A stretch of 64,000 bases of DNA from Nanoarchaeota archaeon SCGC AAA011-G17 (GTDB lineage Archaea > Nanobdellota > Nanobdellia > SCGC-AAA011-G17), in contig AQRL01000038.1 of the NCBI GenBank assembly GCA_000402515.1, positions 37,344 to 101,343 on the forward strand, in the 5' to 3' direction. Under the pieces are notes generated by a model that saw nothing but the letters and a program-made list of their open reading frames with translations, had not been told where the DNA came from and did no database searches. The position numbers and the translations under genes were made by a program. Shown piece by piece: positions 1 to 64,000 of the stretch. How positions within the stretch are numbered: the stretch's first letter is position 1; each line of letters starts with the position of its first letter.

Positions 1-1248
1 AAGGTTCAGTGTTATGATAAGGTTGGGAGGGTAAATATTTCTGAGGAGAGGCAGGTTAAGGTAACTTGTACTGAGGATTGGACTTGTGGTTCTTATGGAG
101 ATTTTGGTTCTTGTAGCAGTGGAACAAAAACAAGAACGAGAAGCTGTACAGATAAAAATAATTGTGGAAGAGTAAGTGTTAGTGATACTGATAGTGATAG
201 TTGTAGTACAACCAGTACTAGTTCCAGTTCAAGTGGTGGTTCAAGTTCATCAAGCAGTGTTGAGGATATTGGCTCTTCTGTGACTTTCAGCGGAGATGCT
301 GGGGATGAAAAGAAATACAGCTTTAGTGATGATATTGGGTTGACTGGAATGGAGATTACACTAAGGACAGCTGTGGCTGGAGGTACTATTGATGTTGAAA
401 AGATTTCAAAACCAAGTGATGTCAGTGCCCCTAATGGAATTGTTTATACCTATGTAAAAATAGATAAGGTTGATATAACTGATGATAATATTGATGAGGT
501 TCTTTTAAAATTCAGAATAGGAAAACCCTGGCTGAATGAGCATATTGGGGATGTTGTACTTAAGAGATATAATGATGGATGGAAGGATTTGCCAACATTG
601 AAGGCAAGTGATGATGATAATTATGCTTATTATGAGGCAATAAGCCCTGGATTTTCTGTATTTGCAATTGCAATCAGCGGAGAGGTATCTGTTAAAGATT
701 TAGAAAACAAAACAAGCGGGAATAAAACATTAAACGAGAGTAAAAGCGGATTAATTACAGGATTTTTTGGAAAGGATTTGCCTAGTGCACTAACTGGCTG
801 GATTAAGGATGTAAATAAATATGTCTGGATAGCTGGAATGCCTTTTGTTGTATTACTTATTATTGGGATTGTTTACAGGGAGAGAATATTCAGCAAAGCA
901 AGCAAAGAAGAAAGAGAGTTTGATAAGCACTTAAGAGAGAGAGCAAAATTAAAGGAGAGAGAGGAAAGAGACAGGGAAAAAAGACTTAAGGTTGAGCAGG
1001 AGATTAGAGAGGAAAAAGAGAGAATGGAGAAAAAAGATTTGGATGGTGCTATGAATAGGGCATTTAAAGACAAAAGAGGTATTTTTAGCAAAATAAAGGG
1101 GAAAGAAATTAAAGAAGAAGTGCCAAAAGCAGATAAAGTAGAAATTGTACATGAAGAGAAAAAGGGAATGTTTGGATTCTTTAAGGGATATAAAGAAAGA
1201 AGAGAAGAGAAAGAGAGAAGATTTGAATTTAAGGATATAAAGAAGTAA
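1..1248 (+). CDS. Surface protein, 5'-truncated at the window edge, with a PGF-pre-PGF-like motif, C-terminal TM helix and K/E/R-rich tail
   Basis: Frame 1 stays open from nt 1 up to the listed GTG at 280. The translation contains 'AISPGFSVFAIAISGE' (a PGF-pre-PGF-like motif). Upstream are Cys-Trp modules ('CTEDWTCGSYGDFGSC'). A hydrophobic helix 'IAGMPFVVLLIIGIVY' is followed by a highly charged KE-rich tail. Confidence 0.5.
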   Translation, partial: KVQCYDKVGRVNISEERQVKVTCTEDWTCGSYGDFGSCSSGTKTRTRSCTDKNNCGRVSVSDTDSDSCSTTSTSSSSSGGSSSSSSVEDIGSSVTFSGDAGDEKKYSFSDDIGLTGMEITLRTAVAGGTIDVEKISKPSDVSAPNGIVYTYVKIDKVDITDDNIDEVLLKFRIGKPWLNEHIGDVVLKRYNDGWKDLPTLKASDDDNYAYYEAISPGFSVFAIAISGEVSVKDLENKTSGNKTLNESKSGLITGFFGKDLPSALTGWIKDVNKYVWIAGMPFVVLLIIGIVYRERIFSKASKEEREFDKHLRERAKLKEREERDREKRLKVEQEIREEKERMEKKDLDGAMNRAFKDKRGIFSKIKGKEIKEEVPKADKVEIVHEEKKGMFGFFKGYKERREEKERRFEFKDIKK

Positions 1249-1285
1249 ATAAATATTTATATACTAGTTGATTTTAGTTAATAAA

Positions 1286-1705
1286 ATGGATGAATACACC
1301 CGTGATAATTTTTTGCATGACCTTCTCAATGATATGCATGACCTTTTAGGTGAACCAGAACAAAGACCATTTAGCGGACCAAGAAGGATTTATGGTGCTG
1401 AATATGAATTTTATGGTGATGTGGAATATCCCACTCTCAAAAGATTAGAAGGAAAGGTTCTTAATAGTGAGGTTCAGGAGATGCTAAAATTGAAGAATGG
1501 CAAGATTGAGGAATGTAAACAGAGAGGACACCATGATGTTGAGTTTGTTTATTCTTGTTCAATAGGAGATAAGGATTATATTACTGGGTTATGTAGCTCT
1601 TGTAATGTTATTGTAGCAAAAGAAAAGACAGAACCTATTCGTAAAAAAATTGCAGAATATTTCAAGACACAGAAAAGAATTAGGCATATGCCTTGCACTA
1701 TTTAA
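1286..1705 (+). CDS. Hypothetical protein with CxxC pair
   Basis: ORF only; the start is probably the internal ATG (MDEYTRD). It contains 'CSSC'. Confidence 0.3.
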   Translation: MDEYTRDNFLHDLLNDMHDLLGEPEQRPFSGPRRIYGAEYEFYGDVEYPTLKRLEGKVLNSEVQEMLKLKNGKIEECKQRGHHDVEFVYSCSIGDKDYITGLCSSCNVIVAKEKTEPIRKKIAEYFKTQKRIRHMPCTI

Positions 1706-1786
1706 AAAGTAAAACGCAACATTTATAAATACTTAATCTATATTTTTATTTTGTGAGAGAGAAAAAATCTGTTAAAATCTTTTTTA

Positions 1787-2152
1787 TTGAAAAAAAAGGA
1801 CTTTTTTCTCAGTTTGATGAAGATATTGCCTAGTTTAAGGGAAAAGAAAAGGTATTTGGTATTTGAAGTACTGAGTGAGGATAAGGTTAAAGACTTTAGA
1901 ATCATAAGAAGCGAAATACTAAATAATGTACATAGCTTTTTAGGGCAAGTAGATGCTGGAAAGGCAGGGGCAATGTTTTTGAAGGATTTATGGTTTAAGG
2001 ACAAACAAAAGGGAATATTAAGCATAAATAATAAATATGTGGATAAGGTTAAGATGTCTTTAATGCTAATAAAAAAATTAGAAGGAAAAGATGTTATTTT
2101 GAACAATATTGGATGCAGCGGAATACTAAATAAAGCTAAAAAATATATCTAA
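1787..2152 (+). CDS. rnp2: RNase P protein component Pop5 (Rpp14 family)
   Basis: Translation 'LREKKRYLVFEV' matches the Pop5 N-terminal signature. Length is ~120 aa. It sits first in the conserved Pop5-PsmA-exosome superoperon. Confidence 0.7.
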   Translation: MKKKDFFLSLMKILPSLREKKRYLVFEVLSEDKVKDFRIIRSEILNNVHSFLGQVDAGKAGAMFLKDLWFKDKQKGILSINNKYVDKVKMSLMLIKKLEGKDVILNNIGCSGILNKAKKYI

Positions 2153-2170
2153 AAAGGAGGATCATAAAAA

Positions 2171-2890
2171 ATGGAACAAACAATGTCACATCAGATGATG
2201 GGGTATGACAGGACTAGCACAATGTTCAGTCCTGATGGAAGATTATTACAGGTAGAGTATGCTAAAAAAACAGTAAGACAGGGAAGCACAGCAATAGGGA
2301 TAGTATGCAAAGACGGTGTATTATTAGTTACAGACAGAAGAGTAGCTGACAAATTAATTGTAGCAGAATCTGTTGAGAAATTATTTAAGGTAGATGATCA
2401 TATCGGCGCTGCTGTTTCTGGATTTATTAGTGATGGCAGAGTGCTAATTGAAAGAGCAAGAGTAAAGGCACAGCAATACAGAGTTACTTATGACGAGCCT
2501 ATAGATGTTCAGGAATTAGTCAAGGAAATTTCTGATGTCAAGCAGGCCTTCAGCCAGTATGGCGGTGCAAGACCTTTTGGTGTTTCAATATTATTTGCAG
2601 GAATTGATGAGAGCGGAATCAAGTTATTTGCTACAGAGCCAAGCGGGATTTTTTTCCAGTACAGAGCAACTGCCATTGGTGAAGGGGAAGTGGAGATTAC
2701 TGCTTTCTTGAATGAGGAATACAAGGATGGAATGAGTTTGGATGACGGATTGAAATTGGCTATTAAGGCTTTCAAAAAGATTCTTGGAAAAGATTTTGAT
2801 ATAAACAGGATGACTGGCGGGTATATTGATAATAATGAGAAAAAATTCACCAAATATGACATAAACCAAATCAGAAAAATAGCAAAGTAA
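2171..2890 (+). CDS. psmA: Proteasome alpha subunit
   Basis: 'GYDRTSTMFSPDGRLLQVEYAKK' is the classic alpha-subunit N-terminus. A strong SD (aaaggagga) precedes the ATG. Confidence 0.9.
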   Translation: MEQTMSHQMMGYDRTSTMFSPDGRLLQVEYAKKTVRQGSTAIGIVCKDGVLLVTDRRVADKLIVAESVEKLFKVDDHIGAAVSGFISDGRVLIERARVKAQQYRVTYDEPIDVQELVKEISDVKQAFSQYGGARPFGVSILFAGIDESGIKLFATEPSGIFFQYRATAIGEGEVEITAFLNEEYKDGMSLDDGLKLAIKAFKKILGKDFDINRMTGGYIDNNEKKFTKYDINQIRKIAK

Positions 2891-2891
2891 A

Positions 2892-3578
2892 ATGGATTTT
2901 AATAAAGCAGTTGTTGCAAAACTGAAGAAGGATGGAGAAAATTTTGAGATCTTAGTAAATTGCGACAAGGCAATTGATTTCAAGAAAGGAAAAGGAACTA
3001 TTCAGGATGCTGTTGTTGCCGAATATATCTACAAGGACAGCAAGAAGGGAGATAAGGCTTCTGAGCACGAAATAGAGAAATATTTTGAAACAACTGACTT
3101 TTATGAGGTTGCTGAAATAATTCTTAAACATGGAGAGATCCAATTAACTGCAGAATACAGGGGCAAGCTTAGAGAAGAAAAGAGGAAAAAGATTCTTGAA
3201 TTAATACATAGAAATGCTATTGATTCTCAGACAGGCTTTCCACATCCGGTAATTAGAATAGAAAAGGCTATGGAAGAGGCTAAAGTAAAGATTGATGAAT
3301 TCAAAAATGCCGAGGAGCAGATTGAGGATATTTTAGAAAAAATAAAAGAGATTATTCCAATCAAATTTGCAGTAAAAGAATTTTGGGTCAGAATACCTGC
3401 ACAGTTTGGGGGACAGGCTTATGCCATTTTCAAGAAATTCGGAAAGATTTTGAAAGAGGATTGGGGTGATGGCTTGGCTATCACTATTGAAATTCCCGGT
3501 GGAATGACAGAGGAATTTTTCAGCAAACTAAACAGCTTAACTCATGGTGATGTAGAAAGCAAGGAGATCAAGAAATGA
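2892..3578 (+). CDS. sdo1: Ribosome maturation protein SBDS/Sdo1
   Basis: 'VVAKLKKDGENFEILVNCDKAIDF' matches the SBDS N-terminal domain. The canonical position after psmA supports the call. Confidence 0.8.
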   Translation: MDFNKAVVAKLKKDGENFEILVNCDKAIDFKKGKGTIQDAVVAEYIYKDSKKGDKASEHEIEKYFETTDFYEVAEIILKHGEIQLTAEYRGKLREEKRKKILELIHRNAIDSQTGFPHPVIRIEKAMEEAKVKIDEFKNAEEQIEDILEKIKEIIPIKFAVKEFWVRIPAQFGGQAYAIFKKFGKILKEDWGDGLAITIEIPGGMTEEFFSKLNSLTHGDVESKEIKK

Positions 3579-4096
3579 ATGGAATATTTGTAAGACCAGA
3601 AACATTAGAAGAGGCATTAATGAATGAGGGATTATATTCAGGGATATTACAAGGGCTGGTTGATTCCTTTAGCGAGGATAGGAATCAGTTTGTTTTTGAT
3701 GAAATAATGGAATCTAACAAATCTGAAGAGGAAAAACTAAATATATTATCAAAAAAAGAATTTATTTTTAAAAAAGATTATAGTTTATTAAAAAGAAGAA
3801 TTAGTTATGAAGAGACAATACCTAGAAAGATATTGGTTAGTTATCCAAAGAGGTTTCTTGATAAACACTTTGGTCCAATAATTGATAAACACTTTGGTCC
3901 ACTAACATTACAGCAAGCAGTATATGCCTTTTGTAATGATAGGAATGTTTTAAGAGAATATGAAAGAGAGAAGGTAGTTGGTTCTTATTGTACTGAACAT
4001 GAGCTTTTGGAATTAGTAAAAAATAAAATGAATCCGTATGAGTATTTACTTGTTTTAAAGAATATAGGGAGGAAAAATGGGAAAAATATTAATTGA
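3575..4096 (+). CDS. Hypothetical protein embedded between SBDS and Rrp4 (overlaps both neighbours)
   Basis: It overlaps sdo1 by 4 nt and rrp4 by 20 nt. I recognise no family. It contains the internal tandem repeat DKHFGPII/DKHFGPLT. Confidence 0.4.
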   Translation: MNGIFVRPETLEEALMNEGLYSGILQGLVDSFSEDRNQFVFDEIMESNKSEEEKLNILSKKEFIFKKDYSLLKRRISYEETIPRKILVSYPKRFLDKHFGPIIDKHFGPLTLQQAVYAFCNDRNVLREYEREKVVGSYCTEHELLELVKNKMNPYEYLLVLKNIGRKNGKNIN

Positions 4097-4793
4097 GGAT
4101 AAAAGTATTGCAGTTCCTGGTGAAATATTAGCAGAGGGAATGGATTTTCTGCCTGCTGGCGGGGTATTCAGAGAGAATGACAAGATTATAGCTTCACAGA
4201 TTGGAATTGTTAATATTGATAATAGATTAGTTAAATTAATACCTTTGAACGGGCGTTACAGCCCTAAGAAGAGTGATATGGTTATTGGGGATGTTGTTAA
4301 TATAACTTTCAGCGGCTGGGTTATTGATATAGGATGCACAAATTTTGCAGTATTGCCAATAAGAGATGCAACCAGTGATTTTATTGATAAGGGTGAGGAT
4401 CTTAGCAGATATTATGGATTTAAGGACATTGTAGTTGCCAAGATATCCAATGTAAGCAAAACAAATCTTATTGACCTGACAATGAAGGGCCCCGGGCTTA
4501 TGAAAATTAAGGGGGGAATGCTGATTGATGTTACTCCTTCAAGAGTTCCAAGAATAATTGGAAAACAGGGAAGCATGATTTCTCTGCTGAAAGAGAGAAC
4601 AGGGTGCAAAATAATTGTCGGCCAAAATGGCAAGGTTTGGATCAAGGGAGAAAATTTTGAGAGTGAAAAGAAGGCAATTGATGCTATCAGGATGATTAAT
4701 AATCTGGCGCATACTACCGGACTTACTGATAAAATTTCTGAATTTTTGGGAGGAAGTGAAAATGTACAAAAGAAAGAGCAGGAAACTGGATGA
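4077..4793 (+). CDS. rrp4: Exosome complex RNA-binding protein Rrp4 (S1+KH)
   Basis: S1-like region plus KH motif 'IIGKQGSMISLLKERTGCKIIVGQNG'. The operon context supports the call. Confidence 0.85.
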   Translation: MGKILIEDKSIAVPGEILAEGMDFLPAGGVFRENDKIIASQIGIVNIDNRLVKLIPLNGRYSPKKSDMVIGDVVNITFSGWVIDIGCTNFAVLPIRDATSDFIDKGEDLSRYYGFKDIVVAKISNVSKTNLIDLTMKGPGLMKIKGGMLIDVTPSRVPRIIGKQGSMISLLKERTGCKIIVGQNGKVWIKGENFESEKKAIDAIRMINNLAHTTGLTDKISEFLGGSENVQKKEQETG

Positions 4794-5463
4794 GCCAAGG
4801 GAGATGGAGGCTAAGGTCGGAATTATAAAGAGAGCTGACGGCAGTGCGATGTTTAAGATAGGAAACACAATTGCTATGGCTGCTGTTTACGGCCCCAGGA
4901 ATTTATATCCTAAATTTATGCAAAATCCTGAAAAGGGAATTTTACGAGTTAATTATAATATGTTTTCTTTTTCAGTCAGCGAAAGGATAAGACCCGGACC
5001 AAGCAGAAGAAGCAAAGAAATCAGTTTAGTCAGCGAGAATGCTTTATTGTCCTGCCTGAACTTAGAGGAATTTCCGAATTCAGTTATAGATGTTTATATT
5101 GAAATCTTGCAGGCTGATGCCGGCACGAGATGTGCGGGTATTTGTGCTGCTTCAATGGCTCTTGCTGATGCAGGCATACCAATGAGAGATTTGGTCAGCG
5201 CTATCAGTGTCGGCAAAGTTGGGGATGCTATTGTTGTTGACCTGGATAAAGAGGAAGAGGATTATGAAGGAGGCAGTACGGACATGCCTATTGCAATGAT
5301 GCCAAGAAATGGAAAAATATCTCTGCTACAAATGGATGGAAACATGAGCAAGGAAGATATAAAGAAGGCTTTGGAGCTTGGAAGAAATACCTGTAATAAA
5401 ATTTATGAGCTGCAGAAAAGAACCTTGAAAGAGAAGTATATGGTGGAAGTTGAAAATGAATAA
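4756..5463 (+). CDS. rrp41: Exosome complex exonuclease Rrp41 (RNase PH-like)
   Basis: RNase PH domain: 'RADGSAMFKIGNTIAMAAVYGPR' and 'DAGTRCAGICAASMALADAGIPMRD'. The true start may lie downstream of 4756. Confidence 0.85.
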   Translation: MKMYKRKSRKLDEPREMEAKVGIIKRADGSAMFKIGNTIAMAAVYGPRNLYPKFMQNPEKGILRVNYNMFSFSVSERIRPGPSRRSKEISLVSENALLSCLNLEEFPNSVIDVYIEILQADAGTRCAGICAASMALADAGIPMRDLVSAISVGKVGDAIVVDLDKEEEDYEGGSTDMPIAMMPRNGKISLLQMDGNMSKEDIKKALELGRNTCNKIYELQKRTLKEKYMVEVENE

Positions 5464-6223
5464 TGTCAGCAAAGAGTATCTTCTTAGCCTATTACAGAGC
5501 GGAAGGAGATTAGATGGAAGAAAATTAAATGAATACAGAGATATTAAAATTGAATTAAATGTCAGCAAGAATGCAGAGGGCAGTGCAAGGGTTAAGTTGG
5601 GGAATAGTGAGGTTATAGTTGGTGTTAAGCTAGAGGTTGGAACACCTTTTCCTGATATGCCTGATGAGGGGAGCATTATTGTTACTGCTGAATTATTGCC
5701 TTTCTCAAATCCTGAGTTTGAATCAGGACCACCAAATTCACAGAGTATTGAATTGGCAAGGGTTGTTGACAGGGGAATCAGGGAGAGCAAGGCGCTTGAT
5801 TTCAAAAAATTGTGCATTGTAGAGGGAGAGAAGGTCTGGCTTGTACTAATTGATATTTATACTATTAATGATGAAGGGAATTTACAGGATGCTGCTGCTC
5901 TTGCTGCAATGGCTGCTTTAATGCATGCAAAGATTCCAAAGTATGATGGAAACAAGGTTGATTATCATGAGCATAGTGGAAATCTTCCATTAACAAGAAA
6001 ACCTCTTGAGTGCACTGTAATGAAGATAGGAGAGCATTTTATAGTTGATCCTGTTAAGGAAGAGGAGGCTTTTGTTGATGCCAGATTAACTGTTGCGGTA
6101 ATAGAGGACGGGAATGTCTGTGCAATGCAGAAGGGCGGAGAGAAAGCCTTAAGTATTGAAGATGCAGAAAAAATGATTGAAATTGCTATTGAAAAGACAA
6201 ACGAGATGAGGAAGAAACTATGA
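5450..6223 (+). CDS. rrp42: Exosome complex component Rrp42 (inactive RNase PH-like)
   Basis: 'LDGRKLNEYRDIKIELNVSKNAEGSARVKLGNSEVIVGVK' has the RNase PH fold. It directly follows rrp41. Confidence 0.85.
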   Translation: MKMNNVSKEYLLSLLQSGRRLDGRKLNEYRDIKIELNVSKNAEGSARVKLGNSEVIVGVKLEVGTPFPDMPDEGSIIVTAELLPFSNPEFESGPPNSQSIELARVVDRGIRESKALDFKKLCIVEGEKVWLVLIDIYTINDEGNLQDAAALAAMAALMHAKIPKYDGNKVDYHEHSGNLPLTRKPLECTVMKIGEHFIVDPVKEEEAFVDARLTVAVIEDGNVCAMQKGGEKALSIEDAEKMIEIAIEKTNEMRKKL

Positions 6224-6465
6224 GCTTTGGAACAGATAAATATGAAAGATATGAAGATTGTTCTAGACGTTGTGGTATACCTTTTCCGGAAAGTAGACAA
6301 ACACAACTTAGGAATATACCTATAGGTGAGTCATTTGTAAAGGATGGTAAGTTATACTACAACAATGGAGATGGTACAGCTGAACCAGCAATAGGTCCTA
6401 GAGTTAATTGTGGTGATGATACTTCAGAAAATTTTTCATTAGACACAATAGTAAAAAGAAGGTGA
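6220..6465 (+). CDS. Hypothetical small protein, translationally coupled to rrp42
   Basis: 4-nt overlap with rrp42. No zinc-ribbon typical of L37ae, which normally occupies this slot. Confidence 0.35.
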   Translation: MSFGTDKYERYEDCSRRCGIPFPESRQTQLRNIPIGESFVKDGKLYYNNGDGTAEPAIGPRVNCGDDTSENFSLDTIVKRR

Positions 6466-6477
6466 GCGGGGGAGAAA

Positions 6478-6699
6478 ATGAATGAAACTATTGAAAAGTG
6501 TTTAGAAGATGCTCAAACAGACAGAAAAATGGCAGAAAAAGAGTTTAGGGATACGTCTGATGGTAATTATAAAGGGGATATAGGTACTGAATTAAAAATG
6601 CATAATGCCTTAAATGGTATTTATTATATGTTGGGTGCTTTATACCATCAGCAAGAAGCAATTATTGCTCAAAATGAGGAAAGAAGTGGAAAAAAATGA
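6478..6699 (+). CDS. Hypothetical small protein, translationally coupled to rpoK
   Basis: RBS gggggag upstream. The stop overlaps the rpoK start. Confidence 0.35.
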
Positions 6700-6908
6700 A
6701 TTATACAAAATATGAAAAGGCAAGGATAATCGGGGCAAGGGCTTTGCAGATTTCAATGGGCGCTCCTTTGTTACTGAAATTAAAGAAAGAAGACTTTGAA
6801 AAAATAAATTACAGGCCTGTAGAGATTGCAAAGATGGAGTTTGAAAAGGGGATAATTCCAATTACGGTAAGGAGACCTATGCCTAACAAAGTAGCTGGAA
6901 AAGAATAA
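6696..6908 (+). CDS. rpoK: DNA-directed RNA polymerase subunit K (Rpb6 homolog)
   Basis: '[23 protein letters not shown]' is the RpoK/Rpb6 signature. Confidence 0.8.
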
Positions 6909-6944
6909 TAAAATTTATAAGGCTGACTTCTTTTTCTTTTAGTT

Positions 6945-8129
6945 ATGAAGATTAAAGGCATTAAAGCGCGAAAGATATTAAATTCTAAGGGTGAATTAAC
7001 TATTGAGATAGAGGTTGACGGCTTTAGGGCTTCTATCGGCAATGGAACAAGTGTCGGAAAATTTGAGGTTGTTGCACTGCCTCCTGATTTAGATAAACTA
7101 GTTGAATTGGTTAATCACAAATTGAACAAAGAGCTTGGAGGCTTGTCTATTAATTCTTTTGATGACCTTGATAAGATTGAAAGGGCAATAAAGACAATAG
7201 ACGCAAGCAGTAATTTCAAGGAAATAGGGGGAAATATTCTTGTTAATTTAGAGCTTGCTTTGCTAAAGGCTGCGAGTGAGAATAATGTGTGGAAGTTTTT
7301 AGATCCTAAGGTTAAAAAGATGCCAATACCAATTGGGAATATTGTTGGAGGGGGAAAGCATTCTGGAGCAAACTGCCCGGATATCCAGGAATTTTTAATT
7401 ATACCAAAAACTAAGGATATTTTTGAGGCGGTATTTGTAAATGCCAAATTTCATGAATTAATAAAAGATGATATAATCAAGAGAGACAAGAATTTTAATT
7501 TTGGCAGGAATATTGAGGGTGCATGGTGCCCTAACCTGAATAATTATGAAGTGCTTGACATGCTGAACAAATTCAGAGAGAGAATTGAAAAGGAGTTCAA
7601 GGTTAAAGTAAGTCTTGGAATTGATTTAGCTGCCTCTGGATTATGGAACGGGAGGAAGTACCAGTACAGGAATTATTCAAGGTTCAGGCAGAAGAGAGTT
7701 TTATCCAGAGAAGACCAGATTGGTTTTGTTAAGAAGTTAATAGCTAATTATGATTTGAAATATGTTGAAGACCCATTACAAGAGGAGGATATTGAAGGGT
7801 TTAAGGAATTAAAAGGAGATTGTATGATTGTTGGTGATGATTTGATTGCTACAAACTTAGACAGAATAAGACTGGCGCAAGAGGCTATCAATGGGGTAAT
7901 TATAAAACCAAACCAAATTGGAAGCCTTTTGAAAGCAAAGGCGGTAGTTGACTTTGCTAAGAGCAAGAAAATGAAAATAATTGTAAGCCATAGAAGCGGC
8001 GAGACAGAGGATAATGTTCTTGCTCATTTAGCTGTCGGCTGGGAGGCTGATTATATCAAGACAGGGATTGTTGGGGGAGAGAGGACAAGCAAGCTGAATG
8101 AGTTGTTGAGGATTAGCGAGAACTTGTAG
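6945..8129 (+). CDS. eno: Enolase (divergent)
   Basis: Exact enolase motifs 'IIKPNQIGSL' and 'SHRSGETED'. The canonical rpoK-eno-S2 neighbourhood supports the call. Confidence 0.85.
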   Translation: MKIKGIKARKILNSKGELTIEIEVDGFRASIGNGTSVGKFEVVALPPDLDKLVELVNHKLNKELGGLSINSFDDLDKIERAIKTIDASSNFKEIGGNILVNLELALLKAASENNVWKFLDPKVKKMPIPIGNIVGGGKHSGANCPDIQEFLIIPKTKDIFEAVFVNAKFHELIKDDIIKRDKNFNFGRNIEGAWCPNLNNYEVLDMLNKFRERIEKEFKVKVSLGIDLAASGLWNGRKYQYRNYSRFRQKRVLSREDQIGFVKKLIANYDLKYVEDPLQEEDIEGFKELKGDCMIVGDDLIATNLDRIRLAQEAINGVIIKPNQIGSLLKAKAVVDFAKSKKMKIIVSHRSGETEDNVLAHLAVGWEADYIKTGIVGGERTSKLNELLRISENL

Positions 8130-8183
8130 AAAAGTATATAAATAAATAATCTATATTAAATAATATATAAAGGAGGTGTTTGA

Positions 8184-8849
8184 ATGAATTTTATTGATAC
8201 TGGGAGTGCAATTCTTAATCCGTTTCAAAGCATCTGGATTAGTTTTGTGGGGATATTACCCTCATTAATTGCTGCCCTGCTTTTGATTATACTTGGTTAT
8301 TTATTGGGGACTGTTTTGGGGCATATTCTAAAATTAGCATTAGAGAAGATTGGCGTTGAGAAGAAATTACAGAAAATAGAGCTGACAAGAAATATCGGCA
8401 AGATGCATTTCTCTGCAATATGCGGTGAATTATTGAAATGGTATGTATTAATTATATTTTTGCAGGCAGGCGTTGATTTATTAAATCTTGGAACTTTATC
8501 TGATGTCCTGACAACCTTTGTCAACTGGATGCCACAGCTTATTGTTGGTGTAATCGTAATATTATTCGGAATGCTAATTGCACATTATGTTGAATTGAAA
8601 ATCAGAGAGAACAGCGATGTTAAGGGAGTAAGACTAAGTGCAGTTGCCCTGAAATGGGTAATTGTATTTGCGGTTATATTGACTGCATTAAAACAAATCG
8701 GTCTTGATATCAGCTTGTTTGAGAATGCGTTCTATCTAGTCTTTGGTGCAATAGCAATAGGTCTTGCTCTGGCTCTTGGAATAGGATTGGGATTAGGAAT
8801 GAGAAAGGGTGGAGAGAAATTTATAGACAAGATAATGAATAACTTTTAA
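8184..8849 (+). CDS. Multi-pass membrane protein (unknown function)
   Basis: Several hydrophobic helices. SD aaaggagg upstream. The stop lies inside the 35-bp direct repeat. Confidence 0.5.
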   Translation: MNFIDTGSAILNPFQSIWISFVGILPSLIAALLLIILGYLLGTVLGHILKLALEKIGVEKKLQKIELTRNIGKMHFSAICGELLKWYVLIIFLQAGVDLLNLGTLSDVLTTFVNWMPQLIVGVIVILFGMLIAHYVELKIRENSDVKGVRLSAVALKWVIVFAVILTALKQIGLDISLFENAFYLVFGAIAIGLALALGIGLGLGMRKGGEKFIDKIMNNF

Positions 8850-8871
8850 TTCTTTTTTTTCTTTTATTTTT
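8837..8871. repeat. 35-bp perfect direct repeat, copy A (copy B at 10199..10233); spans the stops of the converging genes and a T-tract
   Basis: gaataacttttaattcttttttttcttttattttt is identical at both sites. Confidence 0.8.
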
Positions 8872-9619
8872 TTGATATTTTCCATAAAGTATAAAAGTAT
8901 TGTTTGAATCCTTCTGCAAGTGTTTTGCTTCTAATAAAAATTGTGATTTCTTTTTCTTCTTTTTTTAGAATTGGGATGATTGTGATGTCTTTGTAAATAT
9001 TTATAGGAATTGCGCTTGTTTGATCTAAGAATCTTTCTTCGTTATATTTGTTTATTTTTTGGTGGTGCTCTTTTACACCCCTTAAGTTTTTTGTAAAAAT
9101 AACCTTTGTTCTTATCTTTGCGTTTATTCTTTTTTTATGGAAGTTTAGGAAAAAATTTAATTGCTGTTTATTTAGCGTATCGTCAACACCAAATACAAGA
9201 AATTCTTCTTCTTGATTGAATTCATTTTCTACTATCTGGAAGGCATTTTTTAAACCCCGAAATCCTTCAAAGATTTCTGTTCTTTGTTTTTGTATATTTG
9301 AAGATTGAATATTCATGAGAGTTGGTAATAATTCTGAAATTTCTTTTTCCTGTTCTTTTATTTTTTCTTGTTTTTTATGGAGTAAATCCAATAAAAAATT
9401 TGGCGGAGAAGCATTGTAATGTCTAACTTTATTTTTAAAAGAGATTGAAACTAATCCTTTTTGAACTAGTTTATCAAGAATGTCATATATTTTTGATTTT
9501 GTCACCCCGGATTCCTTAACTATACCCCCTATAGATGATTGCCCTATTTTTAATAAAGCAAGATATGCTTTTACTTCTCCATTTGTTAAACCTATTTCAT
9601 ATAGAATCTCTTTGTTCAT
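8864..9619 (-). CDS. TrmB-family transcriptional regulator (paralog 1 of 3)
   Basis: N-terminal wHTH 'YEIGLTNGEVKAYLALLKIGQSSIGGIVKESGVTKSKIYDILDKLVQKGLV' is TrmB-like. It has a C-terminal sensor-like domain. Paralogs at 15977 and 19211 share the 'LWKISKK' C-terminus. Confidence 0.7.
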   Translation of the reverse strand: MNKEILYEIGLTNGEVKAYLALLKIGQSSIGGIVKESGVTKSKIYDILDKLVQKGLVSISFKNKVRHYNASPPNFLLDLLHKKQEKIKEQEKEISELLPTLMNIQSSNIQKQRTEIFEGFRGLKNAFQIVENEFNQEEEFLVFGVDDTLNKQQLNFFLNFHKKRINAKIRTKVIFTKNLRGVKEHHQKINKYNEERFLDQTSAIPINIYKDITIIPILKKEEKEITIFIRSKTLAEGFKQYFYTLWKISKK

Positions 9620-9739
9620 ATTATTTCAAGAGTATCATTACTTATAAATCTTATTATAGTATCCCCCTTAGGGGAAGGATATATTTATAAACGTATAATT
9701 TTATGATACTACTATATAATAAGTAATGGATGTAATAAA

Positions 9740-10204
9740 GTGAAAATAATAAAGAATATAGCAAAGGGAGTATTAATGGGTAGTTTAGGTGCAATTATCT
9801 TTGGGTATTTATCATATATGCCACCTAATTCAAGCAAACAGTTAGAACAACAAAGGATAGAAAAAATTAAATCTGTAATAGAACCATATCATGGAAAAAT
9901 GCTTGAAGTAACAGTTACCGGACTTGATTTTGGTCGTGGTCGTTATGGTGGTCATGGTCTAGGGATTAGATTCTATGATGTTGATGGTGATGGTAAAACC
10001 GTAGAACAGTATGTTAGATCTATTGAAACAAATACTCTACCCCCTTACTGTTATAGGTATGTTGAAACAGATTTAATAAGACAAGGTCAAAAACCAGAGT
10101 TTAACCCACAAAATATTAATAATGTAAGAAGAGAGATGACAAAAACAGAAGCAGCAATTTTGGATAAAGAGTATCAAGGTCTTTTAGGCAAGTTTAAAGA
10201 ATAA
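9740..10204 (+). CDS. Hypothetical protein with N-terminal TM anchor
   Basis: ORF with a hydrophobic N-terminus. The stop lies inside repeat copy B. Confidence 0.4.
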   Translation: MKIIKNIAKGVLMGSLGAIIFGYLSYMPPNSSKQLEQQRIEKIKSVIEPYHGKMLEVTVTGLDFGRGRYGGHGLGIRFYDVDGDGKTVEQYVRSIETNTLPPYCYRYVETDLIRQGQKPEFNPQNINNVRREMTKTEAAILDKEYQGLLGKFKE

Positions 10205-10233
10205 CTTTTAATTCTTTTTTTTCTTTTATTTTT
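10199..10233. repeat. 35-bp direct repeat, copy B
   Basis: Identical to 8837..8871. Confidence 0.8.
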
Positions 10234-10276
10234 ATCGAGAGTAAGCTTTATAAATGGAGTTTTTCTGATTCTTATC

Positions 10277-10873
10277 ATGGCTACAGAAAATCAAGAAACA
10301 TTATTAGTTCCCTTGGATAATTACCTAAAGGCAGGGTTACATATTGGGACAAAGTTCAGGACCAAATATATGGCTCCTTTTATTTACAAGGTTAGGAATG
10401 ACGGTTTAAGCGTATTAAATGTACAAGAGGTAGATAACAGGATTAATATTGCTTCTAAGTTTTTAAGCCAGTATGCTCCTGAGGACATTTTAGTTGTCTG
10501 CAGGAGAGAGAATGGGTGGCAGGCTGTAAGGCTTTTTTCCAAGGCTACAGGGGTTAGGGTTTTTGCTGGGAGATATACACCAGGGGCACTGACTAATGCA
10601 AACCTGAAGGAATTTTTTGAGATTAAATTATTGATAGTAACTGATCCATGGCCTGACAAGAATATTGTTGATGATGCCTTAACATTGGGAATTCCGGTAA
10701 TTGCCCTATGCGACACAAACAATACAAGCAACGGCATTGACTTTGTTGTTCCATGCAATAACAAGGGAAAGAAGAGCCTGGGATTGATATTCTGGATATT
10801 TGCTAATGAGTATTTGAAGAACAGAAAACTAGGAATATTAAAGGCAACTATAGAAGATTTCTGCGCTGATTAA
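10277..10873 (+). CDS. rps2: 30S ribosomal protein S2 (uS2)
   Basis: 'LLVPLDNYLKAGLHIGTKFRTKYMAPFIYKVRNDGLSVLNV' and a C-terminal 'VIALCDTNN' region are typical of archaeal S2. The position after eno supports the call. Confidence 0.85.
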   Translation: MATENQETLLVPLDNYLKAGLHIGTKFRTKYMAPFIYKVRNDGLSVLNVQEVDNRINIASKFLSQYAPEDILVVCRRENGWQAVRLFSKATGVRVFAGRYTPGALTNANLKEFFEIKLLIVTDPWPDKNIVDDALTLGIPVIALCDTNNTSNGIDFVVPCNNKGKKSLGLIFWIFANEYLKNRKLGILKATIEDFCAD

Positions 10874-11558
10874 GATTTTTCAACTTTCCAAAATTATAAA
10901 TTTTGTCCTCTATTACATAGACTTCAAAATTAGAGATATTTTTTAAGAAAGGGGATAATAATCTTTGGCTTGCTATATCTGTCCCTTCTGTTAGTTGATT
11001 AAATGATGGCATTACGATTATATTCTTATTTTTCCATTTTCCTTTCAGGAAGCACTTGTATTTCTCTTTTCTTATCTTATCTGATATTGTTATTGCCGGA
11101 TGCTCATGTCCAATAATTATTGTTTTTGTTTTTATTTCTTTTAGCTTGTCTCCGTGAAGGATTGTTATTCCTTTTGTTTTGTAAGATTCAAGAATCTGGA
11201 CATTTCTTTTATTAGCAATCGGCCCTATTATTTTATCATGATTACCTCTGATTAGTATTACTGGTGCATAATTTAAACATAAATCAAGAATCTTTAAGGT
11301 GTTTCTCCATTCCTGCTCTGAGATAATCCCGAATTCGTGCTTTAAATCTCCGTTGATTATTATTCTTTTTATTTCTAACTTATCTAAAATATTTTTTAGT
11401 CTTTTTTCAATCTCTTTAAACTGAAATCTTGGAATCAGAATTCCCTGCTTGTTCATTGCTTCTTCCTGCCCGATATGCAGGTCTGCTATAATTAGTATTT
11501 TTTCTTTTTTCAAGTACAAAGCCAAATCTACAATTTCTATATTTTTTAGGATTTCCAT
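10848..11558 (-). CDS. Calcineurin-like metallophosphoesterase (Mre11/SbcD-type motifs); Lhr-associated MPE-like
   Basis: Motifs D-x-H 'IADLHIG', GD 'INGDL', 'GNHD', and GH-x-H 'IGHEH'. It lies immediately downstream of the Lhr helicase on the same strand, as in Lhr-MPE operons. Confidence 0.7.
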   Translation of the reverse strand: MEILKNIEIVDLALYLKKEKILIIADLHIGQEEAMNKQGILIPRFQFKEIEKRLKNILDKLEIKRIIINGDLKHEFGIISEQEWRNTLKILDLCLNYAPVILIRGNHDKIIGPIANKRNVQILESYKTKGITILHGDKLKEIKTKTIIIGHEHPAITISDKIRKEKYKCFLKGKWKNKNIIVMPSFNQLTEGTDIASQRLLSPFLKNISNFEVYVIEDKIYNFGKLKNLNQRRNLL

Positions 11559-11559
11559 T

Positions 11560-14500
11560 TTAGATTATATGCTCTTTTCCTATCTTTGCCATAACTAAGT
11601 TATGCATCCTTTGTATGAATTCCTGTTTGTCTTCTATTTTATAGATATCTGTATGCGCCTGTATTATTAAGTTGAATGCAAATGGAGAGGGTATTGTTGT
11701 ATTTATTTCTTTTATTTTTATTTTTTCATCTTCAATCTGTTTCAGAACTAATTCTGCATTATTAATGTCCATCAGGTCTTCAAAAACCTCCCTCTTTGTT
11801 TCTTTTATTAGTGAGAAATTTGGAGAGATTCTTTTTAATGCGTTCATCAAAATCATTGAAGAGACCTGCTGCCTTCCAACTCTTTTTTTATAACCCTTAT
11901 ACTCCCTTAAAATCATTAAAGAGCGAGTTGCTACATGCCTAAACCTTCTTGAAAGAACCTGTGTTTTATCTATTGCCAGTTCCATTATTTTCTGCAGTTC
12001 AGATGATTTTATTTTTGAAAGGGCCTGTGTTGCCTGAATATTTGTTTCAGAAGAAAGATAAAAACCATTGTCGTTTATTCCTATTTCAACGTCTTTGTGC
12101 TGAAACCTTGAGATTGCATAGGCTAATGCCCTTGATAATACATCATTTACCCTCCTTCCGTATAATGAATGGAAGATTACGTATTTTTTTTTGTCTCCTG
12201 CATAGCAGTATTCAATCACGATTTTTTTATCATTTGGAATCTCTTTTTTATAGAGGAACTGCTCCCTAAAATATTCATAAATTGCATTTGCTGCATTTTC
12301 ATCTATGTAGAGATAATCGAGAATGAACTTAATAATCTCCTCTTTATTTCTTTTTGCCAGCATTTTTTCTTCAACTAACCTCCTGAATTTTCCTATTTCT
12401 AATGCCAAATCAAAGGATAAAGGAAGCATTTCTGAGAACCAGGAGGGGATTGTTGGAAGTTTGCTGACTGTTGCCTGGACTTGGGCGGTCATTCCACGAC
12501 TGAATAGGAAAATGTATCTATTTCCTCCCAATATGAAAACATCTCCTCTTTTTAGCTTCTCAAGAAATAATTCATCTATATGGCCTACAGTCTGCTCTCC
12601 TATTTTTACTGAGATAAAGGATTCATCTGGAATTGTTCCTATATTGGTCATGTAAATCATTCTTGCTAGTTTTCCCTTTTTTCCAATCATGCCTGTTTCT
12701 TTGTCATACCAGATTTTTGCATAGATATGGCGGTCTTCTAGGCTTGAATATTCCCCTGATAGATATTCTATTATTTCCCTGAAGTCTGTCATTGACAAAT
12801 CTTTATATGGGTAAGCCTGCCTTACTAGATTGTATAACTCTTTATAGCTAATCTGATTTGAGATTGCTATTCCGTAGATCTGCTGGGCAAGAACATCGAG
12901 GCAGTTTTTTGGAATGTGAATCTTGTCTATTTTTTTTTCTATTGCTGATTTTAAAAGTACAGAGCACTCTACTAAATCATCCCTGTCTAATACTATAATC
13001 CTTCCTTTTGATGTTTCATGCAGCTTGTGCCCTGACCTGCCAATTCTCTGAATCGCTCGAGCTATACTTTTAGGACTTCCCAATAGAATTACTAAATCAA
13101 TATAACCAATATCCAAACCTAACTCTAATGATGTACTACAAACAACTACCTTTAATTTTCCTTCCCTTAGTTTTTGCTCTATGTTAAAGCGGTGCTCTTT
13201 TGACAGAGAGCCGTGATGGGCTCCAATATTTTCTGTATAATTCTGGGGGAATTTATCTTTAAGATGATAGACTACTCTTTCTGTTGCTGAACGTGTGTTT
13301 GTGAATATCAGGGTTGTTTTATGTTGCTGTATCAAGGAATCAATTAAGTTATACATCTCGGTATGGAGCTTTTCTGGTTCAATATTAATTATGTCGGGCA
13401 CTGGAGAAAGAACTTTTAGATCCATTTTTTTGATAAACTGAGAATCAACTATTTTACATGGTCGTGTTTTTCCATTTTCCAGTCCTACTAAGAATTGCGC
13501 TATTTCTTCTAATGGCGAAATTGTAGCTGAAAGGCCTATTCTTGTTAGTGGTTCTTTTGTTAGGGCTTGTAATCTTTCTAGAGATAGTGATAAATGAGTG
13601 CCTCGTTTCGAATCTGCTAAGGCATGAATCTCGTCTATTACCAGATATCTTGTACTTTTTAGATGTTCTATGAATTTTGTTGAGGTCAAAACAATTGCCA
13701 ATGATTCCGGAGTACAAAGAAGAATATGGGGAGCTTTGTTGGACATCTTTTGCTTTTCAGATGCTGTTGTATCTCCTGTTCTTACTGCTATTCTTATCCC
13801 AAATTTCTTTTCTGCTAATTTTTCTATTTCTTCCAGTGGTGTTTTTAGATTAACTTCTATATCCCTTGTTAATGCCTTAAGCGGAGAAACGTAAACAGCG
13901 TATGTTTTGTCTTCCAACATATTATTTTCTGAGAGATTTATTAATTCATTTAGGATTGAGAGAAATGCTGTTAAGGTATTATGCAGGTATATTCCCCCAT
14001 ACCCTCCAACGAAATTATGTATATCTGGAACTGTTAAATCAATAACTTTTCCATTATATTCAAACTCCTTAATTTCTTTTACTTTAAGCCAACAAATATT
14101 TTTATTTAACAACTCGTCAATTTCTTTAAATAAACCATTTAAATTTTTATTATTAAACTTTATAATTTTGTTTTTTAAATTTGTTAAAGCAATTTCAGTT
14201 ATATAACCTGTTCTTCTTACTACTTCATAAATAGTTCCAAATTCTTTATTAAATTCTATATCATTTTTACATAGTTTTGACAAGTTTCTAATCTTTTTGT
14301 AATCAAATTTATGTTTTAAAACACATTCTCCGTTAGATTTTTTTAGTATTTGTTTTTCTAATAAAAAATGGTTTGGATGATCTATATCTACTTCTTCTAA
14401 GAATAATTTAATATTTTTTATTTTTCTAATAATCAAGGAATAATATTCTCTTCTAGTTTTATTTATTGTATTTGAAGCATACCTTATTGGCTTGTTTATG

Positions 14501-15858
14501 GAGGAAAATATACCCAATGATAATAGTAAATAATTGATAATTTCAATCTTATTTTTATTAGATTGATGTAAGATAATCTCTCCACCTTCTTTTGAAATTG
14601 TAGATTCCAAAGAAAAAAATACATTTAGAAAATTAGTTTTTATATCTTTCTTTGCATCAAGAAGCCAGTTTGGTAAAGAAACATATCTTCCTCTTCCGAT
14701 TTTTATTTCTAATAAATCTCTTAAAAAATAACAAAATAATGTAAAATCTACAGAATAATCTTTTTCATTTTTTTGTTTGAACTTCACATCAAATAGTTTT
14801 TTGCTATTCTTAAAAAATTCTTTTAACAAATATTTTCTATTCTTTTGTGAAACAGCTAAGTGAGTTCCCCTTTCATAATCCCCAATAAACCCCTCTGCAA
14901 GAACAAATGATAACCACCTTGCTAACTTTATATCTACTTTTTTAGGATATCTAAAAGAGAAAGTATTATTCCCCTTGTTTTTAACAATTATCCTGTTTTT
15001 TTCAAATTTAACTTTTTTACATTCTTTTTTAAATAAATTAAATAATAATTCTTTTTTATAATTTGTTTGCTTGTTGAATAAATTATATACCTGGCTTATT
15101 GATAATCCTATTTTATTCCCTAAGTCAGCAAAGGATGTTTTTTGTAAGGTCTTAATTTCATACAGTTCTTTGATAGTTAAATTATTAAAATTGTTAAAAT
15201 TATTTGTTTTCTTTTTTAATCTTAAATAATCTTCATAAATAATGGATATTCCAGCTTTATCTTTTAAATTTTGTATTGCTAGCTTGTAATCCAGAAAAAT
15301 CTCTCTCTCAGGCAATTTAATTGTTTTTGGTACAGCTATTTTATCTTCTTTTTTGATATCTTTTGCAGGAACCCATCCTTTTCCTTCAACGAGTAATGGA
15401 TGATCTTTGCTGAGTTTTATTTCCCGACCATATTCTGTCCTTATTTTCAATAATGTATCTTTGGTGTCTTCAAAATAAACTAATGCCTTTGTCTTTTTAA
15501 TTTGATTTTCGTCCAATGAAAAACTTTTTAGAGATGATAGACTGTATAACTCTCCTGTTTTATCAATATTTGTTATTTTTTTACCTTTCTTTTTTGCTAT
15601 TTCCATTAATTCTTCTGCCTTTAGCAATTTTGTACGACCATCTAACTCTAATAAAATATTTGTATCTGGAGTTATGCATTTTGTTGCTCCTGTTGGTGCT
15701 GATATTAGAATGTTATTTTCATTATGAATTTCCATTACGCCATATAGCTGTGGGAGTGAAAACTCCTTAAACTTTGTAAAGAACCACTGCTTTACTATTG
15801 GGTTTAGGATTTTCTCTATCTGCTCTTTTGTGTGAGGTTTTTCCAAATAGGTTATCAT
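11560..15858 (-). CDS. lhr: Lhr-type ATP-dependent helicase (DEAH/DExH box) interrupted by an in-frame intein
   Basis: The extein reads 'SAPTGATK|TLTAFLSIL', 'YVSPLKALTRD', 'RTGDT', 'LLCTPESL', 'LVIDEIHAL'. These are Lhr-core motifs. The extein is ~865 aa. Confidence 0.8.
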   Translation of the reverse strand: MITYLEKPHTKEQIEKILNPIVKQWFFTKFKEFSLPQLYGVMEIHNENNILISAPTGATKCITPDTNILLELDGRTKLLKAEELMEIAKKKGKKITNIDKTGELYSLSSLKSFSLDENQIKKTKALVYFEDTKDTLLKIRTEYGREIKLSKDHPLLVEGKGWVPAKDIKKEDKIAVPKTIKLPEREIFLDYKLAIQNLKDKAGISIIYEDYLRLKKKTNNFNNFNNLTIKELYEIKTLQKTSFADLGNKIGLSISQVYNLFNKQTNYKKELLFNLFKKECKKVKFEKNRIIVKNKGNNTFSFRYPKKVDIKLARWLSFVLAEGFIGDYERGTHLAVSQKNRKYLLKEFFKNSKKLFDVKFKQKNEKDYSVDFTLFCYFLRDLLEIKIGRGRYVSLPNWLLDAKKDIKTNFLNVFFSLESTISKEGGEIILHQSNKNKIEIINYLLLSLGIFSSINKPIRYASNTINKTRREYYSLIIRKIKNIKLFLEEVDIDHPNHFLLEKQILKKSNGECVLKHKFDYKKIRNLSKLCKNDIEFNKEFGTIYEVVRRTGYITEIALTNLKNKIIKFNNKNLNGLFKEIDELLNKNICWLKVKEIKEFEYNGKVIDLTVPDIHNFVGGYGGIYLHNTLTAFLSILNELINLSENNMLEDKTYAVYVSPLKALTRDIEVNLKTPLEEIEKLAEKKFGIRIAVRTGDTTASEKQKMSNKAPHILLCTPESLAIVLTSTKFIEHLKSTRYLVIDEIHALADSKRGTHLSLSLERLQALTKEPLTRIGLSATISPLEEIAQFLVGLENGKTRPCKIVDSQFIKKMDLKVLSPVPDIINIEPEKLHTEMYNLIDSLIQQHKTTLIFTNTRSATERVVYHLKDKFPQNYTENIGAHHGSLSKEHRFNIEQKLREGKLKVVVCSTSLELGLDIGYIDLVILLGSPKSIARAIQRIGRSGHKLHETSKGRIIVLDRDDLVECSVLLKSAIEKKIDKIHIPKNCLDVLAQQIYGIAISNQISYKELYNLVRQAYPYKDLSMTDFREIIEYLSGEYSSLEDRHIYAKIWYDKETGMIGKKGKLARMIYMTNIGTIPDESFISVKIGEQTVGHIDELFLEKLKRGDVFILGGNRYIFLFSRGMTAQVQATVSKLPTIPSWFSEMLPLSFDLALEIGKFRRLVEEKMLAKRNKEEIIKFILDYLYIDENAANAIYEYFREQFLYKKEIPNDKKIVIEYCYAGDKKKYVIFHSLYGRRVNDVLSRALAYAISRFQHKDVEIGINDNGFYLSSETNIQATQALSKIKSSELQKIMELAIDKTQVLSRRFRHVATRSLMILREYKGYKKRVGRQQVSSMILMNALKRISPNFSLIKETKREVFEDLMDINNAELVLKQIEDEKIKIKEINTTIPSPFAFNLIIQAHTDIYKIEDKQEFIQRMHNLVMAKIGKEHII
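13978..15678 (-). mobile_element. Intein (567 aa) with LAGLIDADG homing-endonuclease domain, inserted between Lys and Thr of the Lhr Walker-A motif
   Basis: It starts with Cys ('CITPDTNILLELDG') and ends 'VGGYGGIYLHN', followed by Thr+1. DOD motifs are 'WLSFVLAEGFIGD' and 'FLNVFFSLEST'. Confidence 0.8.
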
Positions 15859-15976
15859 TATAAAATATTAATAAATTAGATTTATAAAGGCTACGAGGGC
15901 ATGTCAAGTGTGTCAAGTGAATGGAAGATATATATTGTAGTATATACTTTAATGTCTAAAATTTCTTTTAAAAAGC

Positions 15977-16720
15977 TTACTTTTTAGATATTTTCCATAA
16001 CAATTCAAAATGCTTTCTTTGAGTTTCTGCTATTTCTCTGCTTTTTATTAAAATCCCAAAAGGTTGTGAGCCCCACATTATAATTGATACTTTTTCCCCA
16101 TAAATGTTTGTTGAGGAATTAGAAGTAAATTCTTTTGATAGTATCCTTGCTTCTGTATGTTTTAGTTTATTCAGCTCTTTAACTCTTTGTCTTAAATCTT
16201 CAGATAATAAAATTTTATAGTATATTTTCTTTTTTTCTCTTATCTTATGAAATTTTGGAAGATTAAATTGTAGATGATATTGGAATGCTTCTGCTTCTAT
16301 TTCTGATGCCCCTATTGTAAGAATCTCATCTTTTTGATTTAACATATCATCTAATAATGATTTTATCCCCCTATTCCCCTTAAAAATAGTTGCTTCCTGC
16401 TCTTCTTTCTGTCTTTTTTCTTTTAATTCTGGGAGTATTTTCTTAAATTCCTCTTCCTGCTGCTTTATTTTTTCTTTTTCTTGACTAAAATAATCTAAAA
16501 ATTGCTCTGGATTAGAAGCCTTGAAATATTTCCTATTTGCCTGTATTACATATGAAGCCAGACCCTTTTCTATTAACTTATTTAAAGCATCATAGACTAT
16601 TTGCCTGTGCAATCTCGTTTTTTCTATAACTGCTTTTGCTGATGTTAGCCCTATTTCCAGCAATGCAAGATAAACATCAGACTCATTCTTTGTTAATCCC
16701 AACTTCTCTAGTTCTTTCAT
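15977..16720 (-). CDS. TrmB-family transcriptional regulator (paralog 2 of 3)
   Basis: 'LGLTKNESDVYLALLEIGLTSAKAVIEKTRLHRQIVYDALNKLIEKGL' is a TrmB HTH. The C-terminus 'LLWKISKK' is shared with the other paralogs. Confidence 0.7.
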   Translation of the reverse strand: MKELEKLGLTKNESDVYLALLEIGLTSAKAVIEKTRLHRQIVYDALNKLIEKGLASYVIQANRKYFKASNPEQFLDYFSQEKEKIKQQEEEFKKILPELKEKRQKEEQEATIFKGNRGIKSLLDDMLNQKDEILTIGASEIEAEAFQYHLQFNLPKFHKIREKKKIYYKILLSEDLRQRVKELNKLKHTEARILSKEFTSNSSTNIYGEKVSIIMWGSQPFGILIKSREIAETQRKHFELLWKISKK

Positions 16721-16833
16721 AAATTTTGATTGATTTTTTGTTATATAAATCTTACTATTATCGTCATTTATTTGATGACAATATTTTAAATATACTATTT
16801 GTAAAAACTAGCTAGTAATGAATAAGGAAAAAA

Positions 16834-17355
16834 ATGATAGGGAAAGATGGAAGAGATTATACCTCCACGGATGCTAAAAATGCTGAATCTAGAGGAGATT
16901 ATGAAAAAGCATTTGAGATATATAAACTTGGGTGGGATAATCATGGATTAGAGCTAGCTATAAGAATAAATGATTCTAATAGGTTTAAGGAGTTTTATGA
17001 TGAAGGATTGACAATAATGATGCTTGAGAGTGAATATTTAAGGGCTCTTGAAATTGCTAAGAATAATGGAGATACAAAAAGATTAAAAGAAATTTATAAT
17101 GCAGGGTTAAATCATTTTAGTAATATAAGTTATTTTAATGAAGCAATAAAATTAGTTGAATTTATGGGTGATGACCCTAAAAGAGAGACTCTTTATCAAA
17201 AAGCAGAAGATGAAGCAAATCTGAGATTGAGTTCTTACGAGAAACAATTAAAAAAAATGTTAATGAAAGTAGGAGTATGGACTAAAATAAGAGATGCTTG
17301 TAGAGAAAGAAGTAATGTTCTCGATGATTTACTTAAAATTGAGAATAAAATATAA
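16834..17355 (+). CDS. Hypothetical protein
   Basis: ORF only, helical-repeat-like. Confidence 0.35.
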   Translation: MIGKDGRDYTSTDAKNAESRGDYEKAFEIYKLGWDNHGLELAIRINDSNRFKEFYDEGLTIMMLESEYLRALEIAKNNGDTKRLKEIYNAGLNHFSNISYFNEAIKLVEFMGDDPKRETLYQKAEDEANLRLSSYEKQLKKMLMKVGVWTKIRDACRERSNVLDDLLKIENKI

Positions 17356-17356
17356 A

Positions 17357-17716
17357 ATGGCATTTAAGAGATATGAACTAAAACTTGAAAATCGTATGGA
17401 TGAAGTATCCTGTTTATCAGACGAGAAGAAATTATTTGATAAGCAAATTAGAGATAGTTATTCTAATTGTCAGGTAAAACTTTATCCTTCTACTTATGAT
17501 ATAAATGGAAATACAATAATTATGAGGGGGGAAGAAATAAGTGATGGATATGGATATATAGATGGTCGGCTTAGATTAACAGCATTGATTATTGGAAAAT
17601 CCAAAGAAATTCTTAATGTTAAATCACGCTTGGAAAAAAAGACTTCATTTAAACTTAAAGAGTTAGAATACGATCATCGAATGAATAATCCAGAAGCTAC
17701 GATAAAACCACTATAA
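17357..17716 (+). CDS. Hypothetical protein
   Basis: ORF only. The ATG at 17357 immediately follows the upstream stop; the listed 17294 start would overlap. Confidence 0.35.
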   Translation: MAFKRYELKLENRMDEVSCLSDEKKLFDKQIRDSYSNCQVKLYPSTYDINGNTIIMRGEEISDGYGYIDGRLRLTALIIGKSKEILNVKSRLEKKTSFKLKELEYDHRMNNPEATIKPL

Positions 17717-17831
17717 CACAATCAACAAAATAAGATTAATAGAGAAAAGTAAGTTATCATTTTCTTATACAAAATAGGAAGTTATTTAAGGCTGATTAGC
17801 ATAATTATTAAAAAATAAATGGGGTGATAAA

Positions 17832-18095
17832 ATGGTTGGTTATGGTGGATCTTTGTTACCATATTTCGGTCTGAGCTTTCTTATTTTTTTAGCAGTTGCC
17901 ATGATATGGGAATTAATCTGGAAGGGCATTGCTCTCTGGAAGGCAGCGAGGAATAAAGATAATATATGGTTTATATTCCTTTTGGTATTAAATACATTAG
18001 GGATATTGCCGATAATATACATTGCTTTCTTTTCCAAGAAAAAGCCAGCAGTTGCTAAAACAGCTCCTGTTAAAAAGGCTAAGAGGAGAAGATAG
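17832..18095 (+). CDS. Small two-TM membrane protein with basic C-terminal tail
   Basis: Two hydrophobic segments, then 'KKKPAVAKTAPVKKAKRRR'. Confidence 0.4.
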   Translation: MVGYGGSLLPYFGLSFLIFLAVAMIWELIWKGIALWKAARNKDNIWFIFLLVLNTLGILPIIYIAFFSKKKPAVAKTAPVKKAKRRR

Positions 18096-18103
18096 TTTTC
18101 TTT

Positions 18104-18505
18104 TTATTTATATTTTTTAAAGAGAGTTACCAAAGAATGACCATTATATATTTTTCTTAATTTTAGTTCTGGAAAAAATTTCATTGCATCTTCATCTGCT
18201 TTTTGAGCTGATTTATATGCCCAGTGTTTTTTATTATTACATTCTTTTTTCCAGCTGCATTCTTTACATACTGAATCTATTCCTTGGACTAATCTAACCT
18301 CTAGATTAAGGTTTTCATGAAGTTTTTTGATAGTATCTCTCCAATGAAGGATTAGCTTGTCAGAATGAAAATCCTCCTTTTGCTGTCTAAATCTTTTTAT
18401 ATATTCTTCATCAGACAGATAGTAGAATTCTGGCTGTTTTTCATGCAGATAGAACCCATAAATATGGTGGGGTCTAAGTTCCAAATCAATTTTTTCTTTT
18501 TTCAT
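18104..18505 (-). CDS. Hypothetical protein with Cys cluster (CKEC...C)
   Basis: ORF only. 'RPHHIYG' and 'CKECSWKKEC' are present. Confidence 0.35.
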   Translation of the reverse strand: MKKEKIDLELRPHHIYGFYLHEKQPEFYYLSDEEYIKRFRQQKEDFHSDKLILHWRDTIKKLHENLNLEVRLVQGIDSVCKECSWKKECNNKKHWAYKSAQKADEDAMKFFPELKLRKIYNGHSLVTLFKKYK

Positions 18506-18557
18506 ATTTTTTATTTATAAAGTAAAATATATAAAGATATATGAAAGAGGTAAGTAA

Positions 18558-19214
18558 ATGTTAATCTGCGGTATTGATGAAGCTGCGAGAGGGCCTATCG
18601 TCGGTTCACTATTCATAGCAGGAGTTGTATTTGAAGAGGGAGATGTAGCTAGTCTGCAGACTGATGGTGTTAAGGATTCTAAATTACTTACACATAAGAA
18701 GAGAGAGCATCTATGCGGGATAATAAAGAAAAAGGCTGTTAGATGGAAGATAATACAAATAAAGCCTGCTGAGATTGACGAGGCTGTTGATGGAAATAAT
18801 GCTCTTAATTTAAATTGGCTAGAGGCTAACAAGACTGCTGAACTGATTAATAGTTTGAAACCTGATATGGCTATTGTTGATTGCCCGAGCCCTAATATTG
18901 AGAAGTATACTGCTTATTTAAGAAAATTATTGGATAATAAAGATGTTAAATTAGTAATTGAGCACAAGGCTGATGTTAAATATTTTCCTTGTTCTGCTGC
19001 TTCTATTATTGCTAAATGTGCAAGAGAGGATGAAGTGAAGGAGATTGAGAAAAAAATTGGGGAGAGCATTGGAACTGGATATATGAGCAATCCTATTTGT
19101 GTTGAATTTCTTAAGAATAATTGGGAGAGGCATTCTGGCTTATTCAGGCACAGCTGGCAGCCATTTAAAGACCATAAAGCCGGGAAAAAACAGAAGAGTT
19201 TGGGTGAATTTTAG
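18558..19214 (+). CDS. rnhB: Ribonuclease HII
   Basis: 'ICGIDEAARGPIVGSLFIAG' is the RNase HII active-site signature. Confidence 0.85.
   Translation: MLICGIDEAARGPIVGSLFIAGVVFEEGDVASLQTDGVKDSKLLTHKKREHLCGIIKKKAVRWKIIQIKPAEIDEAVDGNNALNLNWLEANKTAELINSLKPDMAIVDCPSPNIEKYTAYLRKLLDNKDVKLVIEHKADVKYFPCSAASIIAKCAREDEVKEIEKKIGESIGTGYMSNPICVEFLKNNWERHSGLFRHSWQPFKDHKAGKKQKSLGEF
19184..19214. repeat. 31-bp direct repeat, copy A (3' end of rnhB; copy B at 21464..21494)
   Basis: gaaaaaacagaagagtttgggtgaRttttag with one synonymous mismatch. Both copies encode ...KQKSLGEF*. Confidence 0.8.
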
Positions 19215-19963
19215 GGCTTTGCTATCTTCCATAGAAAATTGAAATACTGCTTAAAACTTTCTGCAATTTTTTCATTCTTGATCATAAAGACAAAGGGTTT
19301 TTCTTCCCATAAAAATATATAAACATAGTCTTGAAAGATATCAATGGCTCCTGGGCTAATGTATCCCTTAGGCATATATCTTACTTCACTATATTTTTCT
19401 TTTTCTCTATCTTTCCCTAATGTTTCTTTTATAGAGTTGTCTAAGATTATTTTTAATCTTTGTCTTTTCTGAGCACTTTTTAGATTCATATTTTTAAGAA
19501 AGAGCTGTAAGGATTTAGTTTCATACTGCTGTTCGGAAAACCCCAAGATGTGAATTGTTTCTTTATTAGGGCAATCATCTATTATTTTTTTGAATGCGGT
19601 CTTAAATCCTTCAAATCCTTCAAAAACGGCGGTGTTGGTTTTAAATTCTTTTTGGGTCTTTATTTTTTTTAATTCTGGTACTATTTCTTCAATTTGTTTT
19701 CTTCTTTCTTCTTCTTTTTCAAGAAACTTTTCTGGAGGAGAGGCATCGAAATATTTTCCATCTTTTTGGATAACATAAGTTACCAGCCCCTTAGAAATCA
19801 AGGAATTTAGAGATTCATAAACTCTAGAATTTGAGATTCCTGTCTCTTTTATTATTAATCCGGTAGTAATATTTGGGTTTTTCAGCAGGAATAAGTAAAT
19901 CGTTGCTTCATTCTTTGATAATCCTAATCTGATGAGTTTTTCTTTCATAATTTTGTTAACCAA
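19211..19963 (-). CDS. TrmB-family transcriptional regulator (paralog 3 of 3)
   Basis: 'LGLSKNEATIYLFLLKNPNITTGLIIKETGISNSRVYESLNSLISKGLV' is a TrmB HTH. Confidence 0.7.
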   Translation of the reverse strand: MVNKIMKEKLIRLGLSKNEATIYLFLLKNPNITTGLIIKETGISNSRVYESLNSLISKGLVTYVIQKDGKYFDASPPEKFLEKEEERRKQIEEIVPELKKIKTQKEFKTNTAVFEGFEGFKTAFKKIIDDCPNKETIHILGFSEQQYETKSLQLFLKNMNLKSAQKRQRLKIILDNSIKETLGKDREKEKYSEVRYMPKGYISPGAIDIFQDYVYIFLWEEKPFVFMIKNEKIAESFKQYFNFLWKIAKP

Positions 19964-20034
19964 TATAACTATTTAAATGTTTCTCCTTAACGGGAGAAAT
20001 AATTATTATATCTCTATTTTTATGTAGTCACTTT

Positions 20035-20733
20035 ATGATAAATACAAAACCTCAACTTTCACAAGACTTTGTGAAAATGATTAAGGGAAAGGCCAATGAA
20101 GGAACGTATAGAGTAAATGTAGATGGGATACTAATAGATGTTTTTCCTTATATATTCCCCCCAGAGTCTCCTTTCTCTGAAAGCACTCACACAGTTTATG
20201 ACCATTTTGGACGATTAAATGGAAATAGGGTTTTAGATATTGGAACGGGCACAGGAATACAAGCGATTCAAGCAACCTTAGCGGGTGCTGATGAAGTTGA
20301 TGCTGTAGATATTTATGATAAGGCAGTAGAATGTGCAGATCATAATATAAATTTGAATAGATTAGAAGGTAAAATAAACGTTTGGAAAAGTGATTTATTT
20401 AACAATGTTCCAAAGAAAGAGTATGATTTAATTATAGCTAATTTACCTATTGTTGAGGCTAAGGAAACAGATATTAGATTACATTCTTTATTTGACCCAA
20501 ACTTTGCTTATCATGAAAGATTATTTCAAGATTCTCCAGCATATCTTTCAAATTCAGGAAGAATAACTCTTTGTCATGCTAATCTCCAAAATCAAGGGTT
20601 TGAAAAATTAGAAAAAATAGCCGAAAGATATGGATTTATTCCAAATATTAAAAAATCAGTTAATTCTTTAGGTTATGAATGGAGAAATTATGATTTTATA
20701 AGCACTAAATATACTGGAGATAAAAAACAATGA
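20035..20733 (+). CDS. Class I SAM-dependent methyltransferase
   Basis: Motif I 'VLDIGTGTGIQAI', acidic 'DAVDI', motif IV-like 'IIANLP'. Confidence 0.6.
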   Translation: MINTKPQLSQDFVKMIKGKANEGTYRVNVDGILIDVFPYIFPPESPFSESTHTVYDHFGRLNGNRVLDIGTGTGIQAIQATLAGADEVDAVDIYDKAVECADHNINLNRLEGKINVWKSDLFNNVPKKEYDLIIANLPIVEAKETDIRLHSLFDPNFAYHERLFQDSPAYLSNSGRITLCHANLQNQGFEKLEKIAERYGFIPNIKKSVNSLGYEWRNYDFISTKYTGDKKQ

Positions 20734-21434
20734 ATCCTTTATTGCTAATCTTATGGATTGGAATTATTACGGCATTCTCACTTTTTGGGTCATGGTATGC
20801 TAGGAAATATAATAAACCTGACGCCCTTATTGGGTTATATGTTGCTTTTGTTTTAATAAGTAATATTATCGCTTATAAGATTGTAACTTTTGATTTTGGA
20901 TTTATCACATTTTATGCAACTTCTGCAACTTTAGTTTTTTCAGTTACTTTTCTTTTAACAGATATTGTAAATGAGAAATTTGGAAGAAAAGAAACCCATA
21001 AAATGATTTTTATAGCATTTATAACCCAATTAGCTGTTGCGCTCTTTATTCTGTTGTCTATCTATTTAAAACCCGCACCTTTTTTTACTGACCAAGAAAT
21101 TTTTGCTAAAATATTGGGATTTGCCCCAAGAATTATGATTGCATCATGGATTGCATTTTTAATAAGTGAAAATGTGGATGCTTATATTTTTGCTTGGTTT
21201 AAAAATCTCACAAAAGGAAAACACTTATGGACAAGAAATATTTTTAGTTCTATACCATCAATGGCTTTAGATACCTTAATATTTGTAACAATTGCCTTTT
21301 ATGGTGTGCAGCCCCTTTCACCCCTAATTACTGGGGTTCTTGTAATAAAATGGCTTGTGGGAATTGTTGATATCCCCTTTATGTATTTAAATAGATGGAT
21401 AATAAATTTGAAAATAAAACAAATTCTAGAATAG
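20730..21434 (+). CDS. VUT/YhhQ-family membrane protein (queuosine-precursor transporter-like)
   Basis: ~230 aa with 6 TM helices. 'FLLTDIVNEKFG' resembles the YhhQ 'ATDLTVRIFG' core. It is translationally coupled to the MTase. Confidence 0.5.
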   Translation: MNPLLLILWIGIITAFSLFGSWYARKYNKPDALIGLYVAFVLISNIIAYKIVTFDFGFITFYATSATLVFSVTFLLTDIVNEKFGRKETHKMIFIAFITQLAVALFILLSIYLKPAPFFTDQEIFAKILGFAPRIMIASWIAFLISENVDAYIFAWFKNLTKGKHLWTRNIFSSIPSMALDTLIFVTIAFYGVQPLSPLITGVLVIKWLVGIVDIPFMYLNRWIINLKIKQILE

Positions 21435-21463
21435 AAACTTTAAGGGAGCAGTATTCTCTTTTA

Positions 21464-21494
21464 GAAAAAACAGAAGAGTTTGGGTGAGTTTTAG
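21464..21494. repeat. 31-bp direct repeat, copy B (relic duplicate of the rnhB 3' end)
   Basis: Matches 19184..19214. Confidence 0.8.
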
Positions 21495-21507
21495 AAAGAT
21501 TAGTAAA

Positions 21508-21870
21508 TTACTTAATGTTTCTCTGTCTTTCTTCTAACAATAATTTGTCTGCTTTATCAAAATCTGATTTATTAGTTAGAGAATCGGATGTCCTTGTGAG
21601 AATCTTTTCTAATTTAAATATATCTCTTACCACTAATTTATCTACTCTTATCCTATCAATTGTGTTATTTCCATCAAAATTCTGATATCTGGAAACTTTT
21701 CTTCCATTTCTAGTTAATATTTCTTCGGAACCATCTTTTAGTTGAGTGTATTCAATTTTATTTCCAATACGAAAGTACCCTGTGGCTCTTGAGTTTGAAG
21801 TGAAGTTTGGATTATCAATTTTGTAATTATTAAGACTTCTCACACCAAATGTTAAAGCAGAAATCGTCAA
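21508..21870 (-). CDS. Hypothetical membrane-anchored protein (TTG start; the frame is open further upstream through a hydrophobic helix)
   Basis: ORF. The frame upstream reads '...YYQYVGLWVTGIALTISALTFGV'. Confidence 0.35.
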   Translation of the reverse strand: MTISALTFGVRSLNNYKIDNPNFTSNSRATGYFRIGNKIEYTQLKDGSEEILTRNGRKVSRYQNFDGNNTIDRIRVDKLVVRDIFKLEKILTRTSDSLTNKSDFDKADKLLLEERQRNIK

Positions 21871-22056
21871 TGCTATACCTGTAACCCAAAGTCCAACATA
21901 TTGATAATATTTTATACTACTTATTAGTGATTAAACTATATATAAAGGTTTCTTTTTTACACTAATTAAAATTTATACCATAAATCTATTATTTGATTTG
22001 CGTTTATCAAGCGATTTTTTAGAAATGTTTAAATATCTCTGTTTACCAATTTTGGA

Positions 22057-25000
22057 GTGATGGCAGTAATAGAAAAGATTAAGATGCAGGGATTTAAGTC
22101 CTTTGCCAAGTCTACTGAAGTTCCTTTAGGCAAGGATTTTAGTGTTATACTAGGCCCTAATGGCTCTGGTAAATGCCTAATTGGCAGTTCTTTAGTACAG
22201 TTAAATGATGGCTCCTTGGTTGAAATAGGTAAAATAGTTGAGGATAAATTGAAGACCAACTCTATTAAAAAAATAGATGATGGCTTTATAGCTGAAGGGG
22301 ATGATACTAAGATTATTTCTTTAAATTTAAATAACCTGAAAAATGAGGCTAAAGAGATTAAGGCTTATGTTAAAAGGGAATCTCCTGAATATTTATTAAG
22401 AATTAAGACAAGAAGCGGCAGGGAAATTACCAGTACAGAATATCATCCTTTATTTGTTTTTGAGGAGAATAGGATTAGGGCTGTTAAAGCTGACGAACTA
22501 AAAATAGGGGTTAAAATAGCTGTTCCGAGGCAGATTAGTATTGGAAAAAATAATTATTTTTATGAGTTAATTGATTTAATTGACAAAGGTGATAGAATTT
22601 ATGTTTCTTATAATGAAGAGTTTATTTGTATTTTAAATAAGTTAAAAAAATCTACATGGAAAGACTTGGCTAATGAGATAGGAATTCCTTTGAATGCTAT
22701 TAAGGGACTATTAGATAAACAGGCTATTAATTTTGCTTATTTAATTAAACTACTTAAACACTCTAAATTAAGTAATCAGGAAATAATAAAACTCATTCCT
22801 TATGTTAAATCAAAAGGCATTGAAAGAAAATATAAAGTTCCATGGTGTAATTCCAGAGAATTTTCAAGATTTTTTGGATATTTAATTGCTGAAGGAAGGT
22901 TACCAGAATCAAGTAATCAAATATGGTTTACAAATGGGGATGAGGAGATTGTTAGTGATTATGCTAATCTAGTCGCTCATTTGTTTGAAGTTAAGCCAAG
23001 CATTAATGAATATAAAGAGGGATGCTGGGATGTTTTGTTTTATTCTGTTCCAATAAGACAGATTTTAGATAAATTTGGCATGCATGTTGGTGGAAAAACC
23101 GAAAATAAAGAACTAACTAATTTATTTTTAAAAAACAGTTCTGATATAGAATTGGGAGAATTTTTATCCGGACTTTATTCCGGGGATGGCTATGTGGGAA
23201 AAAGCAGCATTGATATAATAACCAAGAGCAGAAAGTTGGGTTTTAATATTGAGAATATTTTGGTAAGATTGGGCATATTATTTAGCTCAAGATATAAAAT
23301 TAAAATTGCTACCAACAGTGGTTTTAGCGGGATTTATAGAGAAATTTCAGTATATGGCGTTGAGAATTTCTTAAAGTTTAAAAAATATGTCAATATAGTC
23401 CATAATTCAAAGAGAGAAAGGCTTGATAATCTTTTGGGCGTTAAGTCAAATCCAAATTTAGATGTTATAGATGTTAATAATTTAATAAGGAAGGTTGTTA
23501 AAGAGTTTAATATAAAAATAAAATCAAATAAGAAAGAATTTCCAAGATTAGGTGCCTATTGTTATAAACAATGTTTACCGAGCAGGAGCGGTATAAACTA
23601 TTTGATTGATAATTTGTTTTCTAACTCTAATGAACATGAGAATTTATTACTGTTAAAACAAATAGCTAACTCTGATATTTATTGGGATGAAATTATTGAG
23701 ATTGAAAAGATAAAAAGCAATGAGAAATGGGTTTATGACCTATGTATTGAAGATAATCATAATTTTATTGCGAATAATATATTTGTACATAACAGCAACA
23801 TTACAGATGCAATATGTTTTGTTCTCGGAAGATTGAGCGCCAAAAGCCTTAGAGCAGACAAGAGCGCTAATTTAATCTATAATGGGGGGAAAAAGGGGGA
23901 GCCTGCAAAAGAGGCAGAGGTAAGCATTTTGTTTGATAATTCTAATAAGTTATTTCCATTAAATGTCAGCAAGATAAAGATTACAAGAAGCGTCAGAGAA
24001 AACGGGCAGAGCAAGTACAAAATAAATGATGAAATCAGGACAAGGCAGCAGGTCATAGATTTATTGGCTGCTGGAAAGATAAATCCAGATGGGTATAATA
24101 TTGTTCTGCAGGGAGATATTACACATGTTACTGAGATGCCTACAGAGGAGAGGAGAAAGGTTATTGAGGATATTTCCGGCATTGGTGTTTATGAGGAAAA
24201 AAAAGAAAAGGCAATTAATGAATTAACAAAGGTTGATGTGAAATTAAATGAGGCAAGCATTGTTCTGAAGGAGAGAGAAACCTATCTTAGTGAGCTAAAA
24301 AAAGACAGGGATCATGCTGCTAAATACAAGGATCTTGAAGGCAATATCAAGAGGAATAAGGCTACCTTTTTGCATGTTCAGATTAATGACAAACAAAAGA
24401 AGAGGGAAGAGTTTGAAGGCAAGATTAATAAAAATCAGGAAGAGGCTGATAAGATAAGAAAGACGGTTGATGAATTGAGAGAGGAAATTAACAAAAATAA
24501 GGAAGAGATTAGTTCTATCAGCAAGGAAATAGAGGAGAAGGGAGAGAAAGAGCAGGTTAATCTTCACAGAGAGATTGAAACTGTTAAAGAGCAGAAGGCC
24601 AGAGACCAGGCAAGAATGGAGGGTTTGGGCAATGAGCTTAACAGGATTAATGAGAGAAAGAAACAATTAGAGATTGATTTAAGAGAAATAACTGAAAAGA
24701 TAAAACAACTGGAAAATGAGAGAAATAATTTAACAAAAAGAAGAAAGATTATTGTTGAAAAAGAGAGCATCATTGAAAAGAAATTAGGAGGAAAAAGAGG
24801 AGATAACAAGGAAGAGAGGGATTTAGACGAGATTGAAAAAAAGCTGGATGAAAAACAATTTATCCTGGATGAATTAAATAACAAGAAAACAATTTTGTTA
24901 AGGGATAAAGACAGATTAGACACACAGATAAATTCTCTGAATAAATTAAGCGGCGGAGATGAATTAAAAAAATTAAAAGAGTTTAAAGAGAAATTTAAAG

Positions 25001-27072
25001 AGGTTTCCAGTAATCTTAATAGTTCTTTAAAAGATAATGATAATATTGTTTCACAGCTTTCCAAGGCAAGAAGCAAATTAAGAGAGATAAGCGAGGAGCA
25101 GGCCAGATTAAGCATAAGAGAGGTTAGTTTCAAAGAAGGGGCTTATGGCGACCTTGCTTTAAACAAGATAAAAGAGCTTAGAATGAATGGGGTGTATGGG
25201 ACAATAGCTGAGCTTGGTGAGGTTGACAAGAAGTTTTCTATGGCTTTGGAGGTTGCTGCCGGCTCCAGAATAAAAAGTATTGTTGTTGAGGATGATTCTA
25301 TTGCTGCCAAGTGCATCAAATATTTAAAAGACAATAAACTAGGTGTTGTTACTTTCCTGCCTTTGAACAAAATAAAGGCTCCTGAAGCAATTGATAAAAA
25401 AGTGGGTTATGGCATTGCCCTGAATCTAATAAAATTTGACAACAAATTCAGCAGGGCATTTGGCTATGTTTTTGGAAATACAATTGTTGTTGAGAATATA
25501 AACCAGGCAAGAAATATCGGCATTGGAAAGGACAGGATGGTTACTTTAGATGGGGATTTAGTTGAGGGCTCTGGAGCAATGATTGGTGGTTTCAGAAGGC
25601 AAAAAACAGGATTTAAACAGATGGATTTTACAAAGAACCTTGAAGAGCTTAATAATGAGATTGGAAGATTAAGAGAGATTGTAGATAGTTTAGAGAAGAA
25701 AAAATTAGAGAATGAGGATAATGTTTATCTGTTAAGAAACGATAAGTCTGAATTAGAGGGAGAGATTATAAAACTGGAGAAGAGCTTTGGCGGGGAAGAA
25801 GAGAAAAATGAAAGAGAATCAGCTGTTAAAAATCTAAATAGTGTTGAAAGGGAATTAAATAATGCTGAAGCAAATTACAATAAATTGCTTAAGGATGTTG
25901 AAGAATTAAAAAATAAAAAAAGCTCTTTGAGAGAGAGTGTAAGCAAGATAAGAGGAAACAAAGAAACTGATAAAATAGATTCTGAGTTCAGGCAGATTAG
26001 AGAAGAAAGAATTGTTTTGGAGAATGAATTAAAAAATATTGAGATACAGATAAGAGACGGATTAATTCCAGAAAGAGAAAATATAATCAGGATTATTAAA
26101 GAGCATGAAAAAGAGATTTTAGAATTCCAGAAAGAGAGCGAGGATATCAGTGATAGACTTCTTAAAAATCTTAATCTTTTAAAAGATAAGGAGAGGAATG
26201 AAAAGGAATTTTATTCTAATTTCAAAAATTTATTTAACAAGAGAAACAAATTAAGCGATGAAATACAAAAGAGGGAATTAAAGAGTGTAAGTGAGTATAG
26301 CAGAGTTAGGGCAATTGAGGACAGAACTAACAGCCTGAATATTGATAGGGCAAAGGTATGTGCTGAATTAGAAGGTCTTAATGCTGAATATGAGCAGTTT
26401 AAGGAAATTCAATTAAGAAAAGGAATTGAAATGGATAAATTAAAAGAGGAAATCAGAGATTTTGAAAAGATGATGAATAATCTTGGGAATGTTAATCTAA
26501 GAGCCTTGGAGATTTATGATGAGATTGAAAAGGAGTATAATTCTTTACAGGACAAGGCTGCTACACTAAAATTAGAGAAAGAGGATGTACTAAAGATGAT
26601 TAGTGAGATAGAAAGCAAGAAAGGAGATATGTTTATGAAGAGCTATTCTGAGATAAGCAGGAATTTTGAGAGAATCTTTTCCGAATTGACTGACAAGGGA
26701 ACTGCACATCTTATTTTGGATGATAAGGACAATCCATTTAACGGCGGATTGAAGATTATGGTAAGGATTGCTAAAGGGAAATATCTGGATATCAAGAGCT
26801 TATCCGGGGGAGAAAAGACTCTGACTGCCTTGGCTTTCATATTTGCTATACAGGAATATGACCCTGGGCATTTCTATGTCTTTGATGAGGTTGATGCGGC
26901 TCTGGACAAGACTAATTCCTCTAAATTAGCTAAATTGTTAAGAAAGTACAGCGATAAGGCGCAGTATATTGTTATAAGCCATAATGACAATTTGATTTCT
27001 GAGGCTAATCAGCTATACGGCGTTAGTATGACTGAGAATGGAATGAGCAAGGTTATCAGCTTAAAGGTTTAA
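22057..27072 (+). CDS. smc: Chromosome segregation protein SMC interrupted by an in-frame intein
   Basis: The extein reads 'FKSFAKSTEVPLGKDFSVILGPNGSGK|SNITDAICFVLG' (SMC N-terminal Walker A). It has long coiled coils. C-terminal 'LSGGEKTLTALAFIFAIQ' (signature motif) and 'FYVFDEVDAALD' (Walker B) are present. Confidence 0.85.
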   Translation: MMAVIEKIKMQGFKSFAKSTEVPLGKDFSVILGPNGSGKCLIGSSLVQLNDGSLVEIGKIVEDKLKTNSIKKIDDGFIAEGDDTKIISLNLNNLKNEAKEIKAYVKRESPEYLLRIKTRSGREITSTEYHPLFVFEENRIRAVKADELKIGVKIAVPRQISIGKNNYFYELIDLIDKGDRIYVSYNEEFICILNKLKKSTWKDLANEIGIPLNAIKGLLDKQAINFAYLIKLLKHSKLSNQEIIKLIPYVKSKGIERKYKVPWCNSREFSRFFGYLIAEGRLPESSNQIWFTNGDEEIVSDYANLVAHLFEVKPSINEYKEGCWDVLFYSVPIRQILDKFGMHVGGKTENKELTNLFLKNSSDIELGEFLSGLYSGDGYVGKSSIDIITKSRKLGFNIENILVRLGILFSSRYKIKIATNSGFSGIYREISVYGVENFLKFKKYVNIVHNSKRERLDNLLGVKSNPNLDVIDVNNLIRKVVKEFNIKIKSNKKEFPRLGAYCYKQCLPSRSGINYLIDNLFSNSNEHENLLLLKQIANSDIYWDEIIEIEKIKSNEKWVYDLCIEDNHNFIANNIFVHNSNITDAICFVLGRLSAKSLRADKSANLIYNGGKKGEPAKEAEVSILFDNSNKLFPLNVSKIKITRSVRENGQSKYKINDEIRTRQQVIDLLAAGKINPDGYNIVLQGDITHVTEMPTEERRKVIEDISGIGVYEEKKEKAINELTKVDVKLNEASIVLKERETYLSELKKDRDHAAKYKDLEGNIKRNKATFLHVQINDKQKKREEFEGKINKNQEEADKIRKTVDELREEINKNKEEISSISKEIEEKGEKEQVNLHREIETVKEQKARDQARMEGLGNELNRINERKKQLEIDLREITEKIKQLENERNNLTKRRKIIVEKESIIEKKLGGKRGDNKEERDLDEIEKKLDEKQFILDELNNKKTILLRDKDRLDTQINSLNKLSGGDELKKLKEFKEKFKEVSSNLNSSLKDNDNIVSQLSKARSKLREISEEQARLSIREVSFKEGAYGDLALNKIKELRMNGVYGTIAELGEVDKKFSMALEVAAGSRIKSIVVEDDSIAAKCIKYLKDNKLGVVTFLPLNKIKAPEAIDKKVGYGIALNLIKFDNKFSRAFGYVFGNTIVVENINQARNIGIGKDRMVTLDGDLVEGSGAMIGGFRRQKTGFKQMDFTKNLEELNNEIGRLREIVDSLEKKKLENEDNVYLLRNDKSELEGEIIKLEKSFGGEEEKNERESAVKNLNSVERELNNAEANYNKLLKDVEELKNKKSSLRESVSKIRGNKETDKIDSEFRQIREERIVLENELKNIEIQIRDGLIPERENIIRIIKEHEKEILEFQKESEDISDRLLKNLNLLKDKERNEKEFYSNFKNLFNKRNKLSDEIQKRELKSVSEYSRVRAIEDRTNSLNIDRAKVCAELEGLNAEYEQFKEIQLRKGIEMDKLKEEIRDFEKMMNNLGNVNLRALEIYDEIEKEYNSLQDKAATLKLEKEDVLKMISEIESKKGDMFMKSYSEISRNFERIFSELTDKGTAHLILDDKDNPFNGGLKIMVRIAKGKYLDIKSLSGGEKTLTALAFIFAIQEYDPGHFYVFDEVDAALDKTNSSKLAKLLRKYSDKAQYIVISHNDNLISEANQLYGVSMTENGMSKVISLKV
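22174..23793 (+). mobile_element. Intein (540 aa) with LAGLIDADG homing-endonuclease domain, inserted between Lys and Ser of the SMC Walker-A motif
   Basis: It starts 'CLIGSSLVQLNDG' and ends 'NFIANNIFVHN', followed by Ser+1. DOD motifs are 'FFGYLIAEGRL' and 'FLSGLYSGDGYV'. Confidence 0.85.
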
Positions 27073-28083
27073 TCTTTTTTCTGCTGTATTTAGTATCATA
27101 TGGAGCATTTCTGGATAAGAGTATTTTGCGAATGAAGCAGCTCTTGCAAGATGCCCGTCCCAGCACCATCCAGGATTTGGGTTTATTTCAAGAAGTTTTG
27201 GAATTCCCTTTGAATTTAAACGCCAGTCAAATCTTGCATAGTCTCTGCATTCAAGAGCTTCAAATAAAGTTAAAGAGCCATTAACAATTTTTTTTCTTGT
27301 CTTATAATGAAGGTTTGCTAAAACAGGACGAATGCTATAATATGGTGAGCTCTCATCCCATTTTGCCTCTCTTCCGCAAATATGTGGTGAATCTTTCGGC
27401 AAACCAGAGTAATCTTCTTTTATTAGTGGAAGAAGTTCAAATAAACCTGGATTTCCAATAATACCCAAGGTTATATCATCACCCTGCAAAAATTCTTCAA
27501 TCAGGATTGGATCTTCAGAAACCCGGCAAAGCTCTGAAACTGCCTGCTCGAGCTCTGATAAATTATTAGCAACGCTTTTTTGATTTATATTAAGGCTTCC
27601 ATCACCATAATTTGTTTTGACAATGACTGGGTAATTTTCAATAGATAGTTTTTCAAGATCTTTTCTTTTATTTATCATTACTCCTTCTGGAATCTGGATC
27701 TTACGTTCTTTTGCTATATTTTTTACAAGAGATTTATCATAACAGTTAACCATACACATTTTTCCGGCGCCAGTATAGTGAATACTAAAAAAATCTAACA
27801 TCACTGGGATACGATCTTCTTGTTTGGGGTCGTTCATATAACCCTCATCGCATAAATTAAATGCAAGGTATATTTCTTTTCTTTGAAAGAACAAAGAATA
27901 GAATAAGTTTTCATGATCGTCAAAATAATCAAATTGATAGCCTTCTAGTGTAGCAAGGGCCTCTTTAAGTCTTTCAACAGTCTCTTTGTCATCTTGATCA
28001 AATTTATTTCCCGGCTTGATTGGGTCAGGCTTGGTAGGATCACCTAAGATAACTGCTATTCTTTTTAGGTTTATGTCTGTCAT
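27061..28083 (-). CDS. ATP-grasp family protein (D-Ala-D-Ala ligase-like)
   Basis: 'IAVILGD', 'YPVIVKTNYGDGS' and 'LLEINPNPGW' resemble the Ddl/ATP-grasp core. It is convergent with smc and overlaps it by 12 nt. Confidence 0.5.
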   Translation of the reverse strand: MTDINLKRIAVILGDPTKPDPIKPGNKFDQDDKETVERLKEALATLEGYQFDYFDDHENLFYSLFFQRKEIYLAFNLCDEGYMNDPKQEDRIPVMLDFFSIHYTGAGKMCMVNCYDKSLVKNIAKERKIQIPEGVMINKRKDLEKLSIENYPVIVKTNYGDGSLNINQKSVANNLSELEQAVSELCRVSEDPILIEEFLQGDDITLGIIGNPGLFELLPLIKEDYSGLPKDSPHICGREAKWDESSPYYSIRPVLANLHYKTRKKIVNGSLTLFEALECRDYARFDWRLNSKGIPKLLEINPNPGWCWDGHLARAASFAKYSYPEMLHMILNTAEKRLNL

Positions 28084-28156
28084 TTTTTAGTTAGCTGTTA
28101 AAAAGGAAACTTTTGTTTTTATAATGTTCTCTCTAAGATGTTATAAAAAGAAAAAA

Positions 28157-28924
28157 TTATTGAAGATATATTTCTACTTCATTCCCAGTTAGCATTTCTA
28201 CAATCCCATCTAGATTTCTTGGGTCTACTTCTTTAACAAGATCTGTTCTACCAGGATACACATATTTTGCATCTGCTCCTGCTCCGTATAAAACATCTCC
28301 TTCTTTTATATCAGTTATGGATTTTAATAAAGGGTAACCAGTTATTCCAGCAATTTCTCCTAAATCGAAACCAGAAACTTCTGTTGCAATCCAATAACGT
28401 AATGCAAAATTATCCTGCCATGTTGCAGGTCTAGCATCTCCATACCAATAGGTGGGGAAATTACCAGAACCAATAGGAAATTGTATATCACTTGTCCAAT
28501 ATTGACCTACCCCCAGTTCTGCCCATTTATTATAGTTTCTTTGCAATAATGAATCTCTTCTTTCGATTAAATTAGCATCAACAGTTACTGGTGTTTTTAA
28601 GATAAAATCTACCCCTATCCTATAAACAATATCATTGTATTCAAAAATTCCCTTATAAATATCAAAAGCACCTATCTTTACTGAATCTATTTTTGATGGG
28701 AGGGTTGTATCTGAACCATAAGGTGGAAATGGATATATACCTATTTTTTTAAGAGTTGTTGAATCTAGGGTAAGTATTATTGGGTCATTAGGAATGTTAT
28801 TGGTTGGCAGTTGATTTTCTGTAGAAGGAAGGTTGTTAGGTCCTGTAATACTTAATAAATTGTTTCTATCTTCAGAGCAAGCTAAGGCACTAATAAATGC
28901 TAGTGGAATAATTAATCTTTTCAT
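28157..28924 (-). CDS. Secreted/lipoprotein-like protein (signal peptide with 'LAC' lipobox-like site)
   Basis: N-terminus 'MKRLIIPLAFISALACSED'. No recognisable domain. Confidence 0.4.
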   Translation of the reverse strand: MKRLIIPLAFISALACSEDRNNLLSITGPNNLPSTENQLPTNNIPNDPIILTLDSTTLKKIGIYPFPPYGSDTTLPSKIDSVKIGAFDIYKGIFEYNDIVYRIGVDFILKTPVTVDANLIERRDSLLQRNYNKWAELGVGQYWTSDIQFPIGSGNFPTYWYGDARPATWQDNFALRYWIATEVSGFDLGEIAGITGYPLLKSITDIKEGDVLYGAGADAKYVYPGRTDLVKEVDPRNLDGIVEMLTGNEVEIYLQ

Positions 28925-28936
28925 CTTATTTCTTCC

Positions 28937-29278
28937 TTATCCTTCTCTTTTATCCTTGTAGCTTTTTATTCTATCTTTATATATTATGTATTGATGTATA
29001 AAATCTCTATATAATGGTCTAATAATACTGGATAACATTAATAATGTACTAAAATCAAATTCTGTTTTATTAAAATATTCTGTTGTATTTATTCCTAAGT
29101 AAGAATGTATTGGTCTATCCATCCATGGGTTTGCATCTATTGCACCTGTAAATCCTATCAAACCAATAAGTAATTCAGAACCGGAAACTATTAATTCTAC
29201 ACCATCTCTACCAATTTTTTTGTTCATTATTGTTTTTAATTTATTTTTAATGTTCATTTTTAATATGGTTCCCCCCAA
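28937..29278 (-). CDS. Hypothetical protein
   Basis: ORF in the operon context of the surface cluster. Confidence 0.3.
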   Translation of the reverse strand: MGGTILKMNIKNKLKTIMNKKIGRDGVELIVSGSELLIGLIGFTGAIDANPWMDRPIHSYLGINTTEYFNKTEFDFSTLLMLSSIIRPLYRDFIHQYIIYKDRIKSYKDKREG

Positions 29279-29327
29279 GGTTTATAAGTTTTTTTAAAAA
29301 AAATAAAAAAAAGAAAAAGGGTTTTTC

Positions 29328-30587
29328 TTAGTAATAAGTCTGTCCTGCAGATGGCTCTTCTATTGATTCCTCGCCTTCATCTTCTTTTAACTTTTTGAAA
29401 GCAATGATTAATCCTAGAACAACCAAGATTATTGCTAATACTGCAAATCCTATCTGCAATACACTCTTCAAGCTGCCCATACTGGAAGCCTGAGCTTGAA
29501 CATCTGCTTCTAGATTCAACTCTTTAACAGTCTTGCCGTTTGATTTTATCTTAACAGTGAATGCGTGTTTTCCTGCCTCTGCGTTTGCATTAGCAGTTAA
29601 TTTAACATACATTTCACCTGTCTCGTCAGGCATAATTGTTACAATTGCTGGATCTACTCTTGCAGCTGCGAAAGCACCTACACCGGTTACTTCTGCTGAA
29701 TAAACTGCTTTTTCAGCTTCAAAGTTAGCAAACATCAACTTGTATACAACTTCACTTCCTGGAGCTACTGCTTTAGATGCTGCATCTACACTTATCATTG
29801 AATTTGATAATTCTGCGGATACAATACCTTTTACGTGAAGTGTCTTTGTTTCTTTCAGTGTTGAATGACCGTTGTTATAGGTAACTTCAACTTCAGCCTT
29901 GTAATCTCCTGTCTTGGCATCAGCAGGTATTCTTGCGAATAACTCTACCTGAGCTGAGGATTCATCATCGTTATTAGTATCTTCTGCATTTTGAGTTATT
30001 AACTCAGCTAAATAATCGGATGTTGAAACTCCAAGGTCTGGAATTGTCAAGCTTACTTTGATGTCTTCTTCTTTCTTGTAACCTATGTTCTCAAGCCTTA
30101 CTGAAACAAATAAAGCTGAATCAGCATCTATTGAGCTTGAAGGCCTGAAGATTACGTCTTGGATTGACAATGAATGCCTTGATTCTTTGACTCTTACATC
30201 AAAGTCTTTTTCTTCAGAATCTGTTTTGTCTGATACCTTAACAGTTAGTGTGTAGGTTTCAGAAGCGTCTAAGTCTGATGGAATGTCTAAGGTAAGTGTT
30301 TTCTTGTATGTAACACCTGATTCAACTTCAAATACATCTGATACATCTGAAATTGAGCCGTATTCATAACCATCTATCTCTGCTCTTACTTTAACGTTGT
30401 CTTTGTTTCCAGTAGCTTTAATCCATACTTCTACTGGTAATTGTTCCCCTCTTACAACATCCACTACACTTCCTGTAGCTGAGACGTCGTCTATTTTTAC
30501 ATCTGCTATTCCATAATTACTAGAACTAGCTGATACTGTTGTTAGCACCAGTAATAGTGCAAATAACATTGCTAATATTTTCTTCAT
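29328..30587 (-). CDS. Surface protein: signal peptide, beta-rich repeat domains, C-terminal TM anchor with acidic tail
   Basis: 'MKKILAMLFALLLVLTTVSASS' signal peptide. C-terminal 'IGFAVLAIILVVLGLIIAFKKLKEDEGEE'. Confidence 0.5.
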   Translation of the reverse strand: MKKILAMLFALLLVLTTVSASSSNYGIADVKIDDVSATGSVVDVVRGEQLPVEVWIKATGNKDNVKVRAEIDGYEYGSISDVSDVFEVESGVTYKKTLTLDIPSDLDASETYTLTVKVSDKTDSEEKDFDVRVKESRHSLSIQDVIFRPSSSIDADSALFVSVRLENIGYKKEEDIKVSLTIPDLGVSTSDYLAELITQNAEDTNNDDESSAQVELFARIPADAKTGDYKAEVEVTYNNGHSTLKETKTLHVKGIVSAELSNSMISVDAASKAVAPGSEVVYKLMFANFEAEKAVYSAEVTGVGAFAAARVDPAIVTIMPDETGEMYVKLTANANAEAGKHAFTVKIKSNGKTVKELNLEADVQAQASSMGSLKSVLQIGFAVLAIILVVLGLIIAFKKLKEDEGEESIEEPSAGQTYY

Positions 30588-30646
30588 TTTTTTAACCCCC
30601 CATCAAAGTGGTATTATTATGTTGTTATTTTGTAGTTAATACTCAT

Positions 30647-33073
30647 TTATAAACCTTTCTGTTGGTTCTTTAGGTCAATAAAAAAGTATTTTGTCTCGGT
30701 ATCCTTGTTATTACTTACAGTTACAGCAATTACTTCCTGTTTCCTATCTGTATTCACTGGCAGTTTAAACATGAAGGTCTGTGTCTTTACTTCTTTTGGA
30801 TTTAGGTCAAAGCTTGATGAATATTGTATCTGGTTAAGCTCTGGCAGGGATATTGTTACTCTAACATCCTTTTCCTTTAATCCTGCAAAATTTGCTGCAA
30901 ATACTGTTACTGGGAAATACTCTCCAGGAACTACATTTTTCATGCTGTTAACTATTACTCTTTCGATTCCAATATCATGCTTTGTAGCTCTTAGTGACTT
31001 TGCTTCTTCTGTTACTGTAATCACTGCTGTTTTTTTAGATTCTAAAACACCATCTGTAACTTTGAAAATTAGATTATAGTTACCTAGTGAGCCTGGCACC
31101 CAGGTGAATAACTGATTGTTAAATGCTGCTCCCTCTGGCTTGTTTTCTGCACTGAAGGTTAGTTCATTACTGCCATCATACTGTGCTGAAATTGTGAACT
31201 CTACTTTCTGCCCTAATTTTATTTCCTGTGATGGAATATCATTCAGGCTTAAGTGGAATTCTACTGGCTCTGTGTATTTTGGAAGAACCTTGATTAGTAT
31301 TTCCTGCGTTGCTTCTGCCATGCCATCAGATGCTATTATTATTGAGATGTATTCTCCTGCATCCCCTACTCTTGTCTGCCATTCACCATTCTGGTTTAAT
31401 GGAGAGGTGTAGGAATAGGTTAATTTGTCAAAGTCCAAATCTGTAAATGAATTTCTTGGAACTATCTTTACCAAGTCTCCCTCTGTTACTATAATCGGAC
31501 CTATTGGATTAACTATATGCGGCAATCTGTTAACATCCTTTACTGAGATTATTACTTCCTGCTGGGCATTCAAACTTCCTGCAGATGCCTTGAATGTTAG
31601 TTTAAACTCACATTTTCCGTCATTTCTGCACTGCTTCCCATTTGTGAAATAGTTTGTTATGAATATCTTTATTGTGTCAATAAATGTCCTTTCATGGCTT
31701 ACTGTGTTGTAATCAGGAGTCCAAGCGAATTTATAGCCCAGTAATGGGGCTGGATAATTTAGTACTCCTGGGCCATAGACTGGCTCAAAGGCTGCTCCAC
31801 TTGGCAGGTTTTCTGCAGAATAGTCTATCTTTTGATTTCCATTATAATAAGATGGAGTTACAAAGAAGGTTAATTCTGAGCCTTCATTTACACCCTGATT
31901 AGGTATGAATTTCAAGTCTAGTACTTGTTCTGTTGGAGTTGTTTTTTCGTGAACGGTTAATGGAATTGTCAATACTTGTGATGGATAGTTGCTTATTCCA
32001 TTACATTTTGGATCCTCTGGCATTCCTTCTACTCTTATTGTGTAATCCCCTGCTTTATTTGGTGTCCATGTAAATGAAAACTCTTTTGTATTCTTTAGAT
32101 AGTAATAGGTGTAAGTATAAGCTACTTTCCCGCTTGAATCTTTTACTGTTAGCTTAACTTTATCTTTTACAGGCTCTGTATTCTGGTAGTTATCAATGTA
32201 ATAGGATGATTTATCCCCTGTGATTGTTATTAATTCTCCTACTTCTGCATCAATTGGATTTGATGTTCCTGGTCTATTTAGAATGGTGTAGCAGGCATTT
32301 TGCGGAACATTTTCATGAACCTTGAATTCTGCACTAGCTGTATTTGTTTTTGAAGATGAGCATTTTGAATCAACTACATCTGTTGTTATAAACGCTACAT
32401 AATCATCCTCTAGTGTTGGTGTCCATGTAAATTCAACTGATTGTGAAGAATCCATGAAGATATTTAGTGTCTTTGATTCTTTATATTCATAAGTTGAAAT
32501 ATTGAGATTAGATTTCTTGTAAATCCATAGTGTTACTTTTGTTTCAGCTGAATAGAAATCCCTGTACTCTGCTGGTATGAAAGCAGGTGTATTGCTATTT
32601 GAATGTAATGCTGAATAGGTATCTGCATCTAGTGAAGCTGGAACTTTGATTATTAATGGGATGTTCGGTCTTACATCATTTAGAACTTCAATATGGTCAA
32701 TAGGTGCTGAGCACTGGGCTTTCTTCTCTAGAGTAACTAGTTCAGTTGATTCACCATTTCCATAAACACTCTTGAATGCTTCTTTTCCAAGATATCCCTG
32801 CTTAAAGGCATAAACAGCATATCCGTATTGTGTTGGCAGATTTGTTGGGTACCATACTTTTATATCATAATTTGGATCATTGGCATTTGTATTCCCATTT
32901 GCATGAGGCGTTACAGAACTACAAGATGCATCATTACAAGTATAGGCTAGAAAATTAACATTGTCTAATTTATTCCCATCTTTATTCTGAAATTCATAAG
33001 TCATAATTACCTGAGCACTAGCTAGACTTATTAAAAATACAAATAAGATAGGGATTAAAAGTAATTTTTTCAT
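30647..33073 (-). CDS. Large secreted adhesin-like protein (808 aa) with multiple Ig/cadherin-like repeat modules
   Basis: Signal peptide 'MKKLLLIPILFVFLISLASAQ'. Repeated '...FTWTP...' beta-sandwich-like modules. No TM. Confidence 0.5.
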   Translation of the reverse strand: MKKLLLIPILFVFLISLASAQVIMTYEFQNKDGNKLDNVNFLAYTCNDASCSSVTPHANGNTNANDPNYDIKVWYPTNLPTQYGYAVYAFKQGYLGKEAFKSVYGNGESTELVTLEKKAQCSAPIDHIEVLNDVRPNIPLIIKVPASLDADTYSALHSNSNTPAFIPAEYRDFYSAETKVTLWIYKKSNLNISTYEYKESKTLNIFMDSSQSVEFTWTPTLEDDYVAFITTDVVDSKCSSSKTNTASAEFKVHENVPQNACYTILNRPGTSNPIDAEVGELITITGDKSSYYIDNYQNTEPVKDKVKLTVKDSSGKVAYTYTYYYLKNTKEFSFTWTPNKAGDYTIRVEGMPEDPKCNGISNYPSQVLTIPLTVHEKTTPTEQVLDLKFIPNQGVNEGSELTFFVTPSYYNGNQKIDYSAENLPSGAAFEPVYGPGVLNYPAPLLGYKFAWTPDYNTVSHERTFIDTIKIFITNYFTNGKQCRNDGKCEFKLTFKASAGSLNAQQEVIISVKDVNRLPHIVNPIGPIIVTEGDLVKIVPRNSFTDLDFDKLTYSYTSPLNQNGEWQTRVGDAGEYISIIIASDGMAEATQEILIKVLPKYTEPVEFHLSLNDIPSQEIKLGQKVEFTISAQYDGSNELTFSAENKPEGAAFNNQLFTWVPGSLGNYNLIFKVTDGVLESKKTAVITVTEEAKSLRATKHDIGIERVIVNSMKNVVPGEYFPVTVFAANFAGLKEKDVRVTISLPELNQIQYSSSFDLNPKEVKTQTFMFKLPVNTDRKQEVIAVTVSNNKDTETKYFFIDLKNQQKGL

Positions 33074-33082
33074 TTGAACCCC

Positions 33083-33883
33083 CTAATAAGTGTTATTGCT
33101 CCAGTCGCCTGTGTTGTATACCTTTTCCTTTCCGCCCTTTCTTTTAGTAATCAAATATGTTGCTGTTCCTACTGCTGCAGTTGCTGGTACAGTGAACTTC
33201 CAATTTTTGTACCATGATGTCTTTAATGCCTGAGCAACTGCTGCTTGAGTAATGTCTGTTACTCTGTCTATATAATTATTGAAATTATTCTGTGCTGAAA
33301 GTATCAAGTCATATGAATCTTTAGGCAGTGATTCTTTCAATCTGTTAAGGTCTGCAGTTGGAAGAGCATATTTTGGCTGTAATAGATTTGAAATTTCTTC
33401 AGATGTTAGTTTTCCATCTTTTACCATTCCATTATATGATTTTACAGCATCTTCTATACTTTTTCTTATTCTATATACTTCAAAGTTTATTAACTTCTTT
33501 TCTTCAGCATTTAATGAATCAAATTCTATTGTATATGCTACTGCCCTGTCAATAACATCTAATACATCTAATGAATCTTCAACAGTCATATCAAATGCAT
33601 TTGAATTTACAGAAATCCCATCTGGATATTTTTTGTTTAATGCTTTAATCTGCTTTGCTGTCAAACCCCTTACTGTTGTTTGTCTTATTGGTGCAGCATC
33701 ATATAATGAATCTGTTCCTGTGTATTTAACTGGCAATAGTGGAACTGAGGTTGTATCTTCTGCTACCTGTTCTTGAACTGATAAAGAAGTTGTTGGAACC
33801 TCTCTTAATTCCTGTGCTTTTGCTGTGCTGAATAATAAACCTCCAGCAAGCAATCCTGTTGCTAAAATATGATTTGTTTTCAT
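33083..33883 (-). CDS. Secreted protein with C-terminal TM anchor
   Basis: Signal peptide 'MKTNHILATGLLAGGLLFSTAKAQE'. C-terminal hydrophobic helix plus 'KRKGGKEK'. Confidence 0.4.
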   Translation of the reverse strand: MKTNHILATGLLAGGLLFSTAKAQELREVPTTSLSVQEQVAEDTTSVPLLPVKYTGTDSLYDAAPIRQTTVRGLTAKQIKALNKKYPDGISVNSNAFDMTVEDSLDVLDVIDRAVAYTIEFDSLNAEEKKLINFEVYRIRKSIEDAVKSYNGMVKDGKLTSEEISNLLQPKYALPTADLNRLKESLPKDSYDLILSAQNNFNNYIDRVTDITQAAVAQALKTSWYKNWKFTVPATAAVGTATYLITKRKGGKEKVYNTGDWSNNTY

Positions 33884-33898
33884 TTTAATCCTCCATGA

Positions 33899-34948
33899 TT
33901 ATTTTTTTTGATAACTTTGCATTTTTCTCCAACCACTTGGAATATTTATTTTTCCAATTTTCTGCTTTATTTCTTCTTTGCTTGGTCCTGTGTATGTAAC
34001 ATTCTGTCTTGCTAATTCATCAAGCCCAATTACTTTACCATTTTGTGATTTTACACCATATAATATTCCATCTTTTGCATTTACTTTGTATAATGTTCTT
34101 ACGTCTTCTCCTAAAATGTCTCCTCTATATGTATCATATTTTCCATTAAAGAATTCATCTATTGAACTTTTTGGTACATAACTACTATCTCCAAGTGCTT
34201 TTATTCTTAGGTAGTCACTAATGTTCTTTGTAGGACCTGTTGCATAATTCACAAATTCTTTGTTATCTAATGATGGTTTCCATGGTAATTGTTTTGCACT
34301 GAAACTTCTTTGTCCATCGATTATATAGTCTATTAATACGTTAAATCCTGGATAATTTAGTTCATGATTTGCTTTTATAGTTAGTATTGTTTCTCTTTCT
34401 GTTATTTGTGCTTCTCTTGTTGTTTTTTGTGCATGAGCAATAGCTGCATTTTTTTCCTTTGTAGCTTTTTCAGCTTCTTTGACTTTTTCTTCTTTTTCTT
34501 TAACTGCAACGTTCTTTCCCATTTCTGCAATATTCTTTGCTTCTCTTGCTTTCTTAGCCAAATCAAAAGTTATTTGGGCTGATTGTGAAGCATATTGCGC
34601 TGATTTAAGGCTTGATTGTGCTATGTCTTCTTGATTTTTTGTAGACTTCCAAGAATATGCTGTGTAGATTGGAATCCCAATTAATGCTGAGAATAATGCA
34701 CCCCTTAGTATTTGTGTTCCATAATTAACAATCTTTCCTCTTATTGTATGGTCTGTTTCTGTAACATGTACTTCTCCATTGTCTTTTTGTTCTGTTGGAT
34801 TATCACTTCTTTCCAAACCAAATTTAAGTACTTCTTTTGCTGGTATTTGTCCATTTCCTACTCTCTTTTGAAAACCTTTTTTTGGATCTTTGAAATCCAT
34901 TCCTCTTTCACTTTGGTTTCCTTCTGATTCTGATTTTTCATTTGCCAT
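33899..34948 (-). CDS. Single-pass membrane protein with cytoplasmic N-terminus and extracellular coiled-coil/globular domain
   Basis: TM 'LRGALFSALIGIPIYTAY'. K/E/A-rich coiled-coil region. 2-nt gap to the upstream ATPase gene. Confidence 0.4.
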   Translation of the reverse strand: MANEKSESEGNQSERGMDFKDPKKGFQKRVGNGQIPAKEVLKFGLERSDNPTEQKDNGEVHVTETDHTIRGKIVNYGTQILRGALFSALIGIPIYTAYSWKSTKNQEDIAQSSLKSAQYASQSAQITFDLAKKAREAKNIAEMGKNVAVKEKEEKVKEAEKATKEKNAAIAHAQKTTREAQITERETILTIKANHELNYPGFNVLIDYIIDGQRSFSAKQLPWKPSLDNKEFVNYATGPTKNISDYLRIKALGDSSYVPKSSIDEFFNGKYDTYRGDILGEDVRTLYKVNAKDGILYGVKSQNGKVIGLDELARQNVTYTGPSKEEIKQKIGKINIPSGWRKMQSYQKK

Positions 34949-34949
34949 T

Positions 34950-35939
34950 TTATTTACTCTCCCTTTCTTGCTTTTGATAGTTTATAGCATGTGATATGAT
35001 ATCTGCAACAAGATTTTGTGTTGTTGATTTAAACTGCCTTATCCCATCTTCATTTAGAGACATTATGTTTCCAGGACCTGTTGCTTTTTCTATTTCTGGT
35101 CTTTCTTGAATGAAATAAACATATTCCCCAAAGAAATTTTCTTCTGGTAAGAGTGGTTTTAGTCTTTCAAACTCTCTTTTTGCTTTATCTATTTTTAGTT
35201 CATCAAGCGGTCTTGCTAGAATTCTTTTCAGTGTGCTGCTTTCTTCTTCTATTCTATTTATTATTAGTAATTTCTGTTTTTTTGTTTCTTCATAGTAATC
35301 TCTTTCCTTTGTTAGTTCTATTATTTCTTTCACTATTTTTGGGATAGTGCTCATTGATGCATCCCCTCTTTGACTTACTATTACCCTGTTATCTGTTTCT
35401 ATTAATGGCTCTAAACCCATTTGTTTGGAGGCATAGTTCGGAAAGTCATAAATAACCACCCCATAACTGCTATTCTTTAAACCTTCTATAATTTTCATTT
35501 GTGCATTTAATGTTTTTTTATCGTTATCAATGGTTATCCCATTTATCCAATCATCATTTCTTATTAAAAAATAAGATAAGTTAGGACAGCTAATACTTTG
35601 AGAATATAATGATGGGTCGATACCTTTTTTTGTGACAAAGGACCTGATTCTATTTTTTTCTTTTATATCCTGGAAAACTATTGAAACAAGATTTGGATTA
35701 TTGATCCAATTAAATTCTACTGCTGCTGTTTTTAATCCTGATTTTGCAGATAAGTAGGCAAGCCATGCTGCTAGTGTTGTTTTTCCTACCCCCCCTTTTG
35801 CAGATGAAATACCCACTTGAATTGGTCTGTATAATCCTTGTTCTTTATACCAAATAGTTCCATCAGTGTTTGGATCAGAATTTCTTTGCTGTGATAACAT
35901 ATGTTGTAATACTTTTGTTCTTACATTATAGTCTGGCAT
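34950..35939 (-). CDS. ParA/MinD-family P-loop ATPase (deviant Walker A)
   Basis: 'GISSAKGGVGKTTLAAWLAYLSAKSG' is a deviant Walker A of the SIMIBI ParA/MinD class, with a ~45-aa N-terminal extension. Confidence 0.65.
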   Translation of the reverse strand: MPDYNVRTKVLQHMLSQQRNSDPNTDGTIWYKEQGLYRPIQVGISSAKGGVGKTTLAAWLAYLSAKSGLKTAAVEFNWINNPNLVSIVFQDIKEKNRIRSFVTKKGIDPSLYSQSISCPNLSYFLIRNDDWINGITIDNDKKTLNAQMKIIEGLKNSSYGVVIYDFPNYASKQMGLEPLIETDNRVIVSQRGDASMSTIPKIVKEIIELTKERDYYEETKKQKLLIINRIEEESSTLKRILARPLDELKIDKAKREFERLKPLLPEENFFGEYVYFIQERPEIEKATGPGNIMSLNEDGIRQFKSTTQNLVADIISHAINYQKQERESK

Positions 35940-36014
35940 ATCATAACCCCCAACACTATTTTTAAAATGTTATCATTATATAAAGGTTTCGGTAAAGTTA
36001 CTATTTTATAATGA

Positions 36015-36668
36015 TTAACGTATTGGTCTCATGCTTCTCCAATTTTTCTTTTTTGGAGCTGACAGCTTAAATTCTGTAGAATCTTTTTTTGTTTCAGTTG
36101 ATATAGAATCTTTTTCGGCATAGGATAAATCTGAGCTAAATATTAAAATCTGGGGATACCAGACATAAGCATCTTTGCCATTAAAACTTTTATCTGTCGG
36201 CACTTTTTCTTTTGTAAAATAGGCTATTGCTGTTTTTTCTTTTAGTAGTGAACGAAGCGTTGAAAATTCTGCTGGCTCTAACATGTTATCACTGAAACAG
36301 ATATCAAAGCAATCAAGTAATACAGGATCAGTAGTAATAATGTTTTTCAGAGTATCTTCCAATGCCCTTCTTTTTTCATTTAAGGTATCCTCTCCAAAGA
36401 GATTATTTAAGATTGGAGTTAATACTTCTCCCTTTATTCTCTTTTTAACTGATTCTATGCATACTTCTGAACTGTCTGAATAGTCATTCAATGGAAGGAT
36501 TAGATATTGTGCTTTGTATATTTTTCCTATCCTGTCTGTTTTGTAAGGATATGAGATAGTATCATTAGATGCTGGATCCGGCCTTAACCCATAATTTCTT
36601 GAGTCTGCATTTAATCTTGTTAGTAAAAATGGGATGGATGCAATCGTCAATAAATTTCTTAGTTTCAT
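36015..36668 (-). CDS. Secreted hypothetical protein
   Basis: Signal peptide 'MKLRNLLTIASIPFLLTRLNA'. Confidence 0.4.
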   Translation of the reverse strand: MKLRNLLTIASIPFLLTRLNADSRNYGLRPDPASNDTISYPYKTDRIGKIYKAQYLILPLNDYSDSSEVCIESVKKRIKGEVLTPILNNLFGEDTLNEKRRALEDTLKNIITTDPVLLDCFDICFSDNMLEPAEFSTLRSLLKEKTAIAYFTKEKVPTDKSFNGKDAYVWYPQILIFSSDLSYAEKDSISTETKKDSTEFKLSAPKKKNWRSMRPIR

Positions 36669-36715
36669 AATAATTTTTACTTTAAAGTAGTTATATAAAT
36701 CTTTTGATAGAAATT

Positions 36716-36828
36716 TGGGAACGTGGGGATTTGAACCCCAATCAACTGGTGTCTTCTAAATCACAGCCGAAGCTCATCACTCCAAACACTGGAGCCAGTT
36801 ACACTAAACCAGGTTGTGCTACGCTCCC
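36716..36828 (-). tRNA. tRNA-Trp (anticodon CCA) containing a 38-nt intron at the canonical 37/38 position
   Basis: Reverse complement folds as a cloverleaf. Acceptor GGGAGCG/CGTTCCC. D-arm GCAC..GTGT with GG in the loop. Anticodon stem ACTGG/CCAGT. Loop CUCCAG|A. T-arm TGGGG-TTCAAAT-CCCCA. Discriminator A73. No encoded CCA. Confidence 0.7.
36751..36788 (-). other. tRNA intron (bulge-helix-bulge type)
   Basis: The intron TGTTTGGAGTGATGAGCTTCGGCTGTGATTTAGAAGAC pairs TGGAG with the anticodon-loop CUCCA. It contains a box-C-like GTGATGA. Confidence 0.6.
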
Positions 36829-36864
36829 TATAATTAAAAATTGAAGATTTTGAGTATTTAAATA

Positions 36865-37386
36865 TTACTTGTATATTATATATAGGTAGAGCTCTTCAAA
36901 AAAGAACTTTTGTTTTTCCAATTCTTTGAATTTCAGATTATTTTTTTTAATTAAAGAATTTATTTTCTTCTTATTTGTTAGTGAGGAGAAGATTAAGAGG
37001 ATTTTTCCATTCTTGTTCAGATGAGAATTAACTTGATTAAGGAATCTTTCAATTAGCTCATATCCTTTTTTTCCTCCATCCAGTGCCTTGTCTTTTACTA
37101 ATTGATCATTTGGAAGATAGGGGGGATTAAAGATAATTAAATCAAACTTTCCTTTTACATTTGAAAATAGATCTGATAGCTTGAATTTTATATTTTTTCT
37201 TTTAATATTTTTTTTACAATAATCAATTGCTTCTTTATCAATATCAACAGCAAGAACTTTTTTGCAGTAGTTTGATGCTTCGAGTGCAAGAATTCCTGTA
37301 CCTGTTCCTATTTCCAAGCATGAATCTGATGGATAGTTTTTGATATGTTTTTCAATAAGATAAGAATCTTCTTCCGGCTCGTACAT
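36865..37386 (-). CDS. HemK/Mtq2-family protein (release factor glutamine) methyltransferase
   Basis: 'CLEIGTGTGILALE' (motif I), 'LAVDID', and 'NPPY' in 'IIFNPPYLP'. ~170 aa, as in archaeal Mtq2. Confidence 0.7.
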   Translation of the reverse strand: MYEPEEDSYLIEKHIKNYPSDSCLEIGTGTGILALEASNYCKKVLAVDIDKEAIDYCKKNIKRKNIKFKLSDLFSNVKGKFDLIIFNPPYLPNDQLVKDKALDGGKKGYELIERFLNQVNSHLNKNGKILLIFSSLTNKKKINSLIKKNNLKFKELEKQKFFFEELYLYIIYK

Positions 37387-37452
37387 GAAAAAATAGAAAT
37401 CTTTTTATATTATTAAGTTATCTAAATTTTACAAATTTATGGGGGTGCATAA

Positions 37453-37932
37453 ATGAAAAAAGGATTAGTTCTAGGATTAATTGCAGTGATGCTGTTAGCA
37501 ACAGTGAGTGTAGTATTTGCAGCTGGTGGTTTTGATAAATTTGGGTATAACTATCAGGCAAGAGTTTTTGTAGGGGCTGCTGATGGTGTAGATAGAGTAC
37601 TCGATGGAAAAGTTTGGGGGGACTCAACATATGCCAAAGACCATTTAGTTATGAAATGGAGCAAGGGATGGGATGATGCAAGATTCCATGGAGCAGCTTG
37701 GACACCAGAGGCATGGGAAGACAATGAATGGAATGGAGCAGTTCCTGGTGGTTCAGGAGAGGTCTGGCATTATAAAATAATATGGGTTGGACCACAATTA
37801 GAAAATAGTCCCTACTGGAGAGAAGGCGGATACCCTGTCTGGGGTCAGTTTGAGGTAATTATGGACCAAGGAACTTCGCAGGGAGAACATTTATGGTTTA
37901 CTCATGCAATTCCAACAGGATACGGCAAATAA
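37453..37932 (+). CDS. Secreted Trp-rich hypothetical protein
   Basis: Signal peptide 'MKKGLVLGLIAVMLLATVSVVFAAGG'. Confidence 0.4.
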   Translation: MKKGLVLGLIAVMLLATVSVVFAAGGFDKFGYNYQARVFVGAADGVDRVLDGKVWGDSTYAKDHLVMKWSKGWDDARFHGAAWTPEAWEDNEWNGAVPGGSGEVWHYKIIWVGPQLENSPYWREGGYPVWGQFEVIMDQGTSQGEHLWFTHAIPTGYGK

Positions 37933-37954
37933 ACTTTTTTTTATTTTTTCTTTT

Positions 37955-38647
37955 TTAGAATCCTTCTGCTTTTTCTGCCTGCTCTATCTCTTCCTGGGAT
38001 ATTGCACAGCCATTAAGCTTCAAGCCCCATAGAATCCCATCCACAAGCTCATGCTTAAGATTATAATTTGTCAAATGGTCTTTCTGCACCAGATTTTTTA
38101 ATATTCCAAGAGAGTAAGCCACTAAACCAAGTTCAGATGAGCGAATTATATTAACGTTTATCTCTTTTTTCAGCTCTTTTAAATTTTCTTGGTTGATTGT
38201 TATTTTTGTGTGCAGTTTTCTTTCAAAAAGGTTTTTCAGCTCATTTGGATTTTCTATTATCATTCTTATTGTTCTCTCATCAACTACATAGGTTGCTTTC
38301 AATAGATTTGCTAATGCCAGTGATTCCACTTCTGCCGGGTCTACTAACTTAATAAAATGGTTTTCTGCTTTGAAGAGATTGTTAATGAGATTTAATAAAT
38401 TCTGTGTCTGCTTTTCCAACTGCTGGCCATAAATCTCTAAGGTGTTATCCAGAATTAATTGGTGGATTTGGAGTGCTTCTAATTTGAATTTCTTTGACTG
38501 TATTGGCTTGTCTATTATTTCTTTTTTTACTTCATTTGTTATAAAGAACTGCCCATTGAATCTGTGCTTTAGCTCTGGGAGCAAGTAGAGCAGATTATTT
38601 AGAGATAAACTGATTATTGTTGAGCTATCAAATACCATGGATTTCAT
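37955..38647 (-). CDS. Hypothetical protein
   Basis: ORF only. Confidence 0.35.
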   Translation of the reverse strand: MKSMVFDSSTIISLSLNNLLYLLPELKHRFNGQFFITNEVKKEIIDKPIQSKKFKLEALQIHQLILDNTLEIYGQQLEKQTQNLLNLINNLFKAENHFIKLVDPAEVESLALANLLKATYVVDERTIRMIIENPNELKNLFERKLHTKITINQENLKELKKEINVNIIRSSELGLVAYSLGILKNLVQKDHLTNYNLKHELVDGILWGLKLNGCAISQEEIEQAEKAEGF

Positions 38648-38681
38648 AAAATTGATAATACAATTTAGTATATATTAATTT

Positions 38682-39242
38682 CTATTCAAATAAAGATTTA
38701 GCGAATTCAATTCTCTTTTTTATGTCTTTTGTAATCCCCTTTTCCGATATTCCTGTCTGCCCTGTGTATTTCTGCAATTCCCATGGAGAAACTTTTAATG
38801 TAGATGCTGCCTGGCCAAGAGAAATTCCATGCTCTGTAATTCTTGAGGCCTTTGCTATTTTTGATTCTTCAAATACTTCCTTTAATGCATCCTGTATTTT
38901 TGGGTCCAGAAGATTAATTGATTTTTGAATTTTGGTCAAAGAATTTGTGTACTGGTCAACTTCATCGTTTTCTAAATATGATTTTGCCATACTAAGGTCT
39001 TCCAATATAGTTGAGTAGAATTTATCCCAGCCTTTTTTTTCAAAATAATCTGTTCTTCCTAATATCTTGAATAATGAGTAAGTCATTACTGCTATATCTC
39101 TTGACAGATTGTCCTGAAAGATTGTCAGAGAGTGGATTGTCTGATTGCTCAATTCTTTTATCTGAACCAGATCTTTTTTTTTTACTGCCTCTACCAACTG
39201 AGAGATAATATCCAATAGATGATCCTTGAAACCTGACTGCAT
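38682..39242 (-). CDS. Hypothetical protein
   Basis: ORF only. Confidence 0.35.
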   Translation of the reverse strand: MQSGFKDHLLDIISQLVEAVKKKDLVQIKELSNQTIHSLTIFQDNLSRDIAVMTYSLFKILGRTDYFEKKGWDKFYSTILEDLSMAKSYLENDEVDQYTNSLTKIQKSINLLDPKIQDALKEVFEESKIAKASRITEHGISLGQAASTLKVSPWELQKYTGQTGISEKGITKDIKKRIEFAKSLFE

Positions 39243-39338
39243 AATATTAATTTATTCTTTCAATATAAATAGTTTGTTCTAATTAGTTTCAATTTTAAAG
39301 TAGTAACAAATAGAAAGGTTTATAAAATATCTCTTACT

Positions 39339-40142
39339 ATGAAAATTATGGCTATACAAATTCCAGTTGGAAGAGAAGTATTAAATGAAGAAGAAGTTTA
39401 TGTGCGCAGAGGCAGTGGAAAATATTATGCTTATCCCAAGAAGATAGAATCCTTTACAACTAATGCTATTATTTCTCCTGAAGATTGTGCTTTGGTGCAG
39501 GAAGGAAATCAAGCAAGGTATGCTATATCTATGAAGCAAATGTATGGTGGCTCTAATTTCATTTCTGTGAGTGTAGAAGGCTTGAATAATGGATTGTTTA
39601 TCCCAACGCTAGCTATTTTTATGCCTCATTATATAAATGTTAATGAAGCCAGTCAGGGAAAGAATGTTTTGTATGACGCTAATGGAGAGGTGATAGAGAA
39701 AGAAAGATTACATGAATATGCAGCTAAATTAAATCGTGGTTGCTGGGTTTGGATAAATGCCATGTTTCCAAAAGAAAAGACTAAAGATACTGGATTTAAA
39801 GGATTAGACTTAGCTATTATTAATGGATTTGAAGAAGAGCAGCCGATATTTAAAAGAGAGCCATTAGAAAGATGCTTGGAAGATGACAGCTGGGCAGATT
39901 TGGAATCATTAAACAGACAAGGGTTTCCAACAGAAAAAGCAAAAATAGGAAAATATGAGCCAGGCAAAACAATTTATTTTTTGGCACCTTTTTTAAGAGA
40001 AGATGATCCTGAAGTTGGATTTGTCGCGTGGTTCTTCGCCAATTCCGGCAGGGCGGTCCTCAATTGCTTCTGGAATCCTCAGTACTCGTATGCCGGCCTC
40101 GGGGTATTTTTGTGTGCCGAAGGCACCGCGCAAAAAAGTTAA
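39339..40142 (+). CDS. Hypothetical protein; the last ~45 codons lie in an anomalously GC-rich segment
   Basis: ORF. The local GC spike at 39990..40140 is visible by eye. Confidence 0.35.
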   Translation: MKIMAIQIPVGREVLNEEEVYVRRGSGKYYAYPKKIESFTTNAIISPEDCALVQEGNQARYAISMKQMYGGSNFISVSVEGLNNGLFIPTLAIFMPHYINVNEASQGKNVLYDANGEVIEKERLHEYAAKLNRGCWVWINAMFPKEKTKDTGFKGLDLAIINGFEEEQPIFKREPLERCLEDDSWADLESLNRQGFPTEKAKIGKYEPGKTIYFLAPFLREDDPEVGFVAWFFANSGRAVLNCFWNPQYSYAGLGVFLCAEGTAQKS

Positions 40143-40197
40143 TACCTCATGCTGAGAGTTATGTACAGATCAAAAATCAAAAAATAAATATTTTACT

Positions 40198-40923
40198 ATG
40201 AGAAGAAGACTTTTTTGTATTGGATTTGGTGCATTTGCTTATTCCTTGTTAAATGCAGAAGATAGGAAATTTTCTGATCTAAATGACAGTGAGAAAAAGG
40301 ATGTTTTATTTGATATTGTCAAGGAGATGGATGGAAAATATACATTTCCTGTTCCTATGGCTTCTGGTTTAGAAAAGAAACAGGCATTATCTGTGAATAA
40401 ATCTTTGTTTGAATTTGGTGCGGGAAGACCGTATGGCCAAAAACATAAGGGCATTGATGTATATGGCTTTGGCAAAGATGTTGTTTATTTTGCTGATGGT
40501 AAAATTGAGGAAGCAGGAAGGAACATCAACAGCTTTGACCATGGAAATATTGTTGTTGTGAATCATGGAGATATTAATGGATATAATTTATGGAGCTATT
40601 ATCTACATATTGGCGGGATTAATGGAATTAGGGAGGGAGATAGTGTAAAAATTGGAGATGCTTTTGCCAAGATTGATTGTACTGGGATAAGCCCTGATAG
40701 TAGAAGATTGTATAACCCAGGCTCTAAAGATTGCAAGAGAGTAGCACATTTACACTTCCAGATAAGAATAGGGGACATGCATGTCAATCCGAATTATTTT
40801 TTTCCAGAATATTCAGAAAACTCTTTACCAAACTTAAAGAGATGGAGATTGGCTATAAAGGCTAGCTCTTTAGAGGATAATATTGCTGGATTCAAAGGCA
40901 AACAGAGTCGCGGCTCTTTCTGA
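40198..40923 (+). CDS. Secreted M23-family (LytM-like) metallopeptidase
   Basis: Signal peptide, 'KHKGIDVYG' (HxxxD) and 'AHLHFQI' (HxH) zinc motifs. Confidence 0.65.
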   Translation: MRRRLFCIGFGAFAYSLLNAEDRKFSDLNDSEKKDVLFDIVKEMDGKYTFPVPMASGLEKKQALSVNKSLFEFGAGRPYGQKHKGIDVYGFGKDVVYFADGKIEEAGRNINSFDHGNIVVVNHGDINGYNLWSYYLHIGGINGIREGDSVKIGDAFAKIDCTGISPDSRRLYNPGSKDCKRVAHLHFQIRIGDMHVNPNYFFPEYSENSLPNLKRWRLAIKASSLEDNIAGFKGKQSRGSF

Positions 40924-40959
40924 GGTTATATTTATAAACCTTTTTTAATTTAAGTATTT

Positions 40960-42810
40960 ATGAACAAGAAGGATATTTTATTTCCCTATGATGAATTGAG
41001 GAAGGGGCAGGAGGATTTTATTGTTGATGTAAATAATTCTATTTTATTCGGTGGAAAATTAATTGGAAGTGTTCCTACTGGTGTTGGAAAGACTGTTTCT
41101 GTTTTAAGCCCTCTGGTTTCATTTGTTCTTGACAGGAATTACTGCGGTTTTTTTCTTACTCCAAAACATACACAGCATAAACTTGCTATTAATACTTTAA
41201 GACTGATAAAAGAGAGATATAAAATTAAATTTAATGCTGTTGATTTTATCGGCAAGAGGTTCATGTGCGGGCAGGAGGGGGTGGCTGTTCTGAGCAATGG
41301 TGAGTTTCATGAATACTGCAGGGATATTAGAGAGAAGGGAACATGCGACTTTTATAACAACTGTACAAACAAGAAGAGCAGTGCTAAAAAAGAATTATTA
41401 ATAGAGAGATTAAAGGAATTGGGTCCTTTGCATGTTGAGGATGTGTGCAAGCTTTGCATTGATGAAGGATTCTGCCCGTTTGAGATAAGCTGTATGATTG
41501 CCAAAGAGTCCAAAGTTATTATCGGGGATTATTACCATATTTTAAGCACTGGAGTAAGGGATGCTTTGTTTCTTAAGATTAATAAAAGTCTTGATAAGAG
41601 TATTTTGATATTTGATGAGGGGCATAATCTGATCAGCAGAGTAAGGGATTTAATGACTGTCAATCTAAGCAGTTTTATCCTGGACAATGCAATCAAAGAG
41701 GCTAATAATTTTCATTATGATGAGTATGCTGATATTTTAAATGAATTAAAAAACAAATTAGAGAATCTGAATAAAGATAAATTAAGTGTTGAGATTAATG
41801 AGGGTTTGGTCAAGAAACAGGATTTTATTTTTAATGAGCAGTATATCCAGGACTTTTCTATAATAGCTGATGAGGTCAGGGAAGTAAAGAAGAGGAGCTT
41901 TATCGGACTAGTTGGAGGTTTTTTAGAGGCATGGCTCGGGGGTGAAACAGGCTATGCAAGAATATTACAGCGTGGATTTTTAAAATCAGGAAAAGTAAAT
42001 ATCAGCCTGAGCTATAGATGTTTAGACCCTTCTTTAATTACAAAGAAGATAATTGACGAGGCCTATTCTGTAATTGTGATGAGCGGAACTTTACTGCCAT
42101 TAGAGATGTACAGGGATTTATTAGGATTTTCAGATGTTAAGATGAAGGAATATGATAATCCGTTTCCTGTTGAGAATAAATTAAGTTTAATAGTCCCTAA
42201 TATCAGCACTAAATTTACAAAGAGGAATGAGGAGATGTACAAGAGGATTGCAAATGAGGTTTCAGAGATAGTAAATAATGTTCCAGGCAATGTTGCTGTT
42301 TTTTTCCCAAGCTATAATATTCTGAAAGATGTTGACAGGTTTACTGTTATTAAAAAAACAGGATTTTATGAAAGGCAGGGGTTGACCAAAGAGGAGAGGG
42401 ATGAGGTAATTGAGAAATTCAAGAGCCATAAAGATCATGGGGGAGTATTATTTGGGGTTTCTGGCGGAAGCTTTTCAGAGGGGATTGATTTAATCGGGGA
42501 TTATCTGAAGGGAGTAGTTGTTGTTGGACTGCCGTTATCAAGACCTGATGTTGAGACAAAAGAATTGATAAAATATTATGATGATAAATTTTCTAAGGGA
42601 TGGGATTATGGATATATATTACCGGGAATGACGAAGGCAATACAGGCTTCTGGAAGATGCATTAGGTCAGAGACTGACAAGGGAGTAATTATTTTCCTAG
42701 ATGAGAGGTATACCTGGGATATGTATCACAGATGCTTTCCAAAAGACTGGGATATTAAAATAAGTAAGCTACCTGTTGAGAGAATAAATAGATTTTTTAC
42801 TTCAAAGTAG
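40960..42810 (+). CDS. xpd: XPD/Rad3-family 5'-3' DNA helicase with 4Fe-4S domain
   Basis: Walker A 'SVPTGVGKT'. Four Cys in 'FMCGQ...EYCRDIREKGTCDFYNNC'. DEAH box 'IFDEGHNL'. ~616 aa. Confidence 0.8.
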   Translation: MNKKDILFPYDELRKGQEDFIVDVNNSILFGGKLIGSVPTGVGKTVSVLSPLVSFVLDRNYCGFFLTPKHTQHKLAINTLRLIKERYKIKFNAVDFIGKRFMCGQEGVAVLSNGEFHEYCRDIREKGTCDFYNNCTNKKSSAKKELLIERLKELGPLHVEDVCKLCIDEGFCPFEISCMIAKESKVIIGDYYHILSTGVRDALFLKINKSLDKSILIFDEGHNLISRVRDLMTVNLSSFILDNAIKEANNFHYDEYADILNELKNKLENLNKDKLSVEINEGLVKKQDFIFNEQYIQDFSIIADEVREVKKRSFIGLVGGFLEAWLGGETGYARILQRGFLKSGKVNISLSYRCLDPSLITKKIIDEAYSVIVMSGTLLPLEMYRDLLGFSDVKMKEYDNPFPVENKLSLIVPNISTKFTKRNEEMYKRIANEVSEIVNNVPGNVAVFFPSYNILKDVDRFTVIKKTGFYERQGLTKEERDEVIEKFKSHKDHGGVLFGVSGGSFSEGIDLIGDYLKGVVVVGLPLSRPDVETKELIKYYDDKFSKGWDYGYILPGMTKAIQASGRCIRSETDKGVIIFLDERYTWDMYHRCFPKDWDIKISKLPVERINRFFTSK

Positions 42811-42860
42811 TTATAAACAGAAAAGTTTTTAAATATAGATTTTTGTTATGATATCAAAAA

Positions 42861-44123
42861 ATGGCAAAATCAAAATCTTCACAAATATCTATCTCTGCTA
42901 GAGAAGCACGAAAAGCATCTCAGAATTTTAGTAGAATTCATGGAGAAACACCAATTGTTCCTTTAGAAGAAATAGAGAGAGATGGAGTTAAATTGAACAT
43001 CTATGGTAAATTGGAAAATGTTCAATCTGTTTTTACTTTCAAAGCAAGAGGTGCCGAACATTTTGTTTATCTTCTTATGGATCAATATCATAATAAAAGG
43101 GGTATGTTTAGGAATGTTGAGAAAAAACCTGAATTGGTAACTGCTTCTGCTGGAAATCATGCACAGGGACTTGCATTAGCAGCAAATAGATATGGTTTGT
43201 ATGCAGTTATTTTTGTTCCTGAAGAAACTCCTGAAGTAAAATTAAATAGAGTCAAGGAGTTGGGTGGAAATATAGAAGTTCAAGGTATAATTTTTGATGA
43301 AAGTTTGGAAGCTGCTTTACAATATAGCAAGGGAAAACAAAATAGGATATTTGTTCCTCCTTTTGAGAGTCCTCATATTATGGCTGGTCAAGGTGGAGTT
43401 GCTGTGGAAATTTTTTCAAGAACTTGTCCTTATCATTCTGAGTATTGGAGATTAAATGGTATGAAGTGGAATGCTCCGGATGTTATTATTGCTGGATTGG
43501 GGGGAGGAGGACTTGTTAGCGGAATGGGGGCTGTGGTTGAAGAGTTCAATGAAATAACTGGTAATAAAACTAAAGTTATTGGTGTACAATCAGAAGCTGC
43601 GGATTCTATGTATAGATCTGTAAAGGAAGGTAAGTGTCTTCCGAGTACCAACATGAATGCAAAAACTTGTGCAGATGGAATTAATGTAAAACAAGCATCA
43701 CAAAGGATGATTAATACTGTAAGAAAATATGTGCATCAAGTAGTTAGAGTACCAGAGGAGAGTATTATTGAAAGTATTGTGCATATAGCAGAACATCCAG
43801 AACTTATTGATAAAAGATGGCATACTAATGAATGGTATGACCTTATGATTCCATTTAGAATATTACCTGGAGGGACACATCATGTTCATGAATATAGAAG
43901 AATGAATAGAGTAGAGGGAGCTGCGGCTGCTCCATTTGCAGCTGTTTTTTATGGAGATTTAGATGGAGAACTTGACTGGAGAAAAATAGCTGATGGTAAA
44001 AAAGAACTTGATGTCTATTGTGTCTTTACTGGCGGGAACATACCTAATGATAAATGGGTATCTTTAATAAATAAATATGGGAATGTATTTGTAGATGGAA
44101 CAACTATGAGGAAAAGAAAATGA
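42861..44123 (+). CDS. PLP-dependent threonine/serine dehydratase (threonine ammonia-lyase family)
   Basis: PLP-lysine motif 'FTFKARGA', 'SAGNHAQGLALAA', Gly-rich 'GLGGGGLVSG'. Confidence 0.7.
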   Translation: MAKSKSSQISISAREARKASQNFSRIHGETPIVPLEEIERDGVKLNIYGKLENVQSVFTFKARGAEHFVYLLMDQYHNKRGMFRNVEKKPELVTASAGNHAQGLALAANRYGLYAVIFVPEETPEVKLNRVKELGGNIEVQGIIFDESLEAALQYSKGKQNRIFVPPFESPHIMAGQGGVAVEIFSRTCPYHSEYWRLNGMKWNAPDVIIAGLGGGGLVSGMGAVVEEFNEITGNKTKVIGVQSEAADSMYRSVKEGKCLPSTNMNAKTCADGINVKQASQRMINTVRKYVHQVVRVPEESIIESIVHIAEHPELIDKRWHTNEWYDLMIPFRILPGGTHHVHEYRRMNRVEGAAAAPFAAVFYGDLDGELDWRKIADGKKELDVYCVFTGGNIPNDKWVSLINKYGNVFVDGTTMRKRK

Positions 44124-44668
44124 ACTTGTTAGAAAGAGCATGCCTGAAAATTAAACATAAAACTATTAAATGTTTAATTGGATATATATCATTAAATAAA
44201 TCTAGATACCTCAATAATAATATTGCTGATATTTCTGATGGCTACAGTTTGGTTCTGGAATTTGGATTTGGTCGTAGACTGTATGGGTATATATACAGGG
44301 ATGCAGTGAATTCTTTGGTTCTTTATAACGGAAGCCCAAAAGAGGATGCTGTTCTTGGATTTGATGCTGTTGGTAATTCTTTGAGTGTGGTTCAATTACA
44401 AGCAAGAAAGGGGATTGGTAAAGAAAATTTGCCGTATAAATGGGAAAAAATTTTATTGGAAGCAGGAATTGATTATGCTAGGGAAACTGGGTTTAAACAA
44501 ATACATGTTCAGAGAGCAAAGAATAATAAGTGGTTCTGCAAGCATGAATCTAACTCTAATGAATCTGAAAGGAACAAAAGATTAGAGATAAGATATGATG
44601 TAACTGCAAAAAGGAGAGGATTTAGTTTAGATGAAAAGTTAGATGCTTGGGTTTTGAATTTAAAATAA
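44120..44668 (+). CDS. Hypothetical protein, possibly GNAT-fold acetyltransferase
   Basis: Motif-A-like 'QARKGIGKE'. Overlaps the dehydratase by 4 nt. Confidence 0.3.
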   Translation: MNLLERACLKIKHKTIKCLIGYISLNKSRYLNNNIADISDGYSLVLEFGFGRRLYGYIYRDAVNSLVLYNGSPKEDAVLGFDAVGNSLSVVQLQARKGIGKENLPYKWEKILLEAGIDYARETGFKQIHVQRAKNNKWFCKHESNSNESERNKRLEIRYDVTAKRRGFSLDEKLDAWVLNLK

Positions 44669-44748
44669 CAAAAGAGATAGTTATAAATTTTTTTGGAAAA
44701 TCTTTATAGTACAATAATATTTATAAGTTTTATTGATATGTTATTGTT

Positions 44749-45819
44749 ATGCAAACTTCCCGCTTTATGCAACCTGGTAAAGAAGGAGTGGTTATAGCTA
44801 CCCATAATATGTATCAGGATTTTGGTAGATTATTCTTATGGTACTATGACAGACCCAGGAAATTTTATAAGGGAAATCCAGTGCATAAGCTAGTTTATCA
44901 CGATGGAAAACTTCTTGGTATGCAATTTTATAATAACCATGGTGGTTACACTAAATATGGTTTAAAGGATATTCTTGAGAACAGAGTTGTTTTTGAATCT
45001 TGTTTTAAGCATTTATATTCTGATGGAGAGAATTTATACGGTGCAAGAGAATCTGAAAAGATGATTGATGTTCATGAAGATAGTTCTTTTTATGGATATA
45101 ACCCTATAGAGATAGGGAAAATTTTTGATAATGAATTTGAAACTGATATTGTAAGACATATGTTTGTTAAATCTATTGCTAGTGAAAGTGAGAATGTATT
45201 TTTATCTGAAAGAAAATTTCCCATAGTTAGATTATCTACAGATCTTGGAGCAAGATGTGTAAGAATTTCTAAGGGGAATGAGGAAACTCTTTTGGATCTT
45301 GGAAATATCCCCCCTCCTTATTGTCTTCTTCCTACTAAAGGGGGTTTGCTTGCGGGTGTTGAGTTTGGGATATGGAATGTTACTGAAAAAAAATCTGTGA
45401 AACACTTTTCTGAGTCCCATAGATATTTTAGGGATTTGAGAGAATTAGATGGCTATAAATTAGACGGAGGAGATGTTGAATTAATAAATGATGCTCGAGA
45501 CTTTTTGAAGGAAAATGGCCTCCCATTAAACAAAGAGAGAAGCCAAAGAATCGATGACTGCTTAGTTGGAATATTAAGATATGAATTTGATGTTAGACAT
45601 ATGGTTGAATTTCAGGGTAAATTAGTTTTTTCTACCTTTCATAATTTGTATATCTCTGGAACAGAAAATCCTGTTTGGAGGTTTAGAGATTATATTGTTG
45701 GATTAGTCAGAGTGGATGATGAAGATTTGTTAAGAAAACTTAAAGGAGAAACAAATGTTAGAGGAGCTAAAAATGCCGAAGTTGTTAGCCTTCTTACAAG
45801 TATTAAATTAGCAGCATGA
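44749..45819 (+). CDS. Hypothetical protein
   Basis: ORF only. Confidence 0.35.
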   Translation: MQTSRFMQPGKEGVVIATHNMYQDFGRLFLWYYDRPRKFYKGNPVHKLVYHDGKLLGMQFYNNHGGYTKYGLKDILENRVVFESCFKHLYSDGENLYGARESEKMIDVHEDSSFYGYNPIEIGKIFDNEFETDIVRHMFVKSIASESENVFLSERKFPIVRLSTDLGARCVRISKGNEETLLDLGNIPPPYCLLPTKGGLLAGVEFGIWNVTEKKSVKHFSESHRYFRDLRELDGYKLDGGDVELINDARDFLKENGLPLNKERSQRIDDCLVGILRYEFDVRHMVEFQGKLVFSTFHNLYISGTENPVWRFRDYIVGLVRVDDEDLLRKLKGETNVRGAKNAEVVSLLTSIKLAA

Positions 45820-45900
45820 TTTGAAAATATTTATAATTCCCCTTTGGAATATAATTCAGACAATCTAAATGCTTAAGAATATTATTTTTTTTTAATAATT

Positions 45901-46653
45901 ATGAAAACTGCTTTATTATTAGCTGCTTTGACTGCTTTTAATTTGAATGCAGAAGAAACTGCTCCACTTAGTATTGCCACAAACGGAGTACATCCTTTAG
46001 AGCAGAAAATTTTAGAAAGCTCTACTAATCCTCATGGTTTTTTATTTGATGTATACTATGATAATCTTTTTTTAGATCATTCAGGATGGCTTTTGTTTAC
46101 TACCTTTAATAAAGCAGATAGCTCAAGAGTATCAATGGAATTTTCTCTGTCTTGTCCTGGTATTTTGGGATATTTTTTTGATAATATTAATAGGAATTAC
46201 AGAAGCGTAACCACAAGCGAGGATAGCTTATTCTGTGCAACAGAGAACAGCTATAATATTGGTGGAGAGAATATTATCAGTTTTTTTGAAAACCTAAGAG
46301 TATCATTGGCTGAAAAGCCATTGCAGAGCTATGATGGAGCACTGCCAGTAATTCACTACAATGTTCTGAAAGAGGTTAATAAGAAGAAATACCATTATGA
46401 ATTAAAGAGAATAGATTTGGGGTATGAATTTAAAAAAGTTGAGAAGATTTATGACAGTGATTATCTACTTGTTTCTATTCTTCCCATGAATTCTGACCAT
46501 TTCAAATCACTCTCTTTTTTTATTTCTCAGGACGTGATTATTCCGTGGATGTATGCTGATGCTGTTTTTAAATTAAGATTAGTTAACAGGGATTTTAAAG
46601 AGAAAGTATCTAAAAAAGATGAATTCTATAAATTCTTTAAGAGATTTAAGTGA
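45901..46653 (+). CDS. Secreted hypothetical protein
   Basis: Signal peptide 'MKTALLLAALTAFNLNA'. Confidence 0.35.
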   Translation: MKTALLLAALTAFNLNAEETAPLSIATNGVHPLEQKILESSTNPHGFLFDVYYDNLFLDHSGWLLFTTFNKADSSRVSMEFSLSCPGILGYFFDNINRNYRSVTTSEDSLFCATENSYNIGGENIISFFENLRVSLAEKPLQSYDGALPVIHYNVLKEVNKKKYHYELKRIDLGYEFKKVEKIYDSDYLLVSILPMNSDHFKSLSFFISQDVIIPWMYADAVFKLRLVNRDFKEKVSKKDEFYKFFKRFK

Positions 46654-46696
46654 TTATTACATAAGACAAATGCTTAAATATCTATCTTAAGATTTT

Positions 46697-47047
46697 ATGA
46701 TGATGGATAAAAATGATTATTTAACATTTGTTTGTTACCCTTCTGAATTTCTTTTAGATATCCCAAGACCAAAAGAGGCTGATAGATTGTTGCGTGGGAT
46801 TATCATAGGCCAAAGACCATTTGTAGTTATTTTTGATTACGATGGAACTGGAAAATTTAAATATAGAAGAGCCAAGACATATTTTGAATCCAAAGAAGCT
46901 TTAGAAAATATAACTGACCTAAAACTAAGAAGGAGATACGGATTTAGGATAGAGGTTAAAGAAGGGATAGTTTATCTAAATGGAGAAGAAATGAGAGTAT
47001 TTGTTGATAAGCATAGATTAGAAAGGATTGTTGAAGAAAAGTCTTAA
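46697..47047 (+). CDS. Hypothetical protein
   Basis: ORF only. Confidence 0.3.
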   Translation: MMMDKNDYLTFVCYPSEFLLDIPRPKEADRLLRGIIIGQRPFVVIFDYDGTGKFKYRRAKTYFESKEALENITDLKLRRRYGFRIEVKEGIVYLNGEEMRVFVDKHRLERIVEEKS

Positions 47048-47066
47048 ATAGTATTTTTTTATTTTT

Positions 47067-47627
47067 ATGAAAAAAGATATTAAAAAACTGGAAGAGGTAT
47101 TAATACAGGTTGGATTGAGAATTGCTAAAAGAGGAGAGGGGGCTTTATTTGTTGTTGGTGATGCAGCATACAAACCCCTTGTTGATCAGTCTGTTCCTCC
47201 TTTTATGGTTGTAGATAATCCCAAATTGCTTGAGTCCTTAGCATTGATGGATGGTGCGGTTGTTATCGACCAAAAAGGGATGCTTGAAGCTTATGGAGCA
47301 ATGATTGAATCTACTAAAACTTTCAAGAATTTCGGCACAAGGCATAGTGCTGGGATGAGTGTTTCTGAGAAAAAAGGCAATCTTGTAGTTGTTGTTTCTG
47401 AAGAAGACAGGAAAATAAGAATATTAAAAGAGGGAAAGATGATTATGCAGATTGATGCTCTGCAAAAAAATGTTGAGGGTTCTGTTGATGAGGCTGTAAA
47501 TATACTTGAGTCTGTTGGTGCTGGATTATTAGTTCCCGCACTTGGTGTAACACTATTACCCGGAATTGTAATATTCGGCTCTGCCTATTATCTTACAAAA
47601 TTATTACATAAAAAGTTTAAAGAATAG
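47067..47627 (+). CDS. Diadenylate cyclase (DAC/DisA_N domain; c-di-AMP synthase) with C-terminal TM helix
   Basis: 'GALFVVGD', 'DGAVVID', 'GTRHSAGMSVSEKKGNLVVVVSEEDRKIRILKEG' match the DAC motifs (DGA, RHR, VSEE). C-terminal 'LLVPALGVTLLPGIVIFGSAYYL'. Confidence 0.7.
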   Translation: MKKDIKKLEEVLIQVGLRIAKRGEGALFVVGDAAYKPLVDQSVPPFMVVDNPKLLESLALMDGAVVIDQKGMLEAYGAMIESTKTFKNFGTRHSAGMSVSEKKGNLVVVVSEEDRKIRILKEGKMIMQIDALQKNVEGSVDEAVNILESVGAGLLVPALGVTLLPGIVIFGSAYYLTKLLHKKFKE

Positions 47628-47639
47628 GTTTGTATAAAT

Positions 47640-47873
47640 TTATTTTTCTTTTATAATCTGTTCCATGGCTTTTTCTATTTTTGCACTCATATTATATCCT
47701 TTTTCCCTGCAGAATTTCTTAAATTTTGAGGCTATTGATTTGTCTATTGTGAAATTCAGCTTTGTTTTTGTTCTTATTTTTTTTGTTTTTTCGAATTCCA
47801 TTAGATTATTAAACAGCTCAGGGTTATTTTTTACTGTTCTCTTTGCTATTTTCAGCAGTTTATTTGATGGCAT
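47640..47873 (-). CDS. Small ribbon-helix-helix (CopG-like) protein, putative antitoxin/regulator
   Basis: 'KLNFTIDKSIASKFKKFCREKGYNMSAKIEKAMEQII' is an RHH pattern. Confidence 0.4.
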   Translation of the reverse strand: MPSNKLLKIAKRTVKNNPELFNNLMEFEKTKKIRTKTKLNFTIDKSIASKFKKFCREKGYNMSAKIEKAMEQIIKEK

Positions 47874-47909
47874 CTTTTTAGGTATGTATTTATACGTATA
47901 AATGTGTAT

Positions 47910-48185
47910 CTATTTTTTATAAACGCATTTTCCCAAGAAGGAATAGTTAACTGCTTCTTCTATAGCTATCGGCCAGCTCATAATGCTGAAGCTTTCTCTT
48001 GTTTTTCTGAAAAGCCTTAATTCCAAATCAGCTAGCTCTTCCTCAAATTCAATATTAAATTTATAATTCGGTGAAATAAAATAATAGGTTAGATAGTTTT
48101 TTTCTTCTGGATTATGGCCCTTGTAAACTGCACTAATTATTGGATATTTATCAGCAAACTTAATTAGTTCCTTTAGAATATTCAC
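47910..48185 (-). CDS. Hypothetical protein, translationally coupled to the upstream AAA ATPase
   Basis: 4-nt overlap with 48182..48994. Confidence 0.3.
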   Translation of the reverse strand: MNILKELIKFADKYPIISAVYKGHNPEEKNYLTYYFISPNYKFNIEFEEELADLELRLFRKTRESFSIMSWPIAIEEAVNYSFLGKCVYKK

Positions 48186-48994
48186 AATCTTGACCTGTTT
48201 ATTGTTCTTTTTTTAAGCGGAAATCTTGATGGAGAAATTGGAAGTTTTGGGGCTTCTAACCCCAGTTTTCTTACATCCTCGATTTTTATTTCTTTTTCAT
48301 GCTTCTCTGCTGCTTCTTTGCATAATCTGTCCAGGTTCTGAAGCATTCTTCTTGGGTTGTAATCAGACAAAATAAATACTTTTTTTACTAATTCATCTGA
48401 GATTAATTCTAATTCCCCCACCCTGTTTCTTACCAAGTCAACTGCCTCTTCTTCTGACAATTCCTTTACCTTGAATAGATTAGTTCCTATCCTTTCTTTG
48501 ATAGACTGATGGAGATTAACTTCTCTATAGTTTGTTGCTGTAAAGACAACTGATTTGATATTGCCCTGGTCAAAGAAATATTTTATTCTTTCTGTGTTTA
48601 CCGGTGTTAAATCCTGGACCTCATCAAGGAGAACAATCATGTCCTTTGGCATCATTCCGAATAATCTTCCCCAGAAGCCGTATCTTCCACGTAATAATTC
48701 CTCTATGTTTAAGTCCTGGTCTATCCTGTTGCAGGAAAAGAAGATTACCCTCTTCTGGCCCCTGTATTTAGTTATTAAGTGATGCAGAACAGAGGTTTTT
48801 CCTGTTCCTAATGGGCCTTCTATGAAATTCATTGTTCCTGCTGGAAGCTGGTAAAACAATGATTCTAATAATTTATCCTGGCCAAAGATCTTATTATCAA
48901 ACTGGCCCGGCTTTATGCTGAAGGGACTATTAAAAAAACCGTATTTTCTAAACCATAAATCCTCTTCGTGAGCTTCTTCATCAGTATCTTTCAT
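48182..48994 (-). CDS. AAA+ ATPase (archaeal ATPase/ORC-like P-loop NTPase)
   Basis: Walker A 'GPLGTGKTS', Walker B 'VLLDEVQD'. N-terminal 'KYGFFNSPF' is typical of the Arch_ATPase family. Confidence 0.55.
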   Translation of the reverse strand: MKDTDEEAHEEDLWFRKYGFFNSPFSIKPGQFDNKIFGQDKLLESLFYQLPAGTMNFIEGPLGTGKTSVLHHLITKYRGQKRVIFFSCNRIDQDLNIEELLRGRYGFWGRLFGMMPKDMIVLLDEVQDLTPVNTERIKYFFDQGNIKSVVFTATNYREVNLHQSIKERIGTNLFKVKELSEEEAVDLVRNRVGELELISDELVKKVFILSDYNPRRMLQNLDRLCKEAAEKHEKEIKIEDVRKLGLEAPKLPISPSRFPLKKRTINRSRL

Positions 48995-49009
48995 ATTTCT
49001 AATCCTCCT

Positions 49010-49462
49010 TTATAATGTTGCTTTTATTTCCCTGGCTTTCTGCCTGAATTTTTCTGCTTTTTTATGCGTTTTTTCTGCAAGGGCAGGGAATCCATCCTGG
49101 TGATATTCTTCTGCTGTTTTATGCATTTCTTCTGCCTTTTTGTAGTATTTTTCTATGTCTTTTTCAGAGTCTTTTTCCAATAATAAGTAAATGAAGTAGA
49201 TTACTAAAATGAATACAACTAAACCAATTATGTATTTTATCGGGTTCTGGATGATATTATCTTTTATTTTCTGGAAAGATGTCCTTGCTGCGTCTGTTAT
49301 TCCCGGGATTGTCTGTGCGGTTATATTGGTGTTGTTTTCTATTGAATTAACTGTCTGATTTGTTGTGTTTCCTATTAGATTAACTGTCTGATTAGTTATG
49401 TTTTCTGCATAGACCAATGGGATAAGAAAGATAAGTAATGTTAATAATAGTATTTTTTTCAA
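49010..49462 (-). CDS. Membrane protein with N-glycosylation sequon repeats (NQT/NTT/NIT) and charged C-terminal tail
   Basis: Signal/TM. 'NITNQTVNLIGNTTNQTVNSIENNTNIT'. Confidence 0.35.
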   Translation of the reverse strand: MKKILLLTLLIFLIPLVYAENITNQTVNLIGNTTNQTVNSIENNTNITAQTIPGITDAARTSFQKIKDNIIQNPIKYIIGLVVFILVIYFIYLLLEKDSEKDIEKYYKKAEEMHKTAEEYHQDGFPALAEKTHKKAEKFRQKAREIKATL

Positions 49463-49544
49463 GTTTATTCCTCCTTTTTGTTTTAATAAAAGGCTCTTAT
49501 TGTGTATTTAAATATTATTGTAGTAGAGTAATAAAATAGAAGTG

Positions 49545-49961
49545 TTATGTATGAGTAGTACTTACTTTTATTTTTGAGATAAATTCCCTTACATCCTTTT
49601 CTAATTCTTCTGTTATTGATTCAAAGACTATGGTATCATTAATTTCTCCATACTGGTGGGCAAGAATATTCCTCATCCCCTTTGCTTCTCTTAATTTTTG
49701 GCATAGTGCTTCATGAATTATTTTGTGGTCAAATAGTATTCTAAAAGCGTCAATATCATCTTCTGGGATCTCGAATTTTTTTTGTTTTATAACCATAAAG
49801 GCTAGATCTGTTATTCCTTCAATTATTTTTTCAGTGTACCTTTCGCATGCAGCTTTTAATATCTTATTTGATTTATATTCTTCAATGGTGTTAGGTATGA
49901 TTTCTTCTAGGTCTGTCAATAAACCTTCAATTTCATTTATTTTATCCTTTAATCTGCTCAA
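49545..49961 (-). CDS. HEPN-domain toxin (HepT/DUF86)
   Basis: Rx4-6H motif 'MRNILAHQYGEI'. Downstream of, and overlapping by 4 nt with, the MNT gene. Confidence 0.65.
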   Translation of the reverse strand: MSRLKDKINEIEGLLTDLEEIIPNTIEEYKSNKILKAACERYTEKIIEGITDLAFMVIKQKKFEIPEDDIDAFRILFDHKIIHEALCQKLREAKGMRNILAHQYGEINDTIVFESITEELEKDVREFISKIKVSTTHT

Positions 49962-50548
49962 GCAGCTTCACCCATTATCTTTTTCATTCTTATAAAATAA
50001 TCATTATCCTTTAAATATTTTATACTGAATGATAGGTTATCAAAACTTCCTTTTTTATATAGTATCTTGTGGTTTCTTGCTATTTCCCTTTTTATTTTCT
50101 GAGGCAGAATGTTAAATACCTGTATATCTACATTTTTAGGCAGCTCTCCTGATATTCTTATTCTAAATCTTGTTGCTTCTTCTACAGAAATATCCCTGAA
50201 TATAACACAGATGTCAATATCTGATCTTTTTGTAACTATACCCTTAACATGAGAGCCAAATAACAGTATTGCTTTAATTTCCTCTTTTAATTTATCCTTA
50301 AGCATTAATTCAACAGCCTTTTTGATTAATTTTTCAATTCCTGCTCTTTTTTTTAAATTAAATTCTTCTTTGAATGCTGAAATTTCAGAAATGAATTCCA
50401 GTTTTTTTCTTATATCTCTTGAGAGCCTGTTTTTTTCTGATTGAGTCAAGCTGATTCCGAGTAATTGTTTTTCTATTATTTTTAGCTCTCTCTCTCCAAA
50501 TATTTTTCTTGCTTTTTCATTATTCCTTAGAAAGTTTAGTAATGACAT
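49958..50548 (-). CDS. Minimal nucleotidyltransferase (MntA-like antitoxin)
   Basis: 'LLFGSHVKGIVTKRSDIDICVIF' is the NTase GS...DxD motif. Confidence 0.7.
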   Translation of the reverse strand: MSLLNFLRNNEKARKIFGERELKIIEKQLLGISLTQSEKNRLSRDIRKKLEFISEISAFKEEFNLKKRAGIEKLIKKAVELMLKDKLKEEIKAILLFGSHVKGIVTKRSDIDICVIFRDISVEEATRFRIRISGELPKNVDIQVFNILPQKIKREIARNHKILYKKGSFDNLSFSIKYLKDNDYFIRMKKIMGEAA

Positions 50549-50652
50549 CTTAAAATAACCTAAATTATGGTTATATTTAAACTTTTCTATTAATAATAAT
50601 TAGCTTTTGTCTGATTACCTTTACGAAATATTTATCTAAACTTGGGTGGTTG

Positions 50653-51312
50653 TTACCCGATTTTGTGCTTCTTCTCACAGTCATTAAGATACTTATTTCT
50701 CATCTTGTTGATTTCACGCATGATAGGCATTTCAAGACCCCTTTCTTCCAGTAAATCAAGCCTTTCTCCTATCCAGGTTATCCATACATCTTGTTTGCTC
50801 TCTTTAATCTGGTTTTTTAGTTCTTGAAGGATTGTTTTCCATTTTACTCCTATAGATACAAGGCTTTCACAGTCTTCTAAGTCGCCAGCTCTTTCAGTTA
50901 TTGTCTTGAATAAAAAAACATCTTCATTTGAACAGAGAAATAATGTTATATGCCTGAGATTAATCATTTTTCTTGCTCTTTGCATCATATCTTCTGATAA
51001 TGAAAATTTTCCGCAGACCTCCCTTTCAAAAAGGTCAATTCTATGGTCTCCTTTTTGGAATATTTGATTAAGGTTCATGTGCCTGTATTCTCTTCCGGGA
51101 ATTTTTAGTGAGAAGCCAAGTTGTTCCAATGCTCTCTGAAGCTCGATGAATTCTTTTTTTGTCGCCACAACAATATCAATGTCTTTAGTTGCCGCTTTAA
51201 TCCCCTGTTCAAGAAGCACTGTTCCCCCTATTGTATAGATATTAACTTTTTTGTACATGACCTTATCTATCTCTTTAAATAGCTCTTCAATCTGTTTAAA
51301 TTTTGATATCAT
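50653..51312 (-). CDS. Nucleotidyltransferase-fold protein (AbiEii-like)
   Basis: 'IYTIGGTVLLEQGIKAATKDIDIVV' resembles the AbiEii GGTAL...DxD motif. Confidence 0.45.
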   Translation of the reverse strand: MISKFKQIEELFKEIDKVMYKKVNIYTIGGTVLLEQGIKAATKDIDIVVATKKEFIELQRALEQLGFSLKIPGREYRHMNLNQIFQKGDHRIDLFEREVCGKFSLSEDMMQRARKMINLRHITLFLCSNEDVFLFKTITERAGDLEDCESLVSIGVKWKTILQELKNQIKESKQDVWITWIGERLDLLEERGLEMPIMREINKMRNKYLNDCEKKHKIG

Positions 51313-52187
51313 CTTATCTTTATCTTATATACAGCTGCCCTATCTTTTATCTCCTGATAGGTTGGATACCCCTTTATTGTTTTACCATCAAAAACAGCAT
51401 CTAAATTTGTGAGTATCTGATGCTTTATCTTAAATTCATTCCTGAATTTTGCATAGAACAGGGATATAAATATCAAATTTTTTATGCCCATATCTTTTTC
51501 TACGATATAAAGCGAGTGCTTTAATATGTCTTTCTTTGTAAGCTTCTTTTTTGGAAGATAATAATAATTAGTTATAGTGAGGATTTCTATTTTATAATCC
51601 TTATATGCTGAGAAAGCTGTTTTTGTAGCATCAAGCTCCTCTTTGTTTGAAAAAATAATCTCATCATTCTTTTTATAGTAAATTATTGAGCTTGCAGGAA
51701 TCCTTTCATCTATTTTAGCTTCATATTTTTTTAGCTCTTCCAAGAATTCCTTTAGTGAAGACCAGAGCTTATCATTTATCTCAAATGTCGACATATTTTT
51801 TCTTATTAAACTTCTTTTCTTTGCCTGCTCAAGCTTCTTGTATATTACTGTTTTTTTAAAACCTGTCTCATTCATTATATTTTTAATTGTTACTGGCTTT
51901 AGCATTGCTGTAAATATTGCTATTCCTGAATTAGAAAGCACAGGAGCCAGATTTGGCGTTTTTGCCAGCATTTGAAGGAGAAGAGAGATACAGGTTGTTT
52001 TTTTGGATTCATTGCCTCTTTCAATAATTTCTTTGTCTTGAAGCCTTTTAGTTGTAACATATATCTGCTTATCACTTTTTTTTAGGGCTTTCGCTAGTGA
52101 TTTTATGGATTTATTGCCATTTGCTATCTGTTCAAGCACCAATATTTCTGTTTTTGATAATTGCATAATTCCGTTAAAACGTAACAA
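51309..52187 (-). CDS. wHTH-containing protein (AbiEi-like antitoxin/regulator candidate)
   Basis: N-terminal 'LSKTEILVLEQIANGNKSIKSLAKALKKSDKQIYVTTKRL'. 4-nt overlap with the downstream NTase gene. Confidence 0.4.
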   Translation of the reverse strand: MLRFNGIMQLSKTEILVLEQIANGNKSIKSLAKALKKSDKQIYVTTKRLQDKEIIERGNESKKTTCISLLLQMLAKTPNLAPVLSNSGIAIFTAMLKPVTIKNIMNETGFKKTVIYKKLEQAKKRSLIRKNMSTFEINDKLWSSLKEFLEELKKYEAKIDERIPASSIIYYKKNDEIIFSNKEELDATKTAFSAYKDYKIEILTITNYYYLPKKKLTKKDILKHSLYIVEKDMGIKNLIFISLFYAKFRNEFKIKHQILTNLDAVFDGKTIKGYPTYQEIKDRAAVYKIKIR

Positions 52188-52409
52188 CTATATAAATCTT
52201 TCTAATTTTAGCGGAATAAATAAAAAAGAAATTATTTGTATCTGATAGTTGGCAGTTTGATAGATGAACTTACCCTCTAAAATCAAATTTTTTAAATAAA
52301 GGGTAAAGGGGAATTTATTCAAAACAAGCGTTTTTATCCCCCAGAATTGTTTGGTGCTTCATATCCCAAAATACATAATTTATATAAAGAAAAGTTAGAA
52401 TAAGATATT

Positions 52410-53024
52410 ATGGAATTAATTAAAACAATAAAAACAATCTCAAATATAATTTATATCTATAAAATAGATAATGATTTATTAGCCTTTAAACCCAGCAAAA
52501 ATATAGAAAAAGAGATATTAGCAAACAAACTGGCCAAATTGTTTAATATAGATACACTAGACATAAGGCCTGCTGAGATAAATAATAAGGAAGGAATTTT
52601 AATGCCTTACCTGAAAGACAGCAGCCTATTGATGCTTTACAAAAGGGAGCTGGATAAAAAACAAATAAGGCAGTTAAAAAGAATAATCCTATTTGATATA
52701 TGGATAGGGAACAAAGACAGGCATACAGCAAATATTTTTGTTAATCATAACTTAACTATATTTGACCATGAGAAGATATTCCAAGGCGGAAATGCAAGAA
52801 ATTTCATTAAGCTGGATATAGGAAGAAAGTTAGATAAAGATTATGTCAGCATAATTGAAAATCTGCTGGACAAGGATTTAACAGCAATGCAGGCCTTAAA
52901 AAGACTTAACTTTGGAAAAGAAGATTTTGTAAATATAAATGATGAGGATATTAAGAATATAACACAAGATGAAGAAATAAGTAATTTTTTAATTTCAAGA
53001 AAAAACTTTGATATTAGGTTCTAA
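52410..53024 (+). CDS. HipA C-terminal-like kinase-fold protein (short)
   Basis: 'ILFDIWIGNKDRHTANIFV' and 'IFDHE' resemble the HipA catalytic and DFG-like motifs. Confidence 0.4.
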   Translation: MELIKTIKTISNIIYIYKIDNDLLAFKPSKNIEKEILANKLAKLFNIDTLDIRPAEINNKEGILMPYLKDSSLLMLYKRELDKKQIRQLKRIILFDIWIGNKDRHTANIFVNHNLTIFDHEKIFQGGNARNFIKLDIGRKLDKDYVSIIENLLDKDLTAMQALKRLNFGKEDFVNINDEDIKNITQDEEISNFLISRKNFDIRF

Positions 53025-53495
53025 ATCTTTAAAAACAGCCATCAAAGCATCATCCTCTCTGCCATCCCCGATAAACCAAGATTTTATTTTAATAATTTTT
53101 TCCTGCTCTAAAAAAGATTCTGGAATATCATCGATTGCAGTAATATTATTTATATCTACATTTAAATCATCTGCTATTTTTTTAAGAGACTTTTTTCCGT
53201 TCTGCAGGTCCTCTTTCCCATATATCTTGATGAAATTGTCTAAAATATTCAATGCTTTTAATTTCCTGATAGTTATTTCTTTACTTACTACAGAAAAAGC
53301 AATCAATTTAAAGTGTTTTTTTGCCTCTCTAATGAATTCACCCACTCCAGGCCTTGGGCTAAGATAGTATTTATCAAATATTAATTTTCCTGCGTAATCC
53401 TTATAATTTTTTTTGAATTTCTCCAGAAAGAATAGCGGTTCTATATTCAGCAGGGTTTCATCAACATCCAGGACAAGAAACTTTTCTGAACTCAT
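52995..53495 (-). CDS. HAD-superfamily hydrolase (NIF/FCP1-like small phosphatase?)
   Basis: Motif I 'LVLDVDETLL'. Confidence 0.5.
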   Translation of the reverse strand: MSSEKFLVLDVDETLLNIEPLFFLEKFKKNYKDYAGKLIFDKYYLSPRPGVGEFIREAKKHFKLIAFSVVSKEITIRKLKALNILDNFIKIYGKEDLQNGKKSLKKIADDLNVDINNITAIDDIPESFLEQEKIIKIKSWFIGDGREDDALMAVFKDLEPNIKVFS

Positions 53496-53543
53496 AGATT
53501 TAAATATAGATTAATATGTTTATATAGTTAACTATAAAATAAG

Positions 53544-54893
53544 TTATTCGTATCTTGCAGATGGTTGATATTTTTTACCCTTGCCTTTTCCGAATGGGTT
53601 CTTTATAGAAACTCTTGTTAAAATTAAGATTACTAAAACTACTGATACTATGACTATTAATACTGTACTGTTATTCTTTGCTGCCCCTATAACTGCACCT
53701 GTAATTCCTGCTAATCCTCCTGTTGTTGGTGTTACTGTTTCAGTTGGTGCTACTTCTGTTGGTGTTACTGGTGTTTCTTCAGTAGTTGTTTCTGCTGGTG
53801 TTACTCCAACTCGTGTTCCACCTGCACCACCTGCATTTGTTGTTGTACTTGATGATGGTGTTGAAGTTGTTGTTGTACTTGTATCTGCTAATAATGTGAA
53901 TTTTGTAAAGTGGGACACCTTGAACTCTATTTTGTTATTTGCAGGATCTCTTACTATCTCTGTTATTCCTGCATTTGTCCAATCATTAGATGCTACATCA
54001 AAGAAGTATGGGCTTATTTTGCTTTCATCTGTAATTCCTGCTAAAGCAAGTTCTTCATCAGTATAAGTAATGGTTAATGTTACTGGCTCATTAAATACAT
54101 TTGTTGTTCCGCCATCTATCTGGAATTCAAATATTTTTGATAATACCTTTAATGTAACTGTTGTTGGGGCTGCTACAGCATTCTTTGCTATTTGCTGTAC
54201 TTTAATCCCGGTTGCTCCTGCTGGTAGTGCATTTGCTGGGATTTTAATTTCTGAACTACCTAAATTAATAGTATTTTCTACTCTCTTGTCTGTAACTGTG
54301 ACTGGTGTTTCTGGGGCGGTTACTTCAAAATTTGAAGGGCCTCTGAAATTAGCTTGGTTATCATCTGTTCCGCCATAAACTCTTGCTTCTACTTCTACAC
54401 TTTGATCAACAAATGTTCCTGGAAGCTTTGACTGGTCAATTATTAGTGTGTAGGTGATAAAGCCTGAGCCTTGATTTGGTATTGCTCCATAGCCATAACC
54501 ATATCCAAAGTTCTGATATCCATACCCATTTCCATAGCCGTAGCCATAACCATAATCCTGTTTATAATTCAAATTACTAACATCTGTTTGTACTGATGTT
54601 ATAAAGTCACAATCTGACTTATCATCTTGTATTCTACATGTAAGTTTATTATCCCCATCATTGAAGATTAAATCTGTGTATTGTATTGGAAGGAATTCTC
54701 CATCATTTATTGTTACACTAATAGTAAATGTGTATTTTGTTGGATTTCCATTCCCATCCTTAGAAAAAACATTAATATCTGGTGTTGTCAGAGAAACGTC
54801 AATTGCTCGTGCTGGACCTGAGAAAATAAGTAAGGAAATAACTGCAATTGTCAAGAAAATACTGATTATATTCTTTTTTGCATTAGTGTTCAT
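53544..54893 (-). CDS. Surface protein: signal peptide, YG-repeat domain, Thr/Pro-rich stalk, C-terminal TM anchor
   Basis: 'YGYGYGYGNGYGYQNFGYGYGYG'. 'STTTTSTPSSSTTTN...TPTEVAPTETVTPTTGG'. C-terminal TM plus 'KGKGKK'. The N-terminal domain is paralogous to 55710..58787. Confidence 0.5.
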   Translation of the reverse strand: MNTNAKKNIISIFLTIAVISLLIFSGPARAIDVSLTTPDINVFSKDGNGNPTKYTFTISVTINDGEFLPIQYTDLIFNDGDNKLTCRIQDDKSDCDFITSVQTDVSNLNYKQDYGYGYGYGNGYGYQNFGYGYGYGAIPNQGSGFITYTLIIDQSKLPGTFVDQSVEVEARVYGGTDDNQANFRGPSNFEVTAPETPVTVTDKRVENTINLGSSEIKIPANALPAGATGIKVQQIAKNAVAAPTTVTLKVLSKIFEFQIDGGTTNVFNEPVTLTITYTDEELALAGITDESKISPYFFDVASNDWTNAGITEIVRDPANNKIEFKVSHFTKFTLLADTSTTTTSTPSSSTTTNAGGAGGTRVGVTPAETTTEETPVTPTEVAPTETVTPTTGGLAGITGAVIGAAKNNSTVLIVIVSVVLVILILTRVSIKNPFGKGKGKKYQPSARYE

Positions 54894-54974
54894 CAGAATC
54901 TTTTTAGAAACTCAAACTTTATAAATATTCCTACTAATCTTTAGATAGTTAAAAATATATATTTGAGTATATAA

Positions 54975-55295
54975 TCAAGCAGGAATTGAAATTTTTTCCT
55001 TTAAGAGTTTTTCTGCTTCTATATTAACAACAGACCAATAATAATCTATAAACTTCTCTACCAAGGGATTATCCCTGTTTAACTTATACATCTTAGCTTT
55101 CCCAACATCCCTTGTATGTATAACTATCTCTCTTTTAATCAATTCTTTCCAGATTTCCTTTAGAGCAGTATAACTTACTTTTGAATATCCTGCAATGTCT
55201 TTCATTGAATAGTCAAATTCAGAATGAACTATCAAAAAATTCCAAATCCTATTTTTTACATTATTCCCTTCAATTTTTAAAAATGCAGATACCAT
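54975..55295 (-). CDS. Small winged-helix DNA-binding protein
   Basis: ~106 aa. 'MKDIAGYSKVSYTALKEIWKELIKREIV' has a wHTH-like layout. Confidence 0.35.
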   Translation of the reverse strand: MVSAFLKIEGNNVKNRIWNFLIVHSEFDYSMKDIAGYSKVSYTALKEIWKELIKREIVIHTRDVGKAKMYKLNRDNPLVEKFIDYYWSVVNIEAEKLLKEKISIPA

Positions 55296-55398
55296 ACATT
55301 ATTCAGTAATTTAGTTATTTATAAATGTTTCTTTTTTGACTCTTAAGGGCCATAAAAATGGCTAAATATTTATATTGTTAAAATTATTTGATCATTAT

Positions 55399-55708
55399 AT
55401 GAAGATAAAGAAGAGCGAATATATTATAATAAGCAGAACCTTAATAAGAAAATTATATGATGAAACCTGTTTTGGCAAGGGTTCCTTATATGCTGAAAAT
55501 CTAAGGGGGGGGCATTCCAAATAACTATATTGATAAGATGGAAATTGTTCTTGATGCTTTAGTTAAACAGAATATCTGTGGAAGAAAAAAGAAAGAACAT
55601 GGCTGGAAATATTTTTTAAATATAAAAAGAATGGATAAAATAAAAGAGATAATAAAAGAAAAAGGGGATAACTCGATAATTCCTATTTTGTTAATTTTAG
55701 AGATTTAG
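55399..55708 (+). pseudogene. ~104-aa ORF split by a +1 frameshift in a G8 homopolymer (55505..55512)
   Basis: Frame 1 ends 'LRGGHSK*'. Removing one G fuses it to the downstream frame 'IPNNYIDKMEIVLDALVKQNICGRKKKEHGWKYF...ILEI*'. Confidence 0.35.
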
Positions 55709-55709
55709 A

Positions 55710-58700
55710 TTATACACATTCCTCTGTGCTGAGATAATTAAGGAGCTTTATCATGTCGTGTATATCTGTTTTACCGTCCTGATTTACATCTGCCTTATTA
55801 TCCTCTGTGTTTAGTATCTTTAGTATTTCAAGCAAATCATAGACATCTACCTTATCATCCTTTGTTATATCTGCATACTGCTTACAGCTTGGGTTAATAA
55901 TCAAAACTGTCTTTGCTGCTGCTGCTGTTAGTGTGGCTTTTGATACCTCCAAGGTTATTCTCTGCTGCCCTGTTGTTGTGTAAAAGTGTGTTGTTGCTGG
56001 TGTATCAAGATAAGGTGTATCAAATGCGCCATCATTATTGAAGTCCCATCTGTATCTTAGTTTCTCATCACATCTCTTTGTATCAAGTAATTTTGTCAGC
56101 TTGTAAATGTCTATAGCATCAATCTTTCCGTCAGCATTTAAATCTCCCTTCTTAACAGGGGATTGTTTCGTCAAGGATAGTAATTCGATAAGGTCAAAAA
56201 TATTTATTTTATTATTTGAATCCAGATCAGCGTTCTTACACTCTGGGTCGTAACTTGAATCTGCATTTAATGTGAAATTTAATCCTATTCCTCCCTTATC
56301 CGGGGTTGATGTGAAGCTTGCTAGTATTGAGGAGAAGGAAACATCGAATCCTTCATCTATCTGTCCATCACAATCATTGTCTTTTCTATCAAAGATTTCT
56401 GTTGCTCCTGGATATGATTCTTTATTAAGATCATCACAGTCATTTGTCTTTCTTGCTGTGTAATAGCCTTCTGATTTTTCTAATTCCTTGAATCTGGAGG
56501 TTCCGTAGCCATCCTTATCAAAGTCGTAATAGAACTTGAATAATTCTACTGGCTTTACCTCTGTTTTCTTTCCCATTGTGAACAGGGATAAGTGATTAGT
56601 AATTGCCCATACATAATTCTCCTCTGTGTTTACACCTGAGTTTGGCTCCTGGACCCAGTCTTTCAGATCTTCATTATAGTAATACATACGTAATTCTGAT
56701 TCTGGAGTAGTTCCAAGATCTTCTGGATCTCTGTAATGCATCTTTAATAATGCCTGCTTGATGTCATTCTCTATCTGTGCTTCTGGTTCTATAACCATGA
56801 ATTTTTGATTTGTTAATCCGGGTAGTGTAAAGCTCTGCTCTGCTGGCATTTCATCGTATACCTTTACAGTAATGCTTCCTGATTGTTGCTCATTTGTTGA
56901 TATGCTTAATTCAAATCCTGTTTCATCTTCATTTGTTTCTATCTTTGATAGTGTTTGTTCAGCTTGTTGCAGTGTTTCTACGATTGTTGTTATTAATGGG
57001 ACTAGAACATCCTGCTTTGTTTCCATCTTTGGTGGCTCTGAGCCTATGCATGTTCCCCAAACACCTGTTGACTGACATGTCTTTGTTCCTCCGACTCCGC
57101 AGATATTTGTTGCTGCCGGCTTACAATCTTGCAATGAACCGGATTCTGAATTATCTGTTAGACTTGAGCAGTCAAGGTCGTTAAGATCTGAAAATCCGTC
57201 ATTATCATTATCTAGATTATCATTACACTGGTTTGGTGTTTCTGGGATTGGGATGATACAATTATTTCCTGATTTTACATAGCCAACGTCACAGGTGTAT
57301 TCACACTTTTGAGAAGAGCATGAAGATACTAAATTTCTTGATGCATCTGCTGTTAAACCCTTATTATCGTCTGTGCATAATCCAGAATTTGCTGGGATTA
57401 ATCCTGTACATAGTGGAGGAAGTTGTAAGGTACAACTATTTCCTGATTTTGTATAGCCAGAAGGACATATATATTCACACTTATTAGCATCAGTACAACT
57501 GTTTGCCAGACTTCTTGTTGTGTCTACTAGTAAATTCTTATTATCATCTGCACATAACTGGGCATTAGATATAGTTGCTCCTGTACATGAGAAGGTTGGT
57601 GGGATAACTGCACACTCATTTCCTGATTTTGTAAATCCTGATGAACAAGTATATTCACATTTTACAGTTGTACATGAGGATGTTAAACTTCTTGTTGTGT
57701 TTGCTGTTAATCCAGTATCATCATCTGCACATAACTGGGCATTAGATATAGTTGCTCCTGTACATGAGAAGGTTGGTGGGATAACTGCACAGACATTATT
57801 TTCATCAATCAAGTTATTACAATTATTATCTATTCCATCACATATTTCTGTTGATGGTGTGCATGTTGGCTGACAGATGTTTCCTTCATCTACATTTCCA
57901 TCACAATCATTATCTATATCATCACATTTTTCAATTCCAGGCTCTATCTCAGACTGAGTAAGCGACCATGAGCCTGAAACACAGGTGTTTATTTCTTTTC
58001 TGCATGCCCCTTCATCTGTTCCTGTTTCTGCTGTTAAATCCTCATCTATTATATTATTACAATTATCATCCTTGTTATTACAGACTTCTGCTGCTGATGG
58101 TTTTTCTCCTATACAGGCAGACCATTTTCCAGCTGTACAGGTTTGAGTTCCAAATTTACACTCTCCTGTATTTGAAGAACCACATGGCTTTGTATCCCCA
58201 CTCTGGCATTCACCAACTGTAAATGTGCTTGAATCTTTTGCATATTCAAAGGAGTTTATTTCCCCGACTGAATTTACCTTTAGCGTTGCCTTGAAATTTC
58301 CAGCTGTCAGTGATTCTGAAGAAACATCCCATGTAATTGTGTATGATAAAATACCTGTGAAGCCAAATCCGGTTCCTCCGTAGCCATAGCCATAGCCGAA
58401 TAGAGTTCCCTGGTAATTATTATTTGCACCATAGCCATAACCATATAATTGTTCACTTGTTCCATAATCCCCTGAATTTGTTCTGGTTATTGTCAGGTAA
58501 TCACAGCCTGAAACCTTTGTGCCATCTGGGTAAAAAACACATTCTTTTAAAAATGGAAGAGAATTATCATAAATCTGCAACTTTAAGGTCTGAATAGGAA
58601 TTCTTTCATTAGCTGGAATATCTATCCCTACATTGAAATTAATTGTTTCTGTTTTCAGATAACTTGCTTTGTTTGTTGTTATGCTCAAGTCTACTGCATT

Positions 58701-58787
58701 TGCAATTCCGGTGAAAAGCAGGATAATTATTATAGAAACAGTAAGAATACTACTAACTAAAGTTTTTCCCCTCTTGTTCAATTTCAT
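55710..58787 (-). CDS. Giant surface protein (1025 aa): signal peptide, YG-repeat domain, Cys-rich EGF-like modules, two C-terminal dockerin-like modules
   Basis: 'YGYGYGANNNYQGTLFGYGYGYGG'. Repeated 'CAVIPPTFSCTGATISNAQLCADD' modules. Ca-binding-like 'DLDSNNKINIFDL', 'DLNADGKIDAIDI', 'DITKDDKVDVYDL', 'DVNQDGKTDIHDM'. Confidence 0.6.
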   Translation of the reverse strand: MKLNKRGKTLVSSILTVSIIIILLFTGIANAVDLSITTNKASYLKTETINFNVGIDIPANERIPIQTLKLQIYDNSLPFLKECVFYPDGTKVSGCDYLTITRTNSGDYGTSEQLYGYGYGANNNYQGTLFGYGYGYGGTGFGFTGILSYTITWDVSSESLTAGNFKATLKVNSVGEINSFEYAKDSSTFTVGECQSGDTKPCGSSNTGECKFGTQTCTAGKWSACIGEKPSAAEVCNNKDDNCNNIIDEDLTAETGTDEGACRKEINTCVSGSWSLTQSEIEPGIEKCDDIDNDCDGNVDEGNICQPTCTPSTEICDGIDNNCNNLIDENNVCAVIPPTFSCTGATISNAQLCADDDTGLTANTTRSLTSSCTTVKCEYTCSSGFTKSGNECAVIPPTFSCTGATISNAQLCADDNKNLLVDTTRSLANSCTDANKCEYICPSGYTKSGNSCTLQLPPLCTGLIPANSGLCTDDNKGLTADASRNLVSSCSSQKCEYTCDVGYVKSGNNCIIPIPETPNQCNDNLDNDNDGFSDLNDLDCSSLTDNSESGSLQDCKPAATNICGVGGTKTCQSTGVWGTCIGSEPPKMETKQDVLVPLITTIVETLQQAEQTLSKIETNEDETGFELSISTNEQQSGSITVKVYDEMPAEQSFTLPGLTNQKFMVIEPEAQIENDIKQALLKMHYRDPEDLGTTPESELRMYYYNEDLKDWVQEPNSGVNTEENYVWAITNHLSLFTMGKKTEVKPVELFKFYYDFDKDGYGTSRFKELEKSEGYYTARKTNDCDDLNKESYPGATEIFDRKDNDCDGQIDEGFDVSFSSILASFTSTPDKGGIGLNFTLNADSSYDPECKNADLDSNNKINIFDLIELLSLTKQSPVKKGDLNADGKIDAIDIYKLTKLLDTKRCDEKLRYRWDFNNDGAFDTPYLDTPATTHFYTTTGQQRITLEVSKATLTAAAAKTVLIINPSCKQYADITKDDKVDVYDLLEILKILNTEDNKADVNQDGKTDIHDMIKLLNYLSTEECV
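57543..57614. repeat. 72-bp perfect direct repeat inside the giant surface-protein gene (second copy at 57720..57791, period 177 bp)
   Basis: Identical DNA at both sites. It corresponds to the duplicated Cys-rich module. Confidence 0.8.
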
Positions 58788-58877
58788 TACAGCTAAAAAG
58801 AAAGAAGAGATTATATATAAAGTTAATGGGAATAGAGTATATATTTAGGAATAGCTCTTAATCTTGTTTTTTCTTTT

Positions 58878-59420
58878 TTACGCATTTATACCCACTTCAA
58901 ACGGCTCTATATTTTCTTTTATATAGAATCCCTTAATAATGTTTGGGATTAATTTTGGATCCAACTCTTTTTTGATTTTTTTCGGGTCTTCATAACTTAA
59001 AACCTGTATTTCTCTATTTAGTTTTGTTTCGAATTCTGCTTCGTAAAATTCTTTGTCATCCCCGTATATAAAAATATCTATATCACTTGATTTGCTCCAA
59101 TCCCCTCTTGAAAAACTTCCGAATAAAATAGCTGTTTTTATCTTTTTAATATTACTGAGATGCTCAAATAAACCACTTTTTTCCAGAATTGAAAGCCCAT
59201 AGAGCCTTTTTTCATTTCTGAATTTTGGCAAATCCCTATTAGCTGTGTAATAAGGCATCCTGCCTCTTTTTTTATTTTTTTTAATGAAATCTTCCTTTAG
59301 CAATTCTTTTAAGAAATGATTAGTTCGTTCTCTACTAATTCCTGCTTCCTTTACAATCTCTTCAAAATGCCATCTTTTTAATGATTCATTGAAGAATAAT
59401 ACTTTGATTTTTTCTTTCAT
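58878..59420 (-). CDS. Nucleotidyltransferase with N-terminal HTH
   Basis: 'AILFGSFSRGDWSKSSDIDIFIY' is an NTase motif. N-terminal 'WHFEEIVKEAGISRERTNHFLKELLKEDFI' is HTH-like. Confidence 0.55.
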   Translation of the reverse strand: MKEKIKVLFFNESLKRWHFEEIVKEAGISRERTNHFLKELLKEDFIKKNKKRGRMPYYTANRDLPKFRNEKRLYGLSILEKSGLFEHLSNIKKIKTAILFGSFSRGDWSKSSDIDIFIYGDDKEFYEAEFETKLNREIQVLSYEDPKKIKKELDPKLIPNIIKGFYIKENIEPFEVGINA

Positions 59421-59548
59421 ATTTAGTATGAAAAATCATACTATTTATAAGTGTTTTGGTATGGAAATTATACTGATTCTAAAATCTATGAAAAGCTAAA
59501 GAGTAAAGAGAGGAAAGATTTATTAATCGACAAAGAGATATATAAAAT

Positions 59549-59737
59549 ATGGAAGATAAGAAAGCCAAATTTATGAGAATTTTTGCCAATATCCCCGATA
59601 AGGTTAGAAATGAGGATATAATCGCTGTTATTGATAATAAGCCATATACGTGGAATGCTGCGATGATTGAGATTAAAAATAATTCTGAACTTGGCAAGAA
59701 AATTATAAAAAAATTAGGAGAAATGGAAATAATATGA
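59549..59737 (+). CDS. Hypothetical small protein (first of a 3-gene coupled operon)
   Basis: 4-nt overlap with the next ORF. Confidence 0.35.
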   Translation: MEDKKAKFMRIFANIPDKVRNEDIIAVIDNKPYTWNAAMIEIKNNSELGKKIIKKLGEMEII

Positions 59738-59970
59738 TAAAGGGGAAAATCAATAAGGAAGTCAAGGAGCTTGTTTTGTGGCGTTTAGAAACAAGCGTAC
59801 CAGAGCATTTTAAATTATCTGTAGGGGGGAAGGGATCTTTTAACAAAGAAGAGCTGAAAAAGGCTGTTGAAGAAGAGACTGATGTTGGAATAGCCTTTAT
59901 AGATATGCAGCTTAATTTTATTAAAGCACTAACCAGCGGCAAGTTTTATAAGATTCCAATATCAGAATGA
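59734..59970 (+). CDS. Hypothetical small protein (second of the operon)
   Basis: 4-nt overlaps on both sides. Confidence 0.35.
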   Translation: MIKGKINKEVKELVLWRLETSVPEHFKLSVGGKGSFNKEELKKAVEEETDVGIAFIDMQLNFIKALTSGKFYKIPISE

Positions 59971-60629
59971 GAAAAGCAATTTTGGTAACAAGACCCAGAT
60001 ATGATGATGCAACAGAATATCTTTTTTGTTATGCTAAAAAAGCAATAGACTTTGCAAAAGAAAAAAATATTGAAGTTCTTGATTTAATAAGGTCACGCTT
60101 AACCCAGAAAAATTTTTCAGATTTAATTTCCAAGAAAGACCCTCTTTTAGTTTTCTTTAATGCACATGGAGATGAAAACACAATATATGGAGATAAGATT
60201 AAGGGTGAAGAAGAGGCATTAATCAAGGAGGATAAAAATCATAATCTTCTAAATAAAAGAATTGTTTATGCCCGTGCCTGTTTGTCTTCAGCTTCTTTGG
60301 GGCAAAAGGCATGTAAGGACGGCTGTTTTATTGGTTATAGAATGCCCTTTAGTTTTTGGGTTGATAATAGGTGGTCTGCCAAGCCATTGAATGATAACAC
60401 AGCAAAATTATTCCTTGAGCCTTCAAATCTAATTATCATTTCTTTATTGAAGGGAAATAGCGCCAAGGAGGCACATGAGAAATCATTGAAAATGGCAAGC
60501 AGGAACATCTTGGAATTATTGAAAAATAAAGACGAGCCAGGGGCAATGGCATCTATTATGCTGTTATGGAACAATATGCAGTATCAAGAAATTCTTGGAA
60601 ATGAAGATATGGCTTTTGATGTTCTATAG
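59967..60629 (+). CDS. Hypothetical protein with a caspase/CHAT-like His...Cys arrangement
   Basis: 'FFNAHGDENTIYG' (His-Gly) and 'VYARACLSSAS' (Cys) are spaced ~38 aa apart. The assignment is speculative. Confidence 0.3.
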   Translation: MRKAILVTRPRYDDATEYLFCYAKKAIDFAKEKNIEVLDLIRSRLTQKNFSDLISKKDPLLVFFNAHGDENTIYGDKIKGEEEALIKEDKNHNLLNKRIVYARACLSSASLGQKACKDGCFIGYRMPFSFWVDNRWSAKPLNDNTAKLFLEPSNLIIISLLKGNSAKEAHEKSLKMASRNILELLKNKDEPGAMASIMLLWNNMQYQEILGNEDMAFDVL

Positions 60630-60870
60630 GTTAAGCTTAAATATTTTTTTAATATGGAAATCATATGGTTTGGGGGTTTTAATGATAAATTTAGAAGATA
60701 AATGCAGCTATGGTAAATTATCCAGTATAGTACCAATCGGATCTTGGAAGAACAAAACCCTGGCCGGGTATTGTGTTTCTTGTTCCAGAGAGGTTATAAT
60801 TGATTATCATTATTTTGTAGTGTTTAACAGGGCGTATAAGATATTCGGGAGGAAGAATGGTAAATGTTGA
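60595..60870 (+). CDS. Hypothetical Cys-containing protein
   Basis: ORF; 'CVSCSRE'. Confidence 0.3.
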   Translation: MEMKIWLLMFYRLSLNIFLIWKSYGLGVLMINLEDKCSYGKLSSIVPIGSWKNKTLAGYCVSCSREVIIDYHYFVVFNRAYKIFGRKNGKC

Positions 60871-60997
60871 TATTGATTCTAAAATATACGAGAAGCTGAA
60901 GGAAAAAGTGAAAAATGATAAAGTAAAGTATCCTTCTGTGAAATTTCTTGTTCATAAACTGATAATGGAGAAGATGGATGAAACCAAAGGATTGTGA
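60857..60997 (+). CDS. Small RHH-like protein (46 aa)
   Basis: 'MVNVDIDSKIYEKLKEKVKNDKVKYPSVKFLVHKLI' is an RHH pattern. Not in the ORF track because it is under 60 aa. Confidence 0.35.
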   Translation: MVNVDIDSKIYEKLKEKVKNDKVKYPSVKFLVHKLIMEKMDETKGL

Positions 60998-61118
60998 ATA
61001 TGCAATAGCTGTAAAGTGGTCAGATGTGGTTTATAAGTGCGAGAATCTGGATAAATGCGAGTTTGAACTGAAACGTACTGAAGCTAAATACTGCATGCTG
61101 AAGGAGAAAAAGGAATGA
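60978..61118 (+). CDS. Cys-rich mini-protein, paralog 1 (46 aa)
   Basis: 'MKPKDCEYAIAVKWSDVVYKCENLDKCEFEL'. The stop overlaps the next start (ATGA). Confidence 0.4.
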   Translation: MKPKDCEYAIAVKWSDVVYKCENLDKCEFELKRTEAKYCMLKEKKE

Positions 61119-61309
61119 CATGCAAATATCTTAATGGGTTTAACTGCTCTTTGAGAAAGGACAGCTGTCTTGGCTATTACAAAACTGAAAATGGGGAAGG
61201 ATTGGATGAACTGACTATAAGGAGAATGGAGTGCTTTGACGGGAGCAGCTATCTTGATGGATTGTTATTACAAAACCAGTTACAAAGAGGATTTAGGTGG
61301 GAAGAATGA
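61115..61309 (+). CDS. Cys-rich mini-protein, paralog 2
   Basis: 'CKYLNGFNCSLRKDSC...ECFDGS'. Confidence 0.45.
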   Translation: MTCKYLNGFNCSLRKDSCLGYYKTENGEGLDELTIRRMECFDGSSYLDGLLLQNQLQRGFRWEE

Positions 61310-61316
61310 AGCTAGC
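61254..61316. repeat. 63-bp direct repeat (2 mismatches), copy 1; copy 2 at 63729..63791
   Basis: ttgatggattgttattacaaaaccagYtacaaagaggatttRggtgggaagaatgaagctagc. It encodes the '...DGLLLQNQLQRGF(R/G)WEE*' tail plus 'ATGAAGCTAGC'. Confidence 0.75.
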
Positions 61317-61328
61317 GGGGGAATTAAA

Positions 61329-61535
61329 ATGAAATGTGAATATATGAATGGATATGACTGTGTAAAGTATGGTAAAAAATGTCGGGCTCATTTCAAAACT
61401 GAGAGAGGGAATGAGGGAATAAATGATGGTGTTTTGAGAATTTTGGACTGTTATGATGGACCGGATAAAGTAGTATTTCAAGGGGCATTCAAAAGGGGTT
61501 TGGAGAGTGTTTCCAGTGCTTTATCAAAAGAATAA
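61329..61535 (+). CDS. Cys-rich mini-protein, paralog 3
   Basis: 'MKCEYMNGYDCVKYGKKCRAHFKTERGNEG...LDCYDGP'. RBS ggggga upstream. Confidence 0.45.
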   Translation: MKCEYMNGYDCVKYGKKCRAHFKTERGNEGINDGVLRILDCYDGPDKVVFQGAFKRGLESVSSALSKE

Positions 61536-61759
61536 TTGCCAAAAAAACAAGAATAATAAGGAAATAGTCAAGCTTTAAAATGGAAAAATTAAAAATAGAC
61601 AGGGCAAGAACTAATATGATGAAAACTACCAATAATTTATCAAAGGTATCTTTGAGCATGATTTTCTTAATAAAAAACAATTTATAAAATAGCTGGTTGA
61701 GAAGAATATTCTAAGTTTAGTTGTTAGTGTTAATTCTAAGTAAACAAGACAGTTAATTG

Positions 61760-61809
61760 GAAACTTTTAGGAAAAGTTTCATCAAAAAATCTTGAAAAAT
61801 AAATCAGAG
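61760..61809 (+). promoter_or_regulatory. Conserved hairpin motif, copy 1 (gaaactttt-agg-aaaagtttc + atcaaaaaatcttgaaaaataaa), ~85 bp upstream of hicA
   Basis: Perfect 9-bp inverted repeat plus a conserved tail. A second copy lies at 62656..62702. Confidence 0.45.
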
Positions 61810-61892
61810 AAACAGAATCATTTAAAATATCTTTAAATTTATTAAATAATACAAAATGCTTATAAATAAATAATTTAATAATAATATAAAAA

Positions 61893-62099
61893 ATGTCAAA
61901 ACTTCCCAAGGTCGTTAAAGGTAAAGAGATTCTCAAAGTACTTGTTAAACATGGTTATGAAATTAAAAGGCAAAAAGGAAGTCATGTTTCTCTTTCAAAT
62001 AAAGAGATTAATATTACTGTTGTTCTTCCACTAACAACCATTGGAGTCTACAGGCAAATTTCTAAAAAAACAGGGATTCCTGTTGAAGAGTTTTTATAA
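61893..62099 (+). CDS. hicA: HicA-family (YcfA-like) mRNA interferase toxin
   Basis: 'KVLVKHGYEIKRQKGSHVSLSNKEINITVVLP...IGVYRQISKKTGIP' is the HicA pattern with the conserved GSH. Confidence 0.55.
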   Translation: MSKLPKVVKGKEILKVLVKHGYEIKRQKGSHVSLSNKEINITVVLPLTTIGVYRQISKKTGIPVEEFL

Positions 62100-62384
62100 G
62101 AATATTTTTGTTAACATTGGCATTTCAAACTTTTCTTCATCAGATTCTATAAGAGAGCATCTCTCTTCCGGAAAACTTTCTAGATGAAATCTTGCTCCTT
62201 CAGTAAATTTATTAACTGCCTCATCTATTGTTTTTCCTTCTGCAAAAACATTAATATCCGGGCTAGTAGCTATAAACATAGTACTATCTTTAACTTTTCC
62301 CTTTTCTATAACAATATTTAAACCAATCTTTTCCATTTTAACACCCTTAAAAATGAATACCTGCTCCTTTTTAAAACTTTCCAA
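62094..62384 (-). CDS. hicB: HicB-like (UPF0150) antitoxin-domain protein, convergent with hicA
   Basis: 'IVIEKGKVKDSTMFIATSPDINVFAEGKTIDEAVNKFTEGARFHLE' matches the UPF0150/HicB N-domain pattern. Confidence 0.45.
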   Translation of the reverse strand: MESFKKEQVFIFKGVKMEKIGLNIVIEKGKVKDSTMFIATSPDINVFAEGKTIDEAVNKFTEGARFHLESFPEERCSLIESDEEKFEMPMLTKIFL

Positions 62385-62655
62385 AACCCCTATTAAATAT
62401 GAAGATTTGCTAGAAAAATTTAGAAGTTAATTTAAATTATAAATTTTAGTTGTTGCTTTTATGAATCTGTCTATTTCTTTTATAAATTCTGGATCTTTCT
62501 GGGCTTGTTTTATAGTTAATTCTTTCATATTTGTTTAGTTAAATTAGATTAGATATAAGCCTTTCTGTTAAAAAAATATTTCTTAAAACAGTTTTATCAG
62601 AAGAAATCTCCAAGATTAATCAGTTGTTTATCTGTAAGCAATCTCTAAGCCTTAG

Positions 62656-62702
62656 CCGAAACTTTTAAGAAAAAAGTTTCATCAAAAGACTTAAATAGAA
62701 AA
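62656..62702 (+). promoter_or_regulatory. Conserved hairpin motif, copy 2 (gaaactttt-aagaa-aaaagtttc + atcaaaagacttaaatagaaaa)
   Basis: Same 9-bp stem and similar tail as 61760..61809. It lies ~125 bp upstream of the 62827 ORF. Confidence 0.45.
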
Positions 62703-62826
62703 GGGTATTAAAAAATATATCAAAAAACGGAGGGATAGTAATGGATAATAAACAGTTTGGTCTTTCTAATTCTAAAACAAAACTCTTAAATATCTATTCC
62801 AAAACAGCAATCTTGGAGGGATTAAT

Positions 62827-63060
62827 ATGACTAGTGAAATGCTTTTATTAAATAGATTAGATGGAGATATAAACTGGTTTAAAGAACATCAAACAGAGTT
62901 AGAAGAGAAATATGATAACCAATTCATAGCTATTGAAGATGAAGAGTTAATCAGCACTGATAAAAATCTAGACATTCTTATTACTAAATTAAAAAAAATG
63001 GGCAAAGATCCAGCAGGTGTATTAATTAAATTTGTATCAACAACAATAATTATACTTTAA
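62827..63060 (+). CDS. Hypothetical small protein, coupled to the downstream aspartic protease
   Basis: The stop is 1 nt before the next start. Confidence 0.35.
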   Translation: MTSEMLLLNRLDGDINWFKEHQTELEEKYDNQFIAIEDEELISTDKNLDILITKLKKMGKDPAGVLIKFVSTTIIIL

Positions 63061-63061
63061 T

Positions 63062-63508
63062 ATGGTTAAGATCCCCTTAAAGGTCACAAAAGACCGTATT
63101 TTTTTAGCATCTGTAATCTGTGCATTGAAATATAAAATTCCATTTAGACCAATAGAGTTCTGTGTTGATACTGGGAGCCCAGAAACCTATATCAGCTATG
63201 GCATTGCAAGAATTCTTAACCTTCCATTAGGATCGCTATCTGAAAGCGAAAAGATAATCTGTATAGGCGGCATAAAATGCAAGCCCCTGGTTATGAAAAA
63301 TGTCTCTCTTTATCTTAAAGAAGAGAGTGGAAAAAGCGTTAAATTTGATATTCCTGAAATCTATGTGCTAAATCCCACAAGCAAAAAACAGGATTCCTTG
63401 AATCAGGCACAATCAATATCTTCTATTTTAGGGTTAGACTTTTTGAGAGAGAGAAAATTCAAGTTTTTTTGTGATATGGCTAATGATATATCTTATTTAG
63501 AGGATTAA
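63062..63508 (+). CDS. Retropepsin-like (clan AA) aspartic protease
   Basis: 'FCVDTGSPETYIS' has the DTG(S) catalytic motif. ~148 aa. Confidence 0.5.
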   Translation: MVKIPLKVTKDRIFLASVICALKYKIPFRPIEFCVDTGSPETYISYGIARILNLPLGSLSESEKIICIGGIKCKPLVMKNVSLYLKEESGKSVKFDIPEIYVLNPTSKKQDSLNQAQSISSILGLDFLRERKFKFFCDMANDISYLED

Positions 63509-63666
63509 ACTTAACCCAAAAAATCTTCTATATTCTGCTGTTAGGCAACTAATTTTTATGCTTCATGTGATATTTGATGGAAAATCTTCCTCCTTGGGCA
63601 ATTGTAATGATTTTTAAAAAAGATTAGTTTTAAATAGCTTTTTAATTTATTACTTATAGGTTAAAA

Positions 63667-63850
63667 TGATATCTGTTATAATTCCTGCATATAATGAAGA
63701 AGGGAATGTTGCTGTTTTATTTGAGAGAGATAGTTATTTTGATGGATTGTTATTACAAAACCAGCTACAAAGAGGATTTGGGTGGGAAGAATGAAGCTAG
63801 CTGTTGTAATTCCTGCTTATAATGAGGAAGTTAGTATTGGAAGAGTCTAA
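63667..63850 (+). pseudogene. Two remnant N-termini of a family-2 glycosyltransferase ('MISVIIPAYNEEGN...', 'MKLAVVIPAYNEEVS...') fused to a 63-bp repeat
   Basis: The GT2 N-terminal signature 'VIIPAYNEE' appears twice. Each fragment terminates after fewer than 45 codons. Confidence 0.4.
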
Positions 63851-64000
63851 ATGAGAACATTTATATCAGAGCAATTAAATAAGAATGACAATCTGTTGAG
63901 GCATAGCTTGTTTATTTTGGTTGCAGCCTTTATTGTCAATATCTTAAATTATGCTTTTCAATTATACATGGGTAGGGTTTTGGGTCCTATTGATTATGGT
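63851..64000 (+). CDS. Wzx/PST-family oligosaccharide flippase, 3'-truncated at the window edge
   Basis: 'LFILVAAFIVNILNYAFQLYMGRVLGPIDYG' matches the N-terminal region of polysaccharide-biosynthesis flippases ('R.LGP.DYG'). Confidence 0.45.
   Translation, partial: MRTFISEQLNKNDNLLRHSLFILVAAFIVNILNYAFQLYMGRVLGPIDYG

Follow-up and report, generated by a model that had tools for sequence, protein, structure and literature searches.

The analyzed window, a 64,000-nt stretch of DNA from Nanoarchaeota archaeon SCGC AAA011-G17, contains the RNase HII gene rnhB, a 2.25-kb block of three genes (here called cassette 3) and, further downstream, smc. The features of this locus are listed below, with positions counted from the first nucleotide of the window.

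18558 to 19214, plus strand: rnhB, archaeal RNase HII, 218 aa (PF01351, E = 6e-34), with the PIP-box-like end QKSLGEF*
19184 to 19214: left 31-bp copy, the functional rnhB 3' end; its last 4 nt include the stop of the convergent TrmB gene
19211 to 19963, minus strand: TrmB/TrmBL2-like winged-helix regulator, 250 aa (PF01978, E = 3e-14)
19980 to 19999: palindrome TTTCTCC-N6-GGAGAAA, candidate operator, found by a stem-loop search in the divergent TrmB/methyltransferase promoter region
20035 to 20733, plus strand: SAM-dependent methyltransferase, HemK/PrmA/MTS-like, 232 aa (PF05175, E = 2e-16; PF06325, E = 5e-16)
20730 to 21434, plus strand: VUT/YhhQ-family queuosine-precursor transporter, 234 aa (PF02592, E = 3e-45; TIGR00697)
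21464 to 21494: right 31-bp copy, a non-coding relic
21489 to 21497: TTTTAG(AAA), left copy of a short 6- to 9-bp repeat around the orf21508 segment, seen in the sequence
21508 to 21870, minus strand: conserved hypothetical gene orf21508; homologs 53 to 82% identical, at the same position in L173 to L176, absent from L084
22017 to 22036: TTTTAGAAATGTTTAAATAT, putative smc promoter region that starts with another copy of TTTTAGAAA and contains a TATA-like box
22057 to 27072, plus strand: smc, 1671 aa, with a P-loop intein; ancestral downstream neighbor of rnhB

The 31-mer GAAAAAACAGAAGAGTTTGGGTGAATTTTAG at 19184-19214 and its second copy at 21464-21494 are identical in 30 of 31 bases. The single mismatch (A19208 versus G21488) changes GAA to GAG, with Glu in both; an earlier note on this DNA had described a single synonymous change. 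There was no further copy with up to three mismatches, and none of 100 dinucleotide shuffles gave a second match, in agreement with a chance expectation of none. Both copies read KKQKSLGEF*, the predicted PCNA-binding (PIP) box with which archaeal RNase HII ends; QKSLGEF* matches the terminal consensus Q-x-x-(L/I/M)-x-x-(F/Y). The terminus Q-K-x-L-x-x-F* is kept in most of approximately 80 rnhB relatives, and the C-terminal PIP box of Archaeoglobus fulgidus RNase HII is QKTLDDF (PMC3089482). An exact-protein look-up of the window RNase HII returned no record. The left copy contains the minus-strand stop codon of the TrmB paralog (19211-19213), confirming the overlap reported previously. An in-frame stop, TAG (21462-21464), takes the place of the rnhB GGG ahead of the right copy, which therefore lies outside any ORF. 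Thus, the earlier statement that it still encodes KQKSLGEF* is correct for the residues as read, but this copy is non-coding.

The profile matches corroborated the gene content that had been assigned to the block. For the three TrmB paralogs of the window, the PF01978 scores were 52.9, 51.0, and 56.5 bits (gathering cutoff, 25.6). There was no Pfam match past their N-terminus, i.e., no sugar-binding C-terminal domain, and the scores against the NCBIfam TrmB and TrmBL1 equivalogs were far under the cutoffs. The alignment of the paralog starting at 8864 with the TrmBL2 model spanned the entire protein. The sole significant PDB match of the regulator in the block, TrmB_19211, was TrmB (3qph; E = 0.003), and it covered the N-terminal wHTH domain only. 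A disguised recombinase or PLD-type nuclease was also considered and rejected, the C-terminal invariants in seven homologs being only hydrophobic residues or Gly.

Judged from gene order, TrmB_19211 is the predicted cognate divergent regulator of the methyltransferase-VUT operon, and its ortholog in L167 (70% identical) also adjoins methyltransferase-VUT. L161, L167, and L168 retain both palindrome arms as well as the adjacent TATA-like boxes, consistent with a candidate operator. The methyltransferase stop overlaps the VUT start, and methyltransferase orthologs with 79 to 81% identity are located upstream of VUT in L167 and L162; every NCBIfam match of the methyltransferase was under its cutoff. 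VUT scored 142.8 bits with TIGR00697 (cutoff, 50.95) and 154.7 bits with PF02592 (cutoff, 27.2), so that transport is predicted. Since the best 120 of its 989 homologs are 72 to 100% identical, several of them source-named Woese-, Pace-, or Nanoarchaeota, VUT behaves as a core gene. Furthermore, VUT adjoins a QueF-like gene in L163 to L166, which supports its pathway context. The regulon probably serves preQ0/archaeosine-precursor salvage, a function that fits a reduced DPANN genome.

The same module was found elsewhere. In L167/L168, TrmB (70% identity), methyltransferase (79%), and VUT (86%) are present in a different chromosomal context, and partial or variant versions are present in L171/L172, L170, and L162. 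No flanking repeats were detected around the module in any of these loci. Divergent TrmB followed by methyltransferase and VUT is thus a conserved regulator-plus-operon unit. In a search for a donor site, the module neighbors in L167, L162, and L171 had no homologs in the 64-kb window; orf119, located downstream of VUT in L167, showed no homology to orf21508. The suggested test of foreign codon usage in the genes at 20035-21434 was negative. The cassette genes had a GC content of 0.30 to 0.31 (window genes, 0.334 ± 0.035) and a codon-usage distance of 0.32 to 0.39 (0.351 ± 0.059), and GC, GC3, and codon usage were all within about 1 SD of the window genes.

Searches for signs of mobility were negative. 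Pfam and NCBIfam profiles, run on every cassette gene and on approximately 50 ORFs of the window, detected no integrase, resolvase, rve, or transposase. At the ends of the four cassettes examined, the longest terminal inverted match was 7 to 9 nt, a length reached by 49 to 366 of 500 shuffles, and a window-wide repeat search revealed no inverted repeat in the cassette region. The exact 22-nt repeat core had no match in IMG/VR viral contigs, and no relatives of TrmB_19211 or VUT were found in viral contigs. Rfam gave no match on 18000-22200 (E ≤ 1), so that the junctions hold neither a riboswitch nor a tRNA-like element; the whole 64-kb window contains no tRNA.

Comparison with 156 related rnhB loci indicates that the 2.25-kb block is a true insertion at the rnhB-smc junction. 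In 65 of them, smc is located downstream of rnhB on the same strand. The gap is 18 to 140 bp in about 29 Woesearchaeota relatives and holds only a TATA-like box. Locus L084, with 79% nucleotide identity in rnhB, harbors rnhB, a ParE/antitoxin pair, and then the same smc promoter, its positions 1603-1728 aligning to window positions 22014-22140. Its junction lacks TrmB, methyltransferase, and VUT, and the promoter sequence TTTTAGAAATGTTTAAATAT / TTTTAGAAATGTTTAAAT follows directly after the rnhB stop. Together, L084 and the approximately 29 relatives provide the rnhB loci lacking the block that the earlier note had suggested looking for among sister genomes.

Other inserts at this junction are devoid of TrmB. 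The ParE/antitoxin insert of L084 has a repeat of 18 (exact) to 23 bp, and a methyltransferase fragment in L095 has an 11-bp repeat. In L027, a 14/16 repeat starting with TTTAAATAT fits the pattern but is AT-rich, promoter-like, and too weak to count. In the window, orf21508 is probably a second, separate insert at the rnhB-smc junction. Its true start is probably upstream of 21870, because the homologs have 135 to 143 aa. The short repeat at 21489-21497 is weak alone: relatives have TTTTAG or TTTTAA followed by other bases.

The TrmB/methyltransferase/VUT insert with its right copy is present in every close relative examined, in independent assemblies. An arrangement found in all relatives, which according to the earlier note would count against its proposal, is thus seen inside the species-level clade, though not outside it. 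In L173, L174, L175, and L176, the right copy is located between VUT and the gene that follows, and the left junction (rnhB-TrmB) is spanned by the Hainich contig L081. In these sister strains, the right copy is a decaying relic: L173 to L176 share a 5-bp deletion, TAG is changed to TAA in three of them, and L175 has further substitutions. No circular form and no precise empty site from the same population was found among the contigs. A circular or second-context form had been suggested by the Hainich contig L161 (coverage, 24), which ends 5 nt before the right repeat and overlaps L081 (coverage, 12) by approximately 55 nt. This candidate was rejected because L173, from a replicate assembly, continues through VUT and the relic into the gene beyond. 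Moreover, the relic flank exists in two strain variants (L176 versus L173), which also account for the break in the graph and for the coverage.

Two additional TrmB-led modules in the window have the following features.

8837 to 8871: cassette 1, left repeat, 35 bp, perfect; end of an MS-channel-like gene plus a T-rich tract, including the stop of the TrmB gene 8864-9619
8864 to 10204: cassette 1 genes, a TrmB paralog (8864-9619, minus strand) and an unknown orf (9740-10204, plus strand)
10199 to 10233: cassette 1, right repeat, 35 bp, just upstream of the rpS2 TATA box, including the stop of orf 9740-10204
15845 to 15859: cassette 2, left repeat, 15 bp (13/15), covering the start codon and the initial codons of Lhr helicase (gene 11560-15858, minus strand)
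15977 to 17716: cassette 2 genes, a TrmB paralog (15977-16720, minus strand) and unknown orfs (16834-17355 and approximately 17357-17716, plus strand)
17747 to 17761: cassette 2, right repeat, 15 bp (13/15 match)

All three TrmB-led modules of the window are thus flanked by direct repeats (35 bp, 13/15, and 31 bp). For cassette 1, the "8.8-kb" cassette of the earlier note, this agrees with the parallel architecture noted previously, including the left copy over the TrmB stop. Empty sites exist for both additional modules: L181 contains the cassette 1 repeat sequence once, with the MS-like gene followed directly by rpS2, and L083 contains one cassette 2 repeat copy and lacks window positions 15860-17746. 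The repeats of the three cassettes are mutually unrelated copies of local gene ends, the cassette ends share no sequence, and in other lineages different inserts occupy the same junctions with repeats of 11 to 23 bp. The idea that TrmB-like genes mark a family of small integrative elements was not supported: the three paralogs are only 32 to 39% identical, the repeats differ from case to case, TrmB_19211 adjoins methyltransferase-VUT elsewhere without repeats, and the L084 and L095 inserts contain no TrmB. A 12-nt TTTTTATTTATA pair around a DUF1284 gene (18101-18112 and 18508-18519) also fits the pattern but is AT-rich, promoter-like, and too weak. In 1.9 Mb of related loci, 51 pairs of direct repeats of at least 20 bp were counted versus 2 in shuffles, with inspection confined to the window pairs; the scan is no proof that long flanking repeats are common, and several of the other pairs lie close together in one locus and probably include internal gene repeats.

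We consider it probable that a single target-duplicating illegitimate insertion, in which both flanking genes were kept functional, left the 31-bp repeat as its scar. The module itself is, in our judgment, rather a relocated native conserved regulon than the cargo of a recognizable mobile element. According to this model, the rnhB stop originally abutted the smc promoter (...GGTGAGTTTTAG directly followed by AAATGTTTAAATAT...) in a Woesearchaeota/Pacearchaeota-type DPANN chromosome. A single event would have inserted the 2.25-kb chromosomal module, comprising the TrmBL2-like regulator, the palindrome promoter region, the HemK-like methyltransferase, and the queuosine/archaeosine-precursor transporter. 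The 31 bp left of the insertion point would have been duplicated, the left copy completing rnhB with its PIP box and the right copy becoming the relic. Most likely, the ends were joined illegitimately and without sequence specificity, perhaps by staggered-break fill-in or by a replication template switch re-entering the template 31 nt upstream. Visible microhomology at the TrmB-side junction amounts to only 3 to 4 nt (TTAG). The TrmB gene ends with TTATGGCTT in L167 and with TTAGGGCTT in the window; since the TTA of the stop is native to TrmB, the repeat edge represents microhomology.

A selective argument could explain why such scars recur at gene boundaries. The intergenic spacers are so short that the stop codon touches the TATA box, and therefore mainly junction-duplicating insertions would leave both neighbors functional. 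The duplicated 31 bp would then be explained by the need to keep the PCNA-binding tail of RNase HII. Illegitimate insertion does not account easily for all observations. A perfect target duplication of 31 to 35 bp is long for simple break repair, and a purely random process does not predict three like-arranged TrmB-led modules in 12 kb, each with a minus-strand regulator, its stop in or near the left repeat, and plus-strand cargo. Moreover, several independent inserts begin at identical positions (after the rnhB stop and after the equivalent of window position 8872), which could instead reflect a site-directed mechanism. A recombinase encoded in another part of the genome may also have acted in trans.

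The earlier note had proposed site-specific integration that reconstitutes rnhB. Insertion at a conserved junction, with a duplication that keeps rnhB complete, is retained from this proposal, but the site-specific mechanism is not. In that reading, which we regard as unlikely, the block is a small integrative or cis-mobilizable element that targets the rnhB 3' end and, like tRNA-targeting islands, brings its own replacement tail; the 31-bp repeats would be attL and attR, produced by a tyrosine or serine integrase that is now lost or has its gene elsewhere. A duplicated 3' end reconstituting the gene is indeed the classic signature, and there is presence/absence polymorphism among relatives. 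In addition, the rnhB stop/smc promoter and MS-like/rpS2 junctions were hit repeatedly, with variants diverging at the same nucleotide, and a circular form would leave the convergent TrmB and VUT genes intact. The findings against it are the lack of integrase or transposase genes among the cassette and window ORFs scanned and of terminal inverted repeats, a TrmB C-terminal domain without conserved catalytic-type residues, and cargo of native composition that belongs to a conserved core regulon found elsewhere without repeats. Furthermore, the repeats at the same junction vary (31, 18 to 23, 11, and 6 to 9 bp) and have only the stop codon region in common, the relic decays, the insert is present in every close relative examined, viral contigs contain no relatives, and a contig runs across the junction for which unequal coverage had suggested a second form.

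Import of the ready-made arrangement from a related strain is improbable. Such an import could have proceeded by homologous recombination through the genes on either side, rnhB and smc, or by one-sided homology (homology-facilitated illegitimate recombination) with its anchor in rnhB and a right-hand joint placed 31 bp upstream of the recipient stop. Import would suit the hypervariable junctions between conserved flanks among co-occurring Hainich strains, the single mismatch could reflect divergence between donor and recipient, and the left copy of L081 equals the right copy of the window. However, a double crossover accounts for the spread of the duplication and not for its origin. The one-sided homology model predicts mostly deletions, not duplications, and the event would have had to occur anew for each of the three modules. 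Among the 156 rnhB loci, there was no donor in which TrmB is the native neighbor of rnhB.

Even less probable is mobilization in trans by an IS1634/IS1549-like DDE transposase making long, variable target duplications. The inserts are flanked by repeats of variable length (6 to 35 bp), for which there is a precedent in the 8- to 514-bp target duplications of IS1634/IS1549, a family said to be frequent in Euryarchaeota (PMC2266710), and a DDE transposase gene is located approximately 2 kb from the MS-like junction in the sister strain L177. That gene, however, matches IS240/IS6-type models and not IS1634, no transposase was detected among the window ORFs scanned, and the ends of the four cassettes have neither terminal inverted repeats nor a common sequence. 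An assembly artefact, which the earlier note had raised, or chance similarity can practically be dismissed: beyond the origin of the window in an assembled contig nothing favors it, the shuffles yielded no second match, and assemblies of other samples, made independently, contain the same junctions (L081, L173, L174, L175, and L176).

In summary, target-duplicating illegitimate insertion is the reading that we prefer, and what it brings to this locus is mainly a correction: an apparent att-flanked mini-element is most likely a fixed relocation of a housekeeping regulon. In the lineage, at least five independent inserts are located exactly at backbone gene boundaries and are bracketed by 11- to 35-bp copies of local gene ends or promoters, and no recombinase for them was found among the cassette and window ORFs scanned. 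It is conceivable, albeit doubtful, that Woesearchaeota-type DPANN have a systematic, perhaps even dedicated, integrase-independent means of moving self-contained regulator-plus-divergent-operon and toxin-antitoxin modules into gene boundaries, with variable target duplications of approximately 11 to 35 bp that copy the end or promoter of the adjacent gene. If so, compact genomes would accept and later precisely lose cassettes with their neighbors undamaged, and the duplicated rnhB tail would count among several footprints of the process. A systematic process would describe how modules are gained and lost in ultra-compact archaeal genomes without breaking neighbors, and would provide a simple sequence signature to date and count insertions in metagenomes.

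Several known systems resemble this arrangement in part. As in IS1634/IS1549, the target duplications are variable and far exceed the usual 2 to 12 bp (PMC2266710). Those described here, of 31, 35, and 15 bp (11 to 23 bp in relatives), are thus variable, unlike those of most IS families; in contrast to IS1634/IS1549, the cassettes have no transposase and no terminal inverted repeats, and the inserted DNA consists of ordinary cellular genes. With tyrosine-integrase islands at gene 3' ends they share direct repeats that duplicate the target end and leave the gene intact, presence/absence between relatives, and repeated use of one junction. They differ from such islands in lacking integrase and mobile-element genes, in their native composition, in a cargo that is a conserved unit found elsewhere without repeats, and in repeats of varying extent with a decaying right copy. 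Small modules are also exchanged as promoter- or stem-loop-bounded mobile cassettes of T4-type phages, Xer/dif-bounded modules of plasmids, and flexible genomic islets. Common to all of these and the present inserts is the swapping of small self-contained modules at fixed intergenic junctions of a syntenic backbone, with short bounding repeats containing promoter or terminator sequence. The repeats described here differ in being local target copies, with no shared recombination motif, and not palindromic dif-like sites. Finally, the regulator differs from TrmB proper in having no sugar-binding C-terminal match and in its predicted target, a methyltransferase and a queuosine-precursor transporter instead of sugar metabolism, whereas its PF01978 winged helix, its TrmBL2-like length of approximately 250 aa, and its divergent operon with a conserved palindrome are as in the TrmB/TrmBL2 regulators.

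In the AT-rich window (GC ~33%), the 31-mer GAAAAAACAGAAGAGTTTGGGTGAATTTTAG at 19184-19214 recurs at 21464-21494 with one mismatch (GAA/GAG, both Glu), and no further match with up to three mismatches was found in the window. The earlier note had described this as a duplication of the rnhB 3' end with a single synonymous change that retains KQKSLGEF*, which we confirmed in every detail (30/31 positions; no second match in 100 dinucleotide-preserving shuffles). A 218-aa RNase HII gene (PF01351, E=6e-34) ends with the left copy. The right copy translates as KKQKSLGEF* but is not part of a gene, since an in-frame TAG precedes it where rnhB has a Gly codon. The three-gene content and the TrmB stop codon inside the left copy were also verified (Pfam and TIGR00697 matches). 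The region is organized as follows.

18558-19214, plus strand: rnhB, RNase HII
19211-19963, minus strand: TrmB-family gene between the repeat copies; stop codon (19211-19213) within the left copy
Between the repeat copies, plus strand: SAM methyltransferase, HemK/PrmA-like
Between the repeat copies, plus strand: VUT/YhhQ transporter, above the curated cut-off of TIGR00697 (queuosine-precursor transporter family)
21508-21870, minus strand: orf21508, conserved hypothetical gene with homologs
22057-27072, plus strand: smc

The closest RNase HII matches among species-representative genomes were from Woesearchaeota, Pacearchaeota and Nanoarchaeia MAGs (≤59% identity). Of 156 related loci in which rnhB is complete, 65 have smc downstream on the same strand. 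The gap is 18-140 bp in ~29 of the 65 and holds little besides a TATA-like box; in the window, it is 2843 bp. In the related locus L084 (79% nucleotide identity), rnhB is followed by a minus-strand ParE toxin gene with its antitoxin and then by the window-type smc promoter. There, TTTTAGAAATGTTTAAAT is present directly 3' of the rnhB reading frame and again just before smc (direct repeat of 18 nt exact, 23 nt imperfect). Based on the L084 sequence after rnhB and on window positions 22017-22036 (TTTTAGAAATGTTTAAATAT), just upstream of smc, the ancestral junction read ...GGTGAGTTTTAG|AAATGTTTAAATAT..., with the stop codon in contact with the promoter. The rnhB locus without the insert that the earlier note had sought in relatives was thus found in L084 and in the ~29 loci with short gaps, and insertion was confirmed.

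Two inserts occupy this junction in the window: the TrmB-methyltransferase-VUT block with its 31-bp repeat, and the orf21508 segment, which is bracketed by TTTTAG(AAA) only. At the rnhB/smc junction of another locus, L095, an 824-bp insert is bracketed by ATTTTAACGCA, whose left copy covers the stop codon; its right copy adjoins the TATA box. The metagenome contig L081 from Hainich groundwater (92% nucleotide identity) has the rnhB/TrmB junction of the window; near its 5' end (660-700), its rnhB contains a ~30-bp insertion with a stop codon, which may reflect a pseudogene, a strain chimera or an assembly error. In L082 (85% nucleotide identity), unrelated sequence follows the rnhB stop, making it a fourth variant at this junction. 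Within that sequence (L082 1168-1376), a new ORF begins, and inverted repeats resembling hairpins are present (tatagtaacttttatattagttac; gtagcgtagcattggcgctatgctac).

The right-hand junction was recovered in the independent assemblies L173 to L176 (Hainich H51 and H41 samples and a Logan run), which excludes an assembly artefact. They share the order VUT, right copy, orf21508 homolog and TTTTAGAAATGTTTAAA promoter-like sequence, and L176 continues into smc. In these contigs, the right copy lacks 5 bp (GAAAAAA(CAGAA)GAG...), the preceding TAG is TAA in three, and L175 has several additional substitutions; the right copy is thus drifting. The arrangement was common to every close relative examined within the species-level clade, and among them neither an empty site nor a circular junction turned up. 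Coverage and a contig break in one assembly had hinted at a second context for the module; this reading was rejected because a replicate assembly spans the junction and two strain variants account for the break. The A6 run of the right copy (21464-21470; T6 on the minus strand) lies just downstream of the orf21508 stop and is unaffected by the 5-bp deletion in L173, L174 and L176; speculatively, it may now act as a T-tract terminator for orf21508. The smc gene of the window (1671 aa) harbors an intein within the Walker A P-loop (GSGK|C...HN|SNITDA), and that of L176 (minus strand, ~270-1) reads GPNGSGKSNITDA without an intein, so the smc intein is polymorphic between close strains.

The triad of TrmB (minus), methyltransferase (plus) and VUT (plus) was also found in L167/L168 (70, 79 and 86% identity, respectively) among entirely different neighbors, and variants occur in L171/L172, L170 and L162; no flanking repeats were seen around the triad at any of these loci. 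Conservation of VUT is far above that of RNase HII: the best 120 of 989 homologs were 72-100% identical, several being source-named Woese-, Pace- or Nanoarchaeota. In the divergent TrmB/methyltransferase intergenic region, a palindrome (TTTCTCC-N6-GGAGAAA) lies between two TATA-like boxes, and both arms are kept in the window, L161 and L167/L168. This conservation suggests that the TrmB paralog is a dedicated regulator of the methyltransferase-VUT operon. A QueF-like gene adjoins VUT in four loci (L163-L166), which is compatible with salvage of 7-deazaguanine precursors. Foreign codon usage, raised in the earlier note, was not observed: the cassette genes deviated from the other window genes by no more than ~1 standard deviation in GC, GC3 and codon usage. 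Rather than imported cargo, the cassette is a regulon native to the chromosome and conserved. A further duplicated gene end in a related archaeon is found in L170 (6627-6760), where the terminal 3' part of a YchF/OLA1-like GTPase gene is tandemly triplicated (period 51-52 bp; copies 71-77% alike).

The second repeat-flanked TrmB cassette reported earlier is real. A perfect 35-bp repeat (8837-8871 / 10199-10233) surrounds the TrmB paralog at 8864-9619 together with one unknown gene; this cassette separates rpS2 from an MS-channel-like gene. L181 (73% protein identity) represents the empty site, with one repeat copy and rpS2 directly downstream, and L182 has a different two-gene insert. Comparison of L177-L182 with the window (8837-8872) revealed three different continuations from one same nucleotide in co-occurring Hainich strains; in the L177 variant, an AAA_15 ATPase and, ~2 kb from the junction, an IS240-like DDE transposase were detected. 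This junction is hypervariable. L083 lacks the third TrmB paralog (15977-16720) and the two unknown genes that accompany it. They are bracketed in the window by a 15-bp repeat (13/15), in which the Lhr-type large helicase gene (11560-15858, minus strand) has its start codon. The helicase gene, like its L182 ortholog, contains an intein, in the window with a LAGLIDADG homing-endonuclease domain (Pfam Intein_splicing, LAGLIDADG_3). A DUF1284 gene (18104-18505, minus strand), present in the window, L082 and L181 and absent from L083 and L084, is bracketed by the 12-nt AT-rich repeat TTTTTATTTATA (18101-18112 / 18508-18519), of which the left copy contains its stop; its complexity is too low for certainty.

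No integrase, resolvase or transposase was detected when the cassette genes and ~50 other window ORFs were scanned against Pfam and NCBIfam, and inverted repeats at the cassette ends did not exceed shuffled expectation. Rfam and tRNA scans gave no matches, and the repeat core and cassette proteins had no relatives in a viral-contig collection. The TrmB paralogs resembled only TrmB/TrmBL2, and their C-terminal domains shared no invariant polar residues able to form a catalytic site. The three paralogs are only 32-39% identical to each other; therefore, the cassettes are not copies of one element. Together with the repeat-free triads elsewhere, these results did not support, as stated, the proposed family of integrative elements marked by TrmB. 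Rather, a conserved regulon was relocated here and left a fixed scar; several inserts in this lineage, this one included, duplicate a gene boundary. At 48182-64000, the window also holds a cluster of toxin-antitoxin or defence-like genes.

49545-50548: HepT/nucleotidyltransferase pair
Within 48182-64000: DUF6036 nucleotidyltransferase
51309-52187: distant TrmB-domain protein
Within 48182-64000: HipA-like fragment
58878-59420: wHTH-nucleotidyltransferase
~61893-62384: HicA/HicB-like pair

A 63-70-nt repeat (61247-61316 / 63732-63801) is located there inside small Cys-rich ORFs.

The flanking repeats duplicate the local target; neither their sequence nor their length (6-35 bp) is constant, and each takes in the end or start of the adjoining gene. 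On the TrmB side, the 31-bp repeat finishes in TTAG, which belongs natively to the end of the TrmB gene (L167, TTATGGCTT; window, TTAGGGCTT), and thus the junction used 3-4-nt microhomology. The repeat most likely originated by a non-site-specific, target-duplicating illegitimate insertion, with the enzymology inferred: joining could have occurred by staggered-break fill-in or by a template switch re-entering 31 nt upstream. Strong survivorship selection would then have acted on the inserts, since stop codon and TATA box were contiguous. If homologous recombination imported the arrangement ready-made, this would account for its spread but leave its origin unexplained. A transposase producing long duplications has a precedent in IS1634/IS1549, whose target duplications are long and variable in length (PMC2266710), although neither element ends nor such an enzyme are present here. 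An integrase acting in trans, to which the repeated use of identical junction nucleotides points, is a less likely possibility. Repeats of 31-35 bp should also permit precise cassette loss via recombination between the copies, which would make the inserts reversible.

The C terminus of RNase HII is almost always Q-K-x-L-x-x-F* (~80 relatives). In Archaeoglobus fulgidus RNase HII, the corresponding QKTLDDF is the PIP box, which anchors the enzyme to PCNA (PMC3089482). By this analogy, the duplicated 31 bp would correspond exactly to the linker plus PIP box, and an insertion here without their duplication would have cost RNase HII its PCNA binding.

Follow-up and report, generated by a model that had tools for sequence, protein, structure and literature searches.

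A LAGLIDADG intein in the Walker A motif of an archaeal SMC gene, distantly related to the P-loop intein of a nearby Lhr-type helicase gene

The window analyzed here, which is the whole stretch of 64,000 nucleotides, contains two genes of P-loop NTPases, one for an SMC protein and one for an Lhr-type helicase, that are both interrupted by an intein in the Walker A motif. This raises the question what kind of element is inserted in the SMC gene and whether the two inteins originated from each other. The first-pass annotation considered them consistent with related inteins that have spread between ATPase genes, with the conserved GKT/S sequence as a homing target. In its strict form, this would mean that the two are close kin and that one derives from the other in this lineage through cutting of the GK[ST] sequence common to both genes. 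Our analysis favors another reading, to which we assign a probability of roughly 85%: the SMC insertion is a class 1 bifunctional intein with a nested double-motif LAGLIDADG endonuclease at the "classic" P-loop site, and the Lhr intein belongs to the same clan independently of it.

According to the ORF list and its translation, the SMC gene reads ...VILGPNGSGK/CLIGSS...NNIFVHN/SNITDAICFVLG, where the slashes mark the junctions between intein and exteins. The ATG at position 22060 is likely the true start. The insertion is in frame and contains no stop codon. In the ORF, Pfam analysis identified SMC_N (150 bits) and SMC_hinge (113.9 bits), together with Intein_splicing (110.2 bits, cutoff 35.8) and LAGLIDADG_3 (49.7 bits, cutoff 22.5). 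The presence of a 540-aa LAGLIDADG intein in the SMC Walker A motif, as given in the first-pass annotation, is therefore confirmed by exact ORF boundaries and by two Pfam matches above their cutoffs. Excision of the 540 residues regenerates the motif GPNGSGKSN, and the spliced product of about 1131 aa reads GPNGSGKSNITDAICFVLG. The head of the spliced protein is 57-70% identical to intein-free SMC heads of Nanoarchaeota and Woesearchaeota. The G+C content is 0.288 in the intein compared to 0.348 in the extein. The reconstructed intein-less target of the SMC gene is GTTATACTAGGCCCTAATGGCTCTGGTAAA/AGCAACATTACAGATGCAATATGTTTTGTT. All features are listed in Table 1.

Table 1. Positions of the SMC and Lhr genes, their inteins and other P-loop genes in the window (aa numbers of the SMC intein count from Cys1).
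Feature	Position	Strand	Description
Lhr-type helicase gene	11560-15858	-	1432 aa; Pfam DEAD, Helicase_C, WH_Lhr, DEAD_assoc
Lhr intein	13978-15678	-	567 aa; APTGATK/CITPDT...GGIYLHN/TLTAFL; Intein_splicing, LAGLIDADG_3
SMC gene, intein-interrupted	22057-27072	+	ORF, translation, Pfam SMC_N and SMC_hinge; precursor 1671 aa
SMC N-extein	22057-22173	+	SMC N-terminus; last residues are Walker A GPNGSGK
SMC intein	22174-23793	+	540 aa, Cys1 to His539-Asn540; +1 residue Ser
N-terminal Hint (splicing) lobe	22174-22548	+	aa 1-125; Cys1, block B T88-x-x-H91; match to PhoCDC21-1 6rpq, E 2e-30
Helical insert at the junction of splicing lobe and endonuclease	22549-22860	+	aa 126-229; helices 131-207 in the fold model
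LAGLIDADG homing-endonuclease domain	22861-23463	+	aa 230-430; Pfam LAGLIDADG_3; V-ATPase intein endonucleases 7qsu/7qss; I-DmoI and I-Tsp061I folds
LAGLIDADG motif 1	22870-22902	+	FFGYLIAEGRL; catalytic-position Glu240; E240 and G241 invariant among SMC alleles
LAGLIDADG motif 2	23164-23196	+	LSGLYSGDGYV; catalytic-position Asp338; G337 and D338 invariant among SMC alleles
Post-endonuclease helical linker	23464-23655	+	aa 431-494; conserved NPNLD and CxPSR; helices 435-498 in the model
C-terminal Hint lobe, blocks F and G	23656-23793	+	aa 495-540; WDEI, WVYDL, HNF, terminal VHN; invariant columns; 95% posterior alignment to the 6rpq C-lobe
SMC C-extein	23794-27072	+	Remaining SMC head, coiled coil, hinge, C-terminal head; translation, Pfam
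ParA/MinD-like gene	34950-35939		Intact GKT
XPD gene	40960-42810		Intact GKT
AAA_14 ATPase gene	48185-49009		Intact GKT

The SMC intein shows the characters of class 1 inteins: Cys1 directly follows GPNGSGK, block B reads T88-E-Y-H91, and the terminal H539-N540 is followed by Ser. Nine inteins from the SMC site were aligned, whose mutual identity is just 35-59%. C1, T88/H91, E240, D338, H539 and N540 are invariant in all of them, and invariance at this site also holds for N426, N428, D430, C467, S470 and R471. In a wider alignment of 129 inteins, the block B residues T and H occur in 111 and 123 sequences, while the C-terminal H and N are found in 128 and 129, respectively. The acidic column of LAGLIDADG motif 1 contains E or D in 116/129 inteins, that of motif 2 D or E in 120/129. 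The fold model of the SMC intein (pLDDT 91.5, pTM 0.90) superposes on 6rpq, 4o1s and 5o9i with 1.5-2.1 Å over about 125 aligned columns. Foldseek identified TliVMA 7qss (target TM 0.80), PI-PkoII 2cw7 (0.69) and PI-PfuI 1dq3 as structural matches. Inserted in the Hint domain of the model is the pseudo-dimeric alpha-beta-beta-alpha-beta-beta-alpha fold of LAGLIDADG enzymes, with matches to the endonuclease domains of these three inteins and also to the free-standing enzymes I-DmoI and I-Tsp061I. The helical insert in front of the endonuclease contains a helix-turn-helix-like pair, DLANEIGIPLNAIKGLLDK, and may add DNA contacts.

The SMC intein is predicted to splice and to act as an endonuclease, for which the following course can be proposed. 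SMC would be translated as a 1671-aa precursor with a broken ATP-binding loop. Cys1 would initiate an N-S acyl shift, Ser+1 would then attack the thioester, and cyclization of Asn540, assisted by His539, would free the intein. By joining of the exteins the normal Walker A motif would be restored and SMC become active. The freed intein, or already the precursor, could serve as a site-specific endonuclease against intein-less SMC alleles, and repair from the intein-bearing copy would lead to spread of the element (homing). Many inteins contain inactive endonucleases. The one described here may well be active, judging from its conserved acidic residues and from the patchy distribution of the intein. 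SMC is essential for chromosome organization. With an intein that breaks the Walker A loop, its function would become dependent on protein splicing.

The distribution of the SMC-site intein was analyzed in two databases. Among 5.8 billion proteins, the 120 best-matching SMC heads all (120/120) have an empty site with uninterrupted GPNGxGKSN. Occupied sites were found in at least 33 GTDB species genomes (L001-L032, L040), which belong to DPANN archaea and to bacteria of at least six phyla, with the groups Omnitrophota, Planctomycetota, Chloroflexota, Acidobacteriota, Rokubacteria and Uhrbacteria. The sequence at every occupied locus is GPNG[SC]GK/C...HN/SN or a near variant of it. With the single SMC intein as query no match was obtained in the GTDB species genomes, whereas a profile of SMC inteins revealed 516 relatives, and the junctions were read for 61 of the best 80 loci. 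The GTDB representatives do not include the source genome, and the best match among them is 56%. The nearest relatives thus have empty sites and distant taxa occupied ones, a patchy pattern as known for homing endonucleases, and the SMC intein appears to be a mobile element of sporadic occurrence. Its occurrence in archaea and bacteria fits horizontal spread via an ultra-conserved target, since such a target would make loss of the intein hard and transfer across lineages easy.

The Lhr intein occupies the structurally equivalent Walker A position, as the first-pass annotation had stated. Both insertions are located between the Walker A lysine and the next Ser/Thr, with K/T in Lhr (APTGATK/C...N/T) and K/S in SMC (GPNGSGK/C...N/S). 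The intein-less target of the Lhr gene was reconstructed as CTAATATCAGCACCAACAGGAGCAACAAAA/ACCTTAACAGCATTTCTCTCAATCCTAAAT. Inteins at the same site occur in other Lhr proteins (P0031-P0040). In P0035, a relative, the P-loop intein is accompanied by a second one at GLQR/C...HN/CGRAGH. In three other P-loop genes of the window, those for XPD, the AAA_14 ATPase and the ParA/MinD-like protein, GKT is uninterrupted. A six-frame phmmer scan revealed no third intein, but with either known intein as query it did not report the other one, and distant inteins could therefore escape it. This miss was attributed to the HMMER composition filters acting on Lys/Asn/Ile-rich sequence. BLAST and alignment distances were used instead.

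A BLASTP comparison of the SMC with the Lhr intein gave an alignment of about 530 aa with 26% identity (pairwise E 4e-16, 67 bits), which includes the endonuclease domain. The two are homologous over the whole length, and their resemblance goes beyond the splicing blocks. A lack of such similarity, which the first-pass annotation had named as its refutation, was thus not observed. Full-length homology, the same site of insertion in two P-loop NTPase genes separated by about 6 kb and the optional pre-endonuclease helical insert common to both inteins are the observations that favor close kinship. However, this level of similarity is typical of the whole clan. When 17 host/site groups were ranked by BLAST for the SMC intein, the Lhr group took the 11th place with 74.7 bits; MCM P-loop inteins scored 180, HerA inteins 169 and an intein in a non-ATPase DUF362 host 156 bits. 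The best non-allelic relatives of the Lhr intein are aIF2-gamma inteins with 143 bits. By mean distance, the SMC and Lhr groups rank 12th-13th of 14 for each other, over the whole length as well as in the splicing domain, and 12 and 8 in the endonuclease columns.

The same was observed in the trees. An exclusive clade of SMC and Lhr inteins was recovered in 0/200 neighbor-joining bootstraps; the SMC clade was supported by 83% and the Lhr clade by 69%. The nearest group by mean distance is MCM_P or HerA1_P for the SMC intein and aIF2-gamma for the Lhr intein (248/300 bootstraps), and reciprocal nearest groups are SMC and MCM_P on the one hand and Lhr and GTPase_P on the other hand. MCM_P is nearest to SMC by mean distance in 200/300 bootstraps but its sister in less than 20%, in neighbor-joining trees whose deep branching is weakly resolved (455 columns, about 25-30% identity) and whose sequences were gathered by similarity and are no unbiased census. 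MCM inteins of the CDC21-1 type and HerA P-loop inteins therefore appear as nearest non-allelic relatives of the SMC intein, and aIF2-gamma P-loop inteins as those of the Lhr intein.

Database searches with either intein point in the same direction. None of the 61 junctions read in the best 80 relatives of the SMC-intein profile is an Lhr-site junction, and a search started from the Lhr intein reaches the first SMC intein only at about rank 44. For the latter, an exhaustive HMMER search was used, as a word-indexed search gave just 4 Lhr alleles. A shared homing site, for which the first-pass annotation had suggested a test, was not found at the DNA level either: the reconstructed targets are identical at 11/24 central and 24/60 total bases, where chance identity is estimated to be about 28% for this AT-rich DNA. 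The DNAs of the two inteins show no similarity. A recent duplication was ruled out, because blastn of one intein against the other gave AT-rich noise alone.

The motifs cited for a common origin, the start with CL or CI, the end with FVHN or YLHN and IAEG or LAEG in the first endonuclease motif, are indeed present in both inteins but are generic and say little about kinship. Among the 129 aligned inteins, 103 start with CV, CL or CI, 128 end with HN, and the motif 1 columns contain A in 65, E in 75 and G in 121 sequences. The helical insert (aa 126-229) was also considered as a special link between the two and rejected. It is present in at least seven host/site groups (SMC, Lhr, aIF2-gamma, HerA2, MCM-GL, MoxR and TPQ-site), at least five of them other than SMC and Lhr, whereas most inteins of the MCM-P, HerA1, RFC and TerL groups do not have it; the identity between the SMC and Lhr inserts is only 13-17%. 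Spread of this specific pair via a common GK[ST] target is thus largely refuted, and we consider it highly improbable. The Lhr intein belongs independently to the same broad clan, occupies an analogous site and is neither a recent copy nor the sister of the SMC intein.

If the two inteins did not arise from each other, the question remains how they reached the same position. They may have hopped between P-loops in ancient times with other partners, the SMC intein coming from the MCM/HerA type and the Lhr intein from the aIF2-gamma type, while sequences coding for GxxGxGK[ST] would provide partly similar targets. As an account of origin this is compatible with our main reading. Hopping of inteins between P-loops of unrelated NTPases, with other partners than SMC and Lhr, is plausible; the particular history outlined here is a tentative proposal with less than even odds. 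The nearest neighbor of both inteins is another P-loop intein group, the Hint lobe of the SMC intein shares 39% identity with PhoCDC21-1, an MCM P-loop intein, and groups with the same type of site are slightly closer to each other (permutation p 0.025). A precedent was described in Anaeramoeba (PMC10710043). Of the bounded top matches of the Lhr intein, 75/93 are located at a P-loop K/[ST] in at least 11 host families, an enrichment that is suggestive only, since the sample was chosen by similarity and has no proper background. Against this history, inteins of non-P-loop sites are interleaved, for example those of the MoxR site (EQEG/S), which fall in the Lhr/aIF2-gamma group. Scores of 132-156 bits against the SMC intein were obtained for MCM inteins inserted 27 aa downstream of the P-loop (GxGL/C) and for the intein in the DUF362 host. 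A LAGLIDADG enzyme furthermore reads about 20 bp, far beyond GK[ST]. A division of the clan by the +1 residue, Ser in SMC, MCM and HerA versus Thr in Lhr, aIF2-gamma and RFC, was tried and rejected (group-level permutation p 0.82).

The interleaved relatives from non-P-loop sites would also fit an independent colonization of both genes followed by selective retention. In this case, P-loops would gather inteins not by movement from one P-loop to another but because imprecise deletion is difficult there, and perhaps also because splicing could serve as a conditional switch of the ATPase; the SMC and Lhr sites would be convergent. Such an argument was made for P-loops of non-orthologous ATPases by Novikova et al. 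(PMC4760082), and it agrees with the position of the SMC and Lhr inteins as distant members of a large clan. However, the conserved catalytic residues of the endonuclease and the mostly empty sites in close relatives fit an active mobile parasite better than a retained regulator, and conditional splicing has no support here. We therefore regard selective retention as rather unlikely.

Beyond the main reading, the SMC intein could belong to a large endonuclease-bearing clan which radiated over the Walker A K/[ST] site of a dozen unrelated NTPase families. The SMC-site lineage would then be an undescribed allele family that has passed between DPANN archaea and bacteria of at least six phyla. In this full form the proposal is speculative and probably goes too far. 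Candidate hosts of the clan are SMC, MCM, HerA, Lhr, aIF2-gamma, RFC/DnaX, RadA, Cdc48-type AAA, VirB11-type, TerL and UvrB proteins. If the radiation took place, ectopic homing from P-loop to P-loop would be a general way in which prokaryotic inteins spread, and the same was suggested for one eukaryote. The collected dataset comprises about 100 P-loop inteins, which represent at least 11 host families and are interleaved with a few non-P-loop inteins, and can serve as a starting point to decide between hopping and retention. For annotation this means that a relationship between two inteins of one genome cannot be concluded from the "same" P-loop position.

The insertion of inteins between K and T of the P-loop has been termed "classic" (PMC5050341), defined as a position between the Walker A Lys and the Ser/Thr, the latter being the +1 nucleophile. 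Both inteins described here are inserted in this way. Inteins are enriched at P-loops, as documented across ATPases (PMC4760082). The exact Walker A Lys/[Ser or Thr] insertion of the SMC intein is also found in TerL1-a of mycobacteriophages, at the P-loop site of DnaB and in the inteins of RadA, RFC and aIF2. SMC thus joins the many P-loop NTPases that have been invaded at K/[ST], and its K/S site is a common insertion site. SMC is absent from the main-text host tables of PMC4760082, and a full-text literature search found no description of an SMC intein. As an intein host, SMC therefore seems to have gone unreported there, even though it is often found in assembled metagenomes.

Transfer from P-loop to P-loop has been proposed before for a eukaryote. 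In Anaeramoeba, homologous inteins of "cluster 1" reside in the P-loops of non-homologous proteins of one genome, which was interpreted as intragenomic transfer between P-loops (Gallot-Lavallee et al., 2023; PMC10710043). The mechanism suggested by the first-pass annotation is the one proposed there. The Anaeramoeba P-loop inteins of one genome branch together, in contrast to the SMC and Lhr inteins of the window (0/200). Archaeal Lhr inteins have been reported earlier for aLhr2 of Thermococcales and Methanocaldococcus, of which 10/11 are located in the RecA2 domain and 1/11 in RecA1 (PMC8301817). Like the Lhr intein of the window, they are insertions with Intein_splicing and LAGLIDADG domains. 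The one described here is located in RecA1 motif I (P-loop), whereas RecA2 predominates in that survey.

The closest known counterparts of the SMC intein are the Pyrococcus MCM (CDC21-1) inteins 6rpq and 6rpp and their endonuclease-bearing kin in archaeal MCM, which also follow the Walker A lysine and have Ser as +1 residue (GDPGxxK/SQLL). The CDC21-1 intein was placed "at the presumable P-loop" (PMC6801210). PhoCDC21-1 6rpq is the best sequence match of the SMC intein in the PDB. The host, however, is an AAA+ MCM and not an ABC-type SMC head, and the overall identity of MCM_P inteins to the SMC intein is about 29%. They do not contain the helical insert, and the crystallized Pyrococcus CDC21-1 versions are mini-inteins that, unlike the SMC intein, have no endonuclease. 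In its overall architecture the SMC intein resembles the solved archaeal bifunctional inteins TliVMA/PhoVMA (7qss, 7qst), PI-PkoII (2cw7) and PI-PfuI (1dq3), in which the Hint domain is likewise split by a double-motif LAGLIDADG endonuclease with accessory DNA-binding modules. Foldseek comparison of the model with these structures gave E values of 1e-24 to 4e-19 and target TM values of 0.69-0.80. They differ from the SMC intein in sequence, with only 15-18% identity, and in their hosts, which are V-ATPase subunit A, DNA polymerase and ribonucleotide reductase. What also sets the SMC intein apart from them is a helical insert of its own in front of the endonuclease.

The ORF listing of the window gave a single unbroken frame for SMC, whose translation reads VMAVIEKIKMQGFKSFAKSTEVPLGKDFSVILGPNGSGK / CLIGSS … NNIFVHN / SNITDAICFVLG… (slashes mark splice junctions throughout). 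Translation and Pfam confirmed, with exact boundaries, the LAGLIDADG intein that the first-pass annotation had placed in the SMC Walker A motif. The SMC_N match (150 bits) is split around the intein and SMC_hinge scores 113.9 bits, while Intein_splicing (110.2 bits) and LAGLIDADG_3 (49.7 bits) compare with cutoffs of 35.8 and 22.5, respectively. The second intein, in a gene for an Lhr-type helicase, has the junctions APTGATK / CITPDT … GGIYLHN / TLTAFL. As annotated, both occupy an equivalent position, between the Walker A lysine and the next Ser/Thr.

Coordinates of the genes, inteins and intein domains in the window
Feature	Position	Strand	Remarks
SMC ORF	22057..27072	+	1671 aa
SMC intein	22174..23793	+	540 aa
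Hint N-lobe	SMC intein residues 1-125
Helical insert	SMC intein residues 126-229		with helix-turn-helix-like pair
LAGLIDADG endonuclease	SMC intein residues 230-430
Helical linker	SMC intein residues 431-494
Hint C-lobe	SMC intein residues 495-540
Lhr-type helicase ORF	11560..15858	-	1432 aa; DEAD, Helicase_C, WH_Lhr, DEAD_assoc
Lhr Walker A before intein	15679-15699	-	APTGATK/T
Lhr intein	13978..15678	-	567 aa
Large protein	55710-58787	-	1025 aa; MopE-type metal-binding repeats, dockerin, PKD (Pfam domains)
Large protein	30647-33073	-	808 aa; He_PIG/PKD or Ig-like domains
Large protein	29328-30587	-	419 aa; He_PIG/PKD or Ig-like domains

The alignment comprised nine inteins from the identical SMC site, which share 35-59% identity with the window copy. 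Invariant in all nine are Cys1, T88 and H91 (block B), E240-G241 and G337-D338, which close LAGLIDADG motifs 1 (FFGYLIAEG) and 2 (LSGLYSGDG), WVYDL and HNF (blocks F and G), and H539-N540. The AlphaFold2 model built from this alignment is confident (mean pLDDT 91.5, pTM 0.90). Its top Foldseek matches in the PDB are full-length archaeal bifunctional inteins, led by TliVMA (7qss; E 1e-24, target TM-score 0.80), PI-PkoII (2cw7; TM-score 0.69/0.69) and PI-PfuI (1dq3). The splicing lobe alone resembles PhoCDC21-1 (6rpq; 39% identity, 1.5 Å). In a sequence-only PDB search 6rpq was the best match (E 2e-30), 6rpp reached E 7e-22, and the endonuclease part matched V-ATPase inteins. The tabulated domain order rests on the alignment, the model and these matches. 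In make-up and insertion site the SMC intein is an ordinary class-1 bifunctional element, well preserved, and presumably able to splice and cleave.

The two inteins had also been proposed to be related and to have spread via a shared GK[ST] homing target. BLASTP aligned them with 26% identity over ~530 residues (67 bits, pairwise E 4e-16), endonuclease included, so that the similarity extends beyond the splicing motifs and, judged by sequence, the two are homologous. Their similarity nevertheless does not exceed the background of the clan, the broad set of homologous inteins to which both belong. An exhaustive search with the Lhr intein against 1.84 billion representative proteins gave 435 matches; combined with the SMC-intein search, 134 inteins with both junctions defined were obtained, and the hosts of representative sequences were confirmed by Pfam. 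By BLAST, the SMC intein scores up to 615 bits against same-site inteins of other species, followed by the groups at the MCM P-loop (180 bits), HerA (169), VirB11-type ATPases (157), DUF362, which is not an ATPase (156), and the second MCM site (132); the Lhr group ranks 11th of 17 (74.7 bits). The Lhr intein scores up to 755 bits against its same-site relatives, 143 against aIF2-gamma, 118 and 112 against HerA, and 102 against the SMC group, which equals MoxR with its non-P-loop site.

Neighbour-joining (129 inteins, 455 columns, 200 bootstraps) recovered an SMC clade in 83% and an Lhr clade in 69% of bootstraps, and an exclusive SMC+Lhr clade in 0/200. In about 80%, Lhr had aIF2-gamma as its sister, either alone or together with MoxR. 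By bootstrapped mean distance, the MCM or HerA P-loop group (MCM_P, HerA1_P) is nearest to SMC for splicing lobes, endonuclease or all columns, and aIF2-gamma is nearest to Lhr in 248/300 bootstraps (all columns). SMC with MCM_P and Lhr with aIF2-gamma are reciprocal nearest groups; mutually, SMC and Lhr rank 12th-13th of 14 for all columns and for the splicing lobes, and 12 and 8 of 14 for the endonuclease. Mean SMC-Lhr identity is 22% in the Hint N-lobe, 13% in the insert, 15% in the endonuclease and 30% in the Hint C-lobe, against 34%, not applicable, 25% and 53% for SMC-MCM_P. DNA-level similarity between the two inteins is nil above AT-rich noise. Their reconstructed intein-less targets agree at 24/60 bases, 11/24 in the centre; a LAGLIDADG site spans roughly 20 bp, and a single shared one would need more agreement than this. 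The motifs taken as a sign of kinship are generic across the clan: 103/129 inteins start with CV/CL/CI, 128/129 end in HN, and the motif-1 columns hold A in 65, E in 75 and G in 121 of 129. The first-pass annotation thus stands in identification and position, but not in its claim that the two inteins are a specific pair of relatives with a common homing target.

On a larger scale, both inteins might derive from hopping among P-loops. This general idea is not new, since K/T insertion has been named the 'classic' P-loop insertion (PMC5050341), enrichment at P-loops of non-orthologous ATPases is reported, with selective retention argued, in PMC4760082, and transfer between P-loops of unrelated proteins was proposed in Anaeramoeba (PMC10710043). 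The K/S or K/T site is found in 75/93 bounded top matches of the Lhr-intein search, over at least 11 host families, and the nearest neighbour of each focal intein is another P-loop group. However, the inteins were sampled by similarity, which gives no proper background for a P-loop excess, and non-P-loop inteins are interleaved (MoxR, an MCM site 27 residues downstream of the P-loop, DUF362). At group level only site type reached p 0.025, with p 0.82 for the +1 residue. Hopping is therefore plausible but unproven, and to us rather doubtful; the window itself is no demonstration of it. P0162, a DUF362-domain protein (882 aa) that is no P-loop NTPase, carries an intein at residues 154-676 (IIHLPTIK/C...HN/THGH) scoring 156 bits against the SMC intein, level with the best P-loop relatives; on these data it is a counter-example to a strictly P-loop-bound clan.

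The spliced SMC head (exteins joined) was used as an empty-site query. Its best 120 matches, 57-70% identical and chiefly from Nanoarchaeota/Woesearchaeota assemblies, contained no detected intein domain, and GPNGxGKSN was unbroken in 120/120. A profile of the SMC-site intein found 516 relatives in GTDB species genomes. Among the best 80 loci, 33 (L001-L032, L040) occupy exactly this site, with junctions GPNG[SC]GK/C…HN/SN or a near variant; archaeal hosts among these 33 are Nanoarchaeia, Pacearchaeota, Micrarchaeota, Iainarchaeum, Aenigmatarchaeota and bins labelled Methanosarcinales. Bacterial hosts are Omnitrophota, Planctomycetota, Chloroflexota/Limnocylindria, Acidobacteriota (Pyrinomonadaceae), Rokubacteria and Uhrbacteria. 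Occupation of the same site in archaea and bacteria implies that the element has moved across domains via the conserved GPNGxGK/SN target. The SMC-site intein is common among metagenome-assembled genomes. The closest GTDB copy reaches no more than 56% identity, which places the source genome outside the GTDB species set. Intein G+C is low, 0.288 against 0.348 in the exteins for SMC and 0.245 against 0.346 in the host gene for Lhr, consistent with an origin elsewhere or with composition constraints that are looser or different. Taken together, the empty target in the nearest relatives, its scattered occupation across archaea and bacteria, the conserved acidic endonuclease residues and the low intein G+C fit homing into a very conserved target that is still ongoing or recent.

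Several copies deserve separate mention. In L008-L032, bacterial and DPANN copies, the match lies at about 4001-5690 in each, and the bacterial inteins share 28-39% identity with the window copy. Inteins 51-53% identical to it occur in three bins that bear the label 'uncultured Methanosarcinales archaeon' (L002, L003, L022), with DPANN-like extein flanks (FNCVLGPNGSGK / SNILDALCFVLG); the bins may be mislabelled, or the transfer recent. P0136 (residues 39-569) begins GPNGSGK/SCRSDT, a Ser1 start or one-residue shift, and in L024 the +1 residue is Thr rather than Ser (VHN/TNIVDA). P0121 (43-601) ends ...MALKN/TDGSH, with the penultimate His lost and a flank unlike SMC, and may be decayed.

At about 32% G+C, and with its closest database proteins assigned to Nanoarchaeota, Woesearchaeota or Pacearchaeota, the window comes from a DPANN archaeon. 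Three further P-loop genes (XPD, an AAA_14 ATPase and a ParA/MinD-like protein) have an intact GKT. No third intein was detected by a six-frame phmmer scan, although a distant one might escape it, and ARAGORN found no tRNA genes across 1-64000 (64 kb). At E<=10, phmmer did not report the SMC-Lhr match that BLASTP detected. It seems that the filters of HMMER mask the similarity of these Lys/Asn/Ile-rich inteins, so DPANN inteins may be under-connected in HMMER-only surveys. The three large proteins are probably surface-exposed; DPANN cell-surface repertoires typically include proteins of this kind.

SMC may be new as an intein host: it is absent from the main-text host tables of the main survey (PMC4760082), full-text literature searches found no description, and it is seemingly undescribed in the searchable literature. 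In the Lhr Walker A, Thr replaces the Gly preceding Lys of canonical GxxxxGK[ST]. Several related intein-bearing Lhr proteins share this Thr (GSTK in P0031, GGTK in P0035, GATK in P0044, P0053 and P0135), and others retain GSGK. Extein residues -1/-2 and the intein may have co-adapted here, or the ATPase may be weakened. Earlier reports of Lhr inteins place most of them in RecA2 and one in RecA1 (PMC8301817); the Lhr intein of the window lies at RecA1 motif I. P0035 (1883 aa) carries two inteins, at residues 63-618 (P-loop) and 928-1395. The second (GLQR/C...HN/CGRAGH), in helicase motif VI of RecA2, is of the site type earlier reported for Thermococcales aLhr2 (PMC8301817).

Follow-up and report, generated by a model that had tools for sequence, protein, structure and literature searches.

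The window analysed here, a contiguous stretch of 64 kb of DNA, clearly comes from an archaeon with a small, DPANN-type genome, as it carries the archaeal proteasome-alpha/SBDS/Rrp4/Rrp41/Rrp42 exosome superoperon together with TrmB regulators, XPD and a PGF-pre-PGF surface protein. A tRNA match of 113 nt was also found at which ARAGORN made no call, suggesting that this gene contains an intron. Two genes of this groundwater DPANN-type archaeon are considered in the following. The first, located on the minus strand at 27061..28083, encodes a stand-alone Ddl-like ATP-grasp ligase of 340 aa, and 12 bp at its stop end are shared with the 3′ end of an SMC gene. The second, on the plus strand at 40198..40923, encodes an M23 (LytM-type) zinc metallo-endopeptidase of 241 aa that is predicted to be exported. 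Directly upstream of the latter and on the same strand (39339..40142) lies a gene for a function-unassigned protein of 267 aa without a signal peptide. A previous reading of the letters alone (the sequence-only reading) had paired the ligase and the peptidase as bacterial-type cell-wall enzymes, and both open reading frames indeed exist at these coordinates.

The ligase and the M23 gene lie on opposite strands at a distance of 12 kb, no fewer than 12 unrelated genes separate them, and the 14-kb stretch that holds both also codes for several surface proteins. A scan of the 58 larger ORFs in the window revealed no Mur ligase, MraY, MurG or alanine racemase, the sole PLP enzyme in the window is threonine-dehydratase-like, and no Tat component was found among the window genes. 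In L001, a closely related strain, the ligase is kept and the M23 peptidase is missing. The two genes are unrelated and independently inherited.

Identity and active site of the ATP-grasp ligase

The ligase matches the Pfam model PF07478 (Dala_Dala_lig_C) with E=3.2e-17 (63 bits, cut-off 24), and its closest solved structures are all D-Ala-D-Ala or D-Ala-D-Lac ligases (e.g., 3r23 at 8e-19), in agreement with the Ddl-resembling ATP-grasp core noticed previously. At the same time, it falls below every curated Ddl/Van cut-off: the top-scoring NCBIfam Ddl model, NF002378, gave 99.1 bits against a cut-off of 243 and TIGR01205 gave 91.9 bits against 245.65, a shortfall of more than 140 bits with scores below half of the curated cut-offs. 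An ATP-grasp enzyme that is likewise archaeal and distantly Ddl-similar belongs to the pseudomurein cluster of Methanobacteriales and Methanopyrales (NF053643; OG0001014, PMC11915815). The window ligase lacks Mur-like and MraY-like neighbours. The match to NF053643 reached 31.8 bits against a cut-off of 500, over only ~100 residues, and a pseudomurein ATP-grasp identity was rejected on this score.

Compared with DdlB and VanA (EC 6.3.2.4; PDB 2dln, 3r23, 1e4e), the ligase has the same central and C-terminal ATP-grasp domains and, judging from the conserved catalytic residues, presumably the same acyl-phosphate ligation chemistry, but identity is only 24-30% and the mur or dcw context is missing. 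For the residue comparison we relied on a DdlB sequence and functional numbering that we take to be the established ones; the residue at every position so numbered agreed with the sequence. The catalytic residues are retained in the ligase as K117, K156, E196, K241, R284, D286, E299 and N301, and these equivalents of DdlB K97, K144, E180, K215, R255, D257, E270 and N272 are invariant in the alignment. In contrast, the D-Ala-specific DdlB residues H63, Y216, S281 and L282 correspond to C78, W242, G310 and H311, replacements that are themselves family-invariant, and the N-terminal domain has been rebuilt, with the GGxSxExEVS segment around DdlB E15 replaced by LGDPxKPD and an insert of 12 residues. 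The counterpart of DdlB S150 is both variable and ambiguous. A canonical Ddl identity was hence rejected on the basis of the sub-cut-off scores, the replaced D-Ala residues and the lack of mur/dcw context. Since the substrate pocket has been rebuilt, the substrates of the ligase are very probably other than D-alanine.

The ligase family and its methyltransferase fusion

About 1000 homologues with roughly 50% identity to the ligase were found in both domains of life, and members of the family were counted in at least 589 GTDB species; its motifs LGDPxKPD, NLCDEG, EAKW, CRDYARFDWR and NPNPGWCWDGH are all present in the window ligase. In 79 of the 80 GTDB loci considered, a SAM methyltransferase domain is encoded in the same ORF as the family member, and the remaining locus is truncated by a contig end. 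One Nitrososphaerota genome encodes the halves separately, in neighbouring genes that overlap. The methyltransferase half matches models of glycine/sarcosine N-methyltransferase, daptide N-methyltransferase and UbiE. The fused proteins (~640-700 aa), carried for instance by Methanosarcina spelaei MC-15 (NZ_LMVP01000223.1), Promethearchaeota (CP070805.1), Pirellulales and Desulfobacterales, are 48-53% identical to the window ligase over the full length of the ligase domain and share all family motifs with it, whereas their methyltransferase half is wholly absent from the window protein. The DPANN copies consist of the ligase half alone, and tblastn with six methyltransferase halves as queries came up empty both for the window and for L001-L003, the DPANN relatives, flanks included. 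Neither a mur/dcw gene nor a conserved neighbour was seen at about 90 ligase-family loci inspected; synteny is limited to trmD/rpsP/ffh in planctomycetes. Members occur in Methanosarcina, Methanoculleus, Asgard archaea and Nitrososphaeria, none of which is, to our knowledge, a murein maker. Our literature search found no publication on the methyltransferase/ATP-grasp ligase family.

The ligase is not a cell-wall enzyme, and the previous assignment to this role fails on the Ddl cut-offs, the differing D-Ala residues and the gene context alike. It would instead be an ATP-dependent carboxylate-amine ligase that uses the Ddl machinery, with an acyl-phosphate intermediate, two Mg2+ and the K/R/D/E/N residue set. 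In nearly all other organisms it forms the C-terminal half of a protein of roughly 650 aa, the N-terminal half of which is a class I SAM methyltransferase resembling amine N-methyltransferases. Given this fusion, the product of the family is most likely a methylated small molecule with an amide linkage, formed in the cytoplasm, as far as domain architecture can indicate. The sequence-only reading had itself named placement in deep archaeal clades with non-wall functions, for example ATP-grasp enzymes of the RimK type, as speaking against it; this is what we found in spirit for the ligase, the clade of which spans both domains and is not of the RimK type, and not for the peptidase.

In a rough NJ tree, the stand-alone ligases cluster apart from the fused forms. 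Of 118 positions with ≥95% conservation in fused forms, 21 differ in the window ligase, including P157T and G165N in the glycine-rich loop, and many deviations of its clade are common to other stand-alone forms, which indicates that these constitute a subfamily rather than products of decay. All three clade members, as well as several further archaeal lineages, have a complete and uninterrupted reading frame. Against the nearest strain, dN/dS of the ligase was 0.49, compared with 0.04-0.07 for nearby genes, and constraint on the ligase could thus be relaxed.

The M23 peptidase and its strain-variable cassette

The M23 protein matches PF01551 (Peptidase_M23) with E=3.8e-12 (46.7 bits, cut-off 28.7), and the metal-binding and catalytic residues H83-x3-D87, H137 and H184-x-H186 are complete and do not vary within the clade, so that the signal-bearing LytM/M23 peptidase with HxxxD...HxH described previously was confirmed in its domain and residues, the signal being a prediction. 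This twin-arginine-like signal (residues 1-20) is followed by a clade-specific helical segment (~25-65), the M23 domain (~72-200) with an insert between Cys161 and Cys179, and a conserved C-terminal tail with GSF as its last residues. The two cysteines are invariant in the clade and flank the insert ahead of the HLH motif. At the N-terminus, MRRRLFCIGFGAFAYSLLNA/ED, a basic n-region, a hydrophobic stretch of 14 residues and an A-x-A-like end can be recognised, and relatives bear a textbook twin-arginine motif, [NT]RRxFL, the clade signals being either RRxFL or a lipobox. The protein is probably exported by a Tat-type signal, and these signals together with the two invariant cysteines make an extracellular location fitting for the clade.

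The AlphaFold (AF2) model of the M23 protein (pLDDT 85.9) matches LytM, lysostaphin, StM23 and ShyA with a Foldseek probability of 1.00. Nearly all of the 40 PDB matches at E≤1e-3 are M23/LytM domains, the top ones being without exception peptidoglycan hydrolases or LytM domains, and the LytM domains of EnvC, DipM and SpoIIQ are also among the top structural matches. LytM, lysostaphin and StM23, which are staphylococcal glycyl-glycine endopeptidases, share the fold (TM 0.67-0.74, normalised to target) and the identical zinc and catalytic residues HxxxD, H and HxH at 23-25% identity; the M23 protein differs from them in lacking an SH3b or other wall-binding domain and in possessing the Cys-flanked insert of 18 residues before HLH as well as clade-specific N- and C-terminal segments. 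PF01551 is the only Pfam match, with no peptidoglycan-binding domain found and clade-specific segments on either side. Given an identity of ≤26% to characterised M23 enzymes and the clade-specific insert beside the active site, its substrate could differ from theirs.

The clade comprises 12 clusters among 1.84 billion representatives, beyond which a score cliff separates 121 bits from 50, the level of generic M23 proteins. Wherever the genome of a member was identifiable, it proved archaeal, and on a 638-kb contig one member adjoins the 16S/23S operon of an archaeon. The M23 gene and the 267-aa gene are both present in the strain contig L012 (the latter with 77% identity) and both missing from L001, in which the genes flanking the site are 88-93% identical to those of the window and others on the contig up to 99-100%. 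The two genes therefore form a strain-variable accessory cassette that is gained or lost as a unit. The M23 gene evolves faster than the adjacent genes (dN/dS 0.16-0.28 compared with 0.04-0.07), and dN/dS of the 267-aa gene was 0.45. The 267-aa protein had no match in Pfam, NCBIfam or PHROG, and its AF2 single-sequence model was uninformative (pLDDT 34).

By homology, the M23 protein is most likely a secreted zinc endopeptidase that acts on bacterial peptidoglycan. Predicted to be catalytically competent and to be exported to the outside of the archaeal cell, it would cut cross-links or stem peptides of bacterial peptidoglycan, for attack, feeding or attachment, and would not remodel any wall belonging to the archaeon itself. 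The known hosts of DPANN archaea are mostly archaea without murein, which counts against such a role.

The idea of bacterial-wall-cutting enzymes in archaea is already published: archaeal M23 peptidoglycan hydrolases, a class reported from Nanoarchaeota in 2025 and including a Tat-exported one, kill bacteria, and Nanoarchaeota are rich in genes for them (PMC12352652; also PMC9723730). Woldo of Halogranum salarium (PMC12352652) is, like the window protein with its predicted twin-arginine-type signal, an archaeal M23 enzyme, and is exported via Tat; Woldo and the M23 homologues of Nanoarchaeia in that study also share with it a patchy strain distribution and a reading as anti-bacterial weapons. 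Woldo, however, is modular, combining M23 with a pair of PG_binding_1 domains, and groups with enzymes of Bacillota, whereas the window protein has a single domain and no close bacterial relatives. A modular peptidoglycan hydrolase is defined in PMC12352652 by a catalytic plus a recognised wall-binding domain (LysM, SH3, PG_binding_1 and similar). The window M23 falls outside this definition, and the screen for modular enzymes would have missed it.

Alternative explanations and biological meaning

Both proteins bear Pfam domains named for wall enzymes and both genes lie among several surface-protein genes, as would be expected if they served one cell-wall system, be it a murein- or pseudomurein-like polymer of the archaeon's own or a paired toolkit for a host wall. 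The distance, the opposite strands and the intervening genes, the strain that has the ligase without the peptidase, the missing wall context at every inspected ligase locus, the poor pseudomurein ATP-grasp score and the lack of Mur-type ligase, MraY, MurG and racemase among the window ORFs scanned make such a system highly improbable. Very unlikely, too, is a true divergent D-Ala-D-Ala (or D-Ala-D-X) ligase making a dipeptide for another purpose: the closest solved and curated relatives are Ddl/Van ligases and the residues for ATP, Mg and the transition state are conserved throughout, but E15, H63, Y216, S281 and L282, which position D-Ala1 and D-Ala2 in E. coli DdlB, are replaced by other family-invariant residues, the scores stay under half of the curated cut-offs, the window has no alanine racemase, and the obligate methyltransferase fusion of other lineages is unparalleled in Ddl biology. 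The elevated dN/dS, the deviations at conserved positions including the glycine-rich loop and the missing methyltransferase partner could also be read as signs that the stand-alone ligase is a functionless, decaying remnant of a bifunctional enzyme. We regard this as unlikely, because the frame is intact in all three clade members and in further archaeal lineages, all catalytic residues are kept, many deviations recur in independent stand-alone lineages, which argues for subfamily-specific constraint, and dN/dS is still below 1.

Regarding the peptidase, the alternative with some weight is a non-murein substrate, such as S-layer or other surface proteins, either on an archaeal host or on the archaeon's own cell; their cleavage might, for instance, open the host envelope at the contact site. 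Cultured DPANN archaea have archaeal hosts, the M23 enzymes LasA and beta-lytic protease also cut proteins, and the absent peptidoglycan-binding module, the deep split from bacterial M23 enzymes at the score cliff and the clade's own insert and extensions would fit. Nevertheless, the experimentally characterised structural neighbours are nearly all peptidoglycan hydrolases or their regulators and the sole tested archaeal M23 protein is bactericidal (PMC12352652), leaving a non-murein substrate a possibility to be taken seriously, if not the probable one. The structural matches to EnvC, DipM and SpoIIQ might hint at a non-catalytic LytM-type regulator or adaptor of the EnvC, NlpD or SpoIIQ kind; this is extremely improbable, as EnvC-type regulators lack the Zn ligands that the window protein keeps invariant within its clade, and we know of no amidase partners for such a regulator in archaea.

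On balance, we consider it reasonably probable that the locus contains two unrelated genes, one for a non-wall carboxylate-amine ligase from a methyltransferase-fused family and one for an exported M23 endopeptidase acting on bacterial peptidoglycan. The suggestion of the sequence-only reading that such genes are tools for attacking a wall thus survives for the M23 half, where it is the best available reading, and has to be abandoned for the ligase half, which belongs to a non-wall family. More speculatively, and rather doubtfully, the ligase may mark a widespread two-step pathway in which an amine N-methyltransferase and an ATP-grasp ligase, as a rule joined in one protein, yield a methylated amide metabolite and of which DPANN archaea retain the ligase half alone, perhaps with a methylated precursor supplied by the host, while, as a separate matter, the cassette of M23 and 267-aa genes would serve as an effector that is specific to DPANN archaea and varies between strains.

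In many archaeal and bacterial MAGs, members of the ligase family are labelled "D-alanine--D-alanine ligase" by automatic pipelines. This label is open to misreading as evidence of murein or pseudomurein, which architecture, active-site residues and gene context contradict. Being large, strongly conserved, unstudied and present in cultured organisms (Methanosarcina spelaei, for instance), the family offers a sensible target for finding new functions. With the M23 gene, the archaeal peptidoglycan hydrolases described of late gain an archaeal clade of non-modular proteins. That the gene is present in one groundwater strain and absent from another close to it is in keeping with a role in an interaction or an arms race and bears on whether some DPANN archaea of the Nanoarchaeota type interact with bacteria.

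A Ddl-like ligase and an M23 peptidase on an archaeal contig

Both genes that the sequence-only reading had grouped as bacterial-type cell-wall enzymes are present, a 340-aa ATP-grasp ligase (27061..28083, − strand) that passed Pfam Dala_Dala_lig_C (63 bits, E 3e-17) and a 241-aa M23 peptidase (40198..40923, + strand) that passed Pfam Peptidase_M23 (46.7 bits). The interpretation turned out to be half right, holding for the peptidase but not for the ligase, which belongs to a non-wall family with altered D-Ala residues. We found nothing that connects the two genes: they are encoded on opposite strands, 12 kb apart, with S-layer-like, ParA-like and other genes between them, their phylogenetic distributions are unrelated, and L001, a contig of a closely related strain, carries the ligase without the peptidase. 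The proposed check for Mur ligases, run on the 58 larger ORFs of the window, found none, nor any MraY, MurG, PBP or alanine racemase; the sole PLP enzyme among these ORFs was threonine-dehydratase-like.

The window is archaeal beyond reasonable doubt. On one contiguous 64 kb with a G+C content of ~33%, it encodes the proteasome-alpha/SBDS/Rrp4/Rrp41/Rrp42 exosome superoperon, several TrmB regulators, an XPD helicase, a PGF-pre-PGF surface protein and inteins in SMC and Lhr. The named relatives of both the ligase and the peptidase come from 'Nanoarchaeota' and 'Pacearchaeota' MAGs, and a scan of JGI/ENA metagenomes for the peptidase clade returned only four short contigs, all from the 0.1-µm fraction of Hainich groundwater; DPANN-type is therefore a fair description of the source organism. 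The intein of the Lhr-type helicase (1432 aa; 11560..15858, − strand) was matched by Pfam Intein_splicing and LAGLIDADG_3, a LAGLIDADG homing-endonuclease domain. The ~530-aa insertion in the Walker A P-loop of SMC (22057..27072, + strand; GPNGSGK/C…VHN/SNITDAI) is read as a putative intein; the SMC orthologue of L001 (1130 aa) lacks it and is otherwise 98% identical. A protein with a match to the DAC (DisA_N) diadenylate-cyclase domain (47067..47627, + strand) suggests c-di-AMP signalling in a small archaeal genome, and a 1025-aa protein with MopE-type Cu-binding motifs and a dockerin type I domain (55710..58787, − strand) is probably a large surface or adhesion protein.

The M23 peptidase and its strain-variable surroundings

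The residues H83-x3-D87, H137 and H184-x-H186 of the peptidase match the zinc ligands and catalytic histidines of LytM and do not vary within its clade; nor do C161 and C179, the cysteines on either side of an 18-residue insert that is specific to the clade. AlphaFold, given 11 sequences, produced a confident model (pLDDT 85.9, pTM 0.84), which matched StM23, LytM, lysostaphin, ShyA, Csd3 and the LytM domains of EnvC and DipM, although, unlike EnvC and DipM, the window protein has kept its metal ligands. Its N-terminus combines a twin-arginine-like motif with a hydrophobic stretch; the close relatives carry [NT]RRxFL, the distant ones lipobox-like signals. The predicted secreted products of 36015..36668, 40198..40923 and 45901..46653 have signal sequences that end alike, in '…LNA(E/D)' (LTRLNAD, SLLNAED and AFNLNAEE, respectively), perhaps a signal-peptidase site typical of the lineage.

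When 1.84 billion cluster representatives were scanned exhaustively with HMMER, only 12 clusters reached ≥121 bits, after which the scores fell to ≤50 bits (generic M23); no recent bacterial donor of the clade is thus identifiable. A pattern scan found no further members in GTDB species genomes or in IMG/VR, and a 378-aa member was located directly beside a 16S-tRNA-23S rRNA operon on a 638-kb archaeal contig (L009, 2907..9137). A viral origin of the peptidase is unsupported, because both tblastn against phage genomes and Foldseek of the model against viral structures yielded generic M23 lysins only, at ≤32% identity. The clade is new, non-modular and archaeal, and represents a kind of gene that has already been described.

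The peptidase gene is an accessory gene. L001 and the window share long stretches of 99–100% nucleotide identity, yet in L001 a gap of 50 bp lies between the 186-aa gene and XPD, whereas in the window this interval contains the peptidase gene and an upstream partner gene encoding 267 aa (39339..40142). Contig L012 is arranged like the window at this site, and its two cassette proteins are 77% and 74% identical to those of the window, compared with 94% for the flanking 186-aa protein and 86% for XPD. The dN/dS values amounted to 0.16–0.28 for the peptidase and 0.45 for its partner versus 0.04–0.07 for the adjacent genes. No direct or inverted repeats bound the cassette beyond AT-rich chance matches; the 267-aa partner had no Pfam, NCBIfam or PHROG match, and modelling it with AlphaFold from the single sequence gave no usable structure (pLDDT 34).

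Patchy distribution and faster evolution, both likewise seen for this cassette, have been reported for weaponised archaeal peptidoglycan hydrolases, among which a Tat-exported haloarchaeal M23 enzyme kills bacteria; M23 homologues in Nanoarchaeia were noted in the same study (PMC12352652). Because of this likeness, and because the murein-degrading genes of Woesearchaeota have been interpreted as predatory tools (PMC9723730), we favour an extracellular muralytic role for the peptidase, which is predicted to be exported. A serious rival is that the enzyme acts on a target other than murein, for example on the envelope of an archaeal host, as the clade-specific insert and the missing binding domain would fit; no wall-binding domain was detectable by domain search.

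Strain variability extends beyond the cassette. Relative to L001, the region 18555..41515 is a mosaic in which near-identical tracts (99–100% nucleotide identity at 18555..21493, 25200..26700 and 29285..31400) are broken by divergent or replaced segments. Nucleotide identity is 91–95% in the ATP-grasp gene and drops to 59–87% in the 5′ part of the gene for an 808-aa surface protein; the product of 36015..36668 is only 53% identical; and tblastn matched nothing in L001 to the ParA-like gene (34950..35939), although a ParA-like gene occupies the equivalent place there. Two genes inserted (28157..29278, − strand) between the ATP-grasp gene and a 419-aa S-layer-like gene are absent from L001: one product, of 255 aa, has a lipobox-like N-terminus (…ISALAC), the other is a membrane protein of 113 aa, and Pfam matched neither. 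L001 also lacks the gene at 37453..37932 (+ strand), and the methyltransferase and 230-aa genes that flank it in the window adjoin directly there. This is another strain-variable gene for a predicted secreted protein; the 159-aa product has a predicted signal peptide and was matched by neither Pfam nor PHROG. Judged by these alignments, the mosaic resembles the outcome of recombination focused on genes for surface proteins and the secretome. The segment most divergent from L001 (~33.9–37.9 kb) has an Rfam tRNA match at its edge (36716..36828, − strand), and because of this position the tRNA site may be a recombination or integration hotspot. The match spans 113 nt and was not called by ARAGORN, suggesting that this tRNA contains an intron.

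The ligase family and its chemistry

The nearest solved relatives of the ligase are D-Ala-D-Ala and D-Ala-D-Lac ligases (3r23, 8e-19; VanA, 3e-12), and the NCBIfam Ddl and Van models all match it, but at ≤99 bits against cut-offs of 243–775; the pseudomurein ATP-grasp model scored 31.8 bits against a cut-off of 500. These sub-cut-off scores, together with the active-site residues and the gene context, rule out a canonical Ddl identity. A database search returned ~1000 homologues, nearly all at ~50% identity and many with methyltransferase Pfam domains, from Atribacterota, Desulfobacterales, Sedimentisphaerales and other bacteria as well as from Asgard archaea, Nitrososphaerota, Caldarchaeales and Pacearchaeota. 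In a scan of one genome per GTDB species, the family was found in at least 589 species, including Methanosarcina, Methanoculleus and Methanolobus, none of which is known to synthesise murein. At the best 80 GTDB loci the ligase forms the C-terminal 340 aa of an ORF of 620–730 aa, with a conserved N-terminal class I SAM methyltransferase in 79 of them (median 65% identity to the Odinarchaeota copy); the remaining ORF is interrupted by a contig end. One Nitrososphaerota genome encodes the two halves as separate genes that overlap. In its methyltransferase half, the family is similar to glycine/sarcosine N-methyltransferase, daptide N-methyltransferase and enzymes of the UbiE/ArsM type. No mur/dcw gene was present in any family locus examined, nor was there a conserved neighbour across these loci; genes recur next to the family only in planctomycetes, namely trmD, rpsP and ffh. 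The literature searched contained nothing on either the fused or the stand-alone forms.

Stand-alone proteins of ~340 aa comprise the window ligase, its 89% and 81% relatives, two Pacearchaeota proteins and several from other archaeal contigs; no homologue of the methyltransferase half was found in the window or in the flanks of three loci of stand-alone relatives (L001–L003). A rough neighbour-joining tree without support values placed them apart from the fused forms, among which Bacteria and Archaea were interleaved. At 118 positions the fused proteins are ≥95% conserved; the stand-alone forms differ at 18–25 of these, and since they have many of the differences in common, the alignment argues for a distinct subfamily rather than decay. 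The dN/dS of 0.49 for the window gene against the nearest strain is read as somewhat relaxed constraint or recent recombination. At two different DPANN loci (L003, 6711..9014; L097, 7001..9226), a Peptidase_U32 gene immediately adjoins the stand-alone gene, in either order; the adjacency is absent from the window and from all 80 fused loci. The Peptidase_U32 family includes Fe-S RNA and quinone hydroxylases, and the adjacency is a weak, unproven lead to the ligase pathway. The B12/radical-SAM neighbours of the ligase show no homology among themselves and are likewise an unproven lead.

We aligned the family with a sequence that we take to be E. coli DdlB, in which the residue at every functional position agreed with the one presumed. 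The residues K97, K144, E180, K215, R255, D257, E270 and N272 of DdlB are invariant in the family, which should leave the acyl-phosphate chemistry of ATP-grasp enzymes intact. Where DdlB holds its two D-alanines, the residues are changed, with family-invariant replacements (H63 to C78, Y216 to W242, S281 to G310 and L282 to H311 in the window ligase), and the E15-containing segment GGxSxExEVS is replaced by LGDPxKPD followed by a 12-residue insert. From these residues we conclude that the mechanism would be Ddl-like and the substrates other than those of DdlB. Five cysteines (C78, C110, C114, C279 and C307, window numbering) are invariant or almost so across the family (alignments A2/A3), with C78 and C307 in what corresponds to the lining of the DdlB substrate pocket; the cysteines could make up a metal site or be a sign of a thiol-containing substrate.

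Annotation pipelines give the name Ddl, wrongly, to what is a large, uncharacterised family unrelated to the wall, and the window ligase is one of its stand-alone members. Because the methyltransferase partner is obligate elsewhere in the family, its product would probably be a methylated, amide-linked small molecule. The overall interest of the finding is modest, and the methyltransferase–ligase chemistry is its most attractive point for follow-up.
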